64,000 bases of DNA from an uncultured virus (IMG/VR IMGVR_UViG_3300045006_000529) (taxonomy: Duplodnaviria; Heunggongvirae; Uroviricota; Caudoviricetes). Where the stretch lies: the IMG/VR virus record IMGVR_UViG_3300045006_000529, one strand, 5' to 3'. Under the pieces are notes generated by a model. That model had not been told where the DNA came from and did no database searches. It saw nothing but the letters and a program-made list of their open reading frames with translations. Shown here piece after piece: positions 1 through 64,000 of this stretch; position 1 is the stretch's first letter, and each line of letters begins with the position of its first letter. A program made the position numbers and the translations under genes.

Positions 1-53
1 ATCTGGGAAGACCTCCGAACCCTACCCGGTATCTCACCGCAGGAGAAGAACCA

Positions 54-512
54 ATGAGTATCATGGTTTTACCAAAGGTAAACCACCGTCAGGGAGAGTG
101 TCTTAAGCGCTCCCCCACCCCTACGTCTATTACTTGTGCAGGCGGCACGTGGGACCTCCAGTACCGGTATCTCTCTGTCCCGTCTGGTGGGGGAAGAAGG
201 CCCTTCTTGACCACCTGCCTTGTTTTCGAGAAGGGGACCAGAAACCTAGTAGCCCGGGGACATGCCGTCTGCTCCTTTGCAGACCAGTTCACTTATCATG
301 ACTACATGCTATACAGCGGTAAAGAGCCAAAGGGCCCTCTCTTTCGAGGAGGGGCCTCTATAGCTAGGGACAGGGCCATGCGAGCCCTTGAGCGCGGTGC
401 TAACTGCTTTCCTGTCAAAGGGCAACACATATCAGTTCTGGATAAAGTTCGCAAGACATTCGGGATCGTTGTTGACCTCAAATGGCTTGGGGAATTTTGT
501 TCCCAGGGCTGA
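54..512 (+). CDS. hypothetical phage protein
   Basis: 152-aa ORF; GGAG RBS; ATGA overlap with an ORF truncated by the window start. Confidence 0.6.
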   Translation: MSIMVLPKVNHRQGECLKRSPTPTSITCAGGTWDLQYRYLSVPSGGGRRPFLTTCLVFEKGTRNLVARGHAVCSFADQFTYHDYMLYSGKEPKGPLFRGGASIARDRAMRALERGANCFPVKGQHISVLDKVRKTFGIVVDLKWLGEFCSQG

Positions 513-619
513 TAGTAGAAAAAGAACCCCACAAGAGGCCCAAAGGGCATGTCGAGTGGGGAGTAGATCGTGGCTGAATTGTAGTATAGCCTTCTGCTCC
601 TGTCAAGGGGAAAAGCGAG

Positions 620-1078
620 ATGATTCATCCTCTTCTTCTCAAGGCCTGCCAGGCCCATATAGAAGACAGGGGTATAATATGGAAGGCTGTCCCAGGTTCG
701 GAGAAAGACGAAGTACTTAAGTCCTTCCCACTACTCGCTTCTCCCGCAGCGAAGCGCTTAGCCCTATATCCTCCTCTGATTCTCATCACAGGTACGTATG
801 GCAGAAGATCTGTGGCAGAAGAGATGATTGCTGTCCATCCTGCTTTTCCCGCTTATTCACCGCCCCCTATACCTCTACCTGAGGGGAAGCTTTGGGTAAT
901 GCTGTTGGACACGTCGCGGGTGGTAATTGTACGCAGTTTGCCAAGCCTACAGGCCACAGCCGCCATTACGGGTTCTATTCCGGAATGTTATGGCTATACC
1001 CGGTCCCTCAGCGCCGGGGAACTCCACCTGGTCTCAGGGTTAGTGGCATCCGGGGTTTGGGACCTACTACAACTTTAG
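620..1078 (+). CDS. hypothetical protein with class-2 C-terminal tail (LVASGVWDLLQL*)
   Basis: Tail matches the G-[IV]-h-x-x-L-x-L* register of the 52.3-54.2 kb cluster. Confidence 0.6.
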   Translation: MIHPLLLKACQAHIEDRGIIWKAVPGSEKDEVLKSFPLLASPAAKRLALYPPLILITGTYGRRSVAEEMIAVHPAFPAYSPPPIPLPEGKLWVMLLDTSRVVIVRSLPSLQATAAITGSIPECYGYTRSLSAGELHLVSGLVASGVWDLLQL

Positions 1079-1092
1079 AAGGAATTTGTCCG

Positions 1093-2031
1093 ATGGACTC
1101 AGCACTAATCAACCCTTATAACCTCATTCTCAGGGCAGGTGGTACACCAGCAAGAGACTCCGACTCCGTTCAGGAGGTGATTGAAAAGGCTGGGCTGGAC
1201 TGGGATATATCTATTTCCCCAGTGGCCTACCTGAAGGAAGGAAACTGGGCTGTTCTGCCTGGGAGTCGGGCTATTATTCGGGGGGACACTGATGCCCCCC
1301 TAGGCCTGGTTGGCTCCCGCTACAGGCCCCTTAGCAACATGGAGGCCTTTCAGTTTCTCAACGACTTCATCCAGGATGGAACGATCCTCCTAAGAGGTGC
1401 CGGGTCTCTTAAGGGAGGGGTCAACGTCTGGCTGGTTGCTTCCCTTCCAAACCATGGGATTGTGGGAACCGATATAGTAGCCAACTGCCTTCTCTTCTGG
1501 AACTCCTTTGATGGGAAGTCCCGCCTGTCCATCCAGCTTGCACCCATCGACCCCAAGACAGGATGTTTATACACCACCCTTCCAGGAGACGTCCCCACGG
1601 TTCGCCGGATAACCCACTCGTCCAATATACTTGTGGGTCTTACCCAGGCACGTCAGGCACTTCAGGTAGCTAACCTGCGGATTCAAACGTTGGAGGAAGA
1701 GGTGTACAAACCACTTACCTCTACCTCCGCCACAGATGCAGATGTAGAGCAAGTCCTTTGCACAGCTCTTCCTGGCTCTGGTAAGGAGGTACTGTCCCAG
1801 AGGATGAAGAATGTACATCGGGTCATTGCTGAGATGATGGCAAGCAGCAGTAAAGGTCCTACTCCTTCCCTATGGGATCTATATAAAGCCGTCTGTCAGT
1901 ATGTAGACATCTCCCGTGGGGGGAAGGTCGATAAGCGCCTTGTTTCGGCCTGGCTGGGCCAGGGATATCAGATCAAGCAAGCGGCGCTGGCAACGGCTGT
2001 CTCTCTGGCCTCCACGAAGGAGGGCGAATGA
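1093..2031 (+). CDS. DUF932/DUF945-family phage/plasmid protein
   Basis: AGLDW..., LGLVGSRYRPLSNMEAF, GSLKGG..VW, LLFWNSFDG and ITHS motifs; start moved to ATG 1093 behind AAGGA. Confidence 0.8.
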   Translation: MDSALINPYNLILRAGGTPARDSDSVQEVIEKAGLDWDISISPVAYLKEGNWAVLPGSRAIIRGDTDAPLGLVGSRYRPLSNMEAFQFLNDFIQDGTILLRGAGSLKGGVNVWLVASLPNHGIVGTDIVANCLLFWNSFDGKSRLSIQLAPIDPKTGCLYTTLPGDVPTVRRITHSSNILVGLTQARQALQVANLRIQTLEEEVYKPLTSTSATDADVEQVLCTALPGSGKEVLSQRMKNVHRVIAEMMASSSKGPTPSLWDLYKAVCQYVDISRGGKVDKRLVSAWLGQGYQIKQAALATAVSLASTKEGE

Positions 2032-2657
2032 GGACAGCATTGCCTGACCTGCCTACCTTCACAAGGGTTAACAAGCTCTTCAAGATCCTGCTTCGGATAG
2101 GACCGAAGCACCGGAGTGCTTCCCCTCAGGATGTTATAGCTATAGGAATCACAGCAGACCCGGGCTCCAAGCCGGAAGAACAGATGTACGTCCTAGTTCC
2201 TCTCGGTAAGCCCCCTACATGTGGGGATAAGACCCGGCATGGCTTCCTGGATCTTATGAAGCACCAAGGGTTGGCTACCAATGTTCCTATATCATCCGTC
2301 TTTCCCCTACTGCCCCCATCAGAGGAGCTGACTGCCAAGCTAGCCTTCTCCCGGGAGCTTCTGGATATGGGCTACACTACCCTAGCATTTAATACTCCTG
2401 TACGCCCCACGGAGGCGCTTCAACTTCTCTCAGAGTTGTGTCCAGACAGCTGTTCAGGTTCGTTATACACTCTTCTTAGTGAAGATGCAGGTGTCGAACC
2501 GTCCTGGGCACTTGTGTTATCTGCTCTTGAGGAGCACAACTCCTGTCACAAGCTACCTGTTCTACGTGCGTTCAGACAACGTCTAGCAGGCACGGTTGAC
2601 AGAGTTAAGGCTAGACTAGCGGTTAGACGCTATCTCTCCAGAAAGGAGGAGAAGTGA
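2028..2657 (+). CDS. hypothetical protein
   Basis: 209-aa ORF coupled to both neighbours by 4-nt overlaps. Confidence 0.6.
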   Translation: MRTALPDLPTFTRVNKLFKILLRIGPKHRSASPQDVIAIGITADPGSKPEEQMYVLVPLGKPPTCGDKTRHGFLDLMKHQGLATNVPISSVFPLLPPSEELTAKLAFSRELLDMGYTTLAFNTPVRPTEALQLLSELCPDSCSGSLYTLLSEDAGVEPSWALVLSALEEHNSCHKLPVLRAFRQRLAGTVDRVKARLAVRRYLSRKEEK

Positions 2658-3447
2658 GTAAGCTTGTCTCCGTTGTTGACCTCCTGGTGGAGGTCGGAGC
2701 GTTCCCAAATCAGGAAGAAGCTGCCATAGCTATTTCCAAACACCAAGTTAGGCTACATGTAGCAGATAATGCTACAGGCGAAGTCCTAGGTTTGGACCGT
2801 GCTGCCAATAATCCTTATGATTTTAAGGTACTCGGTGGACAAAGGTATACATTCTTTGTCAAGAAGGGCAGCGTTTGGGAGAAGACTGCTACTGTTAAGC
2901 CATAGGAGCGCACTATGACCAAGGATAAAGGGGAAGCAAGACTTGACACTTTGCTAGATGTTATTAACGACGTCCTCCGGTCGGGAGGAGACGTCACGCT
3001 TACCGTCTATCACTTACATAGTGCAGACAAGCACAAATTATCGGACTATCTGAAGCGTAAAGCGGGAAAACGGGGATACCCCCCACAGGTTACCAAGGAA
3101 CTAGCGGATGGGTTTCTCGATGAAATTAGAGAGCCTTTGAGAGAGACAGGGCTACTTGGCACCCTTAGATTCCTCGGGCCTGACGGAACTACTGTAACCA
3201 AGGGAATATCAGTTTCCCTACCACCTGAGAGGAGTGTTCGATGAAGGTCACTAATGTGTATACTCTGACAAACAAGGGAGGACGAGGAACATTTGTTACT
3301 CACGGAGAAGTCCTGGAGATCGTGCGGCGCCGCCTCCGCGAAGGATGGACGTCGAAGGCTATTCGGGAGGCCTTTCCGTTTCTCCCCGGACAGTCAATTG
3401 CTGCCGTCAAGGCTCATCTTACGATGAAGTCGCAGGAGAACAGATGA
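2654..3447 (+). CDS. three small coupled hypothetical ORFs (2654-2905, 2915-3244, 3241-3447)
   Basis: Each has a GGAG-type RBS; two overlap the previous stop. Confidence 0.55.
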
Positions 3448-3809
3448 GACAGATCGACCATGCTGTATTCACTGCCATTGAGGTGAGGACTACATCTCCC
3501 CAGAGCAAAGCACTCGCCTATGGTAGTGTATGCATCAAGGACTGTGTGTGGGTTAAGTTCTTCCTGATGAAGAACTCAAAGGACGGAACACCCTTCCTTT
3601 CTCTTCCGTCCTCGAAGCGCCCCAAGAGAGACAAGCCAGGAGAGTTCGTTAACGAACCCATGGTCTGGTTCCCCTCTCCTACGCTCTTGCCTGATGGGGC
3701 TGACCTGAAGAAGCAGCTCCTTGACTTAGTTCTCAGCGAACTAAGCCGCAAGGATACTGACGACACGAGCTTCCCCCCTCCTGGGGATGACCAAGCTCTG
3801 TACGATTAG
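3444..3809 (+). CDS. SpoVG-like nucleic-acid-binding protein with acidic tail
   Basis: TAIEVR...ALAYGSVCI...KNSKDGTPFLSLPS resembles the SpoVG pattern; AGGAG RBS before ATG 3444. Confidence 0.65.
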   Translation: MRQIDHAVFTAIEVRTTSPQSKALAYGSVCIKDCVWVKFFLMKNSKDGTPFLSLPSSKRPKRDKPGEFVNEPMVWFPSPTLLPDGADLKKQLLDLVLSELSRKDTDDTSFPPPGDDQALYD

Positions 3810-4897
3810 AGGAGGTCTGGTGGATACGTTGCCAAATGAAGACCAGGTGTCCGTGGTGGATACGGGCCTTGACGTCCTTATCCAGGAGCAGTTGGGCCCG
3901 ACCAGGTCCCTAGCAGCTGTATACCGCTCGAAGGACCCGACAGGAAAAGGAGATGCTTTTTGTATCCACGTAACCGACATACAGGAGGTAGTCTCAGCTA
4001 CTGGGTTGTGGTTAGGGCCCACTGAAGGGGACGTAGCACTACAAGAGCAGCCGTGGCACTTCTTTTCCGTGGAAGCCTGCCAACTCTTGGGGAACCCTAT
4101 AGGCCAGATACAGAAGTTCTTGCTTCTTATCGTTGCCGAATCGGTCCAAGTGTACGCATCGCCCGCCTGGGCGGCGATCATGTCCCTCCTGGTAGAGGCC
4201 GAAAAACCCGATCCCTCTGTCGCCTTGGAGGTGTGGGAGGAGGAGTGGCGAAAAGAGCTCGGCACAGCATGCCGCGACCTATACCTGGGAGGGATTTGAT
4301 GCTCTCCATAAGGAGAAAGCTGAGCCACGAAGATGCTCTCAGAAAGGCTATGAGGCCCATAAGCAGGTACATACAACAGGTTGATTCGGAAGTTCCTGTT
4401 GTGGTCCTGCTGGCAGAGTTGCTGAAACAGGTAGCTCTTGACATGGGCTGTCCAAGCATGGATACAGCAAGTATGATCCGGAGGTATAACTCCGGGGAGT
4501 CTGTCTCTGTCCCAGAGGCCCTTGCTGTAGCAGCTATGGAACTGCATAGGCTTTCTCAAATAGCAACTCAGATTCCTGACCTACCCCAGTGAGATTCCTA
4601 TTCTGCCATAGGTGCAACAGGGTCTTGTATGAGAAGACACTCCCACATAACAATAGGAAAAGAGTATGCGGGGTGCTTCTCTTCTCATGTCCGACCTGCA
4701 GAGAGACGCTCCTTCCTTTGAAGGAGCTCCAGGCAGTACACGTTCCACATGCCTGGAAGGTCGCTACGAGGGCTCAAGTCAAGGCGCTCCGACGCCTCTT
4801 TCCCCAAGAGATAAGGAAGCTGGAGGAAGAGGCAGATCTGGTTAGAAACAGGGTACTACGCCGAAAACTCCTTCAGAGATATCGGCAACTTCAGTAA
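3787..4897 (+). CDS. three hypothetical ORFs (3787-4299, ~4299-4592, 4589-4897; the last has two CxxC pairs)
   Basis: ORF track; consecutive overlaps. Confidence 0.5.
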
Positions 4898-4907
4898 GGA
4901 GAACAAT

Positions 4908-5366
4908 ATGAGTTACGAAGTGTATCGTAAGAGGTCCGGGACACTATCTCTTTCCACGATCAAGCCAAAGATGGACGACAAAGGGTTTCCCGAGAAGGAC
5001 GGTGCCATCCTCGTTCAGATGGTCCCTCACGATGGAGAAGGAAACAGAAAGTGGTCAGAGAGGCTATCCTTTGCCCTTTCCCCAGATGAGATATTTGCTC
5101 TGGGGCATAGTTACAAGAAAGGGTTAATAGGAGCAGACAAACCTCTTTCGTTCCTACACGACCAGGGGAAGAGGGCCGATTCCTCAACTGAGACCCCTGC
5201 TCAAGACATCAAGACCCTGCGTGTCCAGAAGGACAAGGAGGGGACTGGGTTCTGGATTAATCTCCAGAGGGGCGAAGAGAAACTGGGAATCCACCTCAGT
5301 GACATGGACCTGGCAAACATCATTGACCTGATGATGCATGTCCGGCCCTCACTGGTCTCTCTATGA
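4908..5366 (+). CDS. Whirly-like ssDNA-binding protein (putative)
   Basis: YEVY..., W.ER.SFALS..EI, FLHD.GK, K.L.V...GTGFWINL follow the order of Whirly-domain motifs; AAGGAG RBS. Confidence 0.6.
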   Translation: MSYEVYRKRSGTLSLSTIKPKMDDKGFPEKDGAILVQMVPHDGEGNRKWSERLSFALSPDEIFALGHSYKKGLIGADKPLSFLHDQGKRADSSTETPAQDIKTLRVQKDKEGTGFWINLQRGEEKLGIHLSDMDLANIIDLMMHVRPSLVSL

Positions 5367-5893
5367 CCGATCTCACTTCTACAAAAGACAGGGTGGCTGT
5401 AGCCGCCCTGTCTTTCGATGACATCAGAGAGATGGTCAAAGACTCTCTCCGGATCGATGGGAAGACCATGGCGGAATGGTTTCAATATTACCACATCCGC
5501 CTCTCAGCCGACATGAGTCCCCCTGACGTGAAAGCAGCAGCTGCGGCCTGTGTCAAGCATCTGGCCCATGCCTACCAGGTTTTCTCGTCTTTGGAGGGAA
5601 CGCTTACCCTGGTATCCTCCCAGGCAGGGGAGGAGGAAGGTAAGAGGATTAAGGACCTAGTAGGAGATCTCAAGGAGCGCAAGCGGGCTCTTCCTTCTTC
5701 GTCCAACCTCCTCAAGGCTATCGTCGGAGCGGACATCCCTTCGGGGGAAAGAGACCTTGTTCTCTATGCCACACTAGCTAGGCAGCAGTGGAAGATCATC
5801 TTAGACGTTCTCCATGCAACCCAAAAGGCTATCGAGGCTATTGGCATCCAGACCAACGCCGAGATGAGAATAGGGGCCGTACAGAGGAGATGA
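5363..5893 (+). CDS. helical/coiled-coil hypothetical protein
   Basis: 176-aa ORF, ATGA-coupled. Confidence 0.55.
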   Translation: MTDLTSTKDRVAVAALSFDDIREMVKDSLRIDGKTMAEWFQYYHIRLSADMSPPDVKAAAAACVKHLAHAYQVFSSLEGTLTLVSSQAGEEEGKRIKDLVGDLKERKRALPSSSNLLKAIVGADIPSGERDLVLYATLARQQWKIILDVLHATQKAIEAIGIQTNAEMRIGAVQRR

Positions 5894-5926
5894 GGTCTTG
5901 CTGGAGGAATGTAGGGTAGAGGTCTG

Positions 5927-6391
5927 ATGACCTACTACACCTTTATGTGGGTGCCCGATGTTGAGGGGTCTGACACTCTCCTTCCGCTAACGCTGGCGGA
6001 GCTTCCCGGCTTGAGCGGTCGTGAGCGCCACGTTCACGCCTTCCAGTCAAGTCTGCCAGCCCTGGTAGTAGCTGCCACCAGTCGCACCGCCTCTCCCTAT
6101 GAGAGATACCACCTCAGTGGGTTAGGATATTTTTTCCCCTCACATTATTCCAATGTCTACGCCAGGTGGTACCCACATCCTACATTTATCGCCTGGGGAC
6201 AGTGGGCGGCTCGGAAGGATCCCTGGAGATGGATGGTGCTTGACAAGGGTATCAAGGTAGTGCGCACCCCTTTTCTGCTCAGCGCGCGAGTAAGCTCACC
6301 AAGGGACTTCCTCAGAAGCTTTCGCAGAGTAGGTGACATCCAGGGAATGGTTAACGCCGTGGAGGACTTTTGCAAAGTGTGCTTGCTCTGA
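5927..6391 (+). CDS. hypothetical protein, paralog of 6410-6871
   Basis: Shares YY..M..P..EG.D, TF..WG and RVS.P.DF.R.FR...G....[VI]ED with the next ORF. Confidence 0.65.
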   Translation: MTYYTFMWVPDVEGSDTLLPLTLAELPGLSGRERHVHAFQSSLPALVVAATSRTASPYERYHLSGLGYFFPSHYSNVYARWYPHPTFIAWGQWAARKDPWRWMVLDKGIKVVRTPFLLSARVSSPRDFLRSFRRVGDIQGMVNAVEDFCKVCLL

Positions 6392-6409
6392 AGCAGCTGA
6401 GATGGAAAG

Positions 6410-6871
6410 ATGGGTAGACAAAAGTTGTACTACGTCACCATGCTGTTCCCAAAGGAGGGTGAAGATTTTGTAGAAGTCCCTGGTATGACGCTGACATTTG
6501 AGAATGATAAGAGCAATGTACTTTACCCCTATTACATTTTCTCTACCTCTGGGGGGACACCTACGCCAGTAGTCGTAGTGCTAGGAAAAATACCTCCTCG
6601 CCAGCAAACGGTAGTAGAAGGGGTGGCCTACCTTAACCCCCGCGACAATACATTCTGTATGTGGGGGTACTCCCTTACCATTTGGCGTAGATTCAGGGGG
6701 AAATTCACATGCTCTAAGGTCTCAGTCAGCCGTAAGAGCTATGGTATTTATAGTCATAGGGAGCGTGTCAGGGTTAGCCAGCCCGAAGACTTCTCCCGGG
6801 TCTTCAGAGAGACACCCCTCAAAGGGGCAGCATCCTTCATTGAGGACATGTCTATTGCTCTGAAGATATAG
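6410..6871 (+). CDS. hypothetical protein, paralog of 5927-6391
   Basis: Same shared motifs; ends ...SIALKI*. Confidence 0.65.
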   Translation: MGRQKLYYVTMLFPKEGEDFVEVPGMTLTFENDKSNVLYPYYIFSTSGGTPTPVVVVLGKIPPRQQTVVEGVAYLNPRDNTFCMWGYSLTIWRRFRGKFTCSKVSVSRKSYGIYSHRERVRVSQPEDFSRVFRETPLKGAASFIEDMSIALKI

Positions 6872-6880
6872 TCAGCTATT

Positions 6881-8632
6881 CTAGAGGGCGCACTTGCCGT
6901 CCTTGCAGGCATTGTTCTCAGCGCCCGTTTCAAGTTTGCCCTCCCTAATCTTCTTGACTAGTCCCGGCGTCAGCTTAATTGCAGTCAGCGGCTGGCCCTC
7001 TTTGGTAGAATCCTGATACCAGGTTACACCCTTGAGAGAGGGGAGAACCTCCATCAAATCCTCTTTGAATGCCTCGGACTTGTAGCCAGCAGGCAGATTT
7101 ATCGTCTTGGCGATTGAATTGTCTATCCAGTGCTGCATCGCAGCTTGGACTTCCAGATGATCGCGGGGTGAAATCTCAGTTGCCCCTTTTACAGCATCCA
7201 CGTTCCCCCCGTTAACCACCAGCTCTTTGAAAACCGGATCTACTACGAGAGAAGAAGCTGTCTCTTCCCTGTCAGTGTAATACCTCCTCTCAAAAACCGG
7301 AGCATAAATAGGCTCAATTCCAGAAGAAGTATCGGCAATAATTGCTGTAGTACCTGTTGGAGCAATAGTATTAACCGCGACATTTCTAATACCTACCTCC
7401 CTCAGCCTTTTTCTCAGATAACCAGGAAGTTTCCTGATGTTGTCATTGGCCAGATATCTGTCTCGGTCGAATGCCGGAAACGCCCCGCGTTCTTCTGCTA
7501 GAGAGATACTAGTCTCGTAAGAGGCGTCTCTGAAAATGCGTCCTATCTCGTCTATTACCTTGATGCACTTTTCATTTCCCCCGTACTCAATTCCCAATCT
7601 CATGATGAGGTGATGGAAACCCATGAGGCCAAGGCCGATGCGTCTCCCATACTCCGCTACCTCCCGATTGGCCTCTGTGGGGAACCAGGAAACCGATACT
7701 GCATCGTCAAGCAGGCGAACTCCTGTCTGGATGGCTTTCTCCAGCCTCTCACGGTCCAGGACTACTCTATCTCCCCACATCTTCCACATGTTGCCGAGGT
7801 TGACAGAGGCCAGCATGCAACATCCCTTATTCTCCAATAAGATCTCCGAGCAGGGATTTGTTGATACAAAAGGCGCGTAATACTCTGAGTTATTCCCGCG
7901 TCTTATCATATCCTCATTCAATAACCCGGGGTCGCCACAGGCTAAACCATTGGAGATTATTTTGTCCCACAATTCCGTTGGGTCTGCCTCGCCGTAGGTT
8001 TTTCCCCGGAATTGCAGGGGAAATGGCCTCTTTTCTCTCAGGCACTCCAAAAAGGAGTTGTTGACAAGAATAGAGATATTCATATTAGAGAGGAGCTTTT
8101 GGGAAAGCTTGGCGTCAATGAACCTAAAGATATCCGGGTGGCTGACCGACAGCACTCCAATGAAGGCAGCCCTGCGGGACCCACCGGCTTTTATGACATC
8201 ACCTATGGTATCGACAATCCTTGCAAAGGATATTGGCCCTGAGGCCTCACCTCCGATGCTTCTGATTGGATCCCCCAGGGGCCGCAGCTTGGAGAAGTTT
8301 ATTCCTACCCCTCCCCCGGTCGAGGAGATTATCATTATGTCTTGGAACAGCTTCCCCAGCGATTCTCTGCTATCTTCCACGTCTAGGGCGAAGCAATTTC
8401 CCAGCTGTCCTTTGTTGCGACCCGATCCGTAGATGACTCTTCCTCCAGGAATGAGGTCCATGGCGGACATAGCTCCTGTGACCTCCTTTTGAAAGGAGGC
8501 CCTTTTCTCGACCGGCTCTGCCTGAGACAGGTGTTTAGCAACCCTCTCAGCAGCTTGTGTCCATGTTTCGTTTTCGTGCTGTGCGTACCTGAGTCTAAAT
8601 GTAGTTTCGGCAAACGTAGTCAGGTTACTCAA
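6881..8632 (-). CDS. nrdJ: class II (adenosylcobalamin-dependent) ribonucleotide reductase
   Basis: PGGR, GNCF, GGGVG, GGSRRAA, TNPCSE, RRIGLG, TIAPTGT and C-terminal CxxxxC; no class-I YY pair and no nrdB in the window; likely TTG start at 8632 behind AAGGAG. Confidence 0.85.
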   Translation of the reverse strand: MSNLTTFAETTFRLRYAQHENETWTQAAERVAKHLSQAEPVEKRASFQKEVTGAMSAMDLIPGGRVIYGSGRNKGQLGNCFALDVEDSRESLGKLFQDIMIISSTGGGVGINFSKLRPLGDPIRSIGGEASGPISFARIVDTIGDVIKAGGSRRAAFIGVLSVSHPDIFRFIDAKLSQKLLSNMNISILVNNSFLECLREKRPFPLQFRGKTYGEADPTELWDKIISNGLACGDPGLLNEDMIRRGNNSEYYAPFVSTNPCSEILLENKGCCMLASVNLGNMWKMWGDRVVLDRERLEKAIQTGVRLLDDAVSVSWFPTEANREVAEYGRRIGLGLMGFHHLIMRLGIEYGGNEKCIKVIDEIGRIFRDASYETSISLAEERGAFPAFDRDRYLANDNIRKLPGYLRKRLREVGIRNVAVNTIAPTGTTAIIADTSSGIEPIYAPVFERRYYTDREETASSLVVDPVFKELVVNGGNVDAVKGATEISPRDHLEVQAAMQHWIDNSIAKTINLPAGYKSEAFKEDLMEVLPSLKGVTWYQDSTKEGQPLTAIKLTPGLVKKIREGKLETGAENNACKDGKCAL

Positions 8633-8650
8633 TCCTATCTCCTTCGCGGA

Positions 8651-8681
8651 AGAAAAAAGCGACAGGCCAGGTAGGCCTGTC
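8651..8681 (-). terminator. terminator-like hairpin in the nrdJ leader
   Basis: Perfect 8-bp stem GACAGGCC-N5-GGCCTGTC (8661-8681), followed on the - strand by GC and a run of six T. Confidence 0.55.
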
Positions 8682-8698
8682 TCCCATGAGCATACTAT

Positions 8699-8727
8699 AT
8701 TATAGGCACTGCAATGACGGAAAGCAA
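8699..8727 (-). promoter_or_regulatory. sigma70-type promoter for nrdJ
   Basis: On the - strand, TTGCTT (8727-8722), a 17-nt spacer, then TATAAT (8704-8699). Confidence 0.65.
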
Positions 8728-9205
8728 GTGGTATACTTGGTTTAGCGCAGGCCTGGTGCCAGTGATTGACGCCTCTACCCCCAGAAATCGGGAGGAGTAC
8801 CCCTTCCCCACACACAACTTGATAAAGCACCCGGAGGAAGGCAAAGCGCCACTTACTACCGTTGTATGCTTTTACCTTGGATATCTCCCACAGTGCTGCA
8901 GTTACTTCTTTCTCTTTTACTTCGATAGTTTTCCCTTTCACATAGTATGCCGGAGTGACAGCAGCCTGCCGGAATGCTCAGGTGTCTTCTATACTTCCGT
9001 TGACCTGCCCTCCCTGCTTTTTGAAGGGAGGGCCTCATATGAGGAGACAGAGGACATCCTACCCTACTCTCAGGGCAACGGGGACTTCCCTGTGACTACA
9101 CCCATGCGTAGGTGGCCCCCACCTAAGAGGTATCTGATCTCCATGATTCATTCCCTGGTGTCTCCTAACATACTACGAAGCCTGATGCAGGCGGCTAAAC
9201 TATGA
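8714..9205 (+). CDS. hypothetical protein with degenerate class-1 tail (IHSLVSPNILRSLMQAAKL*)
   Basis: Size and terminal register match the class-1 family; ATGA-coupled to the next ORF; start uncertain. Confidence 0.5.
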   Translation: MTESKWYTWFSAGLVPVIDASTPRNREEYPFPTHNLIKHPEEGKAPLTTVVCFYLGYLPQCCSYFFLFYFDSFPFHIVCRSDSSLPECSGVFYTSVDLPSLLFEGRASYEETEDILPYSQGNGDFPVTTPMRRWPPPKRYLISMIHSLVSPNILRSLMQAAKL

Positions 9206-9771
9206 GGCAGCTTGACTGTCTGACCCCCTTCTGTCTCTGTCTGGAGACAGAGACTATGGCAGTGGTTGACCTGAGCAGAGAGAAAAAACTCTCCTCTTTG
9301 GTACGGTCTGGCGAGATGTCTCCTCTTTTACAGGAGCAGAGCATCACACGTAAACCCACAGACACGGCGTTTTATCTGGGGTACATAGAATGGTGTGCAA
9401 GCCACATCTTCCTTACCTCCCTTTTCACCCCCCACCCTTCCTATTCATTCCGCTTTCTCCCCTCATCCCCCGAAGAGATAGGAATTTTGAGGGTATGCTG
9501 TGATTCAGGTGGCAAAGTCGAGTGGTGGGAGTGGCACTTCATGCAGACAGGCTATTTTCTCGATGCGAAAGGGGTCGGTCCCCGGGATATGAGGATGCTA
9601 AGGCGTTGCATGAAGGAGGACCCGTCTCTACGTCTAACTTACATAGGCAGCTGGCTTCCCCACATGTGGGGAAGATACAAATCTCCGACGCAGAGTTGTT
9701 CGCTGTCCCTCGCCCGTTCCCTGGTTCCGGTGCAAGAGCTTGAGGGTGTCATTGCTACACTTCGCTTGTAG
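9202..9771 (+). CDS. hypothetical protein with degenerate class-1 tail (ARSLVPVQELEGVIATLRL*)
   Basis: 189-aa ORF; terminal amphipathic helix ending in L. Confidence 0.55.
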   Translation: MRQLDCLTPFCLCLETETMAVVDLSREKKLSSLVRSGEMSPLLQEQSITRKPTDTAFYLGYIEWCASHIFLTSLFTPHPSYSFRFLPSSPEEIGILRVCCDSGGKVEWWEWHFMQTGYFLDAKGVGPRDMRMLRRCMKEDPSLRLTYIGSWLPHMWGRYKSPTQSCSLSLARSLVPVQELEGVIATLRL

Positions 9772-9783
9772 GAGAAGACAAAG

Positions 9784-10531
9784 ATGAGCAAGAGCAGAAT
9801 CCTGGATCACCTCCGCAGGCTTCCGAGGGATAATCTCTTTCTCAGCTTTATCATCCAAGCCTTAAGTGACTATCTGGAGCTTCCCCAGGAGATAGATTTG
9901 AGGGGGAGAAAGGTTGTCAATCGGCTATGGTTGTCTGCCGAGGCATTTATTTTAGGGTTCCACCAGAGGGCAATGGTATTCATCGACCCGCAATCAGGAG
10001 AGGCCGTCCTGGTTGAGAAAGGACAACCCTATGTCTCTTCTTACATGGGGCTGACAACAGCAGAGATAGTTGCTCTCGCTAATCTATCTCCTGCCATGTG
10101 GCAGCAAATCAAGAGGGACATTTTGAAAACCGCTGCTGAGGGAGAGAAAGATGCCACAGTTTGACTGGCAGGTTAATCCCGACAACTACAGGTTTTTCAT
10201 GGTGAGAGATATAGAAATCAGTAGTCTTGGTTCAAACCTACGGAGACTCGTGTCACTCCTTGACCCCGATCTCCCCATCATCCTCTTGAGGGACAGGAAG
10301 AGTATCGGCAGCCTCTTCAGAGACGTGGAGTTTGAGGGGGTCTCTGACGAGTCGAGACAGGAGATCTCTGAGGACGTCAACGCTGTGGACAAATGGATCG
10401 TGGCCAACCATCAATGGCACCTAGCCTTCAACCAGCAGATCAGGCCGATTCCCTTCATGACAGATGAAGAAAAGGAAGCTCTGCTGGAAGAAATCTCCCC
10501 GCAACACGCAGCTGCGTTAACAGGATTCTAG
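9784..10531 (+). CDS. two hypothetical ORFs (9784-10164, 10151-10531)
   Basis: AGGAG/GGAG RBS; 126 aa each. Confidence 0.6.
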
Positions 10532-10540
10532 GAGCAAGAC

Positions 10541-11587
10541 ATGTCGCCGTTTACTGAGGCCCTACAGGATCAGATCAACAGAATAAACAAGAAAGTCAAG
10601 GGGTCTAAGCTGGGCTCCCTTGCCGACATCTGCAAGCCTGTGCCCTTTGTTCTATCTACTGGTTCTCTAGCAGTTGATATAGCCTTGGGCATAACCGGGG
10701 AGGAAAACCCAGGTTGTTTTGGCATGCCCGGAGGGCGCATTATCGAGATCAAGGGGCTAGCAAACGCGGGCAAAACTACGGCAGGCCTTAACCTGATCCG
10801 TAGTAGTCTGGCCCTCGGAAAGGGAGCTGCTCTTCTAGAGACTGAGACCTCGATGGACCCTTCCTATCCTCAGGCTCTGGGAATTGATCCAACCCAGATT
10901 GTCTATGACCAGCCCCTTTGTCTGGAGGATGCCTTGAACAAGGCATATTATCTAGCGGAAACCGGGGCTTTTGGCGTCATTGTCGTCGATTCCCTTGTCA
11001 CTCGGACCAGAGCTGAGATTGAAGGAGCCATTGGTGATTCTCACGTTGGCATTGCTGCCAGAGAGATTGGCGAGTTCCTGAGGAAGGTGGCTCCGGTTGC
11101 CAGGGCAAATGACACAATGATAGTCCTGCTGAATCAGATCAGGATGAAGGTGGGTGTGATGTTCGGCAATCCGGAGACAACACCCGGAGGACTAGCCCTA
11201 CAATACTTTGCAAGCGTGCGTCTCTCGCTCAGACCTGCAACCGCGATTAAGCGGGGGGACGATATTATAGGGCACGAAGTCAAGGCCAAGATCGAAAAGA
11301 GTAAGCTCGGCCGGGACGGCCGAACGGCTATCTTCTCGTTAACCATGGGACAGGGCATAGATGATGACACCGATCTGCTAAACATGGGTATCGAAACCCA
11401 ACAGGTCAAGAGAAGTGGTCCGTGGTATCTCTTTGGCGAGAAACAGCTTGGGCAGGGTAAAGCCAGTGCCGTTCAGTTCCTCAAGGACAACCCTGACGTG
11501 AGGGAAGACATCAGGGACAAGATCATCGCAAGTGCCTCTAACATTTCCCCTTCCGAAGACACGTCTGAGGAAAGCGATGCAGACTGA
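10541..11587 (+). CDS. recA: RecA recombinase
   Basis: STGSLAVDIALG, GRIIEI.G...GKTT Walker A, VVDS, NQIRMKVGVMFGNPETTPGG.AL, LGQGK. Confidence 0.95.
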   Translation: MSPFTEALQDQINRINKKVKGSKLGSLADICKPVPFVLSTGSLAVDIALGITGEENPGCFGMPGGRIIEIKGLANAGKTTAGLNLIRSSLALGKGAALLETETSMDPSYPQALGIDPTQIVYDQPLCLEDALNKAYYLAETGAFGVIVVDSLVTRTRAEIEGAIGDSHVGIAAREIGEFLRKVAPVARANDTMIVLLNQIRMKVGVMFGNPETTPGGLALQYFASVRLSLRPATAIKRGDDIIGHEVKAKIEKSKLGRDGRTAIFSLTMGQGIDDDTDLLNMGIETQQVKRSGPWYLFGEKQLGQGKASAVQFLKDNPDVREDIRDKIIASASNISPSEDTSEESDAD

Positions 11588-12191
11588 CCTCTTTTCTCCG
11601 AAGGGTACGCCTCCTTCTTCAGTGGAAGACCTTATCCAGGACGTCTTGCAGTGCTCTGCCTGTCCAAGCAGGACTCTTGTCACCCGCCCTGTTCCAGGGC
11701 GGGGGTGTCATTCCCCCGTAATCATGTTTGTGGGGGAGGCCCCCGGATCCGTAGAGGACCAAGTTGGGGAGCCTTTCAGAGGTTTGTCGGGAAGACTCCT
11801 CGACTCTATGCTCAGGGACGCGGGTATTCCTGAGGAGGTTTGCTACTTTACCAACCTCTTGCGGTGCAGACCCCTGGAGAACAAGCTGCCGAGCAATTTT
11901 TTGGCCTCCCCCTGTTTGCTATTTCTTAGGAGGGAGGTAACGCTGCTGAAACCCATGTATATTGTATCCTTGGGGGGTCCAGCTACTGAGTATTTTCTGG
12001 ATAAGAGAATTAGCAGGCTGTCTCTACTAGTAGGCAGCCGTTTTCCACTTTCCGAGCACACTACGCTAATTCCCCTATTTCATCCCTCTGCTGCTCTAAG
12101 GGGAGGCGGAAGATCTTCCCAGTACTACAAGAGGAACGTTGATTTGCTTATACCTCTAGCAGGAGAAGGAGGGCTGCATGCCACCTCATGA
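11577..12191 (+). CDS. family-4 uracil-DNA glycosylase (Fe-S)
   Basis: CSAC, GEAPG..ED..G.PF.G.SG.LLD, TN..RCRP..N and HPSA; ATG 11577 behind GAGGA. Confidence 0.9.
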   Translation: MQTDLFSPKGTPPSSVEDLIQDVLQCSACPSRTLVTRPVPGRGCHSPVIMFVGEAPGSVEDQVGEPFRGLSGRLLDSMLRDAGIPEEVCYFTNLLRCRPLENKLPSNFLASPCLLFLRREVTLLKPMYIVSLGGPATEYFLDKRISRLSLLVGSRFPLSEHTTLIPLFHPSAALRGGGRSSQYYKRNVDLLIPLAGEGGLHATS

Positions 12192-12534
12192 GGGTGAGAG
12201 TTGTACTCTCGTTTACCGCACCCATGACTTGGGCCTAGCCGCCTACCTTGCGACTATGGGATTCTCCTGCCAGCGGACGCTGGAGTGGGAAACCACTGTG
12301 GGCAAGAAGAGGCGTGCAACATTCGTCCTCTCTCTATGTGGAGACAATGACAAGGGAAGTTCAGAGGATAACGAAGTATATCTTGATACGCTACTTGACC
12401 ATTGGTACAACAACAAGCCAGACTGCCCTGCCAAGCTTTACAAAGCATACTTGGACAGTCTTAAGATGCTTTTGAGAGAAAGCCGAGACCAGATGGTCTC
12501 GTCAGATGACCCACAACAAAATGAAACGGAGTAG
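12178..12534 (+). CDS. DUF5659-like small phage protein
   Basis: YRTHDLGLAAYL...GF motif. Confidence 0.5.
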   Translation: MPPHEGESCTLVYRTHDLGLAAYLATMGFSCQRTLEWETTVGKKRRATFVLSLCGDNDKGSSEDNEVYLDTLLDHWYNNKPDCPAKLYKAYLDSLKMLLRESRDQMVSSDDPQQNETE

Positions 12535-12540
12535 TAGAAC

Positions 12541-13815
12541 ATGGGAAAGACCGTCACTACGGTAGCCACGCTGTCTCACGCCGAGCTGCGGAGGGCGATG
12601 AGAGTTGCTTATGCCACCAAAGCCCCTGCGTTTATCTCAGGGAGGCTTGGCATTGGCAAATCAATGGAGATCCTGCGGCTGTCTGAGGAGCTTGCCGCCT
12701 CTCAGGGGCGGAAGTTTCTCAACTGGAATGCTGTTTCCCTCCCGGAGAAGCGGGAAGCGACCACAAGCCCAGGGAAGTTCTTCATATTCGCCGACGATAG
12801 ATTCTCCCAGAAAGATACGGTAGATCTGAAAGGGCTCCCCGCATTCAACGAGGGGGATGCCGTAGTCTGGAAGCCCAACCTCTTGGTGCTTGCCCTTTCG
12901 CACCCTGACTCAGCCGGGATCTGGTTTCTGGATGAACTCAACCTGGCTCCGCCGACAGTGCAAGCGGCAGCCTATCAGGTAATCCATGACCGTCAGGTGG
13001 GCGAATATGCCTTAGGCCCTGGTGTATATGTCTGCGCGGCCGGTAATACACACCAGGACCGGGCCAATGTATTCCACTTGCCAGCCCCGCTGGCTAACAG
13101 ATTCGTCCACTTCGAGCTTGCCGTTCCCAACATCGAGAGATGGCAGGAATGGGCAATTCCTCAAGATGTACCCCCGCAGATCATCTCCTTCCTCAGCTGG
13201 AGGCCTTCTCTTCTATTCTCATTTGACTCCTCTACTTCAGAGAGCGCCTTTCCCACTCCCAGATCTTGGGCACGGGCTGGCACTCTGATTCAGGATGTCC
13301 TAAGGAACAGTACGAGAGAAACACCGGATTTCGACTTTCTTTACATTCTCACAGCGTGTGCCGTAGGGTCCGGAGCAGCGAGCGAGTTTATCTCCTTTCT
13401 CAGAACGCGGGAGAGTCTGGATCTCATTTCGTTCCTCAAGGATCCGGAGAAGCTTTCTTCTCTTGGAGACCACGTAGACAGGAAGTGGGCAGCTGTGACC
13501 GGCCTGGCCGAACTGTACCGGGCCAATCGCTCCCGCGACAAGGAGGGAGGGACGGCCAGAGAATGTTCACCCGACCGGGAAGACCTGGTGAGAACCGGTC
13601 GGGGGAAGAAAAAGAGGGAGGGCAGCCGCGAAGACGCAGTCGAGCTGGCAACACTTGACGCGATTTTCAAAGCCGCATGCCACCTGGATGGAGAGTTTGC
13701 GGTTCTGCTCGGCAGACTCGCACGCCAGGTGGACCGTGCTTACTTCCTGGCCACAGTGTTAAGTCTCCCCTCCTACGAGGACTTCAAGAACCGGTTCGTG
13801 CACTTGTGGAGCTAA
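12541..13815 (+). CDS. MoxR-like AAA+ ATPase
   Basis: GRLGIGKS Walker A, DLKGLP, FLDELN Walker B, AAGN, PLANRF.H and FPTPRSW. Confidence 0.88.
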   Translation: MGKTVTTVATLSHAELRRAMRVAYATKAPAFISGRLGIGKSMEILRLSEELAASQGRKFLNWNAVSLPEKREATTSPGKFFIFADDRFSQKDTVDLKGLPAFNEGDAVVWKPNLLVLALSHPDSAGIWFLDELNLAPPTVQAAAYQVIHDRQVGEYALGPGVYVCAAGNTHQDRANVFHLPAPLANRFVHFELAVPNIERWQEWAIPQDVPPQIISFLSWRPSLLFSFDSSTSESAFPTPRSWARAGTLIQDVLRNSTRETPDFDFLYILTACAVGSGAASEFISFLRTRESLDLISFLKDPEKLSSLGDHVDRKWAAVTGLAELYRANRSRDKEGGTARECSPDREDLVRTGRGKKKREGSREDAVELATLDAIFKAACHLDGEFAVLLGRLARQVDRAYFLATVLSLPSYEDFKNRFVHLWS

Positions 13816-13817
13816 CT

Positions 13818-15227
13818 ATGGCCAAGAGTCCTAGCAAAAAAGATATTGAGAAGGACGCCAAGTGGGAGGCTCTTGTCAGAGAGGCTTCTGAGAAGATCCT
13901 GAGGGAGAAGATTCTTCTTCAGCACGAGGAATCGGGGGTACCCTTCTTGTACGCCCTGATATCCAAGCTGAAGTTGAGACCTATTTCCCAAGAGGAGTGG
14001 GACCGCATTGCCGCCAAGGGCAAGAGGGCCGCTCAGAGGGCCACGGCCAGTATCGACCCTAGGGGTAATTTGTTATGGAGTCCAGAATATATAACGGGTC
14101 TCTCAAGCCAAGAAGTCCGAGGTGTGTTAGCCCACGAAGCCCTACATGTCGCCCTTCTCCACCTGCTGCGCTGTGGCGGGCGGGACATGGATATGTGGAA
14201 CACAGCCATTGACATAGTGGTAAATACAGCTGTTGCATCGATGTCGCTCAGGGACGCTTCTCAGTCTCCCCGCCTCCCGGAGGGAGGACTAATTCCCCAA
14301 CACTCCAGCGACAAGGGGTGGACGATCAAGATTCCTCTTTCCGAGGATAAGAAGGGGCCTTGTATTGTCCTAGAACAACTTGAGGCAAAGAGTGCAGAGC
14401 ACATATATGAGGAGCTCCAGAACCAAGCCTCCCAGAAAGGAGGGGGTGGCGGGGGTAGGCCTAAGCTCGTCTTCCGAGGACACGACCTTCACCAGAACGG
14501 TAATTCAGTCGATCCAGAGACAGGAGAAAGCACACCGATAGACCAGTCTACGTCCGACCGGCTAGCCAACGAATGGAGGCGGAATCTAGCCGAGGCAGCA
14601 CAGGTTCATAAGACGACAACCCGGGGGACACTCCCGGGGACGCTAGAGCAGCTTTTCGAAGAGGTACTCCGTGACCGAACGGACTGGAGGAGCGTCCTTT
14701 ACCGCTTTATCACACAACACCTTCCGTCAGACTTCACCTGGTCCCGACCGTCGAAGAAGTCCCTTGCTTTGGATACCTACTTCCCGCTGGTCATAAGAGA
14801 GGGAATCGAAGGCATAGTGGCTATTGACACCTCAGGTTCCATGAGTGACGAGCTTGTTGCCATTTGCATCGGGGAGGTCCAGAGCATTCTTAGATCCTTT
14901 ACCAACATCTCCATCAGGGTAATTACTTGCGACGCCAAAGTTCAGGACTGCTTTGAGCTAACTGGTGAAGATGCTCCTGTCATCTCTCGGAAGATTACTA
15001 TCCGAGGGAGGGGCGGCACGAGCCATGTTCCAGTAGCCAAGTACATCAAGAAGCACTTCCCTCATACCAAGTTTATTCTCTGTTTGACGGATCTAGCTAC
15101 TGAGTTCCCCGAAAAGGAGGACAAAGTAGGCAGCTGGATCTGGGCTGCCCCTAGGGGGTGTCAAGAGTATATGTCAGATGTGCCAGACTCTCTGGCAGAT
15201 GACTTCTTTGTATGGCTCGAAGAGTAG
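13818..15227 (+). CDS. DUF2201-type metallopeptidase + vWA domain protein
   Basis: HEALH (HExxH), WN.A.D..VN, DTSGSM MIDAS, GRGGT and LTD; typical partner of the upstream MoxR ATPase; ATG 13818. Confidence 0.85.
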   Translation: MAKSPSKKDIEKDAKWEALVREASEKILREKILLQHEESGVPFLYALISKLKLRPISQEEWDRIAAKGKRAAQRATASIDPRGNLLWSPEYITGLSSQEVRGVLAHEALHVALLHLLRCGGRDMDMWNTAIDIVVNTAVASMSLRDASQSPRLPEGGLIPQHSSDKGWTIKIPLSEDKKGPCIVLEQLEAKSAEHIYEELQNQASQKGGGGGGRPKLVFRGHDLHQNGNSVDPETGESTPIDQSTSDRLANEWRRNLAEAAQVHKTTTRGTLPGTLEQLFEEVLRDRTDWRSVLYRFITQHLPSDFTWSRPSKKSLALDTYFPLVIREGIEGIVAIDTSGSMSDELVAICIGEVQSILRSFTNISIRVITCDAKVQDCFELTGEDAPVISRKITIRGRGGTSHVPVAKYIKKHFPHTKFILCLTDLATEFPEKEDKVGSWIWAAPRGCQEYMSDVPDSLADDFFVWLEE

Positions 15228-15556
15228 CGAATTCTACAGGCTCGTCGGCAACATGGACACTTGTGTCTGGTGTCCACCTCGCCAAGGGTTTTCTTTACAT
15301 CGTCGGGTCTACAGACGAAGAAAACTGCTACTTTCCCCTCCGCCTTGTGGTATCACCCTCCAAAGTTACCAAAAGGGAAGCCAAGAAGACAGGAGACCTC
15401 TGCACGACGTGCAAGGTCTGCCTTCTCAACTTTCCGAGCTGTCGGCTCTCACGAGGCTCTCGTTGGATCCTTGATTCACCCCCTGACTTAAGCGAAATAG
15501 CCCCTTTCCTGAGCCCTGACGATGTTATTCGGATCCGTACCCTTCTACAGCTGTGA
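15212..15556 (+). CDS. class-1 tail protein (IAPFLSPDDVIRIRTLLQL*)
   Basis: 19-aa stop-anchored tail; first of a 6-gene array. Confidence 0.55.
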   Translation: MARRVANSTGSSATWTLVSGVHLAKGFLYIVGSTDEENCYFPLRLVVSPSKVTKREAKKTGDLCTTCKVCLLNFPSCRLSRGSRWILDSPPDLSEIAPFLSPDDVIRIRTLLQL

Positions 15557-15819
15557 GGTGTAAGCAGTTGGCCTCGTGGGTTCCAATCCTTGAGACTAGG
15601 GACAACTTTTTTGTCTACCTTGTCACGCTCGAAGACGGACGGGAAGCATTAGCGTTAAGCAGAGGTATTCCTGAAAGCACGGGCAGGACTGTTTACATAC
15701 CAGCCATCAGGGTTGCCGACTTTGTCTCAGGGGGGACAGAGGGAATGTTCTCGAAACCCTTCATGGACTTCCTTGTTCCAGAAGAGGTCTCTAGTCTGAG
15801 ACCCCTCCTGACCTTGTGA
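15553..15819 (+). CDS. class-1 tail protein (FMDFLVPEEVSSLRPLLTL*)
   Basis: Tail register; GTGA overlaps. Confidence 0.6.
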   Translation: MRCKQLASWVPILETRDNFFVYLVTLEDGREALALSRGIPESTGRTVYIPAIRVADFVSGGTEGMFSKPFMDFLVPEEVSSLRPLLTL

Positions 15820-16220
15820 TGCTGGAGCTACCTTTGGGGCCATACAAGTGGACATGGATACCCCTTCTGAAACTTCCAGACACGGAGGAGACGCTCTATC
15901 TCGCATTCCGTCAGGAAGTGGCATCCAAGACAGGAAGAGAGTGTGACGACCCCCTTGCTCTCATCCTCCTTCTGAAAGACGCTCATGCCCAGGCTCTTCT
16001 TGGCAAAGACGCACGCAACGTTGTCCTTAGCAACCACAACGAGGATAGGGGATCTGCCCTGAAGTGGTCTTACTGTTACTACTTTGCCTCATATCCCAGG
16101 TGGGAGAAGTATACACCACCAGACAATTACGGCAGCGGAAGCTTCAGCAAATACAGAGAGCTGGCTGACTACCTGGGGCCCGCAATCGTAAGAGATGTAG
16201 CTGCCCTCCTTAAGCTGTAA
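15816..16220 (+). CDS. class-1 tail protein (LADYLGPAIVRDVAALLKL*)
   Basis: Tail register; W.WIPL motif shared with the following paralogs. Confidence 0.65.
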   Translation: MMLELPLGPYKWTWIPLLKLPDTEETLYLAFRQEVASKTGRECDDPLALILLLKDAHAQALLGKDARNVVLSNHNEDRGSALKWSYCYYFASYPRWEKYTPPDNYGSGSFSKYRELADYLGPAIVRDVAALLKL

Positions 16221-16231
16221 ATGGAGCATTT

Positions 16232-16678
16232 GTGAACTACTCCACCCTTAGCAGGGACGCTCCCATTGTCTGGCATTTCGGAGAGGCCGTCTGGATCTTT
16301 CTGAAGGGACTGAAGACGCCTTATACTCTGAAGACCGGCAGATACCTCTGTTTGATGGTAGCTAAGAATGGGGGCCAGCTGAAAGGCAACCTTGCCAAAG
16401 TAGTGTTTCTCACAGAAACAGAATTTGCGAGTCTTCAAAATTATGTTATTAGCCTCCCTGAGCACGGTATATCCAACGTAAGTGTTCCCTCCATGTGGCA
16501 TCTCAGTGATTACTACCCAAACGCTCCATCCTGCTTGATAGAGGCCCTTCTTGAAAGGCCCCCTTCGCACCCACTGTGGAGCAGTAGTCCTACACTGAGC
16601 GGCGATTCTCCTAAGTCCTTCTTCGAGGCTGTAGGAGCGGAAACATACGAAGAGGTTACAACTCTCCTTTCCCTATGA
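16232..16678 (+). CDS. class-1 tail protein, WHFG subfamily (FFEAVGAETYEEVTTLLSL*)
   Basis: Clear paralog of the next two ORFs (WHFG.A.WI.LKG...YTL.TGR...K.VFLT..EF..LQ). Confidence 0.75.
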   Translation: MNYSTLSRDAPIVWHFGEAVWIFLKGLKTPYTLKTGRYLCLMVAKNGGQLKGNLAKVVFLTETEFASLQNYVISLPEHGISNVSVPSMWHLSDYYPNAPSCLIEALLERPPSHPLWSSSPTLSGDSPKSFFEAVGAETYEEVTTLLSL

Positions 16679-16696
16679 GCAAGGAGCCCAACTGGC

Positions 16697-17107
16697 ATGA
16701 CTCAGTCCTCTAGCCCCTGGCATTTTGGGGATGCCACCTGGATACTGCTAAAAGGACCGGGGACGTCCTACACTCTGAGGACTGGAAGGCACCCCTACTT
16801 AATAACAACTGAGGAACGTGGACAACCTGGAGGGAACTACCCCAAGCTGGTGTTCCTCACCAAGGCAGAGTTTGCAAGGCTCCAGGCACAGGCTATAAAG
16901 CTAGGGCCGCATAGTCCCCCTTTTTCCGGGGGCATCCCTTCCTTTTCAGTCGTTGAGGAGATCTGTCCGCGCGCTCCCGTTTGTACAGTCAGGGCTCTCC
17001 TTACAGGGCATGAGGACTTTCTCCTCTCCGACCGGGCCCAGGCATGCTTTGCCAAGACTATAGGCATGGATGTCTATAAAGAGATCCTAGCTCTTCTTTC
17101 TTTGTAG
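16697..17107 (+). CDS. class-1 tail protein, WHFG subfamily (FAKTIGMDVYKEILALLSL*)
   Basis: Paralog motifs as in 16232-16678. Confidence 0.75.
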   Translation: MTQSSSPWHFGDATWILLKGPGTSYTLRTGRHPYLITTEERGQPGGNYPKLVFLTKAEFARLQAQAIKLGPHSPPFSGGIPSFSVVEEICPRAPVCTVRALLTGHEDFLLSDRAQACFAKTIGMDVYKEILALLSL

Positions 17108-17123
17108 GCCCTGCTACCCCCCC

Positions 17124-17558
17124 TTGGAGGGATCTATGGGTTGCCTCGCTACTGATGGAGCCGCCCCTGATATCTGGCGATACGGAGATTCTGTCTGGAT
17201 ACCCTTAAGAGGGTTAGGGGGTTCCTATACTTCGAGAACTGGGAGACGCCCTTACCTGCTAACAGCTGAGGAAGGCAAGCAAAGCCCGTGGAACCTCCCC
17301 AAGCTAGTATTCCTCACGGAAGTAGAGCTTGAAGGACTCCAGGCATACGTTATAGAGCAAGGGATACATAGTTCCAGTGCTCCAGCAGGCCTCCCTCTGA
17401 TAGGAACCATCGCCCTAGTCTGCCCGGGCGCCCCTGCCTATGTAGTAGAGACCCTCCTTGCAGGAGAGAGGGCTCTCCACGGTAACTTCGCGGACTACTT
17501 CATTGCAACCATAGGTAAGGACACCTACGAAGAGGTGGTGTCCCTTCTTTCTCTGTAG
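17124..17558 (+). CDS. class-1 tail protein, WHFG subfamily (FIATIGKDTYEEVVSLLSL*)
   Basis: Paralog motifs as in 16232-16678. Confidence 0.75.
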   Translation: MEGSMGCLATDGAAPDIWRYGDSVWIPLRGLGGSYTSRTGRRPYLLTAEEGKQSPWNLPKLVFLTEVELEGLQAYVIEQGIHSSSAPAGLPLIGTIALVCPGAPAYVVETLLAGERALHGNFADYFIATIGKDTYEEVVSLLSL

Positions 17559-17762
17559 GCCAGTAGCCGATCCAACTGTTCAGGAGAGTGTATACATGAG
17601 GGCACTGTTCTGGCGAGGTTACAGAGATAGTGCGGAACGAGGAGAAGACTGGCCTGGAGATGACCAAACTCCTGATCGCGCAACGATCTGACCCAGAATT
17701 CCTCGGCTTGACGAAGGATGGAGAAGACAGCAAGGGACACAGAGTCATCTATGGAGGAGACA

Positions 17763-17882
17763 ATGACGATTGAACAACGAGTAGCAATCTTGATAGATTG
17801 GTACAACCGACCAGAACTGCGCGCTATAGCATCTGTTGACGTCAAGCATTTCATCGATCACGTAAACGGGGATGTACAATGA
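17763..17882 (+). CDS. 39-aa small protein not in the ORF track (MTIEQRVAILIDWYNRPEL...)
   Basis: GGAGGA RBS; ATGA overlap with the next gene. Confidence 0.5.
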   Translation: MTIEQRVAILIDWYNRPELRAIASVDVKHFIDHVNGDVQ

Positions 17883-18211
17883 GTTTGTTCAAGCCTGGAG
17901 AGCAGGGGACGTTAGTGGTTCTTCCTTACCTCCTCGCAGTAGCGACCGGCGTGCAACAGGTATTTATCATCCACCCTCGATACAGGCTTACGTATGTAGA
18001 CGGTACAACCGAAGAAGCCGTTCTACCCGACAGCGTGGGTCGTGGGTTGACGGAAAACTTCTTCCAGCTAGTGGGGGCTGTACAGGAAGCTGCACGTATC
18101 TGTGGGCGTTGTGTCCACTTCATCCGAAGAGGAGATAGCGGTGGAATGTGCGGCCTGTGTGACCACGCTTGTGGCGAGGACTTTGCGTGCGAATCCTTCG
18201 AGGCCGCATAG
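17879..18211 (+). CDS. hypothetical protein with C-terminal Cys cluster
   Basis: CGRCVHF...C...C..F motif. Confidence 0.55.
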   Translation: MSLFKPGEQGTLVVLPYLLAVATGVQQVFIIHPRYRLTYVDGTTEEAVLPDSVGRGLTENFFQLVGAVQEAARICGRCVHFIRRGDSGGMCGLCDHACGEDFACESFEAA

Positions 18212-18223
18212 GAAAAATACTAC

Positions 18224-20356
18224 ATGGCACCCTTTGTAAATCTGCATGTGCATACTGATGCTTCCCTATTAGATGGGATCATACAGGTAAGACACCTCGT
18301 TTCCAAGGTAAAACGGGAGGGGATGGATACAATTGCCATTACCGACCATGGGAACATGGCCAATGTCATCGAGTTCCATCAGGCGTGTTCCAAGGAGGGG
18401 ATCAAGGGTATTATTGGCGAAGAGTTCTACCTGGTAGACACCCACGATTTGGGGTCGCAGCAATACAGATTTCATCTTGTTTTACTGGCCAAGAATCTTC
18501 AGGGGTACCGCAACCTTCTGCTGCTTACCTCCATGGCAAACCGAGACGGCTTCTTCCAGAAGCCACAGATTGATAGAAAACTGCTCTCCAAACACAAGGA
18601 AGGCCTGATTTGCCTCTCTGCCTGCTTGCAAGGGGAGGTAGCCAGGCTTACCCTCTTCAACCACTACAATTCAGTGGGCGCTCAGCTAGACGAGAGGGAC
18701 TTTCCTTCCTCCTTTATGCAATCCTCACTAGTAAAGTCGCACTCCTCTGCAAGAGACGTAGTCCTCTTTTACCAGAACCTATTTGGTGAAGACTACTTCT
18801 TAGAGGTTATGGCAAATGGAATACCTGAACAGGACATCGCAAACCAAGCTGCCTTGGACCTGGCCAGTTCTCTCGGAATAGTCCCCGTCTTCACGTCGGA
18901 TGCACATTACTTAGTCCCGGAGGACAAGATAGCACATGAGGTTTGGTTGTGTAACCAAACCGGGGCTTTGTTGTCCGATCCAGACAGGGCTACCTGGGCC
19001 AAGCTGCCTTCTAATGTAAAGCCCCAGGTAAAGCCCCGTCTGTCATTCAGGGGAGATGCGTTCCTCTGGACACCTACCCTACTCGCTTCTGAGGAGCATC
19101 ATTCCAGGCTAGCTGGTTTAGAAGGAGCCATTGCCAACACCCAGCTCGTTGCCGATAGGTGTGAGCAGTTTTCTATCGATAGGGTATACTCGCTGCCAAA
19201 CTTCTCGACTCCTCTTGTAAGCTCTCAGTCTCAACTTTCTCAGAAGGCTTCCTCAGGACTGGCCAAGAAGTTCGGGGGAGGCCCCCAGAACGTTCCCAAA
19301 GAGTATCACGACCAGCTTCTCTATGAGCTTAACGTAGTTGAAGAGCTAGGGCTCGCAGACTACTTTCTGACCGTGGTTGATTACGTAGACTGGAGTAATG
19401 CCCAAGGGATGTTAATGGGGGCGGGGCGAGGATCTTCCGTAAGTTCCCTGATTCTTTACTCCCTGGATGTCACCAAGATAGATCCGATAAAGTACCAGCT
19501 GGTCTTCTCCAGGTTTCTTAACAGTGGTCGCAAGGGCTCGCTTCCGGACATCGATTTGGACTGGGGCCCGCCAGACAGACCCAAAGTAGTCGAGTATATC
19601 AGGAAAAGGTGGGGCCAGGACAACGCCTGTGAAATCTGCACGTTCCAAGAGGTAAAGGCCCGCCAGGCAGTTAGGGACGTGACCAGGATACTAGGTTTGC
19701 CTGTATGGGTGGGAGATGCTATCTCCAAGCACATCCCAGATCCCGGGAGAGACAAAACTCCCTCGTTCGAGGGAGCCGACAAGGACCCCTCGTGGGCTAC
19801 GTTTTTCTCATCCTTGCCTCAGGAGCACAAGCAGGTTGTAGAAATCGCTCGCAAGCTGGAGGGAGCCAAAAAGGCTATCTCTACACATGCTGGAGGGGTC
19901 ATTATCTCAGGAGACCCCCTGTGGTCCAGGGCACCGCTGATGAGAATTATTGACAAGAGGACCAAAAAGCCCAAGCTGATTACTGGCTATGACATGGACC
20001 ATTGCGAAGCAGTAGGGTTGGTCAAGTTCGACCTGCTATCTGTGATAGCTATCCAAACAGTAGGTGCAGTTCTCAATTCCATCCGCCTGCATACAGGAAA
20101 AGAAATTGCCCCTTATTCTATTCCCTTGGACGACAGCATGGTATGGGATACGTTCCGGCGCGGCGAAACGGAGGGTGTCTTCCAGTTCGACACTGCTGAC
20201 TCTCAGAGTGCAGGCACAATCTCTTCACTCGCCCAGAAGGTCGGTGTTACAGACCTGCGGGAGTTATCAGACGTAGTTGCCCTGTTCAGGCCCGGTACGC
20301 TGGACAACGATATGGACAAGATCTACCTTGCCAACAAACGCAATCAGAAGGGGTAG
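18224..20356 (+). CDS. dnaE: DNA polymerase III alpha subunit, N-terminal part (PHP, palm, part of fingers)
   Basis: LHVHT.ASLLDG, AITDHGN, HLVLLAKN..GY.NL, GRGS, PDIDLD catalytic motif, HAGG, KFDLL, GVFQF and ALFRPG, then a stop. Confidence 0.93.
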   Translation: MAPFVNLHVHTDASLLDGIIQVRHLVSKVKREGMDTIAITDHGNMANVIEFHQACSKEGIKGIIGEEFYLVDTHDLGSQQYRFHLVLLAKNLQGYRNLLLLTSMANRDGFFQKPQIDRKLLSKHKEGLICLSACLQGEVARLTLFNHYNSVGAQLDERDFPSSFMQSSLVKSHSSARDVVLFYQNLFGEDYFLEVMANGIPEQDIANQAALDLASSLGIVPVFTSDAHYLVPEDKIAHEVWLCNQTGALLSDPDRATWAKLPSNVKPQVKPRLSFRGDAFLWTPTLLASEEHHSRLAGLEGAIANTQLVADRCEQFSIDRVYSLPNFSTPLVSSQSQLSQKASSGLAKKFGGGPQNVPKEYHDQLLYELNVVEELGLADYFLTVVDYVDWSNAQGMLMGAGRGSSVSSLILYSLDVTKIDPIKYQLVFSRFLNSGRKGSLPDIDLDWGPPDRPKVVEYIRKRWGQDNACEICTFQEVKARQAVRDVTRILGLPVWVGDAISKHIPDPGRDKTPSFEGADKDPSWATFFSSLPQEHKQVVEIARKLEGAKKAISTHAGGVIISGDPLWSRAPLMRIIDKRTKKPKLITGYDMDHCEAVGLVKFDLLSVIAIQTVGAVLNSIRLHTGKEIAPYSIPLDDSMVWDTFRRGETEGVFQFDTADSQSAGTISSLAQKVGVTDLRELSDVVALFRPGTLDNDMDKIYLANKRNQKG

Positions 20357-20360
20357 GATA

Positions 20361-20732
20361 ATGAGCGACTCCATCTCGATACAGTTCAGAAATGGTTCCC
20401 ACGTGAGTGTAGCCTTCTTCAGTTTACACGACGGTAGGGCTCTTCTCAGACCTGTGAAAGAGTACTTGAAGGAGCTAGACAGCCACCAGGAGGAGAATAA
20501 AGGGAAAAAGCCAGGGTCTGATTCCCTAATTAGAAGGGACCCTGAGACAGTAATGGTTGATTTCATCGCCTGGTTTTTGGGGAAGAACCGCTCCAAGGCG
20601 TGTGACTACTGTCTTGGTGTTGATGGGGAAGCTGACGACAACTCTGACAATGGAAATTTTGTCATTGACCTGAAGAGCAAGCACCCAGTGGAGGACTGCA
20701 TCCTCAAACAACACGGCTTGTTGGATGACTGA
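20361..20732 (+). CDS. hypothetical protein inside split dnaE
   Basis: ATG 4 nt after the dnaE-N stop; lacks the class-1 tail. Confidence 0.6.
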   Translation: MSDSISIQFRNGSHVSVAFFSLHDGRALLRPVKEYLKELDSHQEENKGKKPGSDSLIRRDPETVMVDFIAWFLGKNRSKACDYCLGVDGEADDNSDNGNFVIDLKSKHPVEDCILKQHGLLDD

Positions 20733-21123
20733 CAATACACCCCCCACGGAACCTATCCCGATACTACAGGGTCCAGACTACGAGGTAGTCCTTCTCCCAA
20801 AAGAAGGAATATCCACTCTCGACTTCTACATACTACTCCTGGGCGACGTACAGGAGAGGAAAGATAGGATGAGAAGGGCAAGGCAGGATTATCCAGATGG
20901 ATATATGGGGGGGGATCCCTTTCTTACCAGTGAGGAGATGTTGCGCAAAGACGTCCTCCTCAAAGCGAGGGAGGCACTCGCGGAAAAGGGTATTCTGCTG
21001 GATGGTCCCCTGAAAGGCTGGTCTCTTCAGGAAGGTTGGTCCCTCCAGGATTGCGCAGCCTGCTTTCCGCACTTTCTGGGCGAGGACAGGTTTTCCTCCC
21101 TCATCTCCCTGGTTGCTCTCTAG
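20725..21123 (+). CDS. class-1 tail protein (FPHFLGEDRFSSLISLVAL*)
   Basis: Tail register; IL....EV.L...Y.L and PFLTSEEM shared with neighbours. Confidence 0.7.
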   Translation: MTDNTPPTEPIPILQGPDYEVVLLPKEGISTLDFYILLLGDVQERKDRMRRARQDYPDGYMGGDPFLTSEEMLRKDVLLKAREALAEKGILLDGPLKGWSLQEGWSLQDCAACFPHFLGEDRFSSLISLVAL

Positions 21124-21124
21124 C

Positions 21125-21520
21125 ATGGAATCCGCACTTATATTACAAACTGACACCTGCAGCCTGTTTCTCCTGCCTGGAGACGGCACCAATGGGCTCT
21201 ATTTCCTTATTCCAAGCGTCCTTTATGATTCTAGGAAGGAGCTTCAAGGGCTAATCCAGCATGCCGAGATGTATTTCCTTAGTAAGGGACCTTATCCTCC
21301 CTCTGGCCTCTCAGCCGAGATACCCTATCTCTATACCGTAGAGATAAGAAAGGAGAGCCACCTGTTTCTGAAGGACGCCCATCTTCTCTTGTGCGCAAGA
21401 GATCCATCCTCTCCCCTAGAGGGCCTGGATTTCAGAATGGCCCTCAACTGTTTTGCCGCCTTTCTATTCTACTTAGGCAGGGAGAGGGTTGAAGACATAA
21501 TACATATGGAGATGCTCTAG
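21125..21520 (+). CDS. class-1 tail protein (FLFYLGRERVEDIIHMEML*)
   Basis: ILQTD.C.L...Y.LIP motif plus tail. Confidence 0.7.
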   Translation: MESALILQTDTCSLFLLPGDGTNGLYFLIPSVLYDSRKELQGLIQHAEMYFLSKGPYPPSGLSAEIPYLYTVEIRKESHLFLKDAHLLLCARDPSSPLEGLDFRMALNCFAAFLFYLGRERVEDIIHMEML

Positions 21521-22080
21521 TGGACATCATGCTCAAGACGCCATCGTGCGACCTGGCACTGATCTCCGTTGGGTCCGGGAACAGGGCTTATGTACTCACT
21601 CCGCGGAAGAAAGAACATCCAGGACCTGATCGATCTGGAGAAGCTGTAGTGTCTCACGTATTCATACTCATACTTGAGACACCTGACTGTGCTGTTTTTG
21701 GGACACCTTACACTTGCCCAGACAGCGGAAGAGGCACCCTCTATACACTAGTGCCTTCTGGCTTACTGGGGGCTTCTAGGGGGGAGGCAACTCTTGAACA
21801 ACAGGGGCGATACTATGAAAGCGGTGCTGTGGCAGAAGTGGTCTTTCCCCTCCCCTACCTGACTTCGCCCGAACTACAGAGCATTGTTCACGGGAGAGTT
21901 ATTGTTGGAACGGCCCCGATGTCCGAAGGACTACACCTGCTTGGCTATTTGGAGGGTCAGGTAAATCAGGTGCTATTCTCTCCCCTTCACGTGCTTGGTT
22001 TCAAGACGTCCGCTAGGTGTTTCGTGCACTTCCTTGGTATGGACAAGCTCCGAGAGCTGGCGTCTTTAGACGCCCTGTAG
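21520..22080 (+). CDS. class-1 tail protein with duplicated N-terminal motif (FVHFLGMDKLRELASLDAL*)
   Basis: MLKTPSCD..RAYVLTP and ILETPDCA..TLYTLVP occur in tandem; FP.PYLTS.E; tail. Confidence 0.7.
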   Translation: MDIMLKTPSCDLALISVGSGNRAYVLTPRKKEHPGPDRSGEAVVSHVFILILETPDCAVFGTPYTCPDSGRGTLYTLVPSGLLGASRGEATLEQQGRYYESGAVAEVVFPLPYLTSPELQSIVHGRVIVGTAPMSEGLHLLGYLEGQVNQVLFSPLHVLGFKTSARCFVHFLGMDKLRELASLDAL

Positions 22081-22113
22081 GCGGGAGATAATCAATGGGT
22101 CCCCCCCACTATT

Positions 22114-22563
22114 GTGATGAAGAACAAAAACTTTCAGGTAGCAGCATGGCCAGCCCTAGTCGAGAACTCAGGGGAAGCCCTTTTTCTTCTATTCCCTAGC
22201 ACGGAGGATTACAGCAGCTGGCTAGGCATATTAGGGGTGCCATTTGTTGTCCCCCTTTTACCCAAACTTACCACTGTTATGCACCCTGGTGTGTACGAGG
22301 CGGATGCAGTCGTCAGTACTGGATTCCCATTCCCTTTTCTGTTTGATAGGGAGCTGATTCAGTTTTTAAAGACGCCAATTCCTGACGTTATCAAGAGTGA
22401 GGATCTTCTTGCTAGGGCAACACTTCTGCTTGAAGGTCCTTCTCGGGGGCGCAGTATCCCTCCGGAAAGTGCGTGGAGAGACCTTGCTACGTGCGCAGCT
22501 GCCTTCCTCGTAGCGATGGGACAGGAAGAGTGTACCAGGCTCGTCGAAGCCGCGACACTTTGA
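22114..22563 (+). CDS. class-1 tail protein (FLVAMGQEECTRLVEAATL*)
   Basis: FPFPFL..E motif plus tail. Confidence 0.65.
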   Translation: MMKNKNFQVAAWPALVENSGEALFLLFPSTEDYSSWLGILGVPFVVPLLPKLTTVMHPGVYEADAVVSTGFPFPFLFDRELIQFLKTPIPDVIKSEDLLARATLLLEGPSRGRSIPPESAWRDLATCAAAFLVAMGQEECTRLVEAATL

Positions 22564-22579
22564 TGGGGCGCCTACAGCA

Positions 22580-23053
22580 ATGGTTATTGTACTTAGGACT
22601 GACTACTGTGAAGTAGCCCTGTTGGAGGGGAGTGCTACTCCTCCTAAGAGAACATATATCCTTGTTCCCCCTGATCTCCTCTCCTCTGCATCTGGAAGAG
22701 CCCTCTGGAGGCACCAGGAGAGCTATCACACTATGCTAGATATAGGGGGGCCCTTGCCTCCTTTGCTCTTTCCTTTCATAACGTCTGACGAAATGGCGCT
22801 TGGGAACCTCCTAGCTGTTGCTAGCCGCAACTTGGAAGCGTACCTGATTCCCCTGCTCAATCGAATGAAACTTAACTACCGGCCCGACTTCCTCTACCTT
22901 ATGACTGCCATCCACTTGCATCTAGAGAAGGAGTATCGCCCTGTCCAATCGTTCCGCTCAGTTGTGAGAAGCTGGGGGCTGTCCTGTTCCCTATTTCTGT
23001 ATGCTCTAGGTATTGACAGTCTGAAAGACCTCATCGCTCTGGAGCGCCTCTAA
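22580..23053 (+). CDS. class-1 tail protein (FLYALGIDSLKDLIALERL*)
   Basis: Close paralog of the next ORF (VL.TD..EV, GR.LW..QE.YH, FPF.TS.EM). Confidence 0.75.
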   Translation: MVIVLRTDYCEVALLEGSATPPKRTYILVPPDLLSSASGRALWRHQESYHTMLDIGGPLPPLLFPFITSDEMALGNLLAVASRNLEAYLIPLLNRMKLNYRPDFLYLMTAIHLHLEKEYRPVQSFRSVVRSWGLSCSLFLYALGIDSLKDLIALERL

Positions 23054-23498
23054 CGATGATTACCGTGCTCAAAACTGACCTTTGGGAAGTAGTCGTGATA
23101 GACAGGACTAGTATCCGTCGCCCTGATAGGATATATGTTCTCATCCCCTCACTCCTCCTCTCGACAGAACGTGGAAGACACTTGTGGAAGTGTCAAGAAG
23201 ACTATCACCTCAGCTGGGCTGGCTCCTTGCCAGAGGTCCCCTTCCCTTTTCTGACGTCTGGAGAGATGACGGATGAATCTTTTGAGGCAAACGCCTCTTG
23301 GTCTCTAAAGATCTACCTAGAGCCCTTATTGTCGCACCCAAATTGGAAGATACTTGGTTCTAGGCCAGACCTCTTACTAGATGGTGTTGTGAGGGAGCCT
23401 GCCTTCAAGGGCCATGTGGGTACCCTGCACATGTCAGCTGGTCTCTTCTTACATATTCTTGGCACCGATGGGCTAAGGAGCCTCATCGCTCTGGAGCG
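23029..23498 (+). repeat. 18-bp direct repeat CCTCATCGCTCTGGAGCG at 23029-23046 and 23481-23498
   Basis: Exact match seen; encodes LIALER in both paralogs and supplies the GGAG RBS of each downstream gene. Confidence 0.85.
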
Positions 23499-23505
23499 TC
23501 TTTAA
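23056..23505 (+). CDS. class-1 tail protein (FLHILGTDGLRSLIALERL*)
   Basis: Close paralog of the previous ORF; its stop overlaps the dnaE-C start (TAATG). Confidence 0.75.
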   Translation: MITVLKTDLWEVVVIDRTSIRRPDRIYVLIPSLLLSTERGRHLWKCQEDYHLSWAGSLPEVPFPFLTSGEMTDESFEANASWSLKIYLEPLLSHPNWKILGSRPDLLLDGVVREPAFKGHVGTLHMSAGLFLHILGTDGLRSLIALERL

Positions 23506-24731
23506 TGGACGAGCTAATTACGAAAGTCCTGGACATTCCAGTAGTTAAAGACCTGACGAGGGACACTTATGGTGTGCTCCTTTACCAAGAGCAGGTCATC
23601 CGCCTCGTCTCTGAGGTTGCAGGATTCTCCCTGGAGGAAGCCGATACCGTCAGGAAGGCCATTGGTAAAAAGGATAGTGCAAAGATGAACAGCCTCCGAG
23701 AGGCATTCATCCAAGGGGCCCTCAGCCGGGGATATACAGAAGAGCAGGCCTCTAATGTATTCACTGTACTATATCGCTACTCTGACTATAGCTTCAACCT
23801 GTCTCACTCGCTGGCGTACTCCTATCTTTCGTATATAACAGCCTATCTCAAGACTCACTATCCTGCGATTTTCATCTCCGAGTCTATCAACGTGAGGCTT
23901 GACAAAGATGCCGCACACCGAGAGAAGGCTATTCAGCACATGCTTAGGGAGGCCGGACGTAGAAGAATAGAGATAGTGTTTCCCGATCTGCAAACGAGCC
24001 TTGCTCTTTGTCATGTGCAGCAAGACAAGGTAGTACTTGGCCTGTGTTGCATCAGGGGCCTTGATAGTAAGTATGCTGCCAAGATCGTAGCAGCCCGTCA
24101 CTCAGGGGGGCGCTTCAGGACGCTTCTTGACTTCTGCCAGCGTACCTGGGAGGACAGGAATTATAAGGGAGATACTACGTTACTGATTCAAGCCGGAGTA
24201 CTCGACAGCCTAGGTCATCCTCGGAAAGTCATGGTCGAAGCCCTCAAGGGTATCGAAAAGGCACTGAAGAAAGAAAGCAAGGTGCTTCCTGGCGAGATGG
24301 CCTTATTCGACCTATCCGGCTCGGAAACAAAACTCCCCCACGAAGTAGGGGAGTACACTCCTAAGGAGAGGGTCGAACTAGAGAAGGCAGCTTACGGTTT
24401 CTACCTAATGGGACACCCGCTTGAGTTGGTTAGCCCGCCCGACTCATGCTTTCTCACCCTCAGAGACGCGGTGGAAAGCAGCCTCCCGATTGTGTCGATT
24501 TCTGTGCTACCTCTCCGCATTAAGGAACACCGAGACAGGAGGGGGGGAGACATGGCTTTTCTGGACTGCGAAGACATAGATGGAGACTTGGTCAGTGTAA
24601 CAGTCTTTTCCTCAACCTGGGCTGGTATTAAGAGCAAAGTCCAGGGGGGCCAGCCCCTGCTGGTATCCGGCCGGATTGAGCGGGGAGACCGAACTTCTGT
24701 AACAGCTACCCAGGTTGTACCAATGACTTAG
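23505..24731 (+). CDS. dnaE: DNA polymerase III alpha subunit, C-terminal part (fingers, HhH, OB)
   Basis: TYGVLLYQEQV, AGFSLEEAD.VRKAIGKK, YSFN.SHS.AY, YLKTHYP, GL..IRGL, E..A.GFYL.GHPL and OB-fold MAFL..ED. Confidence 0.93.
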   Translation: MDELITKVLDIPVVKDLTRDTYGVLLYQEQVIRLVSEVAGFSLEEADTVRKAIGKKDSAKMNSLREAFIQGALSRGYTEEQASNVFTVLYRYSDYSFNLSHSLAYSYLSYITAYLKTHYPAIFISESINVRLDKDAAHREKAIQHMLREAGRRRIEIVFPDLQTSLALCHVQQDKVVLGLCCIRGLDSKYAAKIVAARHSGGRFRTLLDFCQRTWEDRNYKGDTTLLIQAGVLDSLGHPRKVMVEALKGIEKALKKESKVLPGEMALFDLSGSETKLPHEVGEYTPKERVELEKAAYGFYLMGHPLELVSPPDSCFLTLRDAVESSLPIVSISVLPLRIKEHRDRRGGDMAFLDCEDIDGDLVSVTVFSSTWAGIKSKVQGGQPLLVSGRIERGDRTSVTATQVVPMT

Positions 24732-24744
24732 ACAGTGCTACAAT
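24715..24744 (+). promoter_or_regulatory. possible sigma70-type promoter
   Basis: TTGTAC, an 18-nt spacer ending TGC (extended -10), then TACAAT, upstream of the metallophosphoesterase RBS. Confidence 0.4.
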
Positions 24745-24794
24745 GACGTATGTTTTTCACCTGCGGCCTGCCGCTTGTCCTCAAGGAGAATTGA

Positions 24795-25949
24795 ATGTCT
24801 TGTACTGAACAGCAAATTACGAGCTTTGTAAAAGCCCGCCTTGCGAAGGGGTTCTCATTTCAGAAGATCAAGTCACACGCCAGAGAAGAGTATGGTTATA
24901 CACTAAGCCATGATAGATTCTGGAAGATCTACACTGACTTCATCAGCCACCTTGCTGGGGAATCCGTCAGTCCGGCGGAAAAGACCCCCGCCAGCGTGCC
25001 TGATGTGAGCGAAGCAGCTCGTCTGAAGATTGAGCGGGAGTATGCCAGCAAGATCTTAGATATGGCCCGCTCTTCCCTGAAGGTACCCAAGCTGAAGGAG
25101 GCTCGTCTCGCCAAAACCTCCGATGGTGAGACTGTTCATATTGACATCGGAGATTTACATCATGGCCAGCTAATTAACGCAGGCGATGGAACCCCTATCT
25201 ATTCCAGCCGCATTGCTAAGGACAGGCTGATCTCTTCCTATTTGCCTGCCATCATCGAGTTTGTCGCTGCTGGAAGAGACGTCAAGGATGTATTCTTCAA
25301 CCTGTTGGGAGACATAATCGACGGGGAGATCGTCTGGGCCGGTCAGCACGGAGCTATCGACCAGGTCACGTTCTTCCAGTTGGAAGATATTATCCCAATT
25401 CTGTGGACTATGATTGTCACCATTGCCCACCAATTTCCCTCCCTCAGAGCTGTTAACGTCCGAGCCATCCCGGGAAATCATGGTAGGATGTCTCCCAAAG
25501 ACAAGACAATTGGTCAGGCCAAAGTGAACAATTGGGATAATGTTGTATATCATACTTTGGCTTTTGCTGCTTCTGTGTATAACAAGGAAAGGAAGGGAAA
25601 GGGAGTACCTATTCTTGTTGACTATGCTACACTGGAGCCCTTGAACTATGAAGCAGGTGGCATTCGCATGCACCTGCGTCACTATAACCCTGATGGGGCA
25701 AATGCCCCCTCTAAGAAGGCCTACTTCGCCCAGCAGTATCTGATTCATGCCTATGATATGGTTCACCAGGGGCACTGGCACAAATGTGAGGTCCACGAGT
25801 TTAGTGGGCTGACGATTATCCAGAACGGAGCCCTTTCGGAGAGAAGCGAATACGCCGAGAAGTTGGGGTTGACCGCGTTGCCTTCCCAGATGCTCTTAGC
25901 TACTAGACCAGAACGTCCCGTATCCAGGTTGACCAGGGTTGACTTCTAG
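24795..25949 (+). CDS. calcineurin-like metallophosphoesterase with N-terminal helical domain
   Basis: GDLHHG, LGDIIDGE, PGNHGR, RH and GHWH motifs; AAGGAG RBS. Confidence 0.85.
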   Translation: MSCTEQQITSFVKARLAKGFSFQKIKSHAREEYGYTLSHDRFWKIYTDFISHLAGESVSPAEKTPASVPDVSEAARLKIEREYASKILDMARSSLKVPKLKEARLAKTSDGETVHIDIGDLHHGQLINAGDGTPIYSSRIAKDRLISSYLPAIIEFVAAGRDVKDVFFNLLGDIIDGEIVWAGQHGAIDQVTFFQLEDIIPILWTMIVTIAHQFPSLRAVNVRAIPGNHGRMSPKDKTIGQAKVNNWDNVVYHTLAFAASVYNKERKGKGVPILVDYATLEPLNYEAGGIRMHLRHYNPDGANAPSKKAYFAQQYLIHAYDMVHQGHWHKCEVHEFSGLTIIQNGALSERSEYAEKLGLTALPSQMLLATRPERPVSRLTRVDF

Positions 25950-25964
25950 AGGCAGGGACAAGAT

Positions 25965-26435
25965 ATGACACATCCCGCCTGGGACGAGATAACGTGCTGG
26001 AGATGCAACGGACATGGAATAGTGTCCAGTTACGGGGCAAACGACTTTCTGGGTCCTGCTGTGTGTGACAAGTGTGAGGGGAATGGCATTCTGTTTTTGC
26101 ATAAGAAGACCAATACGCTGGCCCTCTATCCTGGAGGGCCACTTTGTGGAAGGATGGAGAGGATGCCCGAACCAGACGGTAAGATAGCTGGAGACCCAGA
26201 GTTGATCCTAAAGCAGGTGCTAGCCGAACGCGACGAGCTTCTGGATGCCCTGGAAGACGTAACAAACCAGGCCTGCTTTATAAAAGATCCCGTTCACGGA
26301 GAGTGTCTGGACTCAGGAGCCCTCTCCGCTTACGCAGATGCTTTGAACATGCTAGCTAAGTATGGGATCGTTGAGATCATCGAGGCACACGGAAGGCGTG
26401 TCACTGCTAAGAAGGTACAAAGGAGACAACCCTGA
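25965..26435 (+). CDS. CxxCxGxG zinc-finger protein
   Basis: CWRCNGHG and CDKCEGNG. Confidence 0.6.
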   Translation: MTHPAWDEITCWRCNGHGIVSSYGANDFLGPAVCDKCEGNGILFLHKKTNTLALYPGGPLCGRMERMPEPDGKIAGDPELILKQVLAERDELLDALEDVTNQACFIKDPVHGECLDSGALSAYADALNMLAKYGIVEIIEAHGRRVTAKKVQRRQP

Positions 26436-26514
26436 TAAACAAAGAGGAACTTGCGAGGATCGAGGCGCTGGCGGGAGAGAATTACTTCAGCACTGGAACA
26501 ACAAGGAGAAACAA

Positions 26515-27200
26515 ATGATCCCTCAAATCAAGCGTCTGACTGAGGATCTTGATACCCTTATGAATGCATCCGCAGAGAACGTATCTGTGCCTCTCACCCT
26601 TGTCGCGAGGGCGATAAGGAGTGGTATGGCACGCATCAACACTGATGGTACAGGAGGCTCTCGGTACGTGACCACCGGAGATCATGTAGAGACATTGTGC
26701 ATCACGCCGGATCTCTCCCCATTGCACTACGAGGCTCTGCTAATTCTTGTTGAGGAGTACATCCTGAAGAGAGTCCTGCACGCGACTCCTGGAATCAGAG
26801 ACCTCCTCTTCGCACTATCTAACGATTACAAATCCCTGCTCGGCATTACTGAATGAAGAGCCATTGCAGGAGACGGCAGCAGATTAAAGGGCTCTCTTTG
26901 ATAAAGGAGCTTGTTATCAAAGGGCTCAGAGTCAGGGGGTCAAGGCTGTCTCAGGCTGATGGGCTTAGCAAGGCCGAGCTTTTTCTCGGGTGCCCAAATG
27001 ATTATTCCGACACCTGCTCCGCTGGGTGGGATTGTATTGGGGTAAGACATGGCCTCTGGCCACACGGATGCGGCCTTTACAGACCCAAGGGGAGGAGACT
27101 TACCCTGTGCGCCGTGATCTCTAGGCCCCTCAGGAGATACAAAGCGTGGTGGCTCGCTGCCATGTCTGAGATAAGTTCAACTATCTGCAAGCCTAGGTGA
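26515..27200 (+). CDS. two hypothetical ORFs (~26515-26856, 26853-27200)
   Basis: AAGGAG RBS before MIPQ; ATGA/GTGA coupling. Confidence 0.5.
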
Positions 27201-29716
27201 CTGCGTTGCACGTACACAATCTAAGAGATGCCGAGAAGGCACTGGACGCGCACCTAAAGGACTACCTCCTGGAGAAGGGGATTGGGGTCACGCGGGGGGC
27301 ATTTCTCTGTCCCTTCCATGATGAGATCAACCCCTCTGCCAAGTTTCTCCCCGACTCCTCCGGTAGAGCGCACTGCTTTGGGTGTAACAAAAGTTTCGGG
27401 ATCCTAGCTGTATACGCCCACTTGGAGAAGGCAGCTCCCCCCTACAAGCCAGGGTGGATACAGGAGACGCTCCTCCCTCTGGCCACAAAGTATGGCGTTC
27501 CTCTGTCTTTGTCCGAGCCTACCTCAGTTGACCGACATGTCTCAGCAATGGCTGCCCTCAATGAGGAAATAGCTACCTACATTTCCCAAGCTCGGTGGAA
27601 TGCTAATGTATTAGCATTCATTAAACAGAGAGGGTGGACAGAAGATATCTGTCGAGAGCTTAAGATCGGGGCCATTGACTCCATCAGCTCGTTTACATCC
27701 TTTGTTACGTCAAGGGGATATAAGCAGGACATCCTGAAAGACTGTGAAGTGGACAGGCAGGACCTGTTCAATCCCGACAACTTGTTATATTCTATCCGGG
27801 ATCAGAGCGGGCGTTACGTGGGTTTTACCGCCCGCAGGACTACTTGGAGAGAAGGGTCCCCCGGAGAGAAGTGTACACAGAACAGCAACAATGTCCTCTT
27901 TGCCAAGAAGGCATACCTTGGGGGAGGACATCACCTAGCCCGGCTCCTTTCTAAAGGGGAGACGCGAAAAGCAGTAGTCTTGGAGGGGATGGGAGATTGG
28001 GTAAGTGCCTGGCAGGCAGGTGTGCGCAACTGCATTGCCATTGGAGGAAGCGTCATATCTTCCGAGCAGGCCGATGCGCTTAAGAAGCTTGGCCTTTCAG
28101 AGCTGGTACTCTGCCTTGACAATGACACAGCTGGACAGGCCGGGATGTCGCGTTTCATTGAGGACAACAAGGCTCTGGCTGCCTGTCTTAACCTCTCGGT
28201 CTGCCTGCTTCCTGAGGGTGTCAAAGACCCAGGAGCGTTCTTCTTAGACCACTCGGCTGAGGACTTTGAGAAGCTTCCCCGATACTCCTTTGTGCATTGG
28301 AGAATCCTGCGTGAGAAGCAACAGGGTCTTTCCTTGGACAAGATCGCCGACTCGGCACTCAGGCTCCTGGTAGCTATCCCTGACCCCATTATTGTGTACG
28401 GGCATATCAAAGAGATATCCCCCCTACTGGACCTCCCGATTTCGCTTCTCCAGGACAAGTTGGACCAAATAAAGCACGATATCGGGAATGAGAGACAGGA
28501 AACTGAGAAGAGATTGGTCTCCTCTTCTCTGGACAGGTTCAAGCGTTATTTAGAGGGAAAGGACGCAGTTCAGGCTAATCCTAGAGATATAGCCGATGAT
28601 CTGATAGCCAAGCTCGACGGCGTCTCAGGACCCCTTGTGGAAAAGAAGTTTGGACCTGGGGAGTTCCTCGCTGCCGTGGCTTCCCAGGAGAAGACCGAAG
28701 AGGAAAAAGGGGGTGCCTTTGATGGTCTGGTCCTACCCAGTAAAGGGGTGCTCCAGAACATCTTGTATGCGAATAGCAAATACGACGCCACTATCCTCCT
28801 AGGAGGGAAACAAAACGCGGGGAAAACCGGGTTTCTCGCCAGTCTCGCAATTGATATCCTAGAGGGAAACGATGGTGTACGTCTTGACCCCTATGGATCG
28901 CCTACATCCCCCGCAGTTGTAGTCTATCACGCCACAGATGACCCTAGGGCAAAGATCCTGAACCGCGTGATTACCAGCCTTGCCGCCAGGCAATTCCCAT
29001 TGGCTACGATGAACCGTATATCTAATCCAGGGCTGTATCGGGACAAGTTCCCCGAACTGGGACCAGCTCGTGCTGCAGCCTATGCCCAGGTAAGAAAGTG
29101 GGTAGGCGAGGGTCGCCTTCTAATTAAGGACGTTACCCACGGAAAGGATGTCCACTTTGTAGCCGCCCTGATGAGGAATCTACGTAAGCAGTTCCCCTTC
29201 CCCAAGTATGTTATAGTCTATATTATAGACAATCTGAGCAAGGCCTCCGACGCCTCCTCAGGCGATCAGGCAGACATAAAGGCCATGTGTGAGAGAGCGA
29301 AGGACCTTGCGCTAGTTAATCATGTAGTGCTTCTTAGCACGGTGCAGTACACCAAGCTGCGTAACGGCGTGCGCCCCACCGACTTCGACTTCTTCGGGTC
29401 CGTCCAGTTTGGGTATGATGCGGACCTTACGATGCACATGCTGAATCACCTTGCCGAGGACCCCGAGACACCCATCTGCTGGCAGTCCGAACCAGACAAG
29501 TTTACTCCTGCCAGGTCTGGGGGAGGACTAATCAGGTGGCCCGTCTCCGAGCTTATCATTAAGAAGAACAAGCTGACTGAGTTTACCAACGTCTCCCTCT
29601 GGTACCGTATGGTGCCACCGCAGGCGGGCTTCGTGGAAGTTACCGATAAGACCCAGGCTCAAGTCTTTTACCAGCAGGCGATGGAAGCAGCTCGTAAGAC
29701 CCAGAGAATGTCTTAA
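27197..29716 (+). CDS. DnaG-type primase fused to a DnaB-like helicase
   Basis: CPFH...CFGC zinc finger, EG..D and DND.AG TOPRIM motifs, GKQNAGKT Walker A, IIDN, GS....DAD and K.K. Confidence 0.88.
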   Translation: MTALHVHNLRDAEKALDAHLKDYLLEKGIGVTRGAFLCPFHDEINPSAKFLPDSSGRAHCFGCNKSFGILAVYAHLEKAAPPYKPGWIQETLLPLATKYGVPLSLSEPTSVDRHVSAMAALNEEIATYISQARWNANVLAFIKQRGWTEDICRELKIGAIDSISSFTSFVTSRGYKQDILKDCEVDRQDLFNPDNLLYSIRDQSGRYVGFTARRTTWREGSPGEKCTQNSNNVLFAKKAYLGGGHHLARLLSKGETRKAVVLEGMGDWVSAWQAGVRNCIAIGGSVISSEQADALKKLGLSELVLCLDNDTAGQAGMSRFIEDNKALAACLNLSVCLLPEGVKDPGAFFLDHSAEDFEKLPRYSFVHWRILREKQQGLSLDKIADSALRLLVAIPDPIIVYGHIKEISPLLDLPISLLQDKLDQIKHDIGNERQETEKRLVSSSLDRFKRYLEGKDAVQANPRDIADDLIAKLDGVSGPLVEKKFGPGEFLAAVASQEKTEEEKGGAFDGLVLPSKGVLQNILYANSKYDATILLGGKQNAGKTGFLASLAIDILEGNDGVRLDPYGSPTSPAVVVYHATDDPRAKILNRVITSLAARQFPLATMNRISNPGLYRDKFPELGPARAAAYAQVRKWVGEGRLLIKDVTHGKDVHFVAALMRNLRKQFPFPKYVIVYIIDNLSKASDASSGDQADIKAMCERAKDLALVNHVVLLSTVQYTKLRNGVRPTDFDFFGSVQFGYDADLTMHMLNHLAEDPETPICWQSEPDKFTPARSGGGLIRWPVSELIIKKNKLTEFTNVSLWYRMVPPQAGFVEVTDKTQAQVFYQQAMEAARKTQRMS

Positions 29717-29735
29717 CATTAGGTAGGGGCGCGAT

Positions 29736-30362
29736 ATGAACATCGAGGATATTGAGTTTGAGCTTGATTCCATACTCAAGAGAATCTCTTCCTCCCCCGA
29801 AGAGGAAGCGAGGCTTCGAGAGTCCCTGGTTACTGACACAGACGAATATATCCTGGATGGCTTTATTCCCCCTCCCTTTGACAATCAGATAGACGTCATT
29901 ATCCCCCGCATTGGAAATACCAGAGGGGAGGAATTTCTCATCCGCCGCCACCTACTGAAGGCCGCTCAGAGCCACGTTAGGGAAGTAGCCGAGGAGGCAC
30001 GCAACACATTATGGGAAAAGTACCGGCTTAGACTTCCCCTACTGCCTGACATTGAACAACTAGCCTCTGGAGGAAATATGGAGGACTGTAAGCCGATCAG
30101 CGTGAAAGAACTCAGCAAACTTGTTAACGTTCCCTGTTCTACCCTCTATAGATGGGCCCAGAATGGGAAGATTCCCCCCATCGCCCCAGTAGCTGGGGGA
30201 AGGGGCAAGATTCTATTTGATCCAAGATTGGACTGGCCCGCTCTTATTTCCCTAGCCCATGTTCGTAAGAAGAGACAAGCCCGAACGCAAAGCCCGGATT
30301 CTTGTCCGGATAAGCCAGGACCTGATTGTGGGCTAGATGATTTAAGACCAGATGATACCTAG
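29736..30362 (+). CDS. HTH (excisionase/MerR-like) DNA-binding protein
   Basis: ISVKELSKLVNVPCSTLYRWAQNGKIP. Confidence 0.7.
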   Translation: MNIEDIEFELDSILKRISSSPEEEARLRESLVTDTDEYILDGFIPPPFDNQIDVIIPRIGNTRGEEFLIRRHLLKAAQSHVREVAEEARNTLWEKYRLRLPLLPDIEQLASGGNMEDCKPISVKELSKLVNVPCSTLYRWAQNGKIPPIAPVAGGRGKILFDPRLDWPALISLAHVRKKRQARTQSPDSCPDKPGPDCGLDDLRPDDT

Positions 30363-30419
30363 GGATAAAGGCAGCCTGTATGCAACTAGTCCCCTCCGTC
30401 TTTTGCCCCAGGCCCCCCT

Positions 30420-30815
30420 ATGCATATAAGTCACTCAGATGAGAGAGCGCGTCTGGAGAAGATCCAAAGCCTCTCCACAAGGATAAACGCGCGCCTGCCC
30501 AAGGGCCCTTCTAGGCGCCAGAGGGACGCCCTTACCCGTCAGGCCCAAGACATTATAAGCCTCTGGGAGGAGGGTAGTAAATCAGGGAAGCCGCAAGTGT
30601 CCTGGCTCATCATAACTCTTGCCTCTGGTTCTACAATCGTCACCTACATGGGTCATATGTGTTCTGCCCTATGTTCCTATAGGATAAACACCAAGGCTGG
30701 AGTAATGAAGAAATGCTCCCTGTATCAGGTGGAGACAGGAACGGGCTCATCTTTTGTCTCCACTGAGAGGTGTCCGTCCTGTAAGGAAGCTACAGGCAGG
30801 GTGGAGCTTTTATAG
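30420..30815 (+). CDS. class-3 Cys-rich tail protein (ERCPSCKEATGRVELL*)
   Basis: ITLASG..IV, CS..C, C.LY and terminal motif. Confidence 0.75.
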   Translation: MHISHSDERARLEKIQSLSTRINARLPKGPSRRQRDALTRQAQDIISLWEEGSKSGKPQVSWLIITLASGSTIVTYMGHMCSALCSYRINTKAGVMKKCSLYQVETGTGSSFVSTERCPSCKEATGRVELL

Positions 30816-30943
30816 GGAGTGTTTTCAGAGGGGAGGTCAGGTGTCGCCTGTACGGAGTCAAGCTCAGACATGACCCTGTCCTCTCTGTTCCCAAAAGGTG
30901 TGTAGCGTGCCAGAGGGCTACAGCAGAGATAGAGACCTTGTGA
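30812..30943 (+). pseudogene. start-less C-terminal remnant of a class-3 gene (..VRCRLYGVKLRHDPVLSVPKRCVACQRATAEIETL*)
   Basis: Translated by hand; in-frame TAA at 30782 and no ATG/GTG/TTG ahead of the conserved motif. Confidence 0.7.
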
Positions 30944-30976
30944 GAAGCAGACGCAAGAGGATCCCGGGAGGCGCTT

Positions 30977-31252
30977 ATGCTGCCCAAGCCCAGTCTTAGG
31001 CGCGTATATATAGATGACGAGGATTGGTGTGCTGTAGTCCTTGCTTCAGGCTACCAGATCGTTGCTTACAAGGGCGGGGAGGGCGCTCATAGGTGGTGTT
31101 CTATATCCTGCCCTCAGCGTTACATAACAGAGGAAGGTAAGGGTACGTGCGCCCTGTGGGAAGCTAAGCTCAGATGTGCCCACAACTCTGCCACCTCTTT
31201 TGAAAGGTGTGCAGCCTGCCGGGAGGCCACGGCAGCTGTGGAAGCCTTGTAG
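30977..31252 (+). CDS. class-3 protein (ERCAACREATAAVEAL*)
   Basis: VLASGYQIV, CSISCP, CALW and terminal motif. Confidence 0.75.
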   Translation: MLPKPSLRRVYIDDEDWCAVVLASGYQIVAYKGGEGAHRWCSISCPQRYITEEGKGTCALWEAKLRCAHNSATSFERCAACREATAAVEAL

Positions 31253-31260
31253 AAAACACC

Positions 31261-31578
31261 ATGCCCTCTTCACGCAATCTACTGAGTATCCCGACCGAAG
31301 GTGAGAAAGAGGCCCTTCTCAGGAAGGTAGAGGACACCGCTGATGCATTAGCCGCAGAGAGAGAGAATTGGCTTGTCATAACCCTCGCTTCAGGCCATGT
31401 CATTGTTGTCTATAAGAAGGAGGGGCGCTCTGTCCTATGCCCCTACAGGGGCAGAATAGGACACAGAATGGCAGGATGCCTCTTGTATCAAGTCTCACTG
31501 GAGATGCCCTCCGACGCAAGAAGATTCTACAGATGTCCACCCTGTAGAGAGGCTACAGGTGGGGTAGAAGCTCTGTAG
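31261..31578 (+). CDS. class-3 protein (YRCPPCREATGGVEAL*)
   Basis: WLVITLASGH.IV, CP, CLLYQV; closest to 30420-30815. Confidence 0.75.
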   Translation: MPSSRNLLSIPTEGEKEALLRKVEDTADALAAERENWLVITLASGHVIVVYKKEGRSVLCPYRGRIGHRMAGCLLYQVSLEMPSDARRFYRCPPCREATGGVEAL

Positions 31579-31604
31579 ACAGAACGTTTCTGAGGTTTTT
31601 TCTC

Positions 31605-31958
31605 ATGTCTGACAGTCTGATGCAGCTGCAAGAAGCAGTAAAGAAGGCAAACGAGACCGACCCTGATCCTGGTTGGTGCAACACCATTATAACCCTCCGC
31701 CCCCGTGGGAAAAAGCCATCTTACGTTGTGGTCTACGGGGCACGGGTTGGAGGCGAGGCGTCAGTGTTTTGCTCAACCCTGTGTCCACATAGAGAAAGAG
31801 TTGAGCGCCAAGACCTTCGCCCAGCTTCACCCTTCGGAGAGGCTCAGCCCGGACAGTTAGGACCTTACCGGTGTAGGCTCTGGGGTGGCCCCATCCTCGT
31901 ATACCGCTTTCGCTACGGCAAATGCGTGCGAGCTACAAGGGCTGTGGAACTGCTATAG
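31605..31958 (+). CDS. class-3 protein (FRYGKCVRATRAVELL*)
   Basis: MSDSL..LQEAV, FCS.LCP and CRLWG. Confidence 0.75.
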   Translation: MSDSLMQLQEAVKKANETDPDPGWCNTIITLRPRGKKPSYVVVYGARVGGEASVFCSTLCPHRERVERQDLRPASPFGEAQPGQLGPYRCRLWGGPILVYRFRYGKCVRATRAVELL

Positions 31959-31992
31959 CGAAGGATAAGGAATTCGAGTGCAAGGGGTGTCC

Positions 31993-32301
31993 ATGTCTGA
32001 TAGTCTGGAACGGCTACAGGAAGCAGTAGAGAACAAGAATAAAACTGATGGTTTGTGTGATACTATTATATCTCTTCGCTCCTGTGGGAGAGGGCCATCT
32101 CATGTGGTAGTCTGCAAGGCACAATTCAGGAGCGGAGTAGCACCGTTCTGCTCGGCCCTATGTCCATATAGGGGGAGAGTTGAGCACAACCATTTCTTTT
32201 CGCCTCTTTACCACTGTAGACTTTGGGGTGATGACATTACAGAAGGCGTCTTTCGTCTTGAGAGATGTATACAGGCTACAGCATCTGTGGAGCTGTTGTA
32301 G
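31993..32301 (+). CDS. class-3 protein (FRLERCIQATASVELL*)
   Basis: Close paralog of 31605-31958. Confidence 0.75.
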   Translation: MSDSLERLQEAVENKNKTDGLCDTIISLRSCGRGPSHVVVCKAQFRSGVAPFCSALCPYRGRVEHNHFFSPLYHCRLWGDDITEGVFRLERCIQATASVELL

Positions 32302-32315
32302 TAAAGGATAAGGAA

Positions 32316-32916
32316 ATGGCTCATAAGTGCCCGAAATGCCAGGAAGACTACCTTGTGCTCTGCCAGAACGTTACAGAGGTTTGGGACTATACCGGAGACG
32401 ACCCCTATGACCCTGAGCTTGTCGAGCTTCTATCCTCATACCCAGTCAAAGAAGCCTCTGACACGAGGCAGCAACCCTACTGGTTCGAGTGTAGTAGGTG
32501 TCACTCCATCTTTGGTATGAAAGACCTCTCTCTGAGAGTAGGGGTCGCTAAAGGAAATACAAATGATATGTGAATACGTTCTAATCCTCCCCGGACATGG
32601 TACGTTCTCTCCAGACGGAAAGGTGGTAACACCAGGGGGCGAAACCTGTTCCTTGTGCAATGCGGCGATCCCTGATCCAGACCCGGAGGCCAAAGAGCTT
32701 CAGACCCGGTGCTACGTCCACGAAGCTCCGGAAGGGAAGCTAAAGAAGCGTGTCCCGGCGTGCCACGTGTGTGTGGACAAGATGGAGGTCCAGTATGCTC
32801 AAGACGTCAAGACGAAGAGACTTGTAGTCTATCTGGCAGACGGGCAGGTGGGAACATTTTTGGGAACACCCCTAGGCGAAGCCAAGATCGTTGGGAAGAC
32901 CGTCCGCGTACGGTGA
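32316..32916 (+). CDS. two zinc-ribbon hypothetical ORFs (~32316-32573, 32563-32916)
   Basis: Paired CxxC motifs; AAGGA RBS. Confidence 0.55.
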
Positions 32917-34135
32917 AGTAGGAAGCCAGCCGTTGATACCCCATATTGTCACTCGGGCAGCTCGCAAGATCAAGCGCTTCCGCCCATGGTTCAAAGCAGC
33001 AACGGAGATAGTTGCTCTGAGGGATGCCTCCCGCTTTGGGGGGCTCCTTGACAAAGCGGTAGCCGGAGCAGCTATGGTTGGCTCACTTGCTGGTGCCATC
33101 GCTCCGACTGAGAGCATCCAAGACACACTCTGTCACGAGGGGTTCAAGGAAGTAAACTCCAATATTGGAGGGTTTCTATGCGAGGTTCTCCTTGGCAGCA
33201 CCCTCCCAGTCACTGTTACCAGTGCAGATGCTCTATCGCAAACCTTCCTCTACGTTTGGAAAGACAGAGGCTTCTCCATCGCCGCTATCTTCGAGAGTAG
33301 TGGTGAGTATGTCTCGGGGCCCTTTGTTAAGGGGAGCGAAGAAGACCTCAGGACATCCATCCATCACGCGGTGTGGAACGGATTAGACCTAGTTGTGACA
33401 GCCTCTGCAAGGTCCCACTGGAGGGGAGCTAAGCAGCTCCATCTAGACCCATTGCCTGAGCCAGGCCCTTTTATAGGAAAACCGGGCCCTGAAGAGATTA
33501 GTAAAAGGCTTCTCTGCTGCGGTTTGCCTCCTGGCACCCTCTTGATAAGGGGAACAACAGGATCAGGAAAGTCCGTACTAGCGCGCCGCATAGCTCAGGC
33601 TACCCCTAACGGAAACGGCCGGACCCTTAAGATATCAGACAGCGTGCTCAAGTATTGTACTCTTGACAAAGTCTCTTCCCTGGTAAAGTATCTAAGTCCC
33701 TCTGTCATCTTGATCGATGACTTCGGGGTTCGGGAAGACCTTACCCTTGAGGACCTGCTGGCCCTGTTAGAGCTAGTCAGGCCCCCCGACTCTCTTCTTA
33801 TCCTCACCATGATGACAGGCTCAGAGCCCTCCAGGCGTCTAAGCCCGGGCAGCAGATATCTTACCGGGATGAGGCCCGGCCGAATTGATGAGATAGTCGA
33901 TATCTACCTTCCCGACCTCCCTCTGCGTCGCAAGATTCTTAAATACTACTTCGATAGCTCCAGCTTCAGGATTTCGGAGGGCACACTTGATAGCATAGCC
34001 AGGGCTACTAAGGGCCTTTCAGGAGCCTACTTGGCAGAGGTAGCAAGACGCATCTCAGCGCGTGGGGTGTCCCAGTGGCATGGTGAAGTAACACAGGTCT
34101 TAAGTATGGCACCTAAGCCTGGTGGTCGCACATGA
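32891..34135 (+). CDS. classical-clade AAA+ ATPase with N-terminal domain
   Basis: GTTGSGKS Walker A, ILIDD Walker B, MRPGRIDE arginine-finger region and GLSGAYLAE; start may be TTG ~32933. Confidence 0.82.
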   Translation: MGRPSAYGEVGSQPLIPHIVTRAARKIKRFRPWFKAATEIVALRDASRFGGLLDKAVAGAAMVGSLAGAIAPTESIQDTLCHEGFKEVNSNIGGFLCEVLLGSTLPVTVTSADALSQTFLYVWKDRGFSIAAIFESSGEYVSGPFVKGSEEDLRTSIHHAVWNGLDLVVTASARSHWRGAKQLHLDPLPEPGPFIGKPGPEEISKRLLCCGLPPGTLLIRGTTGSGKSVLARRIAQATPNGNGRTLKISDSVLKYCTLDKVSSLVKYLSPSVILIDDFGVREDLTLEDLLALLELVRPPDSLLILTMMTGSEPSRRLSPGSRYLTGMRPGRIDEIVDIYLPDLPLRRKILKYYFDSSSFRISEGTLDSIARATKGLSGAYLAEVARRISARGVSQWHGEVTQVLSMAPKPGGRT

Positions 34136-34473
34136 GGGGTGTGATCCTCAGTCAACAGCAGCATGACCTCCTGGTGGGGGAGATAGATGCTCAAGACGCT
34201 TGCGAGAAGAAAGAACATGGCCCGCCCGGCCGCGTTGTCCGGGCGGCCATGGATCTCCCCTCGGGACATACGATAATAGCATTACGCGAGGTCAACACTT
34301 CGTTTATATACTGTTCGGTCGAATGTCCCCAAAGACCTCTAAGGGAATGCTGCCTTCTCTTTGAGGACAGGGACATGATCGGGAACAAGTGGGTCCTGAG
34401 CAAGTTGGGTTATTCTCGGTGGCCCAGACTAAAGGAATGCATAGAAGCTACATGCGGTGCAGAGCTTCTGTAG
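34132..34473 (+). CDS. class-3 protein (PRLKECIEATCGAELL*)
   Basis: LPSGHTII, CSVECPQR and CLLF; ATGA-coupled to the AAA ATPase. Confidence 0.75.
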   Translation: MRGVILSQQQHDLLVGEIDAQDACEKKEHGPPGRVVRAAMDLPSGHTIIALREVNTSFIYCSVECPQRPLRECCLLFEDRDMIGNKWVLSKLGYSRWPRLKECIEATCGAELL

Positions 34474-34495
34474 TATCCAGGTGGGACGTTTCATA

Positions 34496-34789
34496 ATGGC
34501 ACCCTTTGGAAAAGTGCTAAGTGATGAAGAGTACGAGTGTCTTGTAAGAAGGTTAAAGGAAGAAGAGTACAAGCGCTTTACCTTCCGCCGTCTTGCCATT
34601 AGGCTTCCGTCCGGCCATACGGTTGTCGTCCGGGGGAGGGATATTAGCCAGCCGTTCTCACAGTGCTCCGTAGCATGCCCCCAGCGCTCCCCTCCTCTGG
34701 GGTGCGACCTTTTCAACAGAGAGGTTGGCTGCGACAGGGAAAGACTCCCAGAGTGCATGGAAGCAACCGGCGGAGTAGAGTCGCTCTGA
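34496..34789 (+). CDS. class-3 protein (ERLPECMEATGGVESL*)
   Basis: LPSGHTVV, CSVACPQR and CDLF. Confidence 0.75.
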   Translation: MAPFGKVLSDEEYECLVRRLKEEEYKRFTFRRLAIRLPSGHTVVVRGRDISQPFSQCSVACPQRSPPLGCDLFNREVGCDRERLPECMEATGGVESL

Positions 34790-35106
34790 TGGCACTGAAC
34801 GGGAAGGTTCCAGATAGAGTCTACGAGCCAATAGCTCAAGACGAGAAGTGTAGAAGTACCATCCGGCGTTCGGTAGTAGTTCTGCGGGACGGAAACTACG
34901 TGGTTGTTTTGCAAGAAGCCCCCATCTGTGGAAGCAAATGGCCTTACTGTTCTTGTCTATGTCCACATCTTAAAGACCAGCGCCCAAGGTCTGCCTGGTG
35001 TTTTGTATTCGCGGAAGCCTTGATGGATGATGACCTCCCTCTTGCCAACCGGTTCCTCCGGTGTTCCAAGTGTGTTGCCTCGACAGCAGGGGCAGAGGAG
35101 ATTTAA
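34789..35106 (+). CDS. class-3 protein (LRCSKCVASTAGAEEI*)
   Basis: VVLRDGNYVV, CSCLCP and CFVF; TGATG overlap. Confidence 0.72.
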   Translation: MALNGKVPDRVYEPIAQDEKCRSTIRRSVVVLRDGNYVVVLQEAPICGSKWPYCSCLCPHLKDQRPRSAWCFVFAEALMDDDLPLANRFLRCSKCVASTAGAEEI

Positions 35107-35114
35107 GGAGGTAC

Positions 35115-35420
35115 ATGGCCGGAGCGCTACCAGCTAGAGAGAAGATAGAGGCTCTATATCTGCTTGCCGAGAAGGACAGCGACTTTCGCCGTGTTGTGAT
35201 AATACTCCCTGGCGGATTTCCGATAGTTCTCGTGTGGGGGAAGGACAGCAGGACCTTCCGTTGCTCCTCTCGCTGTCCTCAGGTGCCCTCTAGGCTCCCT
35301 TTCTATGGACTCCCCCTTGAGGAATGTTGCTTGTTCGGGAGAAGACCTACAGACGCATTCACATTTATTGCACGCCATCCCGAATGCATTGCTGCATCAG
35401 GTGGGGCAGAGTTACTTTAG
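35115..35420 (+). CDS. class-3 protein (ARHPECIAASGGAELL*)
   Basis: ILPGGFPIV, CSSRCPQ and CLFG; AAGGAGG RBS. Confidence 0.75.
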   Translation: MAGALPAREKIEALYLLAEKDSDFRRVVIILPGGFPIVLVWGKDSRTFRCSSRCPQVPSRLPFYGLPLEECCLFGRRPTDAFTFIARHPECIAASGGAELL

Positions 35421-35429
35421 GAACAAACT

Positions 35430-35708
35430 ATGTCAGGTGCGTTATTAAGCAAAGAGAAACTTCACTCGCTGCGCTTGTGGATAGAAGAGGAAAATCACAT
35501 CCACAAGCGCGCCCTGATAGTACTCCCTAGTGGGTTTCCGATAGTTGTTGTATGGAGGGCAGGAGGGGACTTTGTCTGCTCTTACCTTTGCCCCCAGTAT
35601 ACCGGAGCCCTGAACTCGTGCCGCCTCTTTGGAACCCCAGAGCATCCCTATGAAGTCTCCCGATTTGACAGGTGCATTGAATCGTCAGGCGGGGTGGAGT
35701 ACTTATAA
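35430..35708 (+). CDS. class-3 protein (SRFDRCIESSGGVEYL*)
   Basis: VLPSGFPIV, CSYLCPQ and CRLFG. Confidence 0.75.
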   Translation: MSGALLSKEKLHSLRLWIEEENHIHKRALIVLPSGFPIVVVWRAGGDFVCSYLCPQYTGALNSCRLFGTPEHPYEVSRFDRCIESSGGVEYL

Positions 35709-36020
35709 ATGCAGCCTTCCAGCCGTTTACAAGACCAGGTGAAACGTATGAAAGAAGATATTGTCTTTGTTCTAGGGGCTGGCGCACAGGAACTGACGTA
35801 TTTGTTGCATTACATAGTCAAACTCCGCACCGGAGAGGACATAGTTATCCATCATAATAACACATGCTCCCTATTATGCCCCTTTCTCACCCCTGGCCCA
35901 GAGCCCTATGTCTCGAACGGTTCGAGATGCTGCACCCTAGGGGGCTCGCCTACAGACATACGGTTCCTTCTACGTTCTTCCCTATGCCAGGAAGCCACAT
36001 GTGGTGCGGAGCTTTTGTAG
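35709..36020 (+). CDS. class-3 protein (LRSSLCQEATCGAELL*)
   Basis: VKLRTGEDIV, CSLLCP and CTLG. Confidence 0.72.
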   Translation: MQPSSRLQDQVKRMKEDIVFVLGAGAQELTYLLHYIVKLRTGEDIVIHHNNTCSLLCPFLTPGPEPYVSNGSRCCTLGGSPTDIRFLLRSSLCQEATCGAELL

Positions 36021-36047
36021 AGATACACAGGCTAGCGAGGATCAGAA

Positions 36048-36260
36048 ATGCCGATCTATGAGTTTCACTGTCCCAAGTGTAATGTGACACAGGAGAGGCT
36101 GTTCTCCTCCTTTCTCTCTATGAGTGAGAAGGATGATCTAGGGGAAATTCTGTGCGAAGTGTGCCAGTCTAAACTAGAGAGAGTTCCATCTGCCTGTGCT
36201 AGGACATCAATCAAGTGGAGGGCCTTCAAAGATGTCGTCAGGAACCGGAAAAAAGGCTAG
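36048..36260 (+). CDS. FmdB-family zinc-ribbon protein
   Basis: MPIYEFHCPKC...CEVC...LERV.S. Confidence 0.75.
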   Translation: MPIYEFHCPKCNVTQERLFSSFLSMSEKDDLGEILCEVCQSKLERVPSACARTSIKWRAFKDVVRNRKKG

Positions 36261-36698
36261 GAAGCAGACACCAGAAAAACCTAAGAGGTTTCGGGTAGTC
36301 TGGGAGATAGACATCTGGGCTACTTCTCCGAGGAAAGCTGCCCAGGAAGCCCTGGATACTATGAGGGATCCAGGATCCGAGGCCGTCTATTTTGAGGTCT
36401 GGAGGGACGACAGTCATTGGTCTGTTGACCTCCTGTATGACGAGGTAAAACTCCTCGATAAAGGGACCAAATAGTGCCTGCCAAGAGACCACGATTGCAC
36501 AAGAAGCAGTATCTGGCAAGCCGGGGGAATATCTGCCCCTACTGCTTGGAGTCGAACATCGAGGCGCTAGAGAGCCCTTGTGTCGTTGAAGGCATTGCTA
36601 CTGAAGAGATGCACTGTATCGACTGTAACCGTTATTGGACGGGCATATATAAGCTGGTGGGCGTTGAAGAATCGGCGATTCCTGAGGAAGAACCCTAG
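36196..36698 (+). CDS. two small hypothetical ORFs (to 36474; 36474-36698 zinc ribbon)
   Basis: FRVVWEIDIWA.SP..AA..A motif; CPYC...CIDC. Confidence 0.55.
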
Positions 36699-36717
36699 GC
36701 TGGGATGAGGAAGAAGC

Positions 36718-37083
36718 ATGAAGGGCAACACCTTGTACGTGTATGTGTATGCTTACCACGACATCTCTGACAGGAAGAGGCTCTACTCGAAGAAGTACAC
36801 TGCCAGGGATTATGGGATCAGGTGGTTCCATGACTCCTATCCCACTACAGAAGGTTCATTCTGGGGGATCAAAAGGGCAGGCCTAAGACCCCTCTTTGAG
36901 ACCCGAAAGCTCGATGAACGCGCCAGAATATCTTACCTTGCCGGGCTGCTTGTGGACCTATTTGATGACGACGAAAGCTTCTGGACGGCTGTGGATGACA
37001 GCGAAGCCCTCCTCATATGTGACATGCCTTACGACATGGAAGGACTGAGGACAGCCCTCCGTGAGGAGTGCGGCCCAGATTGA
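36718..37083 (+). CDS. hypothetical protein, paralog of 40460-40867
   Basis: Shared NTL...VYAY.D, Y.A.DY.I.W, GS.W...RA.L and L.ICD..YD...L..AL. Confidence 0.7.
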   Translation: MKGNTLYVYVYAYHDISDRKRLYSKKYTARDYGIRWFHDSYPTTEGSFWGIKRAGLRPLFETRKLDERARISYLAGLLVDLFDDDESFWTAVDDSEALLICDMPYDMEGLRTALREECGPD

Positions 37084-37124
37084 AGATATCAGATGTAGAA
37101 CCCAGTCACCTGCGGGGATAAACT

Positions 37125-37415
37125 ATGTTTCCCAAGTACCAACTACCAGACGAATGCTTGCCGGTTTACTGTCCGTTCACCGGGAAGAGGATCAAGTGGA
37201 AGAGGAGTCGAGAGGGCTATGATACCAGGACCGGCCTGCCGATCATGTCCTCTCGCAAGTTCCATGCCAAGTCTCTCCTTTATACGTGGCGGATCAACCT
37301 GGATACAGGCGATCTGGTTGTTAGCCTCCTCTCCTCTGGCGCACCATCGGAGCGGTTCAAAAGGCATACAGATGGCCGGTGGATCCCTCTCTATCCTAGG
37401 AGCCTTGCAGACTAG
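37125..37415 (+). CDS. hypothetical protein
   Basis: 96-aa ORF filling the gap between neighbours. Confidence 0.45.
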   Translation: MFPKYQLPDECLPVYCPFTGKRIKWKRSREGYDTRTGLPIMSSRKFHAKSLLYTWRINLDTGDLVVSLLSSGAPSERFKRHTDGRWIPLYPRSLAD

Positions 37416-37433
37416 CTAGGAAAGGAAGACGAA

Positions 37434-39455
37434 ATGCAATTCTCCAAGTTCAAAGCCGCTGTACAGAGGCGTCTCGCTATGATGAAAGACCTACCTCTTT
37501 TCTGCGTGGCAGTTGACAAGGACGCTTTGTGGGCCCTCTATCTAGCTTCGTTCCCTGAAGGGTCCAACCCTATGTTCCGCCAGAGGACCGAACATGACTG
37601 CAGTTGCTGCCGCCAGTTTATTAAGACCACTGGGAGCATGGTCGCTGTCTCGGACGGAAAGATTATCAGCCTGTTCGATGTCGAGGTGGAAGGACCCTAT
37701 CAAGTAGTGGCAGATGCTATGGCGGATTTTGTTAAAAAGCATCCAATAAGCAACATCTTTCTGCACTATGCGAGTGGGATAGGGACAACAAAGAACTTTG
37801 AGGAAACCGAAGGAAATGTGAGAACCTGGGAGCATTTTCACATCCAGCTCCCAAGTAGTGCTGTTGTTCCTAAGATTGGTATCGGACCCCGGTTATCAGA
37901 GGCCAAAGCGTCCCATGACGTGCTCCTGCGCTCCCTTACGGAGATTACCCCTGAGGCTGTGGATACTGTGTTGGAGATAATCGAGCAAGGGAGTCTCTAT
38001 AGGGGGGAGGAAAAGAAGGCAGTTGTTACCTCCTTTCGCGATTTGCAGAGGCGCTTTGTCCGACTGAAGACCGAGCAGGATAGAGACATCTTCGCTTGGG
38101 TACACAGTCAGGATTCCTCCGCATTCGTCGCCCGGATCAGAAACGACGTTATCGGCACCCTGCTCACAGACATCTCAGAGGGTCTGGAGCTGGAGTCCGC
38201 CGTCAAGAGGTTCGAGGACAAGGTCGCACCTACAAACTATAAGCGAACGAGTGCCCTAATTACGCCTCGGATGAAGGAGCAGGCGAAGGAAAAGCTGAAG
38301 GAGCTGGGTCTCATCCCCGCCCTGGAGCGACGGTACGCAACACTTAGGGATATTAGTGTTGAGAACCTGCTCTTCGCCGACCGTAATGCGAGACGCACAG
38401 TTTCGGAAGATGTGTTTGATAACCTGCCCACCAAGGGGGCTGATGCACGCCTCCTGGATAAGGTGGAGGAGATCGGGGTTGATGCATTCCTAACCCAAGT
38501 CCTCCCCAAGGCGAAGACGGTCGAAGTTCTGTTCGAGAACCGGCAGACGAGCAACCTTGTGACCCTGGTGACAGCCGTAGATGCTTCGGCTCCCCTGCTG
38601 TTTAAGTGGAACAACCAATTCTCCTGGTCTTATAACGGAGATGTGGCAGATTCTCTGGCCCGTGGCCGTGTGAAACAGGCCGGGGGAAACGTAGACGGAG
38701 ATGTGTGTTGCCGCTTAGCCTGGTACAACACAGACGACCAAGACCTTCACATGCGTGAACCTGGTGGATCCCATATTTCTTACGTCATGTACCGTCGCAC
38801 AGAGTCTCCCTGCGGTGGCATGTTGGACGTAGATGCCAATGGCTGTGATGGTATAAGACCCGATCCGGTAGAAAATATCGTTTACGCAGACCGGAACAGG
38901 ATGAAGGTGGGCACGTATACACTCAGCGTCCACCAATATAGCAAGAGGCAGGGCAAGGACGAAGGGTTTGAGGCCGAGATTGACGTAATGGGGACTGTTT
39001 ACCACTTCACCTATAGCCAGCCTTTACGCCATGGTGAGACAAAGGAAATAGCCCGCATCATTGTTGCCCGGGACAGGACCATTACAGTCGAGCCAGTACT
39101 TTCTTCGTCTCAGTCAGTCAAGGAGGTCTGGGGCCTCAAGACGCAGACATTCCATGCGGTCCAGGCTATCATGCTTTCTCCCAACTTCTGGTCGGGTCAA
39201 GGCACCGGCAATAGGCACTTCTTCTTCATGATTGACGGCTGTAAGAACCCAGGGTCGGCTCGTGGGTTCTACAACGAGTTCTTGAGAAGCGAACTGGAGC
39301 CACACCGTAAGACGATGGAGATCGTCGGTAGCAAAATGAGAACTGAGAACGAGGGAGAGCAGCTTAGCGGTCTTGGCTTCTCTTCCACACAGCGGAACTA
39401 CGTACTATGTCGGGTAAAGGGAGCTTTTACTCGCACTGTTAAGGTAATGTTCTAG
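37434..39455 (+). CDS. large conserved-looking phage protein of unknown function
   Basis: 673 aa; HDCSCCRQFI, SLYRGEE, KVAP.NYKR, FKW.N.FSW.YNG, D.DLH..EP.G..I, GG.LDVD.N and LSGLGFSST. Confidence 0.75.
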   Translation: MQFSKFKAAVQRRLAMMKDLPLFCVAVDKDALWALYLASFPEGSNPMFRQRTEHDCSCCRQFIKTTGSMVAVSDGKIISLFDVEVEGPYQVVADAMADFVKKHPISNIFLHYASGIGTTKNFEETEGNVRTWEHFHIQLPSSAVVPKIGIGPRLSEAKASHDVLLRSLTEITPEAVDTVLEIIEQGSLYRGEEKKAVVTSFRDLQRRFVRLKTEQDRDIFAWVHSQDSSAFVARIRNDVIGTLLTDISEGLELESAVKRFEDKVAPTNYKRTSALITPRMKEQAKEKLKELGLIPALERRYATLRDISVENLLFADRNARRTVSEDVFDNLPTKGADARLLDKVEEIGVDAFLTQVLPKAKTVEVLFENRQTSNLVTLVTAVDASAPLLFKWNNQFSWSYNGDVADSLARGRVKQAGGNVDGDVCCRLAWYNTDDQDLHMREPGGSHISYVMYRRTESPCGGMLDVDANGCDGIRPDPVENIVYADRNRMKVGTYTLSVHQYSKRQGKDEGFEAEIDVMGTVYHFTYSQPLRHGETKEIARIIVARDRTITVEPVLSSSQSVKEVWGLKTQTFHAVQAIMLSPNFWSGQGTGNRHFFFMIDGCKNPGSARGFYNEFLRSELEPHRKTMEIVGSKMRTENEGEQLSGLGFSSTQRNYVLCRVKGAFTRTVKVMF

Positions 39456-39477
39456 AAATCTAGCAAAGGAGAGAACA

Positions 39478-39876
39478 GTGGACAAGTTTGAAGAGGCGGC
39501 ACGGAAAAAGCTTCGGTTTCGGACTAAGATAGGGGATTTGATGGTCGAAGACCTATTTGATCTCCCTCTCACGTCCACAACAGGGAAGCCTAACCTGGAC
39601 GCAATTGCGATTGCTCTGAATGAGGACCTGCAGAAAGCTGGTGTGAAGTCCTTCGTTTCCGACAAGACACTGGCGGACGAGACCCTACAGTTAGCATTTG
39701 ACATCGTTCGACATGTCATTGAGGTCAAGAAGACCGAGAATGCTGCAGCCCTTCAGAAGAAAGTTGTTGCCGAGAAGAAGCGGCGTATCTTGGAACTGTT
39801 GGCGAAAAAAGAGGACGAAGCTCTAGCGTCGAAGTCGGAAGACGAGCTGAAGACCCTGTTGTCCGAACTGGACTAG
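39478..39876 (+). CDS. coiled-coil partner of the upstream protein
   Basis: FE.A.R.KLRF.T..G.L.VEDLFDLPL motif; AAGGAG RBS. Confidence 0.75.
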   Translation: MDKFEEAARKKLRFRTKIGDLMVEDLFDLPLTSTTGKPNLDAIAIALNEDLQKAGVKSFVSDKTLADETLQLAFDIVRHVIEVKKTENAAALQKKVVAEKKRRILELLAKKEDEALASKSEDELKTLLSELD

Positions 39877-39892
39877 GGAGCCTGTACAGAGT

Positions 39893-39940
39893 ATGCCCTG
39901 CTGGGTTGCTAACTGCGTTCCCAGCGGGGCATCTCTTTTC
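39893..39940 (+). terminator. intrinsic terminator-like hairpin
   Basis: 13-bp stem ATGCCCTGCTGGG/CCCAGCGGGGCAT (one G-U pair), 14-nt loop, followed by CTCTTTTC. Confidence 0.6.
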
Positions 39941-39955
39941 TCTTAGAGGGGCCGC

Positions 39956-40312
39956 ATGGCGAATATTTCTTCTCTCACAGTTGGCCTAGCTGCAGGCCTC
40001 GTGCTGATGGCGGCTGCAGGGCTCGTCCTCTTCACTACGCCTCCCTCCTGGCACATCGTGGGAACTGGGTATGTCATTGAGATACAGCCCCTTGGTTTAG
40101 GTACCTATGCGATTGTATTTAGCGACGGTCGCCAGGTTATATGTGAGGGCCTACCTGATAGCCGCGATGGCTTGGTGGATCCAAGCCAGACTGTTGCTGT
40201 AAAGCGACGCATACTTCCTATGATAGGCATGTCAGAGGAAGGGTGCCACATAGAGGCACTTTCTCCTGGCGATACCCTCGGGGGCAATCATGTTGAGAAG
40301 ACTGGCCAGTAG
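39956..40312 (+). CDS. membrane-anchored hypothetical protein
   Basis: Hydrophobic N-terminal segment LTVGLAAGLVLMAAAGLVLF. Confidence 0.55.
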   Translation: MANISSLTVGLAAGLVLMAAAGLVLFTTPPSWHIVGTGYVIEIQPLGLGTYAIVFSDGRQVICEGLPDSRDGLVDPSQTVAVKRRILPMIGMSEEGCHIEALSPGDTLGGNHVEKTGQ

Positions 40313-40463
40313 GATCCTGGATTTACTGTTCACTAGGTGCTCAATATGTGGGAAAAGGATGCCTCGTTGGAAGCACTATAACATAGTCTGCTCGGATAAG
40401 TGCGGAAGGCTTTATGCCGAGGCCATGAGCAGGGGCTGCAGAGAAGAAGGAGGATACCAGTGA
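40290..40463 (+). CDS. 57-aa zinc-finger protein not in the ORF track
   Basis: MLRRLASRILDLLFTRCSICGKRMP...VCSDKC; GTGA overlap with the next gene. Confidence 0.5.
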   Translation: MLRRLASRILDLLFTRCSICGKRMPRWKHYNIVCSDKCGRLYAEAMSRGCREEGGYQ

Positions 40464-40867
40464 GTAACACTTTGATGTTTGAGGTTTATGCATACACTGA
40501 TTGCCTCAGTGAGAGGAGCATTATACATAAACCCAAAAGGGGATACGCAGCTACTGATTATGCCATAGGCTGGCGCACTGAGGGCAGGTATGGATCTCTC
40601 TGGAGCGTAGACAGGGCAGATCTGCTGAGGTTTTCCAGGGCCCCAGTTACCAGCGCTGAAGAGGAGAAGCATAAGGTAGTGCTCTTTGCATACCTCCTCT
40701 ACAACGGCGACTACCTCGACGACGACCTGTATAGCGCAATAGGTGAGGCTGACTGTCTTATAATATGCGACAGGATATATGATATAGACATGCTCAAGGC
40801 AGCCCTGTCTGATGATGACCAACTGGCTAAGGGTCCTCCTCGCCCTCCCAGGAAGAAGGCTAGATAG
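40460..40867 (+). CDS. hypothetical protein, paralog of 36718-37083
   Basis: GTG 40460 behind AAGGAGG; motifs shared with 36718-37083. Confidence 0.7.
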   Translation: MSNTLMFEVYAYTDCLSERSIIHKPKRGYAATDYAIGWRTEGRYGSLWSVDRADLLRFSRAPVTSAEEEKHKVVLFAYLLYNGDYLDDDLYSAIGEADCLIICDRIYDIDMLKAALSDDDQLAKGPPRPPRKKAR

Positions 40868-41038
40868 GCACCATACTACATATGGAGAGGATATATAGAA
40901 AATGTTCTACCTGTGGGGGGCAGGCATCCTTTATTAAGTCCGATGCCCCCGAGGAATATTTGTTAACTCTCCTATTGCGCTCCAACGGGTGGAGTGTTAC
41001 TATAAAAGGAACAGAAAAGATTCTATCTTGCCGCAGGT

Positions 41039-41770
41039 GTGCAATTGAGCAAAGAAAACGATCTCCTCAAGCTGACGGCTGACCTGATTCCCGACCTGCT
41101 TGACTGCCCCCTTAAGGTCTTCCAGAAGGGCTTCGACACCTCCAGTGAGAGGCGCCTGATGGACTTTTTTCTGCCCCCCGAGTTAGCGGTTGCAGATAGT
41201 CTTTGTAAAGACATCTTGATTAAGGGCAAGGCGGTCGCGCTTCAGCGACTACCCGCTCTTACGCATCTAGCTTCCACATCTCAGTCCTTATCCTTATCCC
41301 TATCTCCGAGGGATATCAAGGACGACCCAGCCTACCAGGTATGGAAGACTATCCTTGACTTCGTGGACACACCCTACCTTAGGGGAATAATAAACGTCCA
41401 GTCTACGGCGGGAAACCTCCTTTCGTTCAGCCCTCTTGTAGGAACGAAAGATGGGTACTTGAGGATAATCTTCTTCTGGGGCGGAGATAAGGATTCTGGC
41501 GTGCTCCCGGCTTACATAACCACATTCCAGGTTCATCAGCAGACAGGTCTTCCTCCTGACAAGGTGCTGCTGGTTACGCCAGAACGGGGCGTTCCACTTC
41601 CCGCAGTTACAGAGATCCCGGTTAACAAGAGAGCCATCAGACGAGCCGAACAGGCTCTCATCCTAATATGTAGGCTTTGGCACAATCGCCACGAGTGGCT
41701 TCCCAATACTAGATCCTGCTTCAGATGCAACTACGCTAAAGGGGAGAACGCATCTCCCTGTATCTACTGA
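41039..41770 (+). CDS. possible degenerate PD-(D/E)XK-fold protein
   Basis: C-terminal P...SCFRCNY...C resembles Cas4/AddB-like tails; no clear D-ExK. Confidence 0.35.
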   Translation: MQLSKENDLLKLTADLIPDLLDCPLKVFQKGFDTSSERRLMDFFLPPELAVADSLCKDILIKGKAVALQRLPALTHLASTSQSLSLSLSPRDIKDDPAYQVWKTILDFVDTPYLRGIINVQSTAGNLLSFSPLVGTKDGYLRIIFFWGGDKDSGVLPAYITTFQVHQQTGLPPDKVLLVTPERGVPLPAVTEIPVNKRAIRRAEQALILICRLWHNRHEWLPNTRSCFRCNYAKGENASPCIY

Positions 41771-41779
41771 GGTTTATCT

Positions 41780-42292
41780 ATGCCAATCCCGAAGTTCATC
41801 CAGATGACAGGCTTCACACAGTACCCGATGGATCCTACTCTTGCCTACTTTGCTGGGACAGACAGAAAAACTGGGAGAGCAGTCCGCTTTAGAGCCTTCC
41901 ACTTGGCTTCTATTAGAGCACATGCCAGAGGGTGCTGGCGCACCTACGTAGTATTCCGTAATGAAGACCCTCTCCATGCCCAGGTCTACCTTGAGGAGTT
42001 GCAGCAGGAGCGGCTTCCCTCAGGTAAGAGATATTACTTCGCCAGAATTGAGGATGAGGTCGAGGCAAGAGCGTTGATAGACTTCGTCAGGTCGTTCGTG
42101 ATTGCCAATTTCACCACACCTCAGGTTCGTAATCTCCTGGAAAAGGATATTCTGGATTATCTAGGTCTCGATAAGGAGATGCTTGAAAGGACGCTTCTTC
42201 ACACCCCCGAGGCCATTACTCTAAATACAGATGTAGCTCCCCCGGGGACAACGACTGAGGAAGAGGCCGAGAGGCTCAAGAAGAAGTCCTAG
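41780..42292 (+). CDS. hypothetical protein
   Basis: 170-aa ORF with GAGG RBS. Confidence 0.6.
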   Translation: MPIPKFIQMTGFTQYPMDPTLAYFAGTDRKTGRAVRFRAFHLASIRAHARGCWRTYVVFRNEDPLHAQVYLEELQQERLPSGKRYYFARIEDEVEARALIDFVRSFVIANFTTPQVRNLLEKDILDYLGLDKEMLERTLLHTPEAITLNTDVAPPGTTTEEEAERLKKKS

Positions 42293-42304
42293 CACGGTGC
42301 ACAT

Positions 42305-42796
42305 ATGTCATCTCTGCCACAGGAACAGCTACTCGATGCTATTAAGGGAGTAGTCGGGTCTCTGTACTACGTTGAAGAGGAGTATTCTCTTGGCAACGGG
42401 CAGAGGTTAGACATATTTGTCCATGACCTCAGGCTGGGTTTCGAATACCATGGTCCGCAGCACTTTACCTTCGTTCCTCACTTTCACCGCACCTGGGAAG
42501 GTTTTCTCTCCTATCAAGAGAGGGATAGAAAGAAGGCCGTTCGTTGTAGGGAGCTGGGTATAAAGCTATTTATCTCCTCCTATCTAAAGAGCATCTCTGA
42601 GGAGAGGATCAGAGAGATAGTTAATGCTTCCGAACCTGCCCCCCCAGAGGGAGAGTTGGTGGACAAACGCCAGCGCCTCGAAAATGCCAGAATGTTGAGA
42701 CGCAAGGCGTATTTGAAACAAAAAGCACGTAAACAGCAGAGAGAGGCTCTGCTTCGGAAGGAGACGCATCAAGATGCCCAAGAAGAAAGAGACTGA
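42305..42796 (+). CDS. Vsr/DUF559-like restriction-fold endonuclease
   Basis: RLDIFV..L.LGFEYHG.QH...RD..K...C...GI.L. Confidence 0.75.
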   Translation: MSSLPQEQLLDAIKGVVGSLYYVEEEYSLGNGQRLDIFVHDLRLGFEYHGPQHFTFVPHFHRTWEGFLSYQERDRKKAVRCRELGIKLFISSYLKSISEERIREIVNASEPAPPEGELVDKRQRLENARMLRRKAYLKQKARKQQREALLRKETHQDAQEERD

Positions 42797-43226
42797 CGTA
42801 GTATCTACCCCGGACGCCCCAATTGTCCCCCTTCCTCCGGCTGAGGAGACATTGGAACAGCCTGGTCCAGCACTCCACGCTGTAGAGACAGATACACAAG
42901 TATCACCCGTTCGGGGTCTTCAAAGTCCTAAGGTGCGACACCTCATTCAGGAGCATACCAAAAGGCAACTCAACAAAGACAGGATAGCGGTGGCTTGCCC
43001 AGAATGCGGAGGCTTGGTATGGACTACCGGAAGGCTCTATGACCTGAGAGAGTCGTCACAGGCACCTTATGTAATCGGCACCCAGGCCTGGGTCGTTACA
43101 GCGAAGGGAGACCCTCTGTACATCTGCAGTGGTTGTGGGTTCCAGGTCACAGGCGCGGAGATTCTAAAAGCCGCCCCTTCTGGGAAGGACAGCCCTCCCA
43201 AGCGCGGCTCCCAGGGGCCTAAGTAG
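42774..43226 (+). CDS. zinc-ribbon protein
   Basis: CPECGG and CSGCG. Confidence 0.55.
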   Translation: MPKKKETDVVSTPDAPIVPLPPAEETLEQPGPALHAVETDTQVSPVRGLQSPKVRHLIQEHTKRQLNKDRIAVACPECGGLVWTTGRLYDLRESSQAPYVIGTQAWVVTAKGDPLYICSGCGFQVTGAEILKAAPSGKDSPPKRGSQGPK

Positions 43227-43753
43227 TGGATAATCAAGGGAATAACACAAACATGGCCGACATGGTTGGTGCCATGTCGGCGGTCCTCAAGGAACTCCCG
43301 ATTGGAGCTGGATGGTGGGCCTTGCTGCAGGCAGCCCTCCTTGGCCAGAAAGCCGTTAACGCCGTGGCGAAGGAAAATCTCCGGAGGGTAGAAGAGTCTA
43401 TGAAGACCCTTCCCCCCCCTCTGAATTCGATTACTTTACCCACCCAGCACTTTGCAGTATCAAAAGGTACACGGGGCACCTTTCTTCAGGTGAGTATCCC
43501 CGTAGAGAAAACGCTAGAAGTTGTAAAAGAACTCAGCAAGTTTTTGGAGAGTCATGTATCCACCCAGAAGCCTGAATGCGGCCGGGAAGAGGGGGCCCCT
43601 CAGGAACAGGAACTCGAAGTTGGGGCCGGAGGTGTTGACATGGAGCCTGCCACCCGGGAAAACCTGCCGGACGAGTCCCTGGTGTCGGTCCCATTGTTAC
43701 ACGAGGAGGGGTCGGCTGGCGCTACCCGCAGTGATGAGGTCGTTTCAGGGTAA
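43226..43753 (+). CDS. hypothetical protein with acidic tail overlapping the next gene by 200 nt
   Basis: ORF track; TAGTG overlap at its start. Confidence 0.5.
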   Translation: MDNQGNNTNMADMVGAMSAVLKELPIGAGWWALLQAALLGQKAVNAVAKENLRRVEESMKTLPPPLNSITLPTQHFAVSKGTRGTFLQVSIPVEKTLEVVKELSKFLESHVSTQKPECGREEGAPQEQELEVGAGGVDMEPATRENLPDESLVSVPLLHEEGSAGATRSDEVVSG

Positions 43754-44165
43754 CCTGAATGAGAGTCAGACCATACCATTCGCTGACCGGGTGGTGAACC
43801 AGATTCACGAGTGTGGGGCTAAGCTGGTTCGTATCCATGTATCGGGCGACTTTTATAGCAAGTCCTATGTCAGAACATGGGAACGCATCGCCCGGCTGTG
43901 CCCTGATACGAGGTTTCTAGCCTATACTAGAAGAAGAGATCTCTCTCCCTTGTTAGAGGAACTAAACAGCCTACCAAACGTCAAGATCTTTCAGTCCATC
44001 GACCCAAGCAGCCCTGACGTTTGGTCGAAAGACCTATCTGTTTCCCTCATAGAGGGAACCCCGTACAGCGGGCAGGCCTATGTTTGTCCCACGGGGTGCC
44101 CTGAGTGTGGCTATAAGTGTTGGGACAAACAGGAGAATATTGCTGTCTCTTTCAAACCCCATTGA
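43554..44165 (+). CDS. GP88-family (radical-SAM-like) phage protein
   Basis: NSKLG...SLP.G.TC....C...CY, VRIHVSGDFYS, AYTR, SID and CP..C..C..C; GGAG RBS. Confidence 0.75.
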   Translation: MYPPRSLNAAGKRGPLRNRNSKLGPEVLTWSLPPGKTCRTSPWCRSHCYTRRGRLALPAVMRSFQGNLNESQTIPFADRVVNQIHECGAKLVRIHVSGDFYSKSYVRTWERIARLCPDTRFLAYTRRRDLSPLLEELNSLPNVKIFQSIDPSSPDVWSKDLSVSLIEGTPYSGQAYVCPTGCPECGYKCWDKQENIAVSFKPH

Positions 44166-44778
44166 GAAGGTCGAAAGCGTCTCTCAGGGTTTCTATGTTT
44201 GCAGAGATATAGTAGAGGATTACATAGACTGTGTACTCCTCAGGCTCACACCAGAGGATCTTACTAACCGCCTATCCTATAGGTCCTTGCGCAAGAGGTT
44301 ATTCTTTGGAGGAAGCAGATATGTGGGGCAAACTAGGCAAAATATTCTTATCTTCGTTTTCCGAAGCCTTGGTCTTAGCCGCCGGGAAAAGATTAGCCTA
44401 CTTTGTCTTACGATTGCCGAAATTATTGTCAGGGAAATTAGCCAAGGTAAGGGGGCGTGTACTGCCAGCAAGCTCCGAAGGCGAGTCCTCCGCCGAACCC
44501 CAGGACAGTTCAGGAACGCTATCAAGCGAGAATACACACAAACCTCCAGATTAGCCTCTCTATGCTTGGACAGAGAGGAGGAGCACTCAGAGCCAGACGC
44601 TTCTTTCTTGGTATCCTCCCTCCACGAAAGTCTGGACAAAAGAGACCTAGCCCTCTTGCGCACGCAGATGATAGGTGTCAAACTAGAAGAGTTGGACCGT
44701 TTACTCGCAACTAACAAGAGGGACATAAAGGAATGGCGCTCACGCTTTCACAAGTTGAAGCAAAGCTTCTCTCCCTAG
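44080..44778 (+). CDS. hypothetical protein, possible sigma-factor-like C-terminal HTH
   Basis: L...D..LL......G..LEEL..LL pattern; weak; start uncertain. Confidence 0.3.
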   Translation: MFVPRGALSVAISVGTNRRILLSLSNPIEKVESVSQGFYVCRDIVEDYIDCVLLRLTPEDLTNRLSYRSLRKRLFFGGSRYVGQTRQNILIFVFRSLGLSRREKISLLCLTIAEIIVREISQGKGACTASKLRRRVLRRTPGQFRNAIKREYTQTSRLASLCLDREEEHSEPDASFLVSSLHESLDKRDLALLRTQMIGVKLEELDRLLATNKRDIKEWRSRFHKLKQSFSP

Positions 44779-44948
44779 AGGTCTTAGTAAGAGACGTTCT
44801 CACTAAGCTCGACGGATGCGTTGGAATTACCCAGTACAATAACTCAATGACTATCATCCAGACACGCCTCCAGGAGGCTGAGGATGACATAGAGTCTCTA
44901 CAGGGGAGCGTAGCTACCCTCCAAGCGACACTAGCGGAAGAAGACTAG
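44733..44948 (+). CDS. short coiled-coil protein
   Basis: Heptad-like Leu spacing; AAGGA RBS. Confidence 0.55.
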   Translation: MALTLSQVEAKLLSLEVLVRDVLTKLDGCVGITQYNNSMTIIQTRLQEAEDDIESLQGSVATLQATLAEED

Positions 44949-44949
44949 T

Positions 44950-45930
44950 ATGATGCTAGATCTTGAGGGTCGCCTGAAGGCGTTGGAATCTCTCCAGTTG
45001 CTTCCCCTAATTGACGAGTCTATCAGCCGCCCCCGGTGGGAGGGCACCCGAAGGCGGAGTTTAATGCCCTCTTCGGCCAGCACAATCGTGAAAGGCCGTC
45101 ACTTGGACTACTGTGTAGGAGATTGCCTAAGAGCCTCCTACTATTACCTGACGAATACCCTTATCACCAATCCGCAGGACGGGTCGATCCTGCCTCAAGA
45201 GCTTGGCAGGATGGTGGAGCTTTTTCTAGTAAATGCGCTCAGGGAAGCTAATGTACTAGAATCCCCTACTACATTTGGGTCCCAGCCTGCGGTGTGGGAT
45301 AAAGATCTTGCACTCTCTGGGTTTATGGATGCTGCCGTCCGAACGACGTTGGACGGGGCCCAGTATCCTCTCATTGTGGAGGTGAAGTCGTTTCAGGGAT
45401 ACAAGAACCACAAGCTCATCATGGGAGGGAGTCAGGGAAGAGGCAGCCACCGCCGACACGTACCCCCTTCTCCCAGGCCGTGGGAGCTGCTTCAGGTGGC
45501 CGTCTACCTTCATTACTTCCTCGACGAGGTTCCGGGGGCGAAGATGATCTACTTCGCCCGGGATACGATGGACAAGGTAGAAATCGATGTTTGCCTTGAT
45601 TCGGAAGGAAGAATCTATGTAGACGGACGTCTTCAGGAGTGGGTTACTACCAACGATGTAATGTCAAGGTACAGGCTTTTGCAGGAGTCAGTCAGAGATT
45701 CGAAGATTCCTCCAAGAGACTACTCGCTGAAATACACTCAGGGCCTGGTTCAAAGTCTCTATGACGAGACTACTACTGCTCCAGATGACGATCCGGCCAG
45801 GTATCTTATCACCAAGTCGGAATTTGACCAGGCTACCCAAGACCTAATGCAGAAGGGCCGGACATCAGTAGGGGACTATCACTGCAAGTACTGCAAGTGG
45901 CAAAGGCAGTGCTACAAGGTAGATATCTGA
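44950..45930 (+). CDS. Cas4-like PD-(D/E)XK exonuclease
   Basis: CLRASYY, SGFMD, VEVKS, Q.A.Y and C-terminal CKYCKWQRQC. Confidence 0.8.
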   Translation: MMLDLEGRLKALESLQLLPLIDESISRPRWEGTRRRSLMPSSASTIVKGRHLDYCVGDCLRASYYYLTNTLITNPQDGSILPQELGRMVELFLVNALREANVLESPTTFGSQPAVWDKDLALSGFMDAAVRTTLDGAQYPLIVEVKSFQGYKNHKLIMGGSQGRGSHRRHVPPSPRPWELLQVAVYLHYFLDEVPGAKMIYFARDTMDKVEIDVCLDSEGRIYVDGRLQEWVTTNDVMSRYRLLQESVRDSKIPPRDYSLKYTQGLVQSLYDETTTAPDDDPARYLITKSEFDQATQDLMQKGRTSVGDYHCKYCKWQRQCYKVDI

Positions 45931-45931
45931 G

Positions 45932-46405
45932 ATGCTGCACAGAGACATCGAAGACATCACCAAGATGATCCAAGAAGCCGGTGCTGAGAGCGAGAGGATT
46001 TTGTCATCCGTCTCTGCCCAGACACCCGAACTTGGCCAGGCGTTGAAGGCACAGCGTGCCTATAACAAAATGATTGAACGCCTTACAGCTGAAGCCCCTG
46101 AGAGGCATGAGGAGAGCATGAAAGCTATCGAGCTTTGGAGAGATGTTCTGAGTCAGATATCCATATCCGCCGAGGTTGAGGAACAGGAGATCAACGGGCG
46201 TCCCGAGAAGCTCCTGAAGGTCCGCTTAGGGCGGGCAGGATTCGGACTAGATACCACCGGCACGACGTTCTCTATTGACGAGTCAATGGCGAATCACCTT
46301 GCTCATCTGATCGGGCAACTCGTAGCTTCGTATCTAGTTGATAAGATCTCTTCACTCCGACAGAAGGCAAAGTCCAAGGGCGAAGAGGGTGTCCCTGCTT
46401 CTTAG
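45932..46405 (+). CDS. hypothetical protein
   Basis: 157-aa ORF. Confidence 0.55.
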   Translation: MLHRDIEDITKMIQEAGAESERILSSVSAQTPELGQALKAQRAYNKMIERLTAEAPERHEESMKAIELWRDVLSQISISAEVEEQEINGRPEKLLKVRLGRAGFGLDTTGTTFSIDESMANHLAHLIGQLVASYLVDKISSLRQKAKSKGEEGVPAS

Positions 46406-46904
46406 TATCGACCCGGGAGCACATGGGGGGTTGGTGCTCCTTGACATCGATTCCCTAAAGATTGTCATGGCAGAAGAGAACCCAGAGTCATCCATTGACC
46501 GGGTTCATCTCATTTCATCCCTGCCAAAAGACGGTGTGGCCGGAATAGCCTTGGAACTGGCTTCATTTATGATCCGCCTCCCTCCTATTAAGGGCCAATC
46601 TACAGGATTCGTGAATGCGAACTCGGTTGGCAAACTGGCACACTCTAGAGGGGAATGGCTTGGGTTATGCCGAATGTATTTCGGGACCAATGTTTCTATC
46701 GTAGAACTTGCCCCGCGTACCTGGCAGAAGGTTATTCCAGCCTCATTTGTGGGAGAAACAAAAAAGAGAGTAAGGGCCTATTTAGAGAGTCTACCTAGTA
46801 TGAACTACAATGAATTCCTCTTTACCAAAAGAGGGCGCTATCGAGATGGAATCGGTGACGCGCTCGCCATGGGACTATTTGCGGTGAAAGAGAAAAAAAT
46901 CTAG
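46389..46904 (+). CDS. RuvC-like Holliday junction resolvase
   Basis: SIDPG..GG, ALE, P..WQK and DG..DAL; GTG start at 46389. Confidence 0.8.
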   Translation: MSLLLSIDPGAHGGLVLLDIDSLKIVMAEENPESSIDRVHLISSLPKDGVAGIALELASFMIRLPPIKGQSTGFVNANSVGKLAHSRGEWLGLCRMYFGTNVSIVELAPRTWQKVIPASFVGETKKRVRAYLESLPSMNYNEFLFTKRGRYRDGIGDALAMGLFAVKEKKI

Positions 46905-46921
46905 GACCCCTGGAGTATCAG

Positions 46922-47200
46922 TTGTTCAAGAAGTTTGAGTGCGACTACTGTGGGAAAGAGTACGAAGTAACAGACGAAGATCCGGCCCTGAAGTTAGAGG
47001 CACTCTGGGCCAAGTTCCTCGTCCCCAATATGAATTCCGAGCTGCATGAAGCAGTCAGGAGGATAATTTGCAAAGGGGGAGACTTCTGTTCCTTCAATTG
47101 CCTAGGCAGGCATATATTAGGAGAGCTAGCCTCCAATGAAATTGTTTCCGGGCTTAATGCCGAAGCCCTACGGGCCATCCTGTCAGCAATTGACCTGTAG
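46922..47200 (+). CDS. zinc-finger protein
   Basis: CDYCG...DFCS..CL. Confidence 0.55.
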   Translation: MFKKFECDYCGKEYEVTDEDPALKLEALWAKFLVPNMNSELHEAVRRIICKGGDFCSFNCLGRHILGELASNEIVSGLNAEALRAILSAIDL

Positions 47201-47212
47201 GAGGAAAGTCAG

Positions 47213-47746
47213 ATGATATCCTTAGACCAAACAGCTGTAGTGTGTCCTACTCCCGAAGTCCTCCCTCCTGGTTCGCCTATCCCCTTCAAGGTTAACGAGC
47301 AGGAGATGAGAAAAGTCTTAGTGGCAGGAGGAGGACTAACAGCTGCGGCTCTGGTATTAGGCTACCTAGGTGGGGCTATTATGGTCAATGGTATTGTTAC
47401 CGGAACAATGCTAATGGCTGAGTTTGCCCTGCTGGCCTATTACAGCCGAGATAAATTTCCCCGAATCCTCCCTTTCATTGTGAAACACAAAGAGATCATT
47501 GATGCCGTTCTTTACTTCGGCACCCTGTTCTCTTTTGTCGGGATGGGGATTACAGCCGGAATAGCGATGGCAGTGTTTGGCATCCTGCTATCTATAGGCT
47601 TTATGAGTCTCAAAGCCATAGGATATGACGAGGCCTCTCTCAGTCAGGCCGGAGTCAAACCATTTAGCCCGAAGGACATGTTTACAAGACTCTTGAGAAG
47701 GATACGTATATATGAGAAACAGACCAGAGTTGCCTGTCACACGTAA
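47213..47746 (+). CDS. multi-pass membrane protein
   Basis: Three to four hydrophobic segments; AGGAGG RBS. Confidence 0.65.
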   Translation: MISLDQTAVVCPTPEVLPPGSPIPFKVNEQEMRKVLVAGGGLTAAALVLGYLGGAIMVNGIVTGTMLMAEFALLAYYSRDKFPRILPFIVKHKEIIDAVLYFGTLFSFVGMGITAGIAMAVFGILLSIGFMSLKAIGYDEASLSQAGVKPFSPKDMFTRLLRRIRIYEKQTRVACHT

Positions 47747-47926
47747 CGACCTGTGGGGCGTCTTTTCTCCGGAAGGATGGCTGCTTCCCTCGACGATCAC
47801 TTCTGGGAGAAGAGACTCGATCAGGAGCCATCTAGCTCTGTGGGACAAGTCATGGCTTCAAAGCTGGTCGAGATTCTATGACAGGGGGTTTCGCTGTCTC
47901 CCTCTGAGAATAGAATTGAGGACAAG

Positions 47927-48370
47927 ATGCAAATGAAAAGTCCTGCGCCTCCGCTCCTGCCCCTTCCCTGGTGGGAGGACCAACGCCCTACCTTAGGGTG
48001 CTGCTATCTAGCCTCTCCCTATCGCAACCCTTTTCATCTGAGGCCTCTTAGGATCAGAGGACATCAGCTGCTCGTCACTGAACTGTCAAGACATGGAATT
48101 TCCGCAGTTTCCCCTGTACTGCAGCTAGCCCACCTTGACGGATTGGTATCCGAAGACGCCATTCTGGGCCTGTGCTTGAGCATACTCCATAGGTGCGATA
48201 TTCTGCTCCTTATGCCGGGGTGGAGAAGGTCAGAAGGAGCAATGTGCGAATACAAGGCAGCTCTAGCCGTTGGCAAGCCTATTGTAGATATGGAAGATGC
48301 TCGTCTTTTAGCCGATCCGAGGTGGGGGGGGATAATCTCCGAAATTTCCAACCTTTGGGAGGTAAATTGA
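47927..48370 (+). CDS. DUF1937/DUF4406-like nucleoside 2-deoxyribosyltransferase-fold protein
   Basis: YLASPY, SP and CD.L..MPGW..SEGA..E...A...GKP. Confidence 0.75.
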   Translation: MQMKSPAPPLLPLPWWEDQRPTLGCCYLASPYRNPFHLRPLRIRGHQLLVTELSRHGISAVSPVLQLAHLDGLVSEDAILGLCLSILHRCDILLLMPGWRRSEGAMCEYKAALAVGKPIVDMEDARLLADPRWGGIISEISNLWEVN

Positions 48371-48993
48371 CACTGATTGCTGGATACTTTGATAGCAGCA
48401 AGAAGCTCGGCTATCTCGCCGTCGATTCTTCATGTAGCGGCATATCTGGCCTCTCCAGCCCTCTCGCAGATCCTGGTGAGAAGGTTTGGATTGGCAAGGG
48501 GTTTATTATTGGGGCAACCGGCCTTGTCAGGACCTGGCAAGTAATCCAAGGTATCTTGGAGAACGTGTGTTCCCGAAAGGGGACAAAGGGCCTCCTCTCT
48601 ACTGAGAAGGGTATCAAGCAGTGGGCCCGCGTCCTTCCGCAGGCTCTTGGTGCCCACCTTGTCTCCGGTGCTACTTCTCCAGAGGATGGGGCGGCCGTTT
48701 TCCCTATCGCCATGTTGGTGCTTAACAAAGAGGGGGTGTTTGTAATTGACAACTCCCTTAGTGTCCTGAAGAGCAGGGAAGGATATGGTACTATCGGAGC
48801 AGGAGGCGATGTCTGTATGGGGGCCTTCAAGGCTCTTTTACACACAGGTTTCCAGGAAAACGCCCCCGCTGCCAAGCTGGAGCTAGCAGCACAGATCGCG
48901 ATTGCACATACCCAGGAGACCAGCTTGCCCCTTCGCATCTATAGGCTAAACGCAAGAACTGGCTCGGTTACTACCACCCCCCCACTCAGCTAG
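48367..48993 (+). CDS. HslV/proteasome-beta-like Ntn hydrolase
   Basis: TTG 48367 behind GGAGGT gives M-T-L-I-A-G (N-terminal Thr); A.DS, K, IG..G..R..Q, IGAGG...GA and L..A...A. Confidence 0.7.
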   Translation: MTLIAGYFDSSKKLGYLAVDSSCSGISGLSSPLADPGEKVWIGKGFIIGATGLVRTWQVIQGILENVCSRKGTKGLLSTEKGIKQWARVLPQALGAHLVSGATSPEDGAAVFPIAMLVLNKEGVFVIDNSLSVLKSREGYGTIGAGGDVCMGAFKALLHTGFQENAPAAKLELAAQIAIAHTQETSLPLRIYRLNARTGSVTTTPPLS

Positions 48994-49001
48994 GATAACA
49001 A

Positions 49002-49475
49002 ATGCCTTATATATCAGACAGCCCTGTACCCTCTACAGTTCTTACCGCAACACTAGTAATAGTGGTTGCGCTGTGTCTCATCCCCTTTTGTCAATCCTCG
49101 CCCGAAGGTAAGGCTCTTGACAGCCCCGCTTCCGGAGATGCTTCCCTCTGCTGGAAAGATGTAGACATTACTGTCTACCATGCTACTCCCGAAGAGGGGT
49201 GGGGGGATGGCTGCACTACCTATGACGGGACAGATGTGTGCCCGTATAACTGGGATCCCCCGATTTGCGCCCTATCTCCGGATCTCCTGAAGGAGATCCC
49301 CCTAGGTTCTAAGATCTACCTCACCACACTTGATGGATTTTGGGCAGGGTCGTGTGAGGTAAGAGACAGAACGTCTTCCCGATTCAGAAACAGGGTAGAC
49401 ATCCTGGTGCCAAAAGGCGTCGGGGGCAACTTCTATCCTGATTCTGTTCTCATGTACTCTCCCTATAGCGGGTAG
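49002..49475 (+). CDS. 3D-domain (MltA-like) cell-wall protein with N-terminal membrane segment
   Basis: T.Y, T.DG, ALS.DLL, GSKI, V.D and NRVDIL. Confidence 0.7.
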   Translation: MPYISDSPVPSTVLTATLVIVVALCLIPFCQSSPEGKALDSPASGDASLCWKDVDITVYHATPEEGWGDGCTTYDGTDVCPYNWDPPICALSPDLLKEIPLGSKIYLTTLDGFWAGSCEVRDRTSSRFRNRVDILVPKGVGGNFYPDSVLMYSPYSG

Positions 49476-49478
49476 ATA

Positions 49479-52316
49479 ATGAGTAAGACAGGTGTCAAGA
49501 AGAGTGAAATGTCTCCCTCTACATGGGAGGCTCTCGAAAGCTACAAGACATCCAATAAGGCAGACTACAACTGCATAGTTATTGTGCCCTCGATGGAATG
49601 GAGGGGACACAAAAACTGTTGTCTCGCCGCCTTCTACAAAGACAAGTGGCCTAGGTTCATTTGCTTCAGGGTACTATCCCAACCGCTACCTAGGATGGCC
49701 CGACCTTCTGGATTTGGAAAGGCAAAGTGGGCCTTGGTGGATTTTATCAACCTTGACCTCTCTGGCGAAAGACCTACATCTTGGATAGGAAGAATAGCAC
49801 ATGACCCAACTGGTCCTTTTTACGACCTGATAGTCAAGAATCGTTACGATGCACCTTTCCTTCTATAGGGGAGATAGAAGATGGAACCTAAGTATAAGCT
49901 GCCCACCAGATGGATCAGGTTTCTACAGCAGCAGCCTGAGTCCTCTATGGGATTTCAAAAGGTTGCCGTAACGTTGGCCAGTGGAAGGGTTATACATGGC
50001 TGCCTAGTAGAAGACGGGTCCTTGTTGCTTCTCCCTGAAGGGGCGTTCATACCAGCTACTGAAGGCTCAATTGTTAACATGGTGGTGGAGGACAACAGTT
50101 GAAGACAAGGATCAAGCCAAGGCAGGCCGTTATAACGCTGGAGCTGTTCTTTGACCTCGACCAGATTACTTATGGGAAGGCTGAGCATCAAGTCCGGCAG
50201 GCAATTGCATTAATCAATAGCACATTACAGCGAGAACCATACGGGCTGGCCGCCCAACTGGGCGAGGAATGGTCCGGTCTCATAATCCACGATACGGAAG
50301 AAGAGTGAGAGAAGGGGTTGTAGATGAGCTGCTACACGCGGTGGATAGGTGTAATTGTGCTTCCGGAGGACATCAGTCCTGCCCTCGAAGTCCTGGTTGA
50401 CAAAGCCCTCACGGGCATACCTGGAGAGAACCTGAATAGGACGCTGAGTGGGAACAGAACGCTAAGCAAGCCCGGAGGCCGAGGCAGAGATCTCCATATC
50501 AATTGCGGAGGAGTTTTATCTAACTCCTCCGCAACTCTCATCTTCTCCCTTCTAGAAGATATCGGTAAGTTGTGCAATGAGGCCTCCGTGATTAGTGTAG
50601 AAACTGGTGAAGATGGGGGTCCACAATTCTGGACTGTAGGCCCCTCCGAAGAAGCAAAAGCATCTGCCTTTAGCAAGCACGTCAGGAACGAGATTGAAGG
50701 CCTCCTTCCTTCCCTAGTAGACGAGGACCTGTATGCAGTTCTTGTAAAGGCAAATGCAATGCTCATGAAAAAGCAGGCTCAGCAGGTCAACCCTCAGGAG
50801 GACCAGGTGAAAAGAGGTAAAAAGCCAGTAGCTGAGAAGAGGTACTGGTGACTCGTGGGTTACGCAGGTGGGCCAGGGCACGCAGGGCACTATTTCGAGT
50901 GGTTCTACGGTACCAGAAAAGAAGCTAGGGAGGATGCTGATGTTTGGATCTGCTGTGAAGACCCTTATCTTGATGACCCAGTCACGGTCCAGTTTAAGCG
51001 CTTCGATGTACTACCAAGTTGGCTTCTTGGCCAGAAAGTCCGTGACTACATATACCGGATGGAAGGATGTAGTCGTGGGCTAGAACAGCTGGGGTCTTTG
51101 CCACCCCGCCTGAAGCGCCTTTTGCAAGACCTGCGACAGATAACAGATAGCCTCCACCCTGTACCCCATGGCTCCCGCGATTTCTGCAAGCGCTGTAGTG
51201 GTGAGGGAAGCATAGTGGTCGCTCGAAGAAAACGCGGTGCTCCAACAAAGTACCGCATCTGCCCCGATTGCCAAGGTGAGGGATGGGCCTATCATGACTG
51301 ACTTCCTTGGGTATGTAACAAGCGAATATATTACGGAAAGAAGGCGTCCTCGAAATGGTCCCTTCCTTGACATCGATGCTCTCAAGAGTGAGATCGAGAA
51401 AGCGTTCTACTTCTGGGGAGACGTCCAAGTTCACTTCGGAGACTTGGACAGTGGAGGGGAGGCCTTTTCCTTTGATGGATACGACCACCCTGATGTCAGG
51501 CACTTTCCCCACGGAAAACCCTTCGACTACGACCCCCTCGAAGATCCTAACGGCTACGGGAACAGTGGGTTTTATGAGTTCTTGGAGTGTTTGTCGAGAC
51601 ATCTTATCCCCGATGCCCACATAATCATTTACTACATTGGCAACGAGGGTCTCCGACCCCCCCTGTGTGGGATGTCCTGGTGGATTTACCGCGACCACAT
51701 TGATGAAATAGACATCTCTAGCAGAGCCGGGGTCCAAAGGATTTGGGAGAAGCAGAAGACATGACGCCCCTCAAGGTTGAGATGCAGACCCACTGCCCAA
51801 GCTGTGGCATTGAGGTATATGGTCCGGCTGTATACAAGTTCAGCTATGGGGAGGTTCCGTGTCCCCTTTGCGGGGGATATTCTGAGCCAATGGATACCAG
51901 CCAGTACTGTCAAGTTATGAAGCTGTTGAGGGAAAAGGAGGATGCCAAGCATGGGCATGACGACTAAGTTACCTTTCGCAGGCGACTGTGTATTTACTAT
52001 AAAGGTAGACAAGGAAGGCAAGGCAGGAATAATATCTTCCCACGGCCTAAGGGGTGACAAGGAGGACTTCATCTGGAATTTTGGGGCAGACGTTTTGGAG
52101 TCTTTCGTCCTAGCTCTTGCTTGTGCTAGCTATGATCTGGATGAGCGCTTGGAAGGTGTTATCGACACAGTAATAGATGCTATGTCCAGCAGTGTGGAGG
52201 ACTATCGCAAGCCCCTCCGGAGCATGTCGAGGAGACATCAGAGACGGACCAAGGCCCTTCTTGAGGCCTTAGCACAGGCATCTGCACTCTCCGAAAGTTG
52301 CGATAAGGACGCTTAA
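49479..52316 (+). CDS. run of about 8 small hypothetical ORFs (49479-49868, 49881-50102, 50099-50308, 50324-50851, 50855-51301, ~51294-51764, ~51761-51967, 51942-52316)
   Basis: Tightly coupled ORFs; two contain CxxC pairs. Confidence 0.55.
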
Positions 52317-52319
52317 CTC

Positions 52320-52649
52320 ATGACACGAGAGCAAGCAGAGGCCCTCCTCTCAGACCTGAATGCTCCCGAGAGTGTTGTCGTTTCTACAGCATGGCCTACG
52401 CCCGAGAGTGACATGTGTCTGGTAGCTATCCCCCTCTGTGACAGCCGCATCCTCCTCCGCACTCTTGATAGGAGAGGAGGGGCAACTTTCCACGCAGTCT
52501 ACGATCTAGTAAAGGACAAAATCAGAGGATGCAATATAAACATTGTCAAACTGAGATCTTTCTGTGACATACCTATCGAACGGCATCCCTGGAGGGAAGC
52601 ATACAACCTGTTGGATAAGACCGGGATCATCAGTTTGCTAAAACTGTGA
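52320..52649 (+). CDS. class-2 tail protein, subtype a (LDKTGIISLLKL*)
   Basis: EQA.A.L and V.S.AWP....CL.AI shared with 53066-53392. Confidence 0.7.
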   Translation: MTREQAEALLSDLNAPESVVVSTAWPTPESDMCLVAIPLCDSRILLRTLDRRGGATFHAVYDLVKDKIRGCNINIVKLRSFCDIPIERHPWREAYNLLDKTGIISLLKL

Positions 52650-53065
52650 CAGAGAAACACATATCTGATATGACGTGCGAAGAAGCCAATGAAGCCTTTC
52701 GCCTTTTCAAGGCGATTATTCTTGAGGAAATACACACAGTTGTTAGCGGATGCGTCTTGCTTACAGACGCATCGCCTCTAGTAGTCTCCTTGCATCACAA
52801 GCTCCCTACTTATGTTCCCCCCTCTAAGCTGAACAAAGAATGTTGCTTGGTAGTATCGGGGGCGAACTTCCCTTCGCTTTCCAGCTTCGATCTCGATATT
52901 ATCGACCCCTACGGGACCCCCCTCATAGGATCCTCCTCTTTCTCATTTGTGAGGAAGGTCATGGGCGAAGCTCTCAATACCCCTGCCTTTTCGGACGCAA
53001 GATCTGCGAAAGTAGTTGAAGAGATTCTGCGCGCCAGAGGCATTCTTGCCACACTGGAACTTTAG
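52646..53065 (+). CDS. class-2 tail protein, subtype b (LRARGILATLEL*)
   Basis: MT..EA..A..LF...IL, G.VLL.DAS, CLV and D...P.G.P shared with 53408-53803. Confidence 0.7.
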   Translation: MTEKHISDMTCEEANEAFRLFKAIILEEIHTVVSGCVLLTDASPLVVSLHHKLPTYVPPSKLNKECCLVVSGANFPSLSSFDLDIIDPYGTPLIGSSSFSFVRKVMGEALNTPAFSDARSAKVVEEILRARGILATLEL

Positions 53066-53392
53066 GTGAGATTCGTGTCTCCCGAACAAGCCAACGCAGC
53101 GCTTCTCGAATATAAACAGCAGCTCCTCCAGCTTACTCCAGCGCAGGAGTCATCCCCTACATGTATAGTTATGTCTCCTGCCTGGCCTAAGGGAACAAGT
53201 AGAACCTGCCTTGCTGCGATTATGTACCCCAGCCTCGAAGGGATCTTCCTTTGTAGGTTGACCCCCGAGGGAACAGCTGAGGGAAGTGCATATTGCATCA
53301 GGCATGTAAATGGATGGCAGGTACTGGTGGGTGGTCTGGAGATGCGTAAGCACATCAAGGAAACAGGAGTTCTCAGCGTTTTCGCTCTTTAA
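53066..53392 (+). CDS. class-2 tail protein, subtype a (IKETGVLSVFAL*)
   Basis: Paralog of 52320-52649. Confidence 0.7.
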   Translation: MRFVSPEQANAALLEYKQQLLQLTPAQESSPTCIVMSPAWPKGTSRTCLAAIMYPSLEGIFLCRLTPEGTAEGSAYCIRHVNGWQVLVGGLEMRKHIKETGVLSVFAL

Positions 53393-53407
53393 GGACAACT
53401 GGTAAGC

Positions 53408-53803
53408 ATGACACAGCACGAAGCGGAACGGGCCCTTTCCCTGTTCATAGATGAGATTCTTGCCAGGCGGATTATGTCATCCTGCAAGGGGGCAGTGCTA
53501 CTAGCAGATGCGAGTGTCCTGGCCTCCTGGATGGCCTCTTCCTTAGGTCTTGTATCCCCACAAAAAGGCATTGGGGGGAACCTATGTCTAGTCGCGACGT
53601 TTGACCATGAAGCGCCCACTATATCGACCAGGTATTACATCGACCTTCTCTTGCCCGATGGAAGCCCCTGGAAGTCCGCCCTTGACTCAGGCCTTATCAG
53701 CATAGCAGGGGACTCCATTGGCTCCGTCCTCCCCCCTCATCTTAAACACTCCCTCTTTGACAAGCTGCGTGAGTTGGGAATTCTCTCCCTGTTGCGGCTC
53801 TGA
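53408..53803 (+). CDS. class-2 tail protein, subtype b (LRELGILSLLRL*)
   Basis: Paralog of 52646-53065. Confidence 0.7.
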   Translation: MTQHEAERALSLFIDEILARRIMSSCKGAVLLADASVLASWMASSLGLVSPQKGIGGNLCLVATFDHEAPTISTRYYIDLLLPDGSPWKSALDSGLISIAGDSIGSVLPPHLKHSLFDKLRELGILSLLRL

Positions 53804-53804
53804 T

Positions 53805-54242
53805 ATGAACAGCGACAAAAAAGAACTAGAGCAGCGTGCTATAGACACAATCCGAAGATTTCTGAGGGGAGATTGCTGGCCCCTTACACTGAAAGATGGC
53901 GCCTTCATATTTTTGTACGGGGGAAGGTGCTCAGACGATACCGAGGATTTTTTCTCCGAGGGGAAGACCCGCCCCAATTACTCGTCACACGCTGTTCTTG
54001 TAGTTCCTAAAGAAGAGTGTCAAATCCTCTTCGTTGCTGCGATAGTAAGGATATTTCCTAAAAGATGTCATAGAATGGCCCCCCGTGTACGGTATAGAAT
54101 TGTACATCGCACTCCCAGTGGGGATTCCCTAGCAGGGGCACTTCTTCATAGGTCTCCCTTTGGCATGGACTACCATTTTGAGGAGATATTTAGAAAGGCC
54201 GTCCTGAATGACGGGAGACTAGTTAGCCTCTTGTCTCTGTGA
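53805..54242 (+). CDS. class-2-like tail protein (LNDGRLVSLLSL*)
   Basis: ATG 53805 immediately after the previous stop; terminal SLLSL. Confidence 0.65.
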   Translation: MNSDKKELEQRAIDTIRRFLRGDCWPLTLKDGAFIFLYGGRCSDDTEDFFSEGKTRPNYSSHAVLVVPKEECQILFVAAIVRIFPKRCHRMAPRVRYRIVHRTPSGDSLAGALLHRSPFGMDYHFEEIFRKAVLNDGRLVSLLSL

Positions 54243-54250
54243 GAGACCTT

Positions 54251-54934
54251 TCACCTTATTGCGTGAAAGATCGCCCTGCCTAGCTGAAAGTCAACAAGCT
54301 TGACACCCCTAGGCTCAGGACTAAGCGTCCTGAGCATCATCTCCAGGCAGATCCTGTTAGGGCCCCACCAGTTGGTCTCATCTCCGTTCAACTCCCTGCC
54401 CGGGTAGAATACAGAGACGGGGGTGTCGTTTCCGAATCTCTCATCGATGTGGCTCTCTACTACCAATAGCTCCCTAGCTATGTTCCAGGAGTTTTGCAGA
54501 ACCAGGATAGGGTTCTTCATGTGGTAGACCACGCCTAGTAAGAGAACTATGTCAAAGCGCCCTACAGTCTCGGGAGCCACATCCTCCGGCCCAATGTTCT
54601 GATCTTCCACCCCGGAGTTTAAGATCTCCCTCGCCATGAGGAACCCCTGCTTAGTACCCAGCGTCGTACTTCCTGGAAACGACACATCGGACCAACAAAA
54701 ACTGTCGGTCGCCAGTACGCGCTGGGCCCCTCTCTTCTCACACTCAAAGCTATAGAGCCCATCCCAGGCACAGTTGTCCAGGACGGTTTTCCCTTTCAGA
54801 GATCTTGGCAGGCGTAGTCTCTCAGTAAGGGGAACCTTGTTAACCCCGTTCGTGATAACCCCGTCTCCAAGATCAATGCAGTGATACCATTCAATCGACC
54901 GGGATAGCTCTACCTTCTTGTCCCTCGTAAACAT
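54251..54934 (-). CDS. SAM-dependent methyltransferase (CmoB/DUF1698-like)
   Basis: WYH.IDL, GKTVLD..AWDG..SF..E.RGA, FDIVL.LGV.YH and TNWW.PN. Confidence 0.8.
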   Translation of the reverse strand: MFTRDKKVELSRSIEWYHCIDLGDGVITNGVNKVPLTERLRLPRSLKGKTVLDNCAWDGLYSFECEKRGAQRVLATDSFCWSDVSFPGSTTLGTKQGFLMAREILNSGVEDQNIGPEDVAPETVGRFDIVLLLGVVYHMKNPILVLQNSWNIARELLVVESHIDERFGNDTPVSVFYPGRELNGDETNWWGPNRICLEMMLRTLSPEPRGVKLVDFQLGRAIFHAIR

Positions 54935-54938
54935 GCTT

Positions 54939-55610
54939 CTACCTAGCCTTCAAAGAGATACCCTGGAACCTCTTGTAAAACCCGCTGTCGAATGTGCGGC
55001 GGTAGTGGTCGTAGACTATCTGTTCCATCTCCCCGTCGTAGATAGTAGCAGCGCTTGGGTGTGGATTAATCCTCAGATGGGGAAAGGAGCCATGATTAGG
55101 AAAGCCTAATGATTTCACCAGGTTGGTCGAATCATCTACCAGGTGTTCAAACCTGATGAGGTGTAGGGTGGGCGGGTCTCCTCCATCCACCTCGAAAAAC
55201 TTTTCGAAGGGCACTAGTAGCATATTGCTCTTGAGAAAGTCTTTGAAAGACATCGTAGGCAGTGAGTACAATGCCGTAGGTAGGCCTTTCTGTCCCTGAA
55301 TCACTGCATTCCTCTGATGGAAGTAAACCGAGGCTGCGTGGTGGTAGGGGTTTCTAATCCCTGCTACTATTTTTCTGAATGTGGAGGGCGTCCACCCAAA
55401 CAGGGCTTCTAGCTTGGGAGATGCTTCCTGAATGGTGACATGGTCATGCAGCCCAAAGTTGTCCCATCCTCCGGGCTTCGGATAAACTTCCAGTGCCCCC
55501 CGTAGTCCCGGGAAAAAGGCGAATGGAACGTTGGCGCGGAGAAACTCCTCTAAGGAGGTTCCTCCGGTCTTGGGAATATGAATCATCAGCAGATCTTTGC
55601 TTGCTAGCAT
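54939..55610 (-). CDS. sulfotransferase family-2-like protein
   Basis: IHIPKTGGTS (PAPS-binding), RNPY...SVY and IRFE.L. Confidence 0.8.
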   Translation of the reverse strand: MLASKDLLMIHIPKTGGTSLEEFLRANVPFAFFPGLRGALEVYPKPGGWDNFGLHDHVTIQEASPKLEALFGWTPSTFRKIVAGIRNPYHHAASVYFHQRNAVIQGQKGLPTALYSLPTMSFKDFLKSNMLLVPFEKFFEVDGGDPPTLHLIRFEHLVDDSTNLVKSLGFPNHGSFPHLRINPHPSAATIYDGEMEQIVYDHYRRTFDSGFYKRFQGISLKAR

Positions 55611-56107
55611 TATCTCTTCTCCGCCAAGACTTGCACGGCTGGGGCAGCGTGAGACATCTCGCTGGCAGTAGAAATTACAGTAAACCCTGCTGCTTCTACT
55701 AAGCTTACGAGACTACTAAGGGTAAAACCATTCTGGTGAAATTCCCCAGGATGGTCTTGCAGCCCATAACAGACCTTGAGACACCAGTCTCTTAATCTTG
55801 TATCCCCAGTCTGCTCCGCCTGGTAGAGGGCAAGTCCTACGCCAGCCAGGTCTGGTACATCAATCCACAGCCTGCCCCCACGGCATAGTATAGTATGAAA
55901 AACCTTCAGCGCCCGAGGTGCATCCTCTCTCTTGAGATGTTCAAACGAGTGGCTTGAACGGATTTCCCTGACCGACCCGGGAGAGAACTCCTTTACCAAA
56001 TCTAGTATGCTACTCTTTACATCCGCTTCTACGAACTCATCGACAGATGTATAACCTGGGATCTTCTGCCCCCCGGATCCCACATCTAGCCTGATATCAC
56101 CTGACAT
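55610..56107 (-). CDS. class I SAM-dependent methyltransferase
   Basis: LDVGSG, SSH.FEH, L..GG.L.I.VPD and H..GF. Confidence 0.8.
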   Translation of the reverse strand: MSGDIRLDVGSGGQKIPGYTSVDEFVEADVKSSILDLVKEFSPGSVREIRSSHSFEHLKREDAPRALKVFHTILCRGGRLWIDVPDLAGVGLALYQAEQTGDTRLRDWCLKVCYGLQDHPGEFHQNGFTLSSLVSLVEAAGFTVISTASEMSHAAPAVQVLAEKR

Positions 56108-59100
56108 GTGGCACCTCCAGTTTCAGGTGTTGCAGGAGATTGTCAATTCCTGAGAAGAAAACGTTGTATCCATAGGCCGCCTGCAGCTCTGACATCTGCT
56201 TTGCTGCCTCTTCTTTATAGTAGTCCTTATCGTTAAGGAGTTTAACTATCATCCCCGCCTGCTCTTTTGGGCTGTCAGAGACAAGGCTCTTGATACCAAG
56301 AGCCTTGCCCACCCTTTCCACAGAGACCACAGGCGTTTTGTAGTTAATGCTGTCAACTACTTTGGCATTCATCCCGGCCCCAACTGTCATGGGACAGATG
56401 GTAATATCAACGTTGGCAAAAACATGGGTCAGGTTGGGAACATGTCCGGCGTAGAAAACGTCCCGTTTGCCCGTGAACTCCTTAACCACCCCCTTGGCGT
56501 CGTATCCAAACAGGTAGAGCTTCACGTCCGGGTCTGCACTTTTTACTCTACCCCATACCTCGTCAATGAACCACCTGATTCCCATACTGTTGGGGGGGTG
56601 TTCCCAGTTAGCCAGGAAGCCAACAACTTTGTCTTCGGGCTTGCACGGCAGGACAGGAGGCCTTGCCTGCCGATGGGGAATGACAAACGCCTTCCTCTGA
56701 ATGTCGAGGGGAAGCACACCGATATCAGCTGGGCTGACTACAGTGATAGCATCGGCCTGACGATACCAGCCCAGCTCCTCCTGCATTCTCGTTTCCCACC
56801 CGGGGGCATTTGACCTCCTCTCGCGTTCGAAGTGCACATCTCCCGTATAGACACACGTCTTTGCGCCGATAGTTCTAGCCGTCTCGAACAGTCTTGGGTA
56901 TGACCCCCACCAGCCGGTGATAATGAGGTCCGGCTTGATAGCAAGAATCTCCTCCGTTGGATCCTTGACTATCTTATGGCCCCGGAGGGCAGGAAGAAAG
57001 TTCTTGGTTTCTCCGTAGTAGATAGAGGGCCCTGAGGGGAAGAACCAGACATTTGTGTGCAGGGAAAGGTGTTGTAGGAAGTAATACATCCCTGTCGTTC
57101 CTGCAGCCTCTCTGTCTGTGAGATTCCAGGGGCAAGTAAAGACTATCTTAGGCTTGTTTTGGTACCCCCACCTTTCGACGCAGAGATTCTGATTAGCCCA
57201 CGCCCACTCGCTTTGTGAGTTCTTAAAAGTGGCTCCGCATTCATGGCGGAGCCATGTATAGTTTGCTACTCCCTGTTTATATCCCGCAGCCTGGGCTCTG
57301 AAACAAAAGTCGGGGTCCTCATAGTATCCCTTGCCATACCTCTCATCAAAGAAGCCTATATCCTCCGCAACATGTCTCGAAACAAAGAGAGAGGCCCCAT
57401 TGATAAAACCGCCATTTATGATACCATAGTACTCAAGCGACTGGGGTCTGTCGAGCCACTCCCCTCTTTCTAGACAGAGGGGTGATGCAATCGATATCCT
57501 ATTTTCGAACATATGATAAAGCGTTTTCTGCAGCCAGTCCGGATCTGGGAGCCTTACATCACTATTAAGTGAGACGTAGATATCAGCACCCTCCCGAAAA
57601 GCCGCTGCCATCATAGCATTCTGAGACTTAAGAAAGCCCTCGTTCGAGGAGTTCGCTATTACCCTGGTCCGGCCTGGTATGCTATTAAGAATCCTGAGAT
57701 TCTCATCCTGGTTGGGAGATCCGTCTTCTGTAAGAAGGAGGCTGAAAGGCCCTTTTGTCTTGACAACCTCTTCGGCGAACTGTTTTGTCAGGTCGGGGTT
57801 TCCGTAGAAAGATGCTCCGATCACTATCTTTGATTTGCTAAGATCAGGCATAGGCTTGACCAAGGATATCTGAGGACTGGTGTCGTAGACAAGAGCGGGA
57901 GGCTCTGGTTTCCAGATGCTATTAGGGTCAGGCCATTCTATAATCCCACTCGGCCCATCGGGGTCGAGGAAGAACTTCTCATATCTATCTGCCCACTGTC
58001 TGATTTCGTATTTACTGAGTGTCTGCTTTTTCTCCTGGGCTTTAGATAAGAAGAAGCTATAGTTGTCACGTACATCTCTAAGCTTAGTCATCAGGTCATC
58101 AAAGTCAGGGTCCCACTGCTCACCGCAGGGGGTCTTGGAGACATAGGGATACCAAGCAGGAGACGTCTCTTTTATCTTGAGGCCTATGCCCCCCTCCTCA
58201 TCAATAATGACTTGATGAGCGTGCCCACTGCTGATTATACAGAGCTTTCCTGTTGCAAGAGCCTCGCGGGGCATGAAGGAGAATCCCTCACCGGAGGAAG
58301 GAAGGAGTAGGCAGTCAATCTTGTTGAGAAACGTCCTTACTTCGCTCTCTGACATGCTCTCTGCGGAGAAGAAAACTCGGCTGTCTTTGCCAGCCTCCTT
58401 CTTTATTTCTCTCGTCCTCTCTGGACTGTCTCCCCACCGGCTCTTGATAATCAGCCTGACATCCGGCTCGTCCGGAAAGGCCCGTTTGAATGCCCTGATA
58501 GTGGGAAGGATATTTTTACGGGGTGTATCATGAGCCACCATTCCGAAGATGAAAGGGGTAGACGGCCTTTTAGCATACAACTCTGCATCCCTGAAAAGGA
58601 AATTTATCTGCGGCATTACTAGCGGAACATGTAGGATGGGGATCTTTACCCCGCTGTCTCTATACGCCTTAACCAGGTAAGAAGATGGTACAAAAACGTG
58701 GGTCCAATACTTGTTCAGGGCAGCAGCCCAGTCTGCGGGGATCCTTGAACTTTCCAACATAGATATGGCGATCCGACGTTTGGCCCCCAGCGTTTTTGGC
58801 ATGTACTGTGCCAAACTGTAGGGATCAGGCTTGCCGTTGCTGCGGGGTAGAGTCGCAATAACACCTGTTGTAATTAGGGTGTCGCCGACAGACCCTTTTG
58901 ACAGCTCGGACATGGGATAAAGCGGAAGCGGAGCATGTAGGGGATAGTAATAGGGCATCTCACTTGTGCTGTCTATGTCCTCAAAAACGTTGAAGATTTT
59001 GATATCGTACCTATCTTGCAAACACATGTATAGATTGTAGGCTATCTTGCCCAGTCCGTCTGCAGCTAATACTGGGCCAAGAATGCTTATCTTTGGCTTT

Positions 59101-59180
59101 GGTGTCGCCCTGTTCGACCCAGGCATAGCAAGATCTTTCTTCTGTCTGTTTCTGCTCGGCCTACCCTGTTTTATCATCAT
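56097..59180 (-). CDS. multidomain glycosyltransferase (GT4-like + GT2-like + GT4-like)
   Basis: RKN...PSSGEGF...EALA.G; DGS...N.GF...LNSD...G.FDE...YYED.D; final GT-B domain with P...GAG...KV. Confidence 0.85.
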   Translation of the reverse strand: MMIKQGRPSRNRQKKDLAMPGSNRATPKPKISILGPVLAADGLGKIAYNLYMCLQDRYDIKIFNVFEDIDSTSEMPYYYPLHAPLPLYPMSELSKGSVGDTLITTGVIATLPRSNGKPDPYSLAQYMPKTLGAKRRIAISMLESSRIPADWAAALNKYWTHVFVPSSYLVKAYRDSGVKIPILHVPLVMPQINFLFRDAELYAKRPSTPFIFGMVAHDTPRKNILPTIRAFKRAFPDEPDVRLIIKSRWGDSPERTREIKKEAGKDSRVFFSAESMSESEVRTFLNKIDCLLLPSSGEGFSFMPREALATGKLCIISSGHAHQVIIDEEGGIGLKIKETSPAWYPYVSKTPCGEQWDPDFDDLMTKLRDVRDNYSFFLSKAQEKKQTLSKYEIRQWADRYEKFFLDPDGPSGIIEWPDPNSIWKPEPPALVYDTSPQISLVKPMPDLSKSKIVIGASFYGNPDLTKQFAEEVVKTKGPFSLLLTEDGSPNQDENLRILNSIPGRTRVIANSSNEGFLKSQNAMMAAAFREGADIYVSLNSDVRLPDPDWLQKTLYHMFENRISIASPLCLERGEWLDRPQSLEYYGIINGGFINGASLFVSRHVAEDIGFFDERYGKGYYEDPDFCFRAQAAGYKQGVANYTWLRHECGATFKNSQSEWAWANQNLCVERWGYQNKPKIVFTCPWNLTDREAAGTTGMYYFLQHLSLHTNVWFFPSGPSIYYGETKNFLPALRGHKIVKDPTEEILAIKPDLIITGWWGSYPRLFETARTIGAKTCVYTGDVHFERERRSNAPGWETRMQEELGWYRQADAITVVSPADIGVLPLDIQRKAFVIPHRQARPPVLPCKPEDKVVGFLANWEHPPNSMGIRWFIDEVWGRVKSADPDVKLYLFGYDAKGVVKEFTGKRDVFYAGHVPNLTHVFANVDITICPMTVGAGMNAKVVDSINYKTPVVSVERVGKALGIKSLVSDSPKEQAGMIVKLLNDKDYYKEEAAKQMSELQAAYGYNVFFSGIDNLLQHLKLEVPHVR

Positions 59181-60661
59181 GATAATTTCCCACCTGTACC
59201 AATGATACTACTGCTCGCCCTCAAGTGTGCTCCATCAATCTTAGGGGCAAGGCTCTGCTGTCCAGCCGCCTCCAAGTTGAAACTGGCTAGCTCCCGGTTC
59301 AGCCATCCTGTCTTCATTCTGAGGTTAGGTTTGACAGAGCATGTAAGATCCCCCTTAGGCTGCCAGTCGTTAGGGCTCAAGACGTTGTAGGCCTCTAAAA
59401 CCTTTCCCCAGACGTCTTCCTGTGGAGCTGGGAGAGAAGAAAGTATATCAAGGGACTTGATATCAACATTTTTCACTGTGCTAGGCAACCCCTTCAACAT
59501 ATTGAACAGCTGAATATTCCACTCTTGAGCTTCTATGGCCAGACCTACTTCTCCCCTCCATAGTATCCCCTTGTCGAGGGGACACGCCAGTCTTTCCTCC
59601 ACTGCATTAGCTATCTCCTTCCCTGAGATGCTGGTAATACAAACCCTGTTTGCACATCCGGAATTCGAGTACCAGCAAGGCGCCCTTGAACACTTTTCCG
59701 GATGCCACAGGTTGGTGACATTTCTGTAGTACGAGGTTCTGGATCCTGGGTGTGTTCCCCCCCAGAGGCCGACGAGTTTTTTATTCAGTGCCCCTGCCAT
59801 GTGCAGGGGCCCTGTATCTGGGGACACTATCAGCTCACTCACACCCACCAGTCCGAAAAATTCCTTGACAGACAGGCCCCTCCATTCGAGAACACCGGGA
59901 ATTCCCCACGGATCACGATAGGCCTCTGAAACAACTCCGACGTAAATGTCGTTTCTTCTCTTCAAGAGAGACACTGCTGTTTGTAGCGACTGTAGAGAAG
60001 GGTCTCTAAAGCCAGTATTGCTGTTCTGGAAAAATAGAATAAGAGGCCTGTTAAACTGTCCCACCTGTCTCTGGATCAGCTCCCTTCCGGTCGCCAGCGT
60101 GTCTTCAGGAAGATGAAGATAGGGCCTCTTGATGGAAGGATCAACGCCTAGGTAATGGGAGAAGATGTCTATCCTTTCGCGGGGCTTGGTAGTGGGCCTT
60201 TCCTCCTGAATTTCGCCAGCCTGACCTGAGATGTCAACGAAGAAGTCAAAGCGACCGGGATTATAGGTCTCATAATTCGCATCCAGCACAACATCCACCC
60301 AGGGGAGATGTTTAACTGCTTCATAGATCACGCCGTGTTTAGATCCCGGGGCAATATCGGTCGTATAATGAGACTGCACAATCAAGGTTACATGAGCAGA
60401 GGGGAACTTCTCCCTGAGTCCCAGTAGGGATGGGGTTATCATCAAGATATCCCCTAATCCAGGCTTGAGCCTGGCTATAGCTATCTTGTAGGCTGCCTGC
60501 GAACTGCCAACTCTGGCAAGATGGCTTACACGGAACCTGCTTGTATTATGTCTGCCAGTATTCTTGGTAATAGCAGGCCGCCCGCCCCTTCTTACAGAAA
60601 GGGGCCTGCGGCTCCTTGGCAAAAGACGAGGAAGCCCTCCTTTGCCCCGATGCAGGATCAT
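59177..60661 (-). CDS. GT9 (heptosyltransferase-like) glycosyltransferase
   Basis: GLGDILM.TP.L..L...FP.A, DTGPLHMAGAL....VGLWG.T and C..APC...C....C. Confidence 0.82.
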   Translation of the reverse strand: MILHRGKGGLPRLLPRSRRPLSVRRGGRPAITKNTGRHNTSRFRVSHLARVGSSQAAYKIAIARLKPGLGDILMITPSLLGLREKFPSAHVTLIVQSHYTTDIAPGSKHGVIYEAVKHLPWVDVVLDANYETYNPGRFDFFVDISGQAGEIQEERPTTKPRERIDIFSHYLGVDPSIKRPYLHLPEDTLATGRELIQRQVGQFNRPLILFFQNSNTGFRDPSLQSLQTAVSLLKRRNDIYVGVVSEAYRDPWGIPGVLEWRGLSVKEFFGLVGVSELIVSPDTGPLHMAGALNKKLVGLWGGTHPGSRTSYYRNVTNLWHPEKCSRAPCWYSNSGCANRVCITSISGKEIANAVEERLACPLDKGILWRGEVGLAIEAQEWNIQLFNMLKGLPSTVKNVDIKSLDILSSLPAPQEDVWGKVLEAYNVLSPNDWQPKGDLTCSVKPNLRMKTGWLNRELASFNLEAAGQQSLAPKIDGAHLRASSSIIGTGGKLS

Positions 60662-60670
60662 GGTTCCCTC

Positions 60671-61771
60671 TTAGGCTACAGGTTCCTTAGCCCTAGCCTT
60701 TTTCTCGGCTACTAGAGCCCTGTAGAGGGCTCCACGAGCTACCGAAAAGAGGGCATCTTCTGACTGGCGAATCTGGCCAACCTCAATCTGGGGCGCCGCA
60801 CTATTCCATGTTTGAACAAACATGTCCAGGAAGCCAGGAGCTAATGAGGTACCCCCAGCCACTACAACGTCAACAGGTTCAGGAAAAACAACGCCCTGAA
60901 ACTGGACTTTCATGTTCTCAATCACGTTTTTGATGAGTCGGCGATAGGCAAGAGCGATTCCTGCAACCACTTGGTCTTCCGACTCAAGGTTGTCAAGGAG
61001 ATTGGTAAGTTGACGCTCTTTCACCTTCTGCACCCTTGCCGAGGTCATTCCGGCAAACTGGGAGGCTACCTTGGCATCCACATAATCACCTGACCCTATG
61101 ATAGAGAAGGACTTTACAATGGTGCCCAACACCATGGCGCAGATGTTAATCTGGCCTGCTCCCAGACTACAAGTGATTCCTGTCAGGTTCTTGTTTCTCA
61201 ACTGATCGTAAGCAATACAGGCACCCTCGTTGACTGGAATTGGAGAAAACCCAAGGCTTCTCAATAAAGAATCCATCTTATCAAGATGGAATTCTGTATT
61301 GAAGAACCCTGTTGCTTGTTTATTTAGAGGCTCGGCTGGAACAGTGTATACACACGTTTCCCCGCTATAGGAGGCTTTGCCTAGGACGTTTTCAATCAGG
61401 ACCCGCATGACAAAGGCTGCTTCCGCATCTGTAGTAGAAAGAACGCCAGCGCTCATGGGTCTCCGTACCTCAATACCCATTGCGTTGGCTATAGAAAGGG
61501 CTCCATCGCCAACCGTATAGAGATAGCCCGATTGTCTAATGTAGGAAACACCCGCCCTCTCTAGGATAGAGGCAGTGTCCTCCTCGTCATCCAGCTTGAG
61601 AAAGGCGTTGCGTATTTTCTCAATATGGGCACCCCCCTCCTGTGTGGCTATGGCTTGCGCCCCCACAATAAAGGAGGTGCCAATGTCTAGCCCCCTCCCA
61701 GCAGCCAAACCTTCCGTAGTTGAACCTTCCACAGGTATAGTCTCCTTAGGCTTCTTTTTGGGTGTAGCCAT
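60671..61771 (-). CDS. actin-like (MreB/FtsA/ParM-fold) ATPase
   Basis: GLDIGTS phosphate-1, NEG, S.GAG phosphate-2, GD.VD and VVAGGTS adenosine motif. Confidence 0.8.
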   Translation of the reverse strand: MATPKKKPKETIPVEGSTTEGLAAGRGLDIGTSFIVGAQAIATQEGGAHIEKIRNAFLKLDDEEDTASILERAGVSYIRQSGYLYTVGDGALSIANAMGIEVRRPMSAGVLSTTDAEAAFVMRVLIENVLGKASYSGETCVYTVPAEPLNKQATGFFNTEFHLDKMDSLLRSLGFSPIPVNEGACIAYDQLRNKNLTGITCSLGAGQINICAMVLGTIVKSFSIIGSGDYVDAKVASQFAGMTSARVQKVKERQLTNLLDNLESEDQVVAGIALAYRRLIKNVIENMKVQFQGVVFPEPVDVVVAGGTSLAPGFLDMFVQTWNSAAPQIEVGQIRQSEDALFSVARGALYRALVAEKKARAKEPVA

Positions 61772-62124
61772 TACTCTGACGGCCCCTCATTGGTTACATT
61801 TGCTTCTGATAGTATAGAGCCTATCCTTGTTTCGATCAAGACAAACTCTTCGGTATCGCTCAGGTTATCTAGCCAGTAGGAGACCCTTTTGGGTACTGTA
61901 AAACTGGCCCCACGAGACAGTAGTTTGACTTCGCTCGCTTTGCCAACAGATAAGATTATGCGCCCCATACCTTGTACGACAGCCAATATCGTATCGACTG
62001 TTTGATACCTTTCCGAGCAGGAGCTCTCCTTTGGTTTTATCCCTACCTTGTAGACAGAAAACTGTCCGCCACTATTACTCTCGGCCAACACTATCTCACG
62101 GGTTTTGCAGGATATATTCTCCAC
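61771..62124 (-). CDS. cupin-fold protein
   Basis: I.P....S.....VVQG.G...L..G.S..VP.....L.N; the usual metal-binding His residues are absent. Confidence 0.6.
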   Translation of the reverse strand: MENISCKTREIVLAESNSGGQFSVYKVGIKPKESSCSERYQTVDTILAVVQGMGRIILSVGKASEVKLLSRGASFTVPKRVSYWLDNLSDTEEFVLIETRIGSILSEANVTNEGPSE

Positions 62125-62514
62125 CTACTCTCCTTCAGAAGAAAGCAGCTTTGCTAGTTCTTCCGTAGCACCAGCATCAATTGTCGTCTCTGACGATGAC
62201 GGAACGACTTTTGCATCCGTTGTTGTGGCAAGACTGCTGTCTCCATCCTCCACCATCTTGACAAACTGCTTGGCAGAGCGACTGGATACAACGTCTGGGC
62301 TTACGGGCCTGTTTTCCATCCTGGAGAGGATTCTGTCAGCCACCAGGTCTGCTAGAACCTCTACATCAAGAGGAGGAGTCTCGGGCTTGGGAGGAAGAGG
62401 TTGGGAACGTGTCTCTAAACTATCCCTCCGGCTCCAGCGACGTACCCTAGAAAAAGCCTTGCCTGCTCGCAGATACATCTTATCCCAGAAGCGTAATAGA
62501 CCCTTGAGACACAT
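62125..62514 (-). CDS. hypothetical protein
   Basis: 129-aa ORF filling the gap. Confidence 0.5.
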   Translation of the reverse strand: MCLKGLLRFWDKMYLRAGKAFSRVRRWSRRDSLETRSQPLPPKPETPPLDVEVLADLVADRILSRMENRPVSPDVVSSRSAKQFVKMVEDGDSSLATTTDAKVVPSSSETTIDAGATEELAKLLSSEGE

Positions 62515-63703
62515 CGTCTACCACATAATCCATTTGGGTCGATACCACCTCTTCTGGATTGCCTCCAGCAGCCACGGCTGTAGCTACAGCTGTAGCTGCC
62601 AAAAAGGCAGTATAACCCTCGAATGTCGCTTGTGGTTCCAGCCCCACCATTTCCGCAAAGGCAGCGTAAGTCATGGAAAAGATGTCGCTTCCGATGCGAC
62701 ACCGGTAGTTGGCGTAATTAACTATGTTGTTATAAAAGACGCCTATGTCGTCTCGGGAGAGAGCCTGCAGATATATCGTAGGATAGCGTGTAGGCCAGCC
62801 TGTTGCCAAACTCTCATAAGTGCTTTTCTCCTCGGCAGATGGCTCGGAGTCAAAGAAAATCAGGATGTCATGGTCTTCGTAGTCGTCTAGGCCTGTAGGT
62901 GTACCCAGAGAAAGGGCAGCCGTAGCAGCCGGAGGCTTTACGGTCCACTCTCCATCGCTTGAAGGCAGCACCCTAACAAAGTTGGCTGGCACCATCAGGC
63001 CGTTGGCCTGTAGGGGACAGAAGATCCCATTGCCATGATTTACTATCCCGTTCGGCTGATCGGCGGGGAACCTCACCACAGCTATCCCTGGATAACTCTC
63101 CGGCCAAATAATCTCACTGGCTACTACTGTATGGTTATAAACGGGGACGAAACCAGCTATTTGATCCCCCCAGTAGTTGGGCCAGAAGAAGGGAATTTGC
63201 CCGAATAGAGCTGTTGTTCCCTCTAAATCCTCGACTTGGTCTTCCAGAGCTTGTAGTTCCGCCTTAGTGGCATATCCAGTAAGACCTGTTCCACTAACCT
63301 CGGATAAACGGTTGTCCAATTGTGAAACCGACAGAGCAAACTTGGCATTTATGGCCGCCAGGGCTTCCTTGATGGAGGTTGGCCGCTTCAGCGTAGGATC
63401 GAATAGAAAATCGTTGTTGGCATCTGAAGCTTTCGAGGTAAGATCTGTATAGATCTGGCTGCCGTCAAGCCCATTGGTAAAAGGATTGACAGCATCAACC
63501 CTTTCCTCGCGAAGGACGGTTTCCCCACCACTAGGCAAGGTATTAAGCAATGGAACTACTTTATCATTCCACTCCTGGGAGAGCGCCCTTAGATCAGCCA
63601 CTACTTCCTGGATGAAATCCAGAATGTCTTGTGAAGTAGAGGGCCCCCGATAGGCTATAGGCTTCGAGGAAACAGATGGATAAAATAAGTTTACTTTGCT
63701 CAT
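62480..63703 (-). CDS. putative virion structural protein
   Basis: 407 aa, acidic and Ala/Thr-rich; N-terminal YRGP.S...E...DL..L, a coiled coil, then a beta-rich region. Confidence 0.45.
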   Translation of the reverse strand: MSKVNLFYPSVSSKPIAYRGPSTSQDILDFIQEVVADLRALSQEWNDKVVPLLNTLPSGGETVLREERVDAVNPFTNGLDGSQIYTDLTSKASDANNDFLFDPTLKRPTSIKEALAAINAKFALSVSQLDNRLSEVSGTGLTGYATKAELQALEDQVEDLEGTTALFGQIPFFWPNYWGDQIAGFVPVYNHTVVASEIIWPESYPGIAVVRFPADQPNGIVNHGNGIFCPLQANGLMVPANFVRVLPSSDGEWTVKPPAATAALSLGTPTGLDDYEDHDILIFFDSEPSAEEKSTYESLATGWPTRYPTIYLQALSRDDIGVFYNNIVNYANYRCRIGSDIFSMTYAAFAEMVGLEPQATFEGYTAFLAATAVATAVAAGGNPEEVVSTQMDYVVDDVSQGSITLLG

Positions 63704-64000
63704 ACCAAGACCCCCAACTTTAGGCGAAAGCCATTTAGCTGTGGCGTTCCGCCATTTCTGCTCTTGAGAACGGCCTTCAACACAACGGAGTTGGCTGTGA
63801 ACCTGTCGGTATCATAGGTTTCGAGGAAAACCAAGAACAACTCTCTCTCTCTTGGATTATCGGTAGTAAGAGAAAGCAACACGTCGTCGGCCGCCTTTAC
63901 TAAAACCATGCTCAGTTCGTCTGTATTATACAGACATCCACCAGCTAGAGCAAACTTGGTTAGATCACCCGTGTCAGTGTTTCTCTCGAAGTCAAAGAAG
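63700..64000 (-). CDS. C-terminal end of a gene truncated by the window edge (possibly structural)
   Basis: Frame stays open from 63909 to the window end; ends VVLKAVLKS...TPQLNGFRLKL. Confidence 0.55.
   Translation of the reverse strand, partial: FFDFERNTDTGDLTKFALAGGCLYNTDELSMVLVKAADDVLLSLTTDNPRERELFLVFLETYDTDRFTANSVVLKAVLKSRNGGTPQLNGFRLKLGVLV

Follow-up and report, generated by a model that had tools for sequence, protein, structure and literature searches.

The window analysed here, a 64,000-nucleotide stretch of an uncultured virus (IMG/VR IMGVR_UViG_3300045006_000529), belongs to a large, phage-like orphan contig whose replication arm contains small-protein genes expanded in tandem. 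Large phages carry many small early proteins of unknown function, and in this window a few fast-evolving families of small proteins take about one third of the genes. Their C-termini end almost uniformly in leucine at a fixed register from the stop codon. This raises the question of whether the tails form a docking tag that is read by a partner, or a conserved part of the protein fold.

Small leucine-ended proteins in the window

The 33 small ORFs that the first-pass annotation had placed in eight stretches were all present and all on the + strand (Table 1). As it had described, the last residue was Leu in 31 and Ile in two (6410-6871, ...LKI; 34663-35106, ...EEI). The class sizes needed some correction: 13 clear class-1 genes were counted instead of 14 and five class-2 genes instead of six, while the 11 class-3 genes and one remnant were confirmed. 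The remnant (30785-30943) is indeed a truncated class-3 copy and ends in RCVACQRATAEIETL before its stop codon. Three Leu-ended genes beyond the earlier list (4908-5366, 46922-47200 and 49479-49868) complete the set of 33 small genes, one remnant and three further genes.

Table 1. Coordinates of the small-protein genes and their neighbours (sequence ends are given up to the stop codon)
Feature	Coordinates	Strand	Remarks
Whirly-type ssDNA-binding protein	4908-5366	+	152 aa; ends ...RPSLVSL; Pfam Whirly PF08536 E 4.4e-11; PDB WHY2 E 2e-4
Loose pair	5927-6391, 6410-6871	+	ends ...KVCLL and ...IALKI; weak mutual BLAST match, E 0.007
Loose pair	8714-9205, 9202-9771	+	ends ...MQAAKL and ...IATLRL
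Class-1-like single gene	620-1078	+	152 aa; ends ...GVWDLLQL; class-1 tail profile E 5e-4 at stop
MoxR-like AAA ATPase	12541-13815	+	PHROG 1297 E 3e-62
DUF2201 metallopeptidase/VWA protein	13677-15227	+	PHROG 1314 E 2e-68; DUF2201_N E 9e-29; DUF2201 E 2e-16
Class-1 array	15212-17558	+	ends LLQL, LLTL, LLKL, LLSL (three times)
Class-1 singletons	15212-15556, 15553-15819, 15816-16220	+	
Class-1 subfamily A	16232-16678, 16697-17107, 17124-17558	+	
Split DnaE (Pol III alpha), N-terminal piece	18224-20356	+	Pfam PHP, DNA_pol3_alpha, finger 6-95
Class-1 subfamily B	20725-23505	+	six genes between the DnaE pieces
Subfamily B members	20725-21123, 21113-21520, 21520-22080, 22114-22563, 22580-23053, 23056-23505	+	
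Split DnaE, C-terminal piece	23505-24731	+	Pfam finger 102-165, HHH_6, OB
Class-3 array I	30420-32301	+	30420-30815, 30977-31252, 31207(31258)-31578, 31605-31958, 31978-32301; remnant 30785-30943
Classical-clade AAA+ protein	32891-34135	+	414 aa; one AAA module, ~210-400; between class-3 arrays
Class-3 array II (34132-36020), first three	34132-34473, 34457(34496)-34789, 34663(34789)-35106	+	
Class-3 array II, last three	35061-35420, 35430-35708, 35709-36020	+	
Zn-ribbon-like protein	46922-47200	+	92 aa; CSxxC-like motif; class-1-like helical end ...LRAILSAIDL
Divergent HslV-like peptidase candidate	48367-48993	+	PHROG 1040 E 7e-6
Class-2 body relative	49479-49868	+	different end, ...YDAPFLL; aligned with class 2
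Class-2 array	52320-54242	+	ends G-[IV]-[IL]-S-L-L-x-L
Class-2 members	52320-52649, 52646-53065, 53066-53392, 53408-53803, 53718(53805)-54242	+	

BLAST clusters of 11, 6 (+1), 3 and 2 genes identified many of the small proteins as tandem paralogs, and at least four sequence-unrelated groups were distinguished: class 1 (subfamilies A and B and the singletons), class 2, class 3 and the two loose pairs. The first-pass annotation had known of no matching named phage system, and the small proteins match no named family: hmmscan of the 33 proteins against Pfam-A (E <= 0.01) returned 0 families, and 12 class-1 proteins gave only a single weak, unrelated match at a relaxed E <= 10. When class 3 and class 1 were searched in 5.8 billion clusters, only proteins of their own contig were returned. 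The small-protein families are orphans confined to the contig apart from one relative.

Terminal Leu was strongly enriched in a check set beforehand, occurring in 31/33 candidates against 5/76 other ORFs. The background came from a crude codon-score gene call that kept 101 ORFs, 76 of them non-candidates; it retained 25 of the 33 candidates and lost eight, including 620-1078, through low score or overlap. Fisher's test gave p = 1e-19, a value that is too small because the candidates include paralogs. With the strictest grouping (four unrelated groups, all Leu-ended) p was 2e-5 to 1e-4, still biased because the families had been picked by their ends in the first place.

Register and conservation of the tails

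The final alignment columns were free of gaps over 17 positions in class 3, 18 in class 1 and 12 in class 2; across the whole alignments 58-86% of the columns contained gaps. The ends were never ragged, no copy being extended or shortened at its C-terminus. The class-1 Gly at -14 was present in 10 of 13 genes and encoded by GGA, GGC, GGT and GGG, and the terminal Leu of all 13 used five codons. In class 3, Arg -15 was found in 11/11 genes (six codons), Cys -11 and Glu -3 in 11/11 each, and Leu -1 in 10/11 (six codons). The last six residues, VSLLSL, were identical in class-1 17124-17558 and class-2 53805-54242, with Ser encoded by TCC and AGC, respectively. The proposal of protein-level, stop-anchored conservation was thus upheld by the many synonymous codons, the use of TAA, TAG and TGA, and the lack of tail indels.

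These data bear on a constraint at the nucleic-acid level, in which the tail codons would double as a recombination repeat, or as the site where ribosome binding or coupling is signalled for the gene that follows. In the genes starting at 21113, 22580, 23056 and 35430, which have short gaps, GGAG lies in the Glu -3 codon at a distance that fits the next start. However, a Shine-Dalgarno (SD)-like motif occurred within the last four codons plus stop of only 8/33 genes, and the gap to the next start ranged from -37 to +161 across the small genes, so the tails are not caused by overlap with a ribosome-binding site. Conserved residues with four to six synonymous codons, the use of three stops and a conserved stretch of 12-18 codons further contradict such a constraint, which is largely refuted by the codon spread and SD counts and which we consider scarcely credible.

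Tail and body identities were 0.50 and 0.42 in class-1 subfamily A, 0.37 and 0.29 in subfamily B, 0.40 and 0.28 in class 3, and 0.20 and 0.20 in class 2. In both loose pairs the tail was less conserved than the body (0.15 vs 0.30 for 5927/6410; 0.25 vs 0.32 for 8714/9202). Overall, the tails are only modestly better kept than the bodies. A profile built from the tails of any one class or subfamily failed to detect the tails of the others, and the three tail classes had nothing in common beyond hydrophobic-x-x-Leu. The single shared partner that the first-pass annotation envisaged for all tails is therefore not indicated by sequence. The tail tips were more hydrophobic than other C-termini (0.16 vs -0.10), and, computed over the final 12 residues, the helical hydrophobic moment equalled the background (0.29 and 0.29).

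Class 1 and its structure model

When the tails of class-1 subfamily A, subfamily B and the three singletons were compared in fixed register, identity was ~25%, as opposed to 7% in internal windows; no likeness was detectable among their bodies. The idea of dissimilar bodies under one tail was thus supported within class 1 only; classes 3, 2 and 1-B are families that are alike over their full length. The best full-length profile matches between class-1 subfamilies were the end-anchored tails (A-B P 0.015, B-singletons P 0.052).

An AlphaFold model of the class-1-B protein 20725-21120 was compact (pLDDT 81.9, pTM 0.74), and the last 25 of its 132 residues formed helices 107-118 and 120-131 with a pLDDT of 91-93. 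A packed core helix had been named beforehand as the outcome that would speak against a docking tail. This was partly borne out, the predicted class-1 tail consisting of confident helices in a compact fold and not of a floppy plug. Since the predicted helix continues to residue 131 of 132, the class-1 tip may be packed rather than free. Structural comparison of class 1 with ssDNA-binding folds of the Whirly/PC4/PUR type by VIA-align gave StWhy2 with Z 3.0 (rmsd 3.4, 87 aligned), PBF-2 with Z 2.8, and PUR and PC4 rows with Z 2.4-3.1, all under the trust level of the tool. No match was obtained by hhalign between class 1 and the window's own Whirly protein.

The model is what would be expected if the tails were purely structural, that is, if the small proteins were fast-diverging tandem paralogs in which conservation is highest in the C-terminal helices, as the core or the self-association part of each fold. 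The last Leu would then be a core or capping residue and the free end would be read by nothing. The full-length homology of classes 3, 2 and 1-B, the small contrast between tail and body and the lack of mutual tail likeness between classes agree with this explanation, as do the end-anchored best matches of the class-1 subfamilies, which one old family predicts. It leaves unexplained the exact Leu stop in four or more groups that show no detectable kinship (p ~1e-4 or less), the absence of extended or truncated copies, and the class-3 gain of V-E-x-L, which outside relatives lack. We regard a purely structural role as a serious, if somewhat doubtful, explanation.

Class 2, the loose pairs and further leucine-ended genes

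The class-2 body relative 49479-49868 gave a weak BLAST match to 53066-53392 (E 0.27). The pair 8714/9202 has Pro at -13/-14, which it shares with the class-1 singletons. The match of the Zn-ribbon-like protein 46922-47200 to a class-3 gene was not significant (BLAST E 0.46).

Class 3 and its outside relatives

Class 3 is one Cys4 zinc-type family, alike over its full length, with C85, C99, C121 and E129 as invariant positions. In its members Gly-Gly precedes V-E-x-L, and the structure model was poor (pLDDT 66). A profile search of 1.84 billion representatives returned six distant relatives. Four of these (P0014-P0017) stop 2-4 residues earlier, have polar ends and ragged lengths, and are without the terminal V-E-x-L; P0013, from another contig, was the only outside relative that keeps such an end (A-E-C-L). 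As these distant relatives are without V-E-x-L, this end is an addition after Gly-Gly specific to the present lineage. When 50,697 phage records were searched by tblastn with a class-3 protein, a single match appeared (E 0.6), with no sequence link to phage G.

Neighbouring ATPases, peptidases and replication genes

The MoxR/VWA pair immediately precedes the class-1 array, whose first gene starts within the end of the VWA gene. In PA5oct, the one cultured phage with a homologous pair that was examined, the neighbouring proteins had no shared ends. The classical AAA+ protein matched p97, VAT, AFG2 and PAN in the PDB (E 5e-10 to 3e-6), and its Pfam matches to AAA and AAA_lid_3 were weak. For the HslV-like candidate the best PDB matches were HslV (E 0.005-0.11), and Pfam returned no match.

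The two DnaE pieces correspond to residues 6-655 and 674-1058 of E. coli alpha. Clamp-binding C-termini are found in T4 gp43, gp33 and gp55 and, in bacteria, as QL[SD]LF; by eye, the small-protein ends are without the Gln and aromatic residues of such motifs. No sliding-clamp family was found among the proteins of the window; the contig runs 12 kb past it.

The tips could also be C-terminal degrons, with timed removal of early proteins by host proteases of the ClpXP, ClpAP, FtsH or Lon types or by the phage AAA+ and HslV-like proteins. Non-polar C-termini are known to make bacterial cytoplasmic proteins unstable, and the last residues here are non-polar, with tips above other C-termini in hydrophobicity; the phage has both a classical AAA+ gene and an HslV-like candidate. 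However, the class-1 tail is predicted to be helical to its end, the tips are by eye unlike the ssrA-type ...LAA end, and class-specific conservation over 15-20 residues is not needed for a degron, which makes this role quite improbable.

A proposed structured tail with a selected free tip

The likeliest reading, which we hold tentatively, is that the tails are structured and family-specific and that the phage lineage has in addition been under selection for a free hydrophobic-x-x-Leu-COOH tip. The class-1 tail would be a helix-Gly-helix hairpin and the class-3 tail a helix linked to a metal site through the invariant Cys -11. The tip would act as a short element for terminal recognition, and one or a few machines would read it. 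The best candidates are the phage's own ATP-driven proteins beside the arrays, namely the MoxR-like ATPase with its VWA-metallopeptidase and the classical AAA+ protein between the class-3 arrays, with the HslV-like peptidase a possibility. The small proteins would be clients or adaptors with fast-evolving variable bodies, and reading of the tip could lead to remodelling, delivery or degradation.

Selection on the free end is suggested by the sequences: hydrophobic-x-x-Leu closes the proteins of at least four groups that are unrelated, ragged ends do not occur, and distant outside relatives of class 3 are without V-E-x-L. Reading of the tip is also favoured by the Leu counts (31/33 vs 5/76), the synonymous codon spread, the hydrophobic tips and the AAA-type machines adjoining the arrays. 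Against it stand the predicted helical class-1 tail, the lack of cross-class tail detection, the modest tail/body contrast, the background-level moment and the PA5oct result. If all of these families belong to one very old superfamily, treating them as unrelated may divide them too finely.

A broader form, which we think unlikely, is a C-terminal address code that spans the genome, in which some 36 fast-evolving small proteins of unrelated folds have a free hydrophobic-x-x-Leu-COOH tip that one of the phage's own ATP-driven machines reads. The reader would be the MoxR/VWA pair or the AAA+ protein within the class-3 arrays, which might in turn feed the HslV-like peptidase. As exchangeable adaptors or clients, the small proteins would deliver a range of host targets to a single machine. 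If not confined to this phage, such a code would exemplify a general phage system that has not been described.

If the terminal residues are a common address for a phage ATPase or peptidase, a single testable system, made up of a tag, its reader and variable heads, would bring order to dozens of orphan genes and offer a handle on the host targets of the small proteins. If the tails are merely conserved core, they would be a warning that stop-anchored conservation in tandem arrays alone proves no docking tag.

Comparison with known systems

The poxvirus ankyrin/PRANC (F-box-like) host-range proteins likewise form a multigene family of a virus, in which the bodies diverge while an element at the C-terminus is better kept. 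However, this is a prokaryotic virus, the conserved element measures 6-20 residues and not a ~60-residue domain, and adaptors of the poxvirus type were rejected as a match, no ankyrin, F-box or PRANC domain being among the Pfam results for the 33 proteins. The internal proteins of T4 carry a common capsid-targeting sequence that is N-terminal and cleaved. They too are variable small phage proteins with a constant short address peptide, whereas the constant part is C-terminal here and the window is without head genes.

C-terminal docking peptides are known from the SspB tail on ClpX, the HslU tail in HslV and the HbYX tails on the proteasome. Common to these and the present tails are a short hydrophobic end, a free carboxylate and a fixed distance from the stop; a conserved extreme C-terminal peptide in fixed register was found here (12-18 gap-free columns; Leu in 31/33), and phage AAA+ proteins and the HslV-like candidate lie beside or near the arrays. 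Such docking tails are flexible or exposed and set apart from the folded body, whereas the class-1 tail is predicted to be helical and structured, and there are three tail classes here and not one. HslU and HslV are described as partners (PMC8665760).

For jumbo phages, a MoxR AAA+/vWA-metallopeptidase pair has been proposed to assist the assembly and processing of virions as a chaperone (PMC7824862). The same gene pair, a MoxR-like ATPase with a DUF2201 peptidase/VWA protein, lies just upstream of the class-1 array; the passage on the pair makes no link to tail-tagged small proteins. The same paper describes, in Bacillus phage G, a zinc-ribbon family of ~35 copies as a lineage-specific expansion (PMC7824862). 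Phage G resembles the present contig in having dozens of small, lineage-restricted paralogs per genome, one family being Cys-rich and zinc-type, and differs from it in that here several unrelated families carry a common stop-anchored Leu end.

Terminal leucine in the small-protein arrays

All 33 small open reading frames reported by the first-pass annotation to carry stop-anchored C-terminal tails exist in the window; 31 end in Leu and two in Ile, and the class-3 remnant was confirmed. Terminal Leu was enriched over other genes (31 of the 33 candidates vs 5 of 76 other ORFs; Fisher p = 1e-19), the comparison set coming from a crude codon-score gene call of 101 ORFs, in which 25 of the candidates survived and eight were lost through low score or overlap. 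Leu makes up 10.3% of the residues in the long proteins of the window. When only four unrelated groups were counted the enrichment gave p 2e-5 to 1e-4, which is still optimistic because the groups had been selected by their ends. Anchoring of the tails to the stop codon also held, as the last 17, 18 and 12 columns were gap-free in classes 3, 1 and 2, respectively, with 58-86% of all columns gapped. Inside a family, tails exceed bodies in conservation by only a modest margin, and in the two pairs the tail is the less conserved part. The proteins of one class-1 and one class-2 gene both finish in VSLLSL, a six-residue identity encoded with Ser codons that come from different codon blocks. The codon details described earlier, with varied codons for the class-1 Gly and the terminal Leu and all three stop codons in use, were correct; maintenance of the tails by nucleic-acid constraints is highly improbable. 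Ribosome-binding sites embedded in the tails do not account for them: 8 of the 33 genes have an SD-like motif within the final four codons and stop, and the distance to the next start varies from -37 to +161.

Class 3 and its relatives

The 11 class-3 genes form a single family that is alike over its full length. The proteins start with an N-terminal helix, followed by a beta-hairpin (...L-x-S-G-H-x-I-V...), C-S-x-x-C-P, C-x-L and an invariant Cys that lies 11 residues before the end. A class-3 profile search of 1.84 billion representatives retrieved 17 proteins at E <= 0.001. Nine were short (91-131 aa, E <= 3e-13); six of these (P0001, P0002, P0003, P0005, P0006 and P0009) are the window's own proteins and the others were assumed to be so. 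Two further matches were long Cys-rich repeat proteins, and six proteins of 64-141 aa (P0012-P0017) are outside relatives. P0014-P0017 have the Cys module in common with class 3 up to C-x-E-A-T and then a polar end, 2-4 residues earlier; P0013, on a 17,634-bp contig, is the sole outside relative ending A-E-C-L. As these relatives stop earlier and only P0013 has such an end, Gly-Gly-V-E-x-L is, judging from sequence comparison, an addition gained by class 3 in this lineage only. Once the outside relatives were included, the end of the class-3 alignment turned ragged.

P0012 (positions 6001-6426 of locus L017, a Nanoarchaeia MAG contig) has 141 aa with two tandem class-3 Cys modules and is surrounded by small AT-rich, viral-looking ORFs; this locus provided no functional context for it. 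A tblastn search of phage records with the class-3 proteins gave one match at E 0.6 or none. The class-3 structure model was poor (pLDDT 66), with a best Z of 4.1 in a fold search.

Classes 1 and 2

Class 2 consists of five genes plus a sixth with a different end (49479-49868), alignable over their length. Class 1 comprises subfamily A (three genes), subfamily B (six genes) and four singletons. Its bodies alone gave no significant profile match and no cross-detection between subfamilies, the only likeness being a 12-column F-L-T-x-x-E stretch (E 0.07). Across subfamilies the class-1 tails are ~25% identical in fixed register vs 7 ± 6% for internal windows, and the best full-length profile matches between subfamilies were the end-anchored tails (P 0.015 and P 0.052). 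The tail profile of one subfamily did not find the other subfamilies, and that of any one class did not match another class. The proposed constant tail on dissimilar bodies is therefore limited to class 1, and weakly so; classes 2 and 3 are each alike over their length.

The protein at 25965-26435 has an N-terminal DnaJ-type CxxCxGxG zinc motif, a 56-residue stretch 34% identical to the class-1 B gene at 20725 and, near its end, a class-2-like helix-G-I-V-x-I-I stretch before a basic extension, both likenesses being of weak significance. It was rejected as a class-1 B relative: the match is a single pairwise one in a tiny database, and the body profile misses the protein.

Structure and possible role of the tails

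The class-1 model (gene 20725-21120, first row of alignment A2) was good, with pLDDT 81.9 and pTM 0.74. It shows three strands, a helix, a strand and helices, followed by helices 107-118 and 120-131 (pLDDT 91-93), with the conserved Gly at the turn between these two. With both helices confident, the class-1 tail is predicted to be a structured helical hairpin reaching the last residue, so that the possibility of a packed helix, raised with the original claim, found partial support in the class-1 model. The pTM suggests that the hairpin is part of one compact unit. Foldseek returned no PDB match at E <= 0.001 and BFVD no match, and the ESM Atlas gave no usable lead. In VIA-align the top Z was 3.6, and the PH-like and PUR/PC4/Whirly rows lay at Z 2.4-3.1; none of the fold matches is convincing. 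Derivation of class 1 from Whirly proteins was rejected as profile support is absent, as was an amphipathic-helix signature in the tails, whose hydrophobic moment equals background. The SSB tip was rejected as a model for the tails because the likeness covers five residues only, a stretch that may belong to the Whirly fold.

The class-1 model, the homology family by family and the absence of likeness between classes all favour tails that are purely structural, which is a real, if somewhat doubtful, possibility. We tentatively prefer tails that are structured in a family-specific way and carry, in addition, a putative terminal recognition element; the two explanations are still close to each other. 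In the preferred reading the free hydrophobic-x-x-Leu end would itself be under selection, beyond the structured tail of each family. This is suggested by the convergence of several unrelated groups on hydrophobic-x-x-Leu, by zero raggedness among 33 diverged copies, by the apparent gain of V-E-x-L in class 3 and by the VSLLSL end of one class-1 and one class-2 gene. That the tails serve as a degron is unlikely.

Genome setting

The window has a G+C content of ~52% and no tRNA genes; its genes are on the + strand as far as position 54242, after which they switch to the - strand.

Features of the window
Feature	Coordinates	Strand	Description
Phage-type replication genes			DUF932 protein, ribonucleotide reductase, RecA, UDG, exonuclease, primase-helicase
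Whirly-family protein	4908-5366	+	Pfam E 4e-11; PDB WHY2 E 2e-4
Two pairs	5927/6410 and 8714/9202	+	End in Leu except 6410-6871 (Ile)
MoxR-like ATPase	12541-13815	+	Replication arm
DUF2201 metallopeptidase/VWA protein	13677-15227	+	Replication arm
Class-1 array	15212-17558	+	Singletons, subfamily A
DnaE (Pol III alpha)	18224-24731	+	Split in fingers domain; 710-aa and 408-aa pieces
ORF in DnaE gap	20358-20732	+	124 aa
Class-1 array	20725-23505	+	Subfamily B
Zinc-motif protein	25965-26435	+	156 aa
Class-3 arrays	30420-32301 and 34132-36020	+	Cys4 family
AAA+ protein	32891-34135	+	Classical clade (p97/VAT/PAN-like); C-terminus without recognisable docking motif
673-aa protein	37434-39455	+	PHROG 1735, E 5e-262, full length
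673-aa/132-aa pair	37434-39876	+	132-aa protein: PHROG 2018
HslV-like peptidase	48367-48993	+	Weak, divergent candidate; possible N-terminal Thr directly after start
Class-2 array	52320-54242	+	
Terminal cluster	54251-64000	-	Methyltransferase-like genes, 1027-aa triple glycosyltransferase, heptosyltransferase-like gene, cupin, volactin-like actin (60671-61771; Pfam E 1e-62)

Volactin-like actins are a family known from archaea. The 673-aa protein shares 50% identity with proteins of phiCbK and phiCbK-like Caulobacter phages and was found in 550 phage records; neither it nor its 132-aa neighbour has a Pfam match, and the two genes are a widespread, unnamed conserved pair. Apart from the 673-aa protein nothing in the window is close to known phages, and a megablast of 20 kb against phage records returned no close relatives. 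The window's proteins are on record only from one JGI contig of 76,404 bp. The Whirly-family protein is probably a phage ssDNA-binding protein, judging from its sequence; no homologues were found in 5.8 billion clusters or, by tblastn, in phage records. Between 14000 and 33999, terminator-like hairpins numbered 38, roughly double the count in shuffled sequence (17.6 ± 4.6), and many were on the non-coding strand. A sigma-70 promoter scan remained at chance level.

Neighbouring genes and comparison with known systems

The first class-1 gene begins within the 3' end of the VWA-peptidase gene, which is preceded by the MoxR-like ATPase gene. The class-3 arrays lie one on each side of the AAA+ protein, which matches p97, VAT and PAN. 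The DnaE pieces align with residues 6-655 and 674-1058 of E. coli alpha, with no space for split-intein halves; the 3.1-kb gap between them holds the 124-aa ORF and six class-1 B genes.

IMG/VR loci were sought with three proteins as queries: RecA reached at best 38% identity, the 673-aa protein reached 54%, and the DnaE C piece found none. No relative of a family or of a tail was present in the five loci L019-L023, where every match had E > 0.01. Word searches, and the parts consulted of PMC8665760 and PMC7824862, yielded no description of Leu-ended small-protein arrays, which leaves their absence from the literature unproven. Phage-borne proteasome homologues with no known AAA+ partner are reported in PMC8665760. 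PA5oct carries a homologous MoxR/VWA pair, next to genes without shared ends. The MoxR/vWA-metallopeptidase pair is recorded for jumbo phages in a survey, which also describes a zinc-ribbon expansion of ~35 copies in phage G (PMC7824862).
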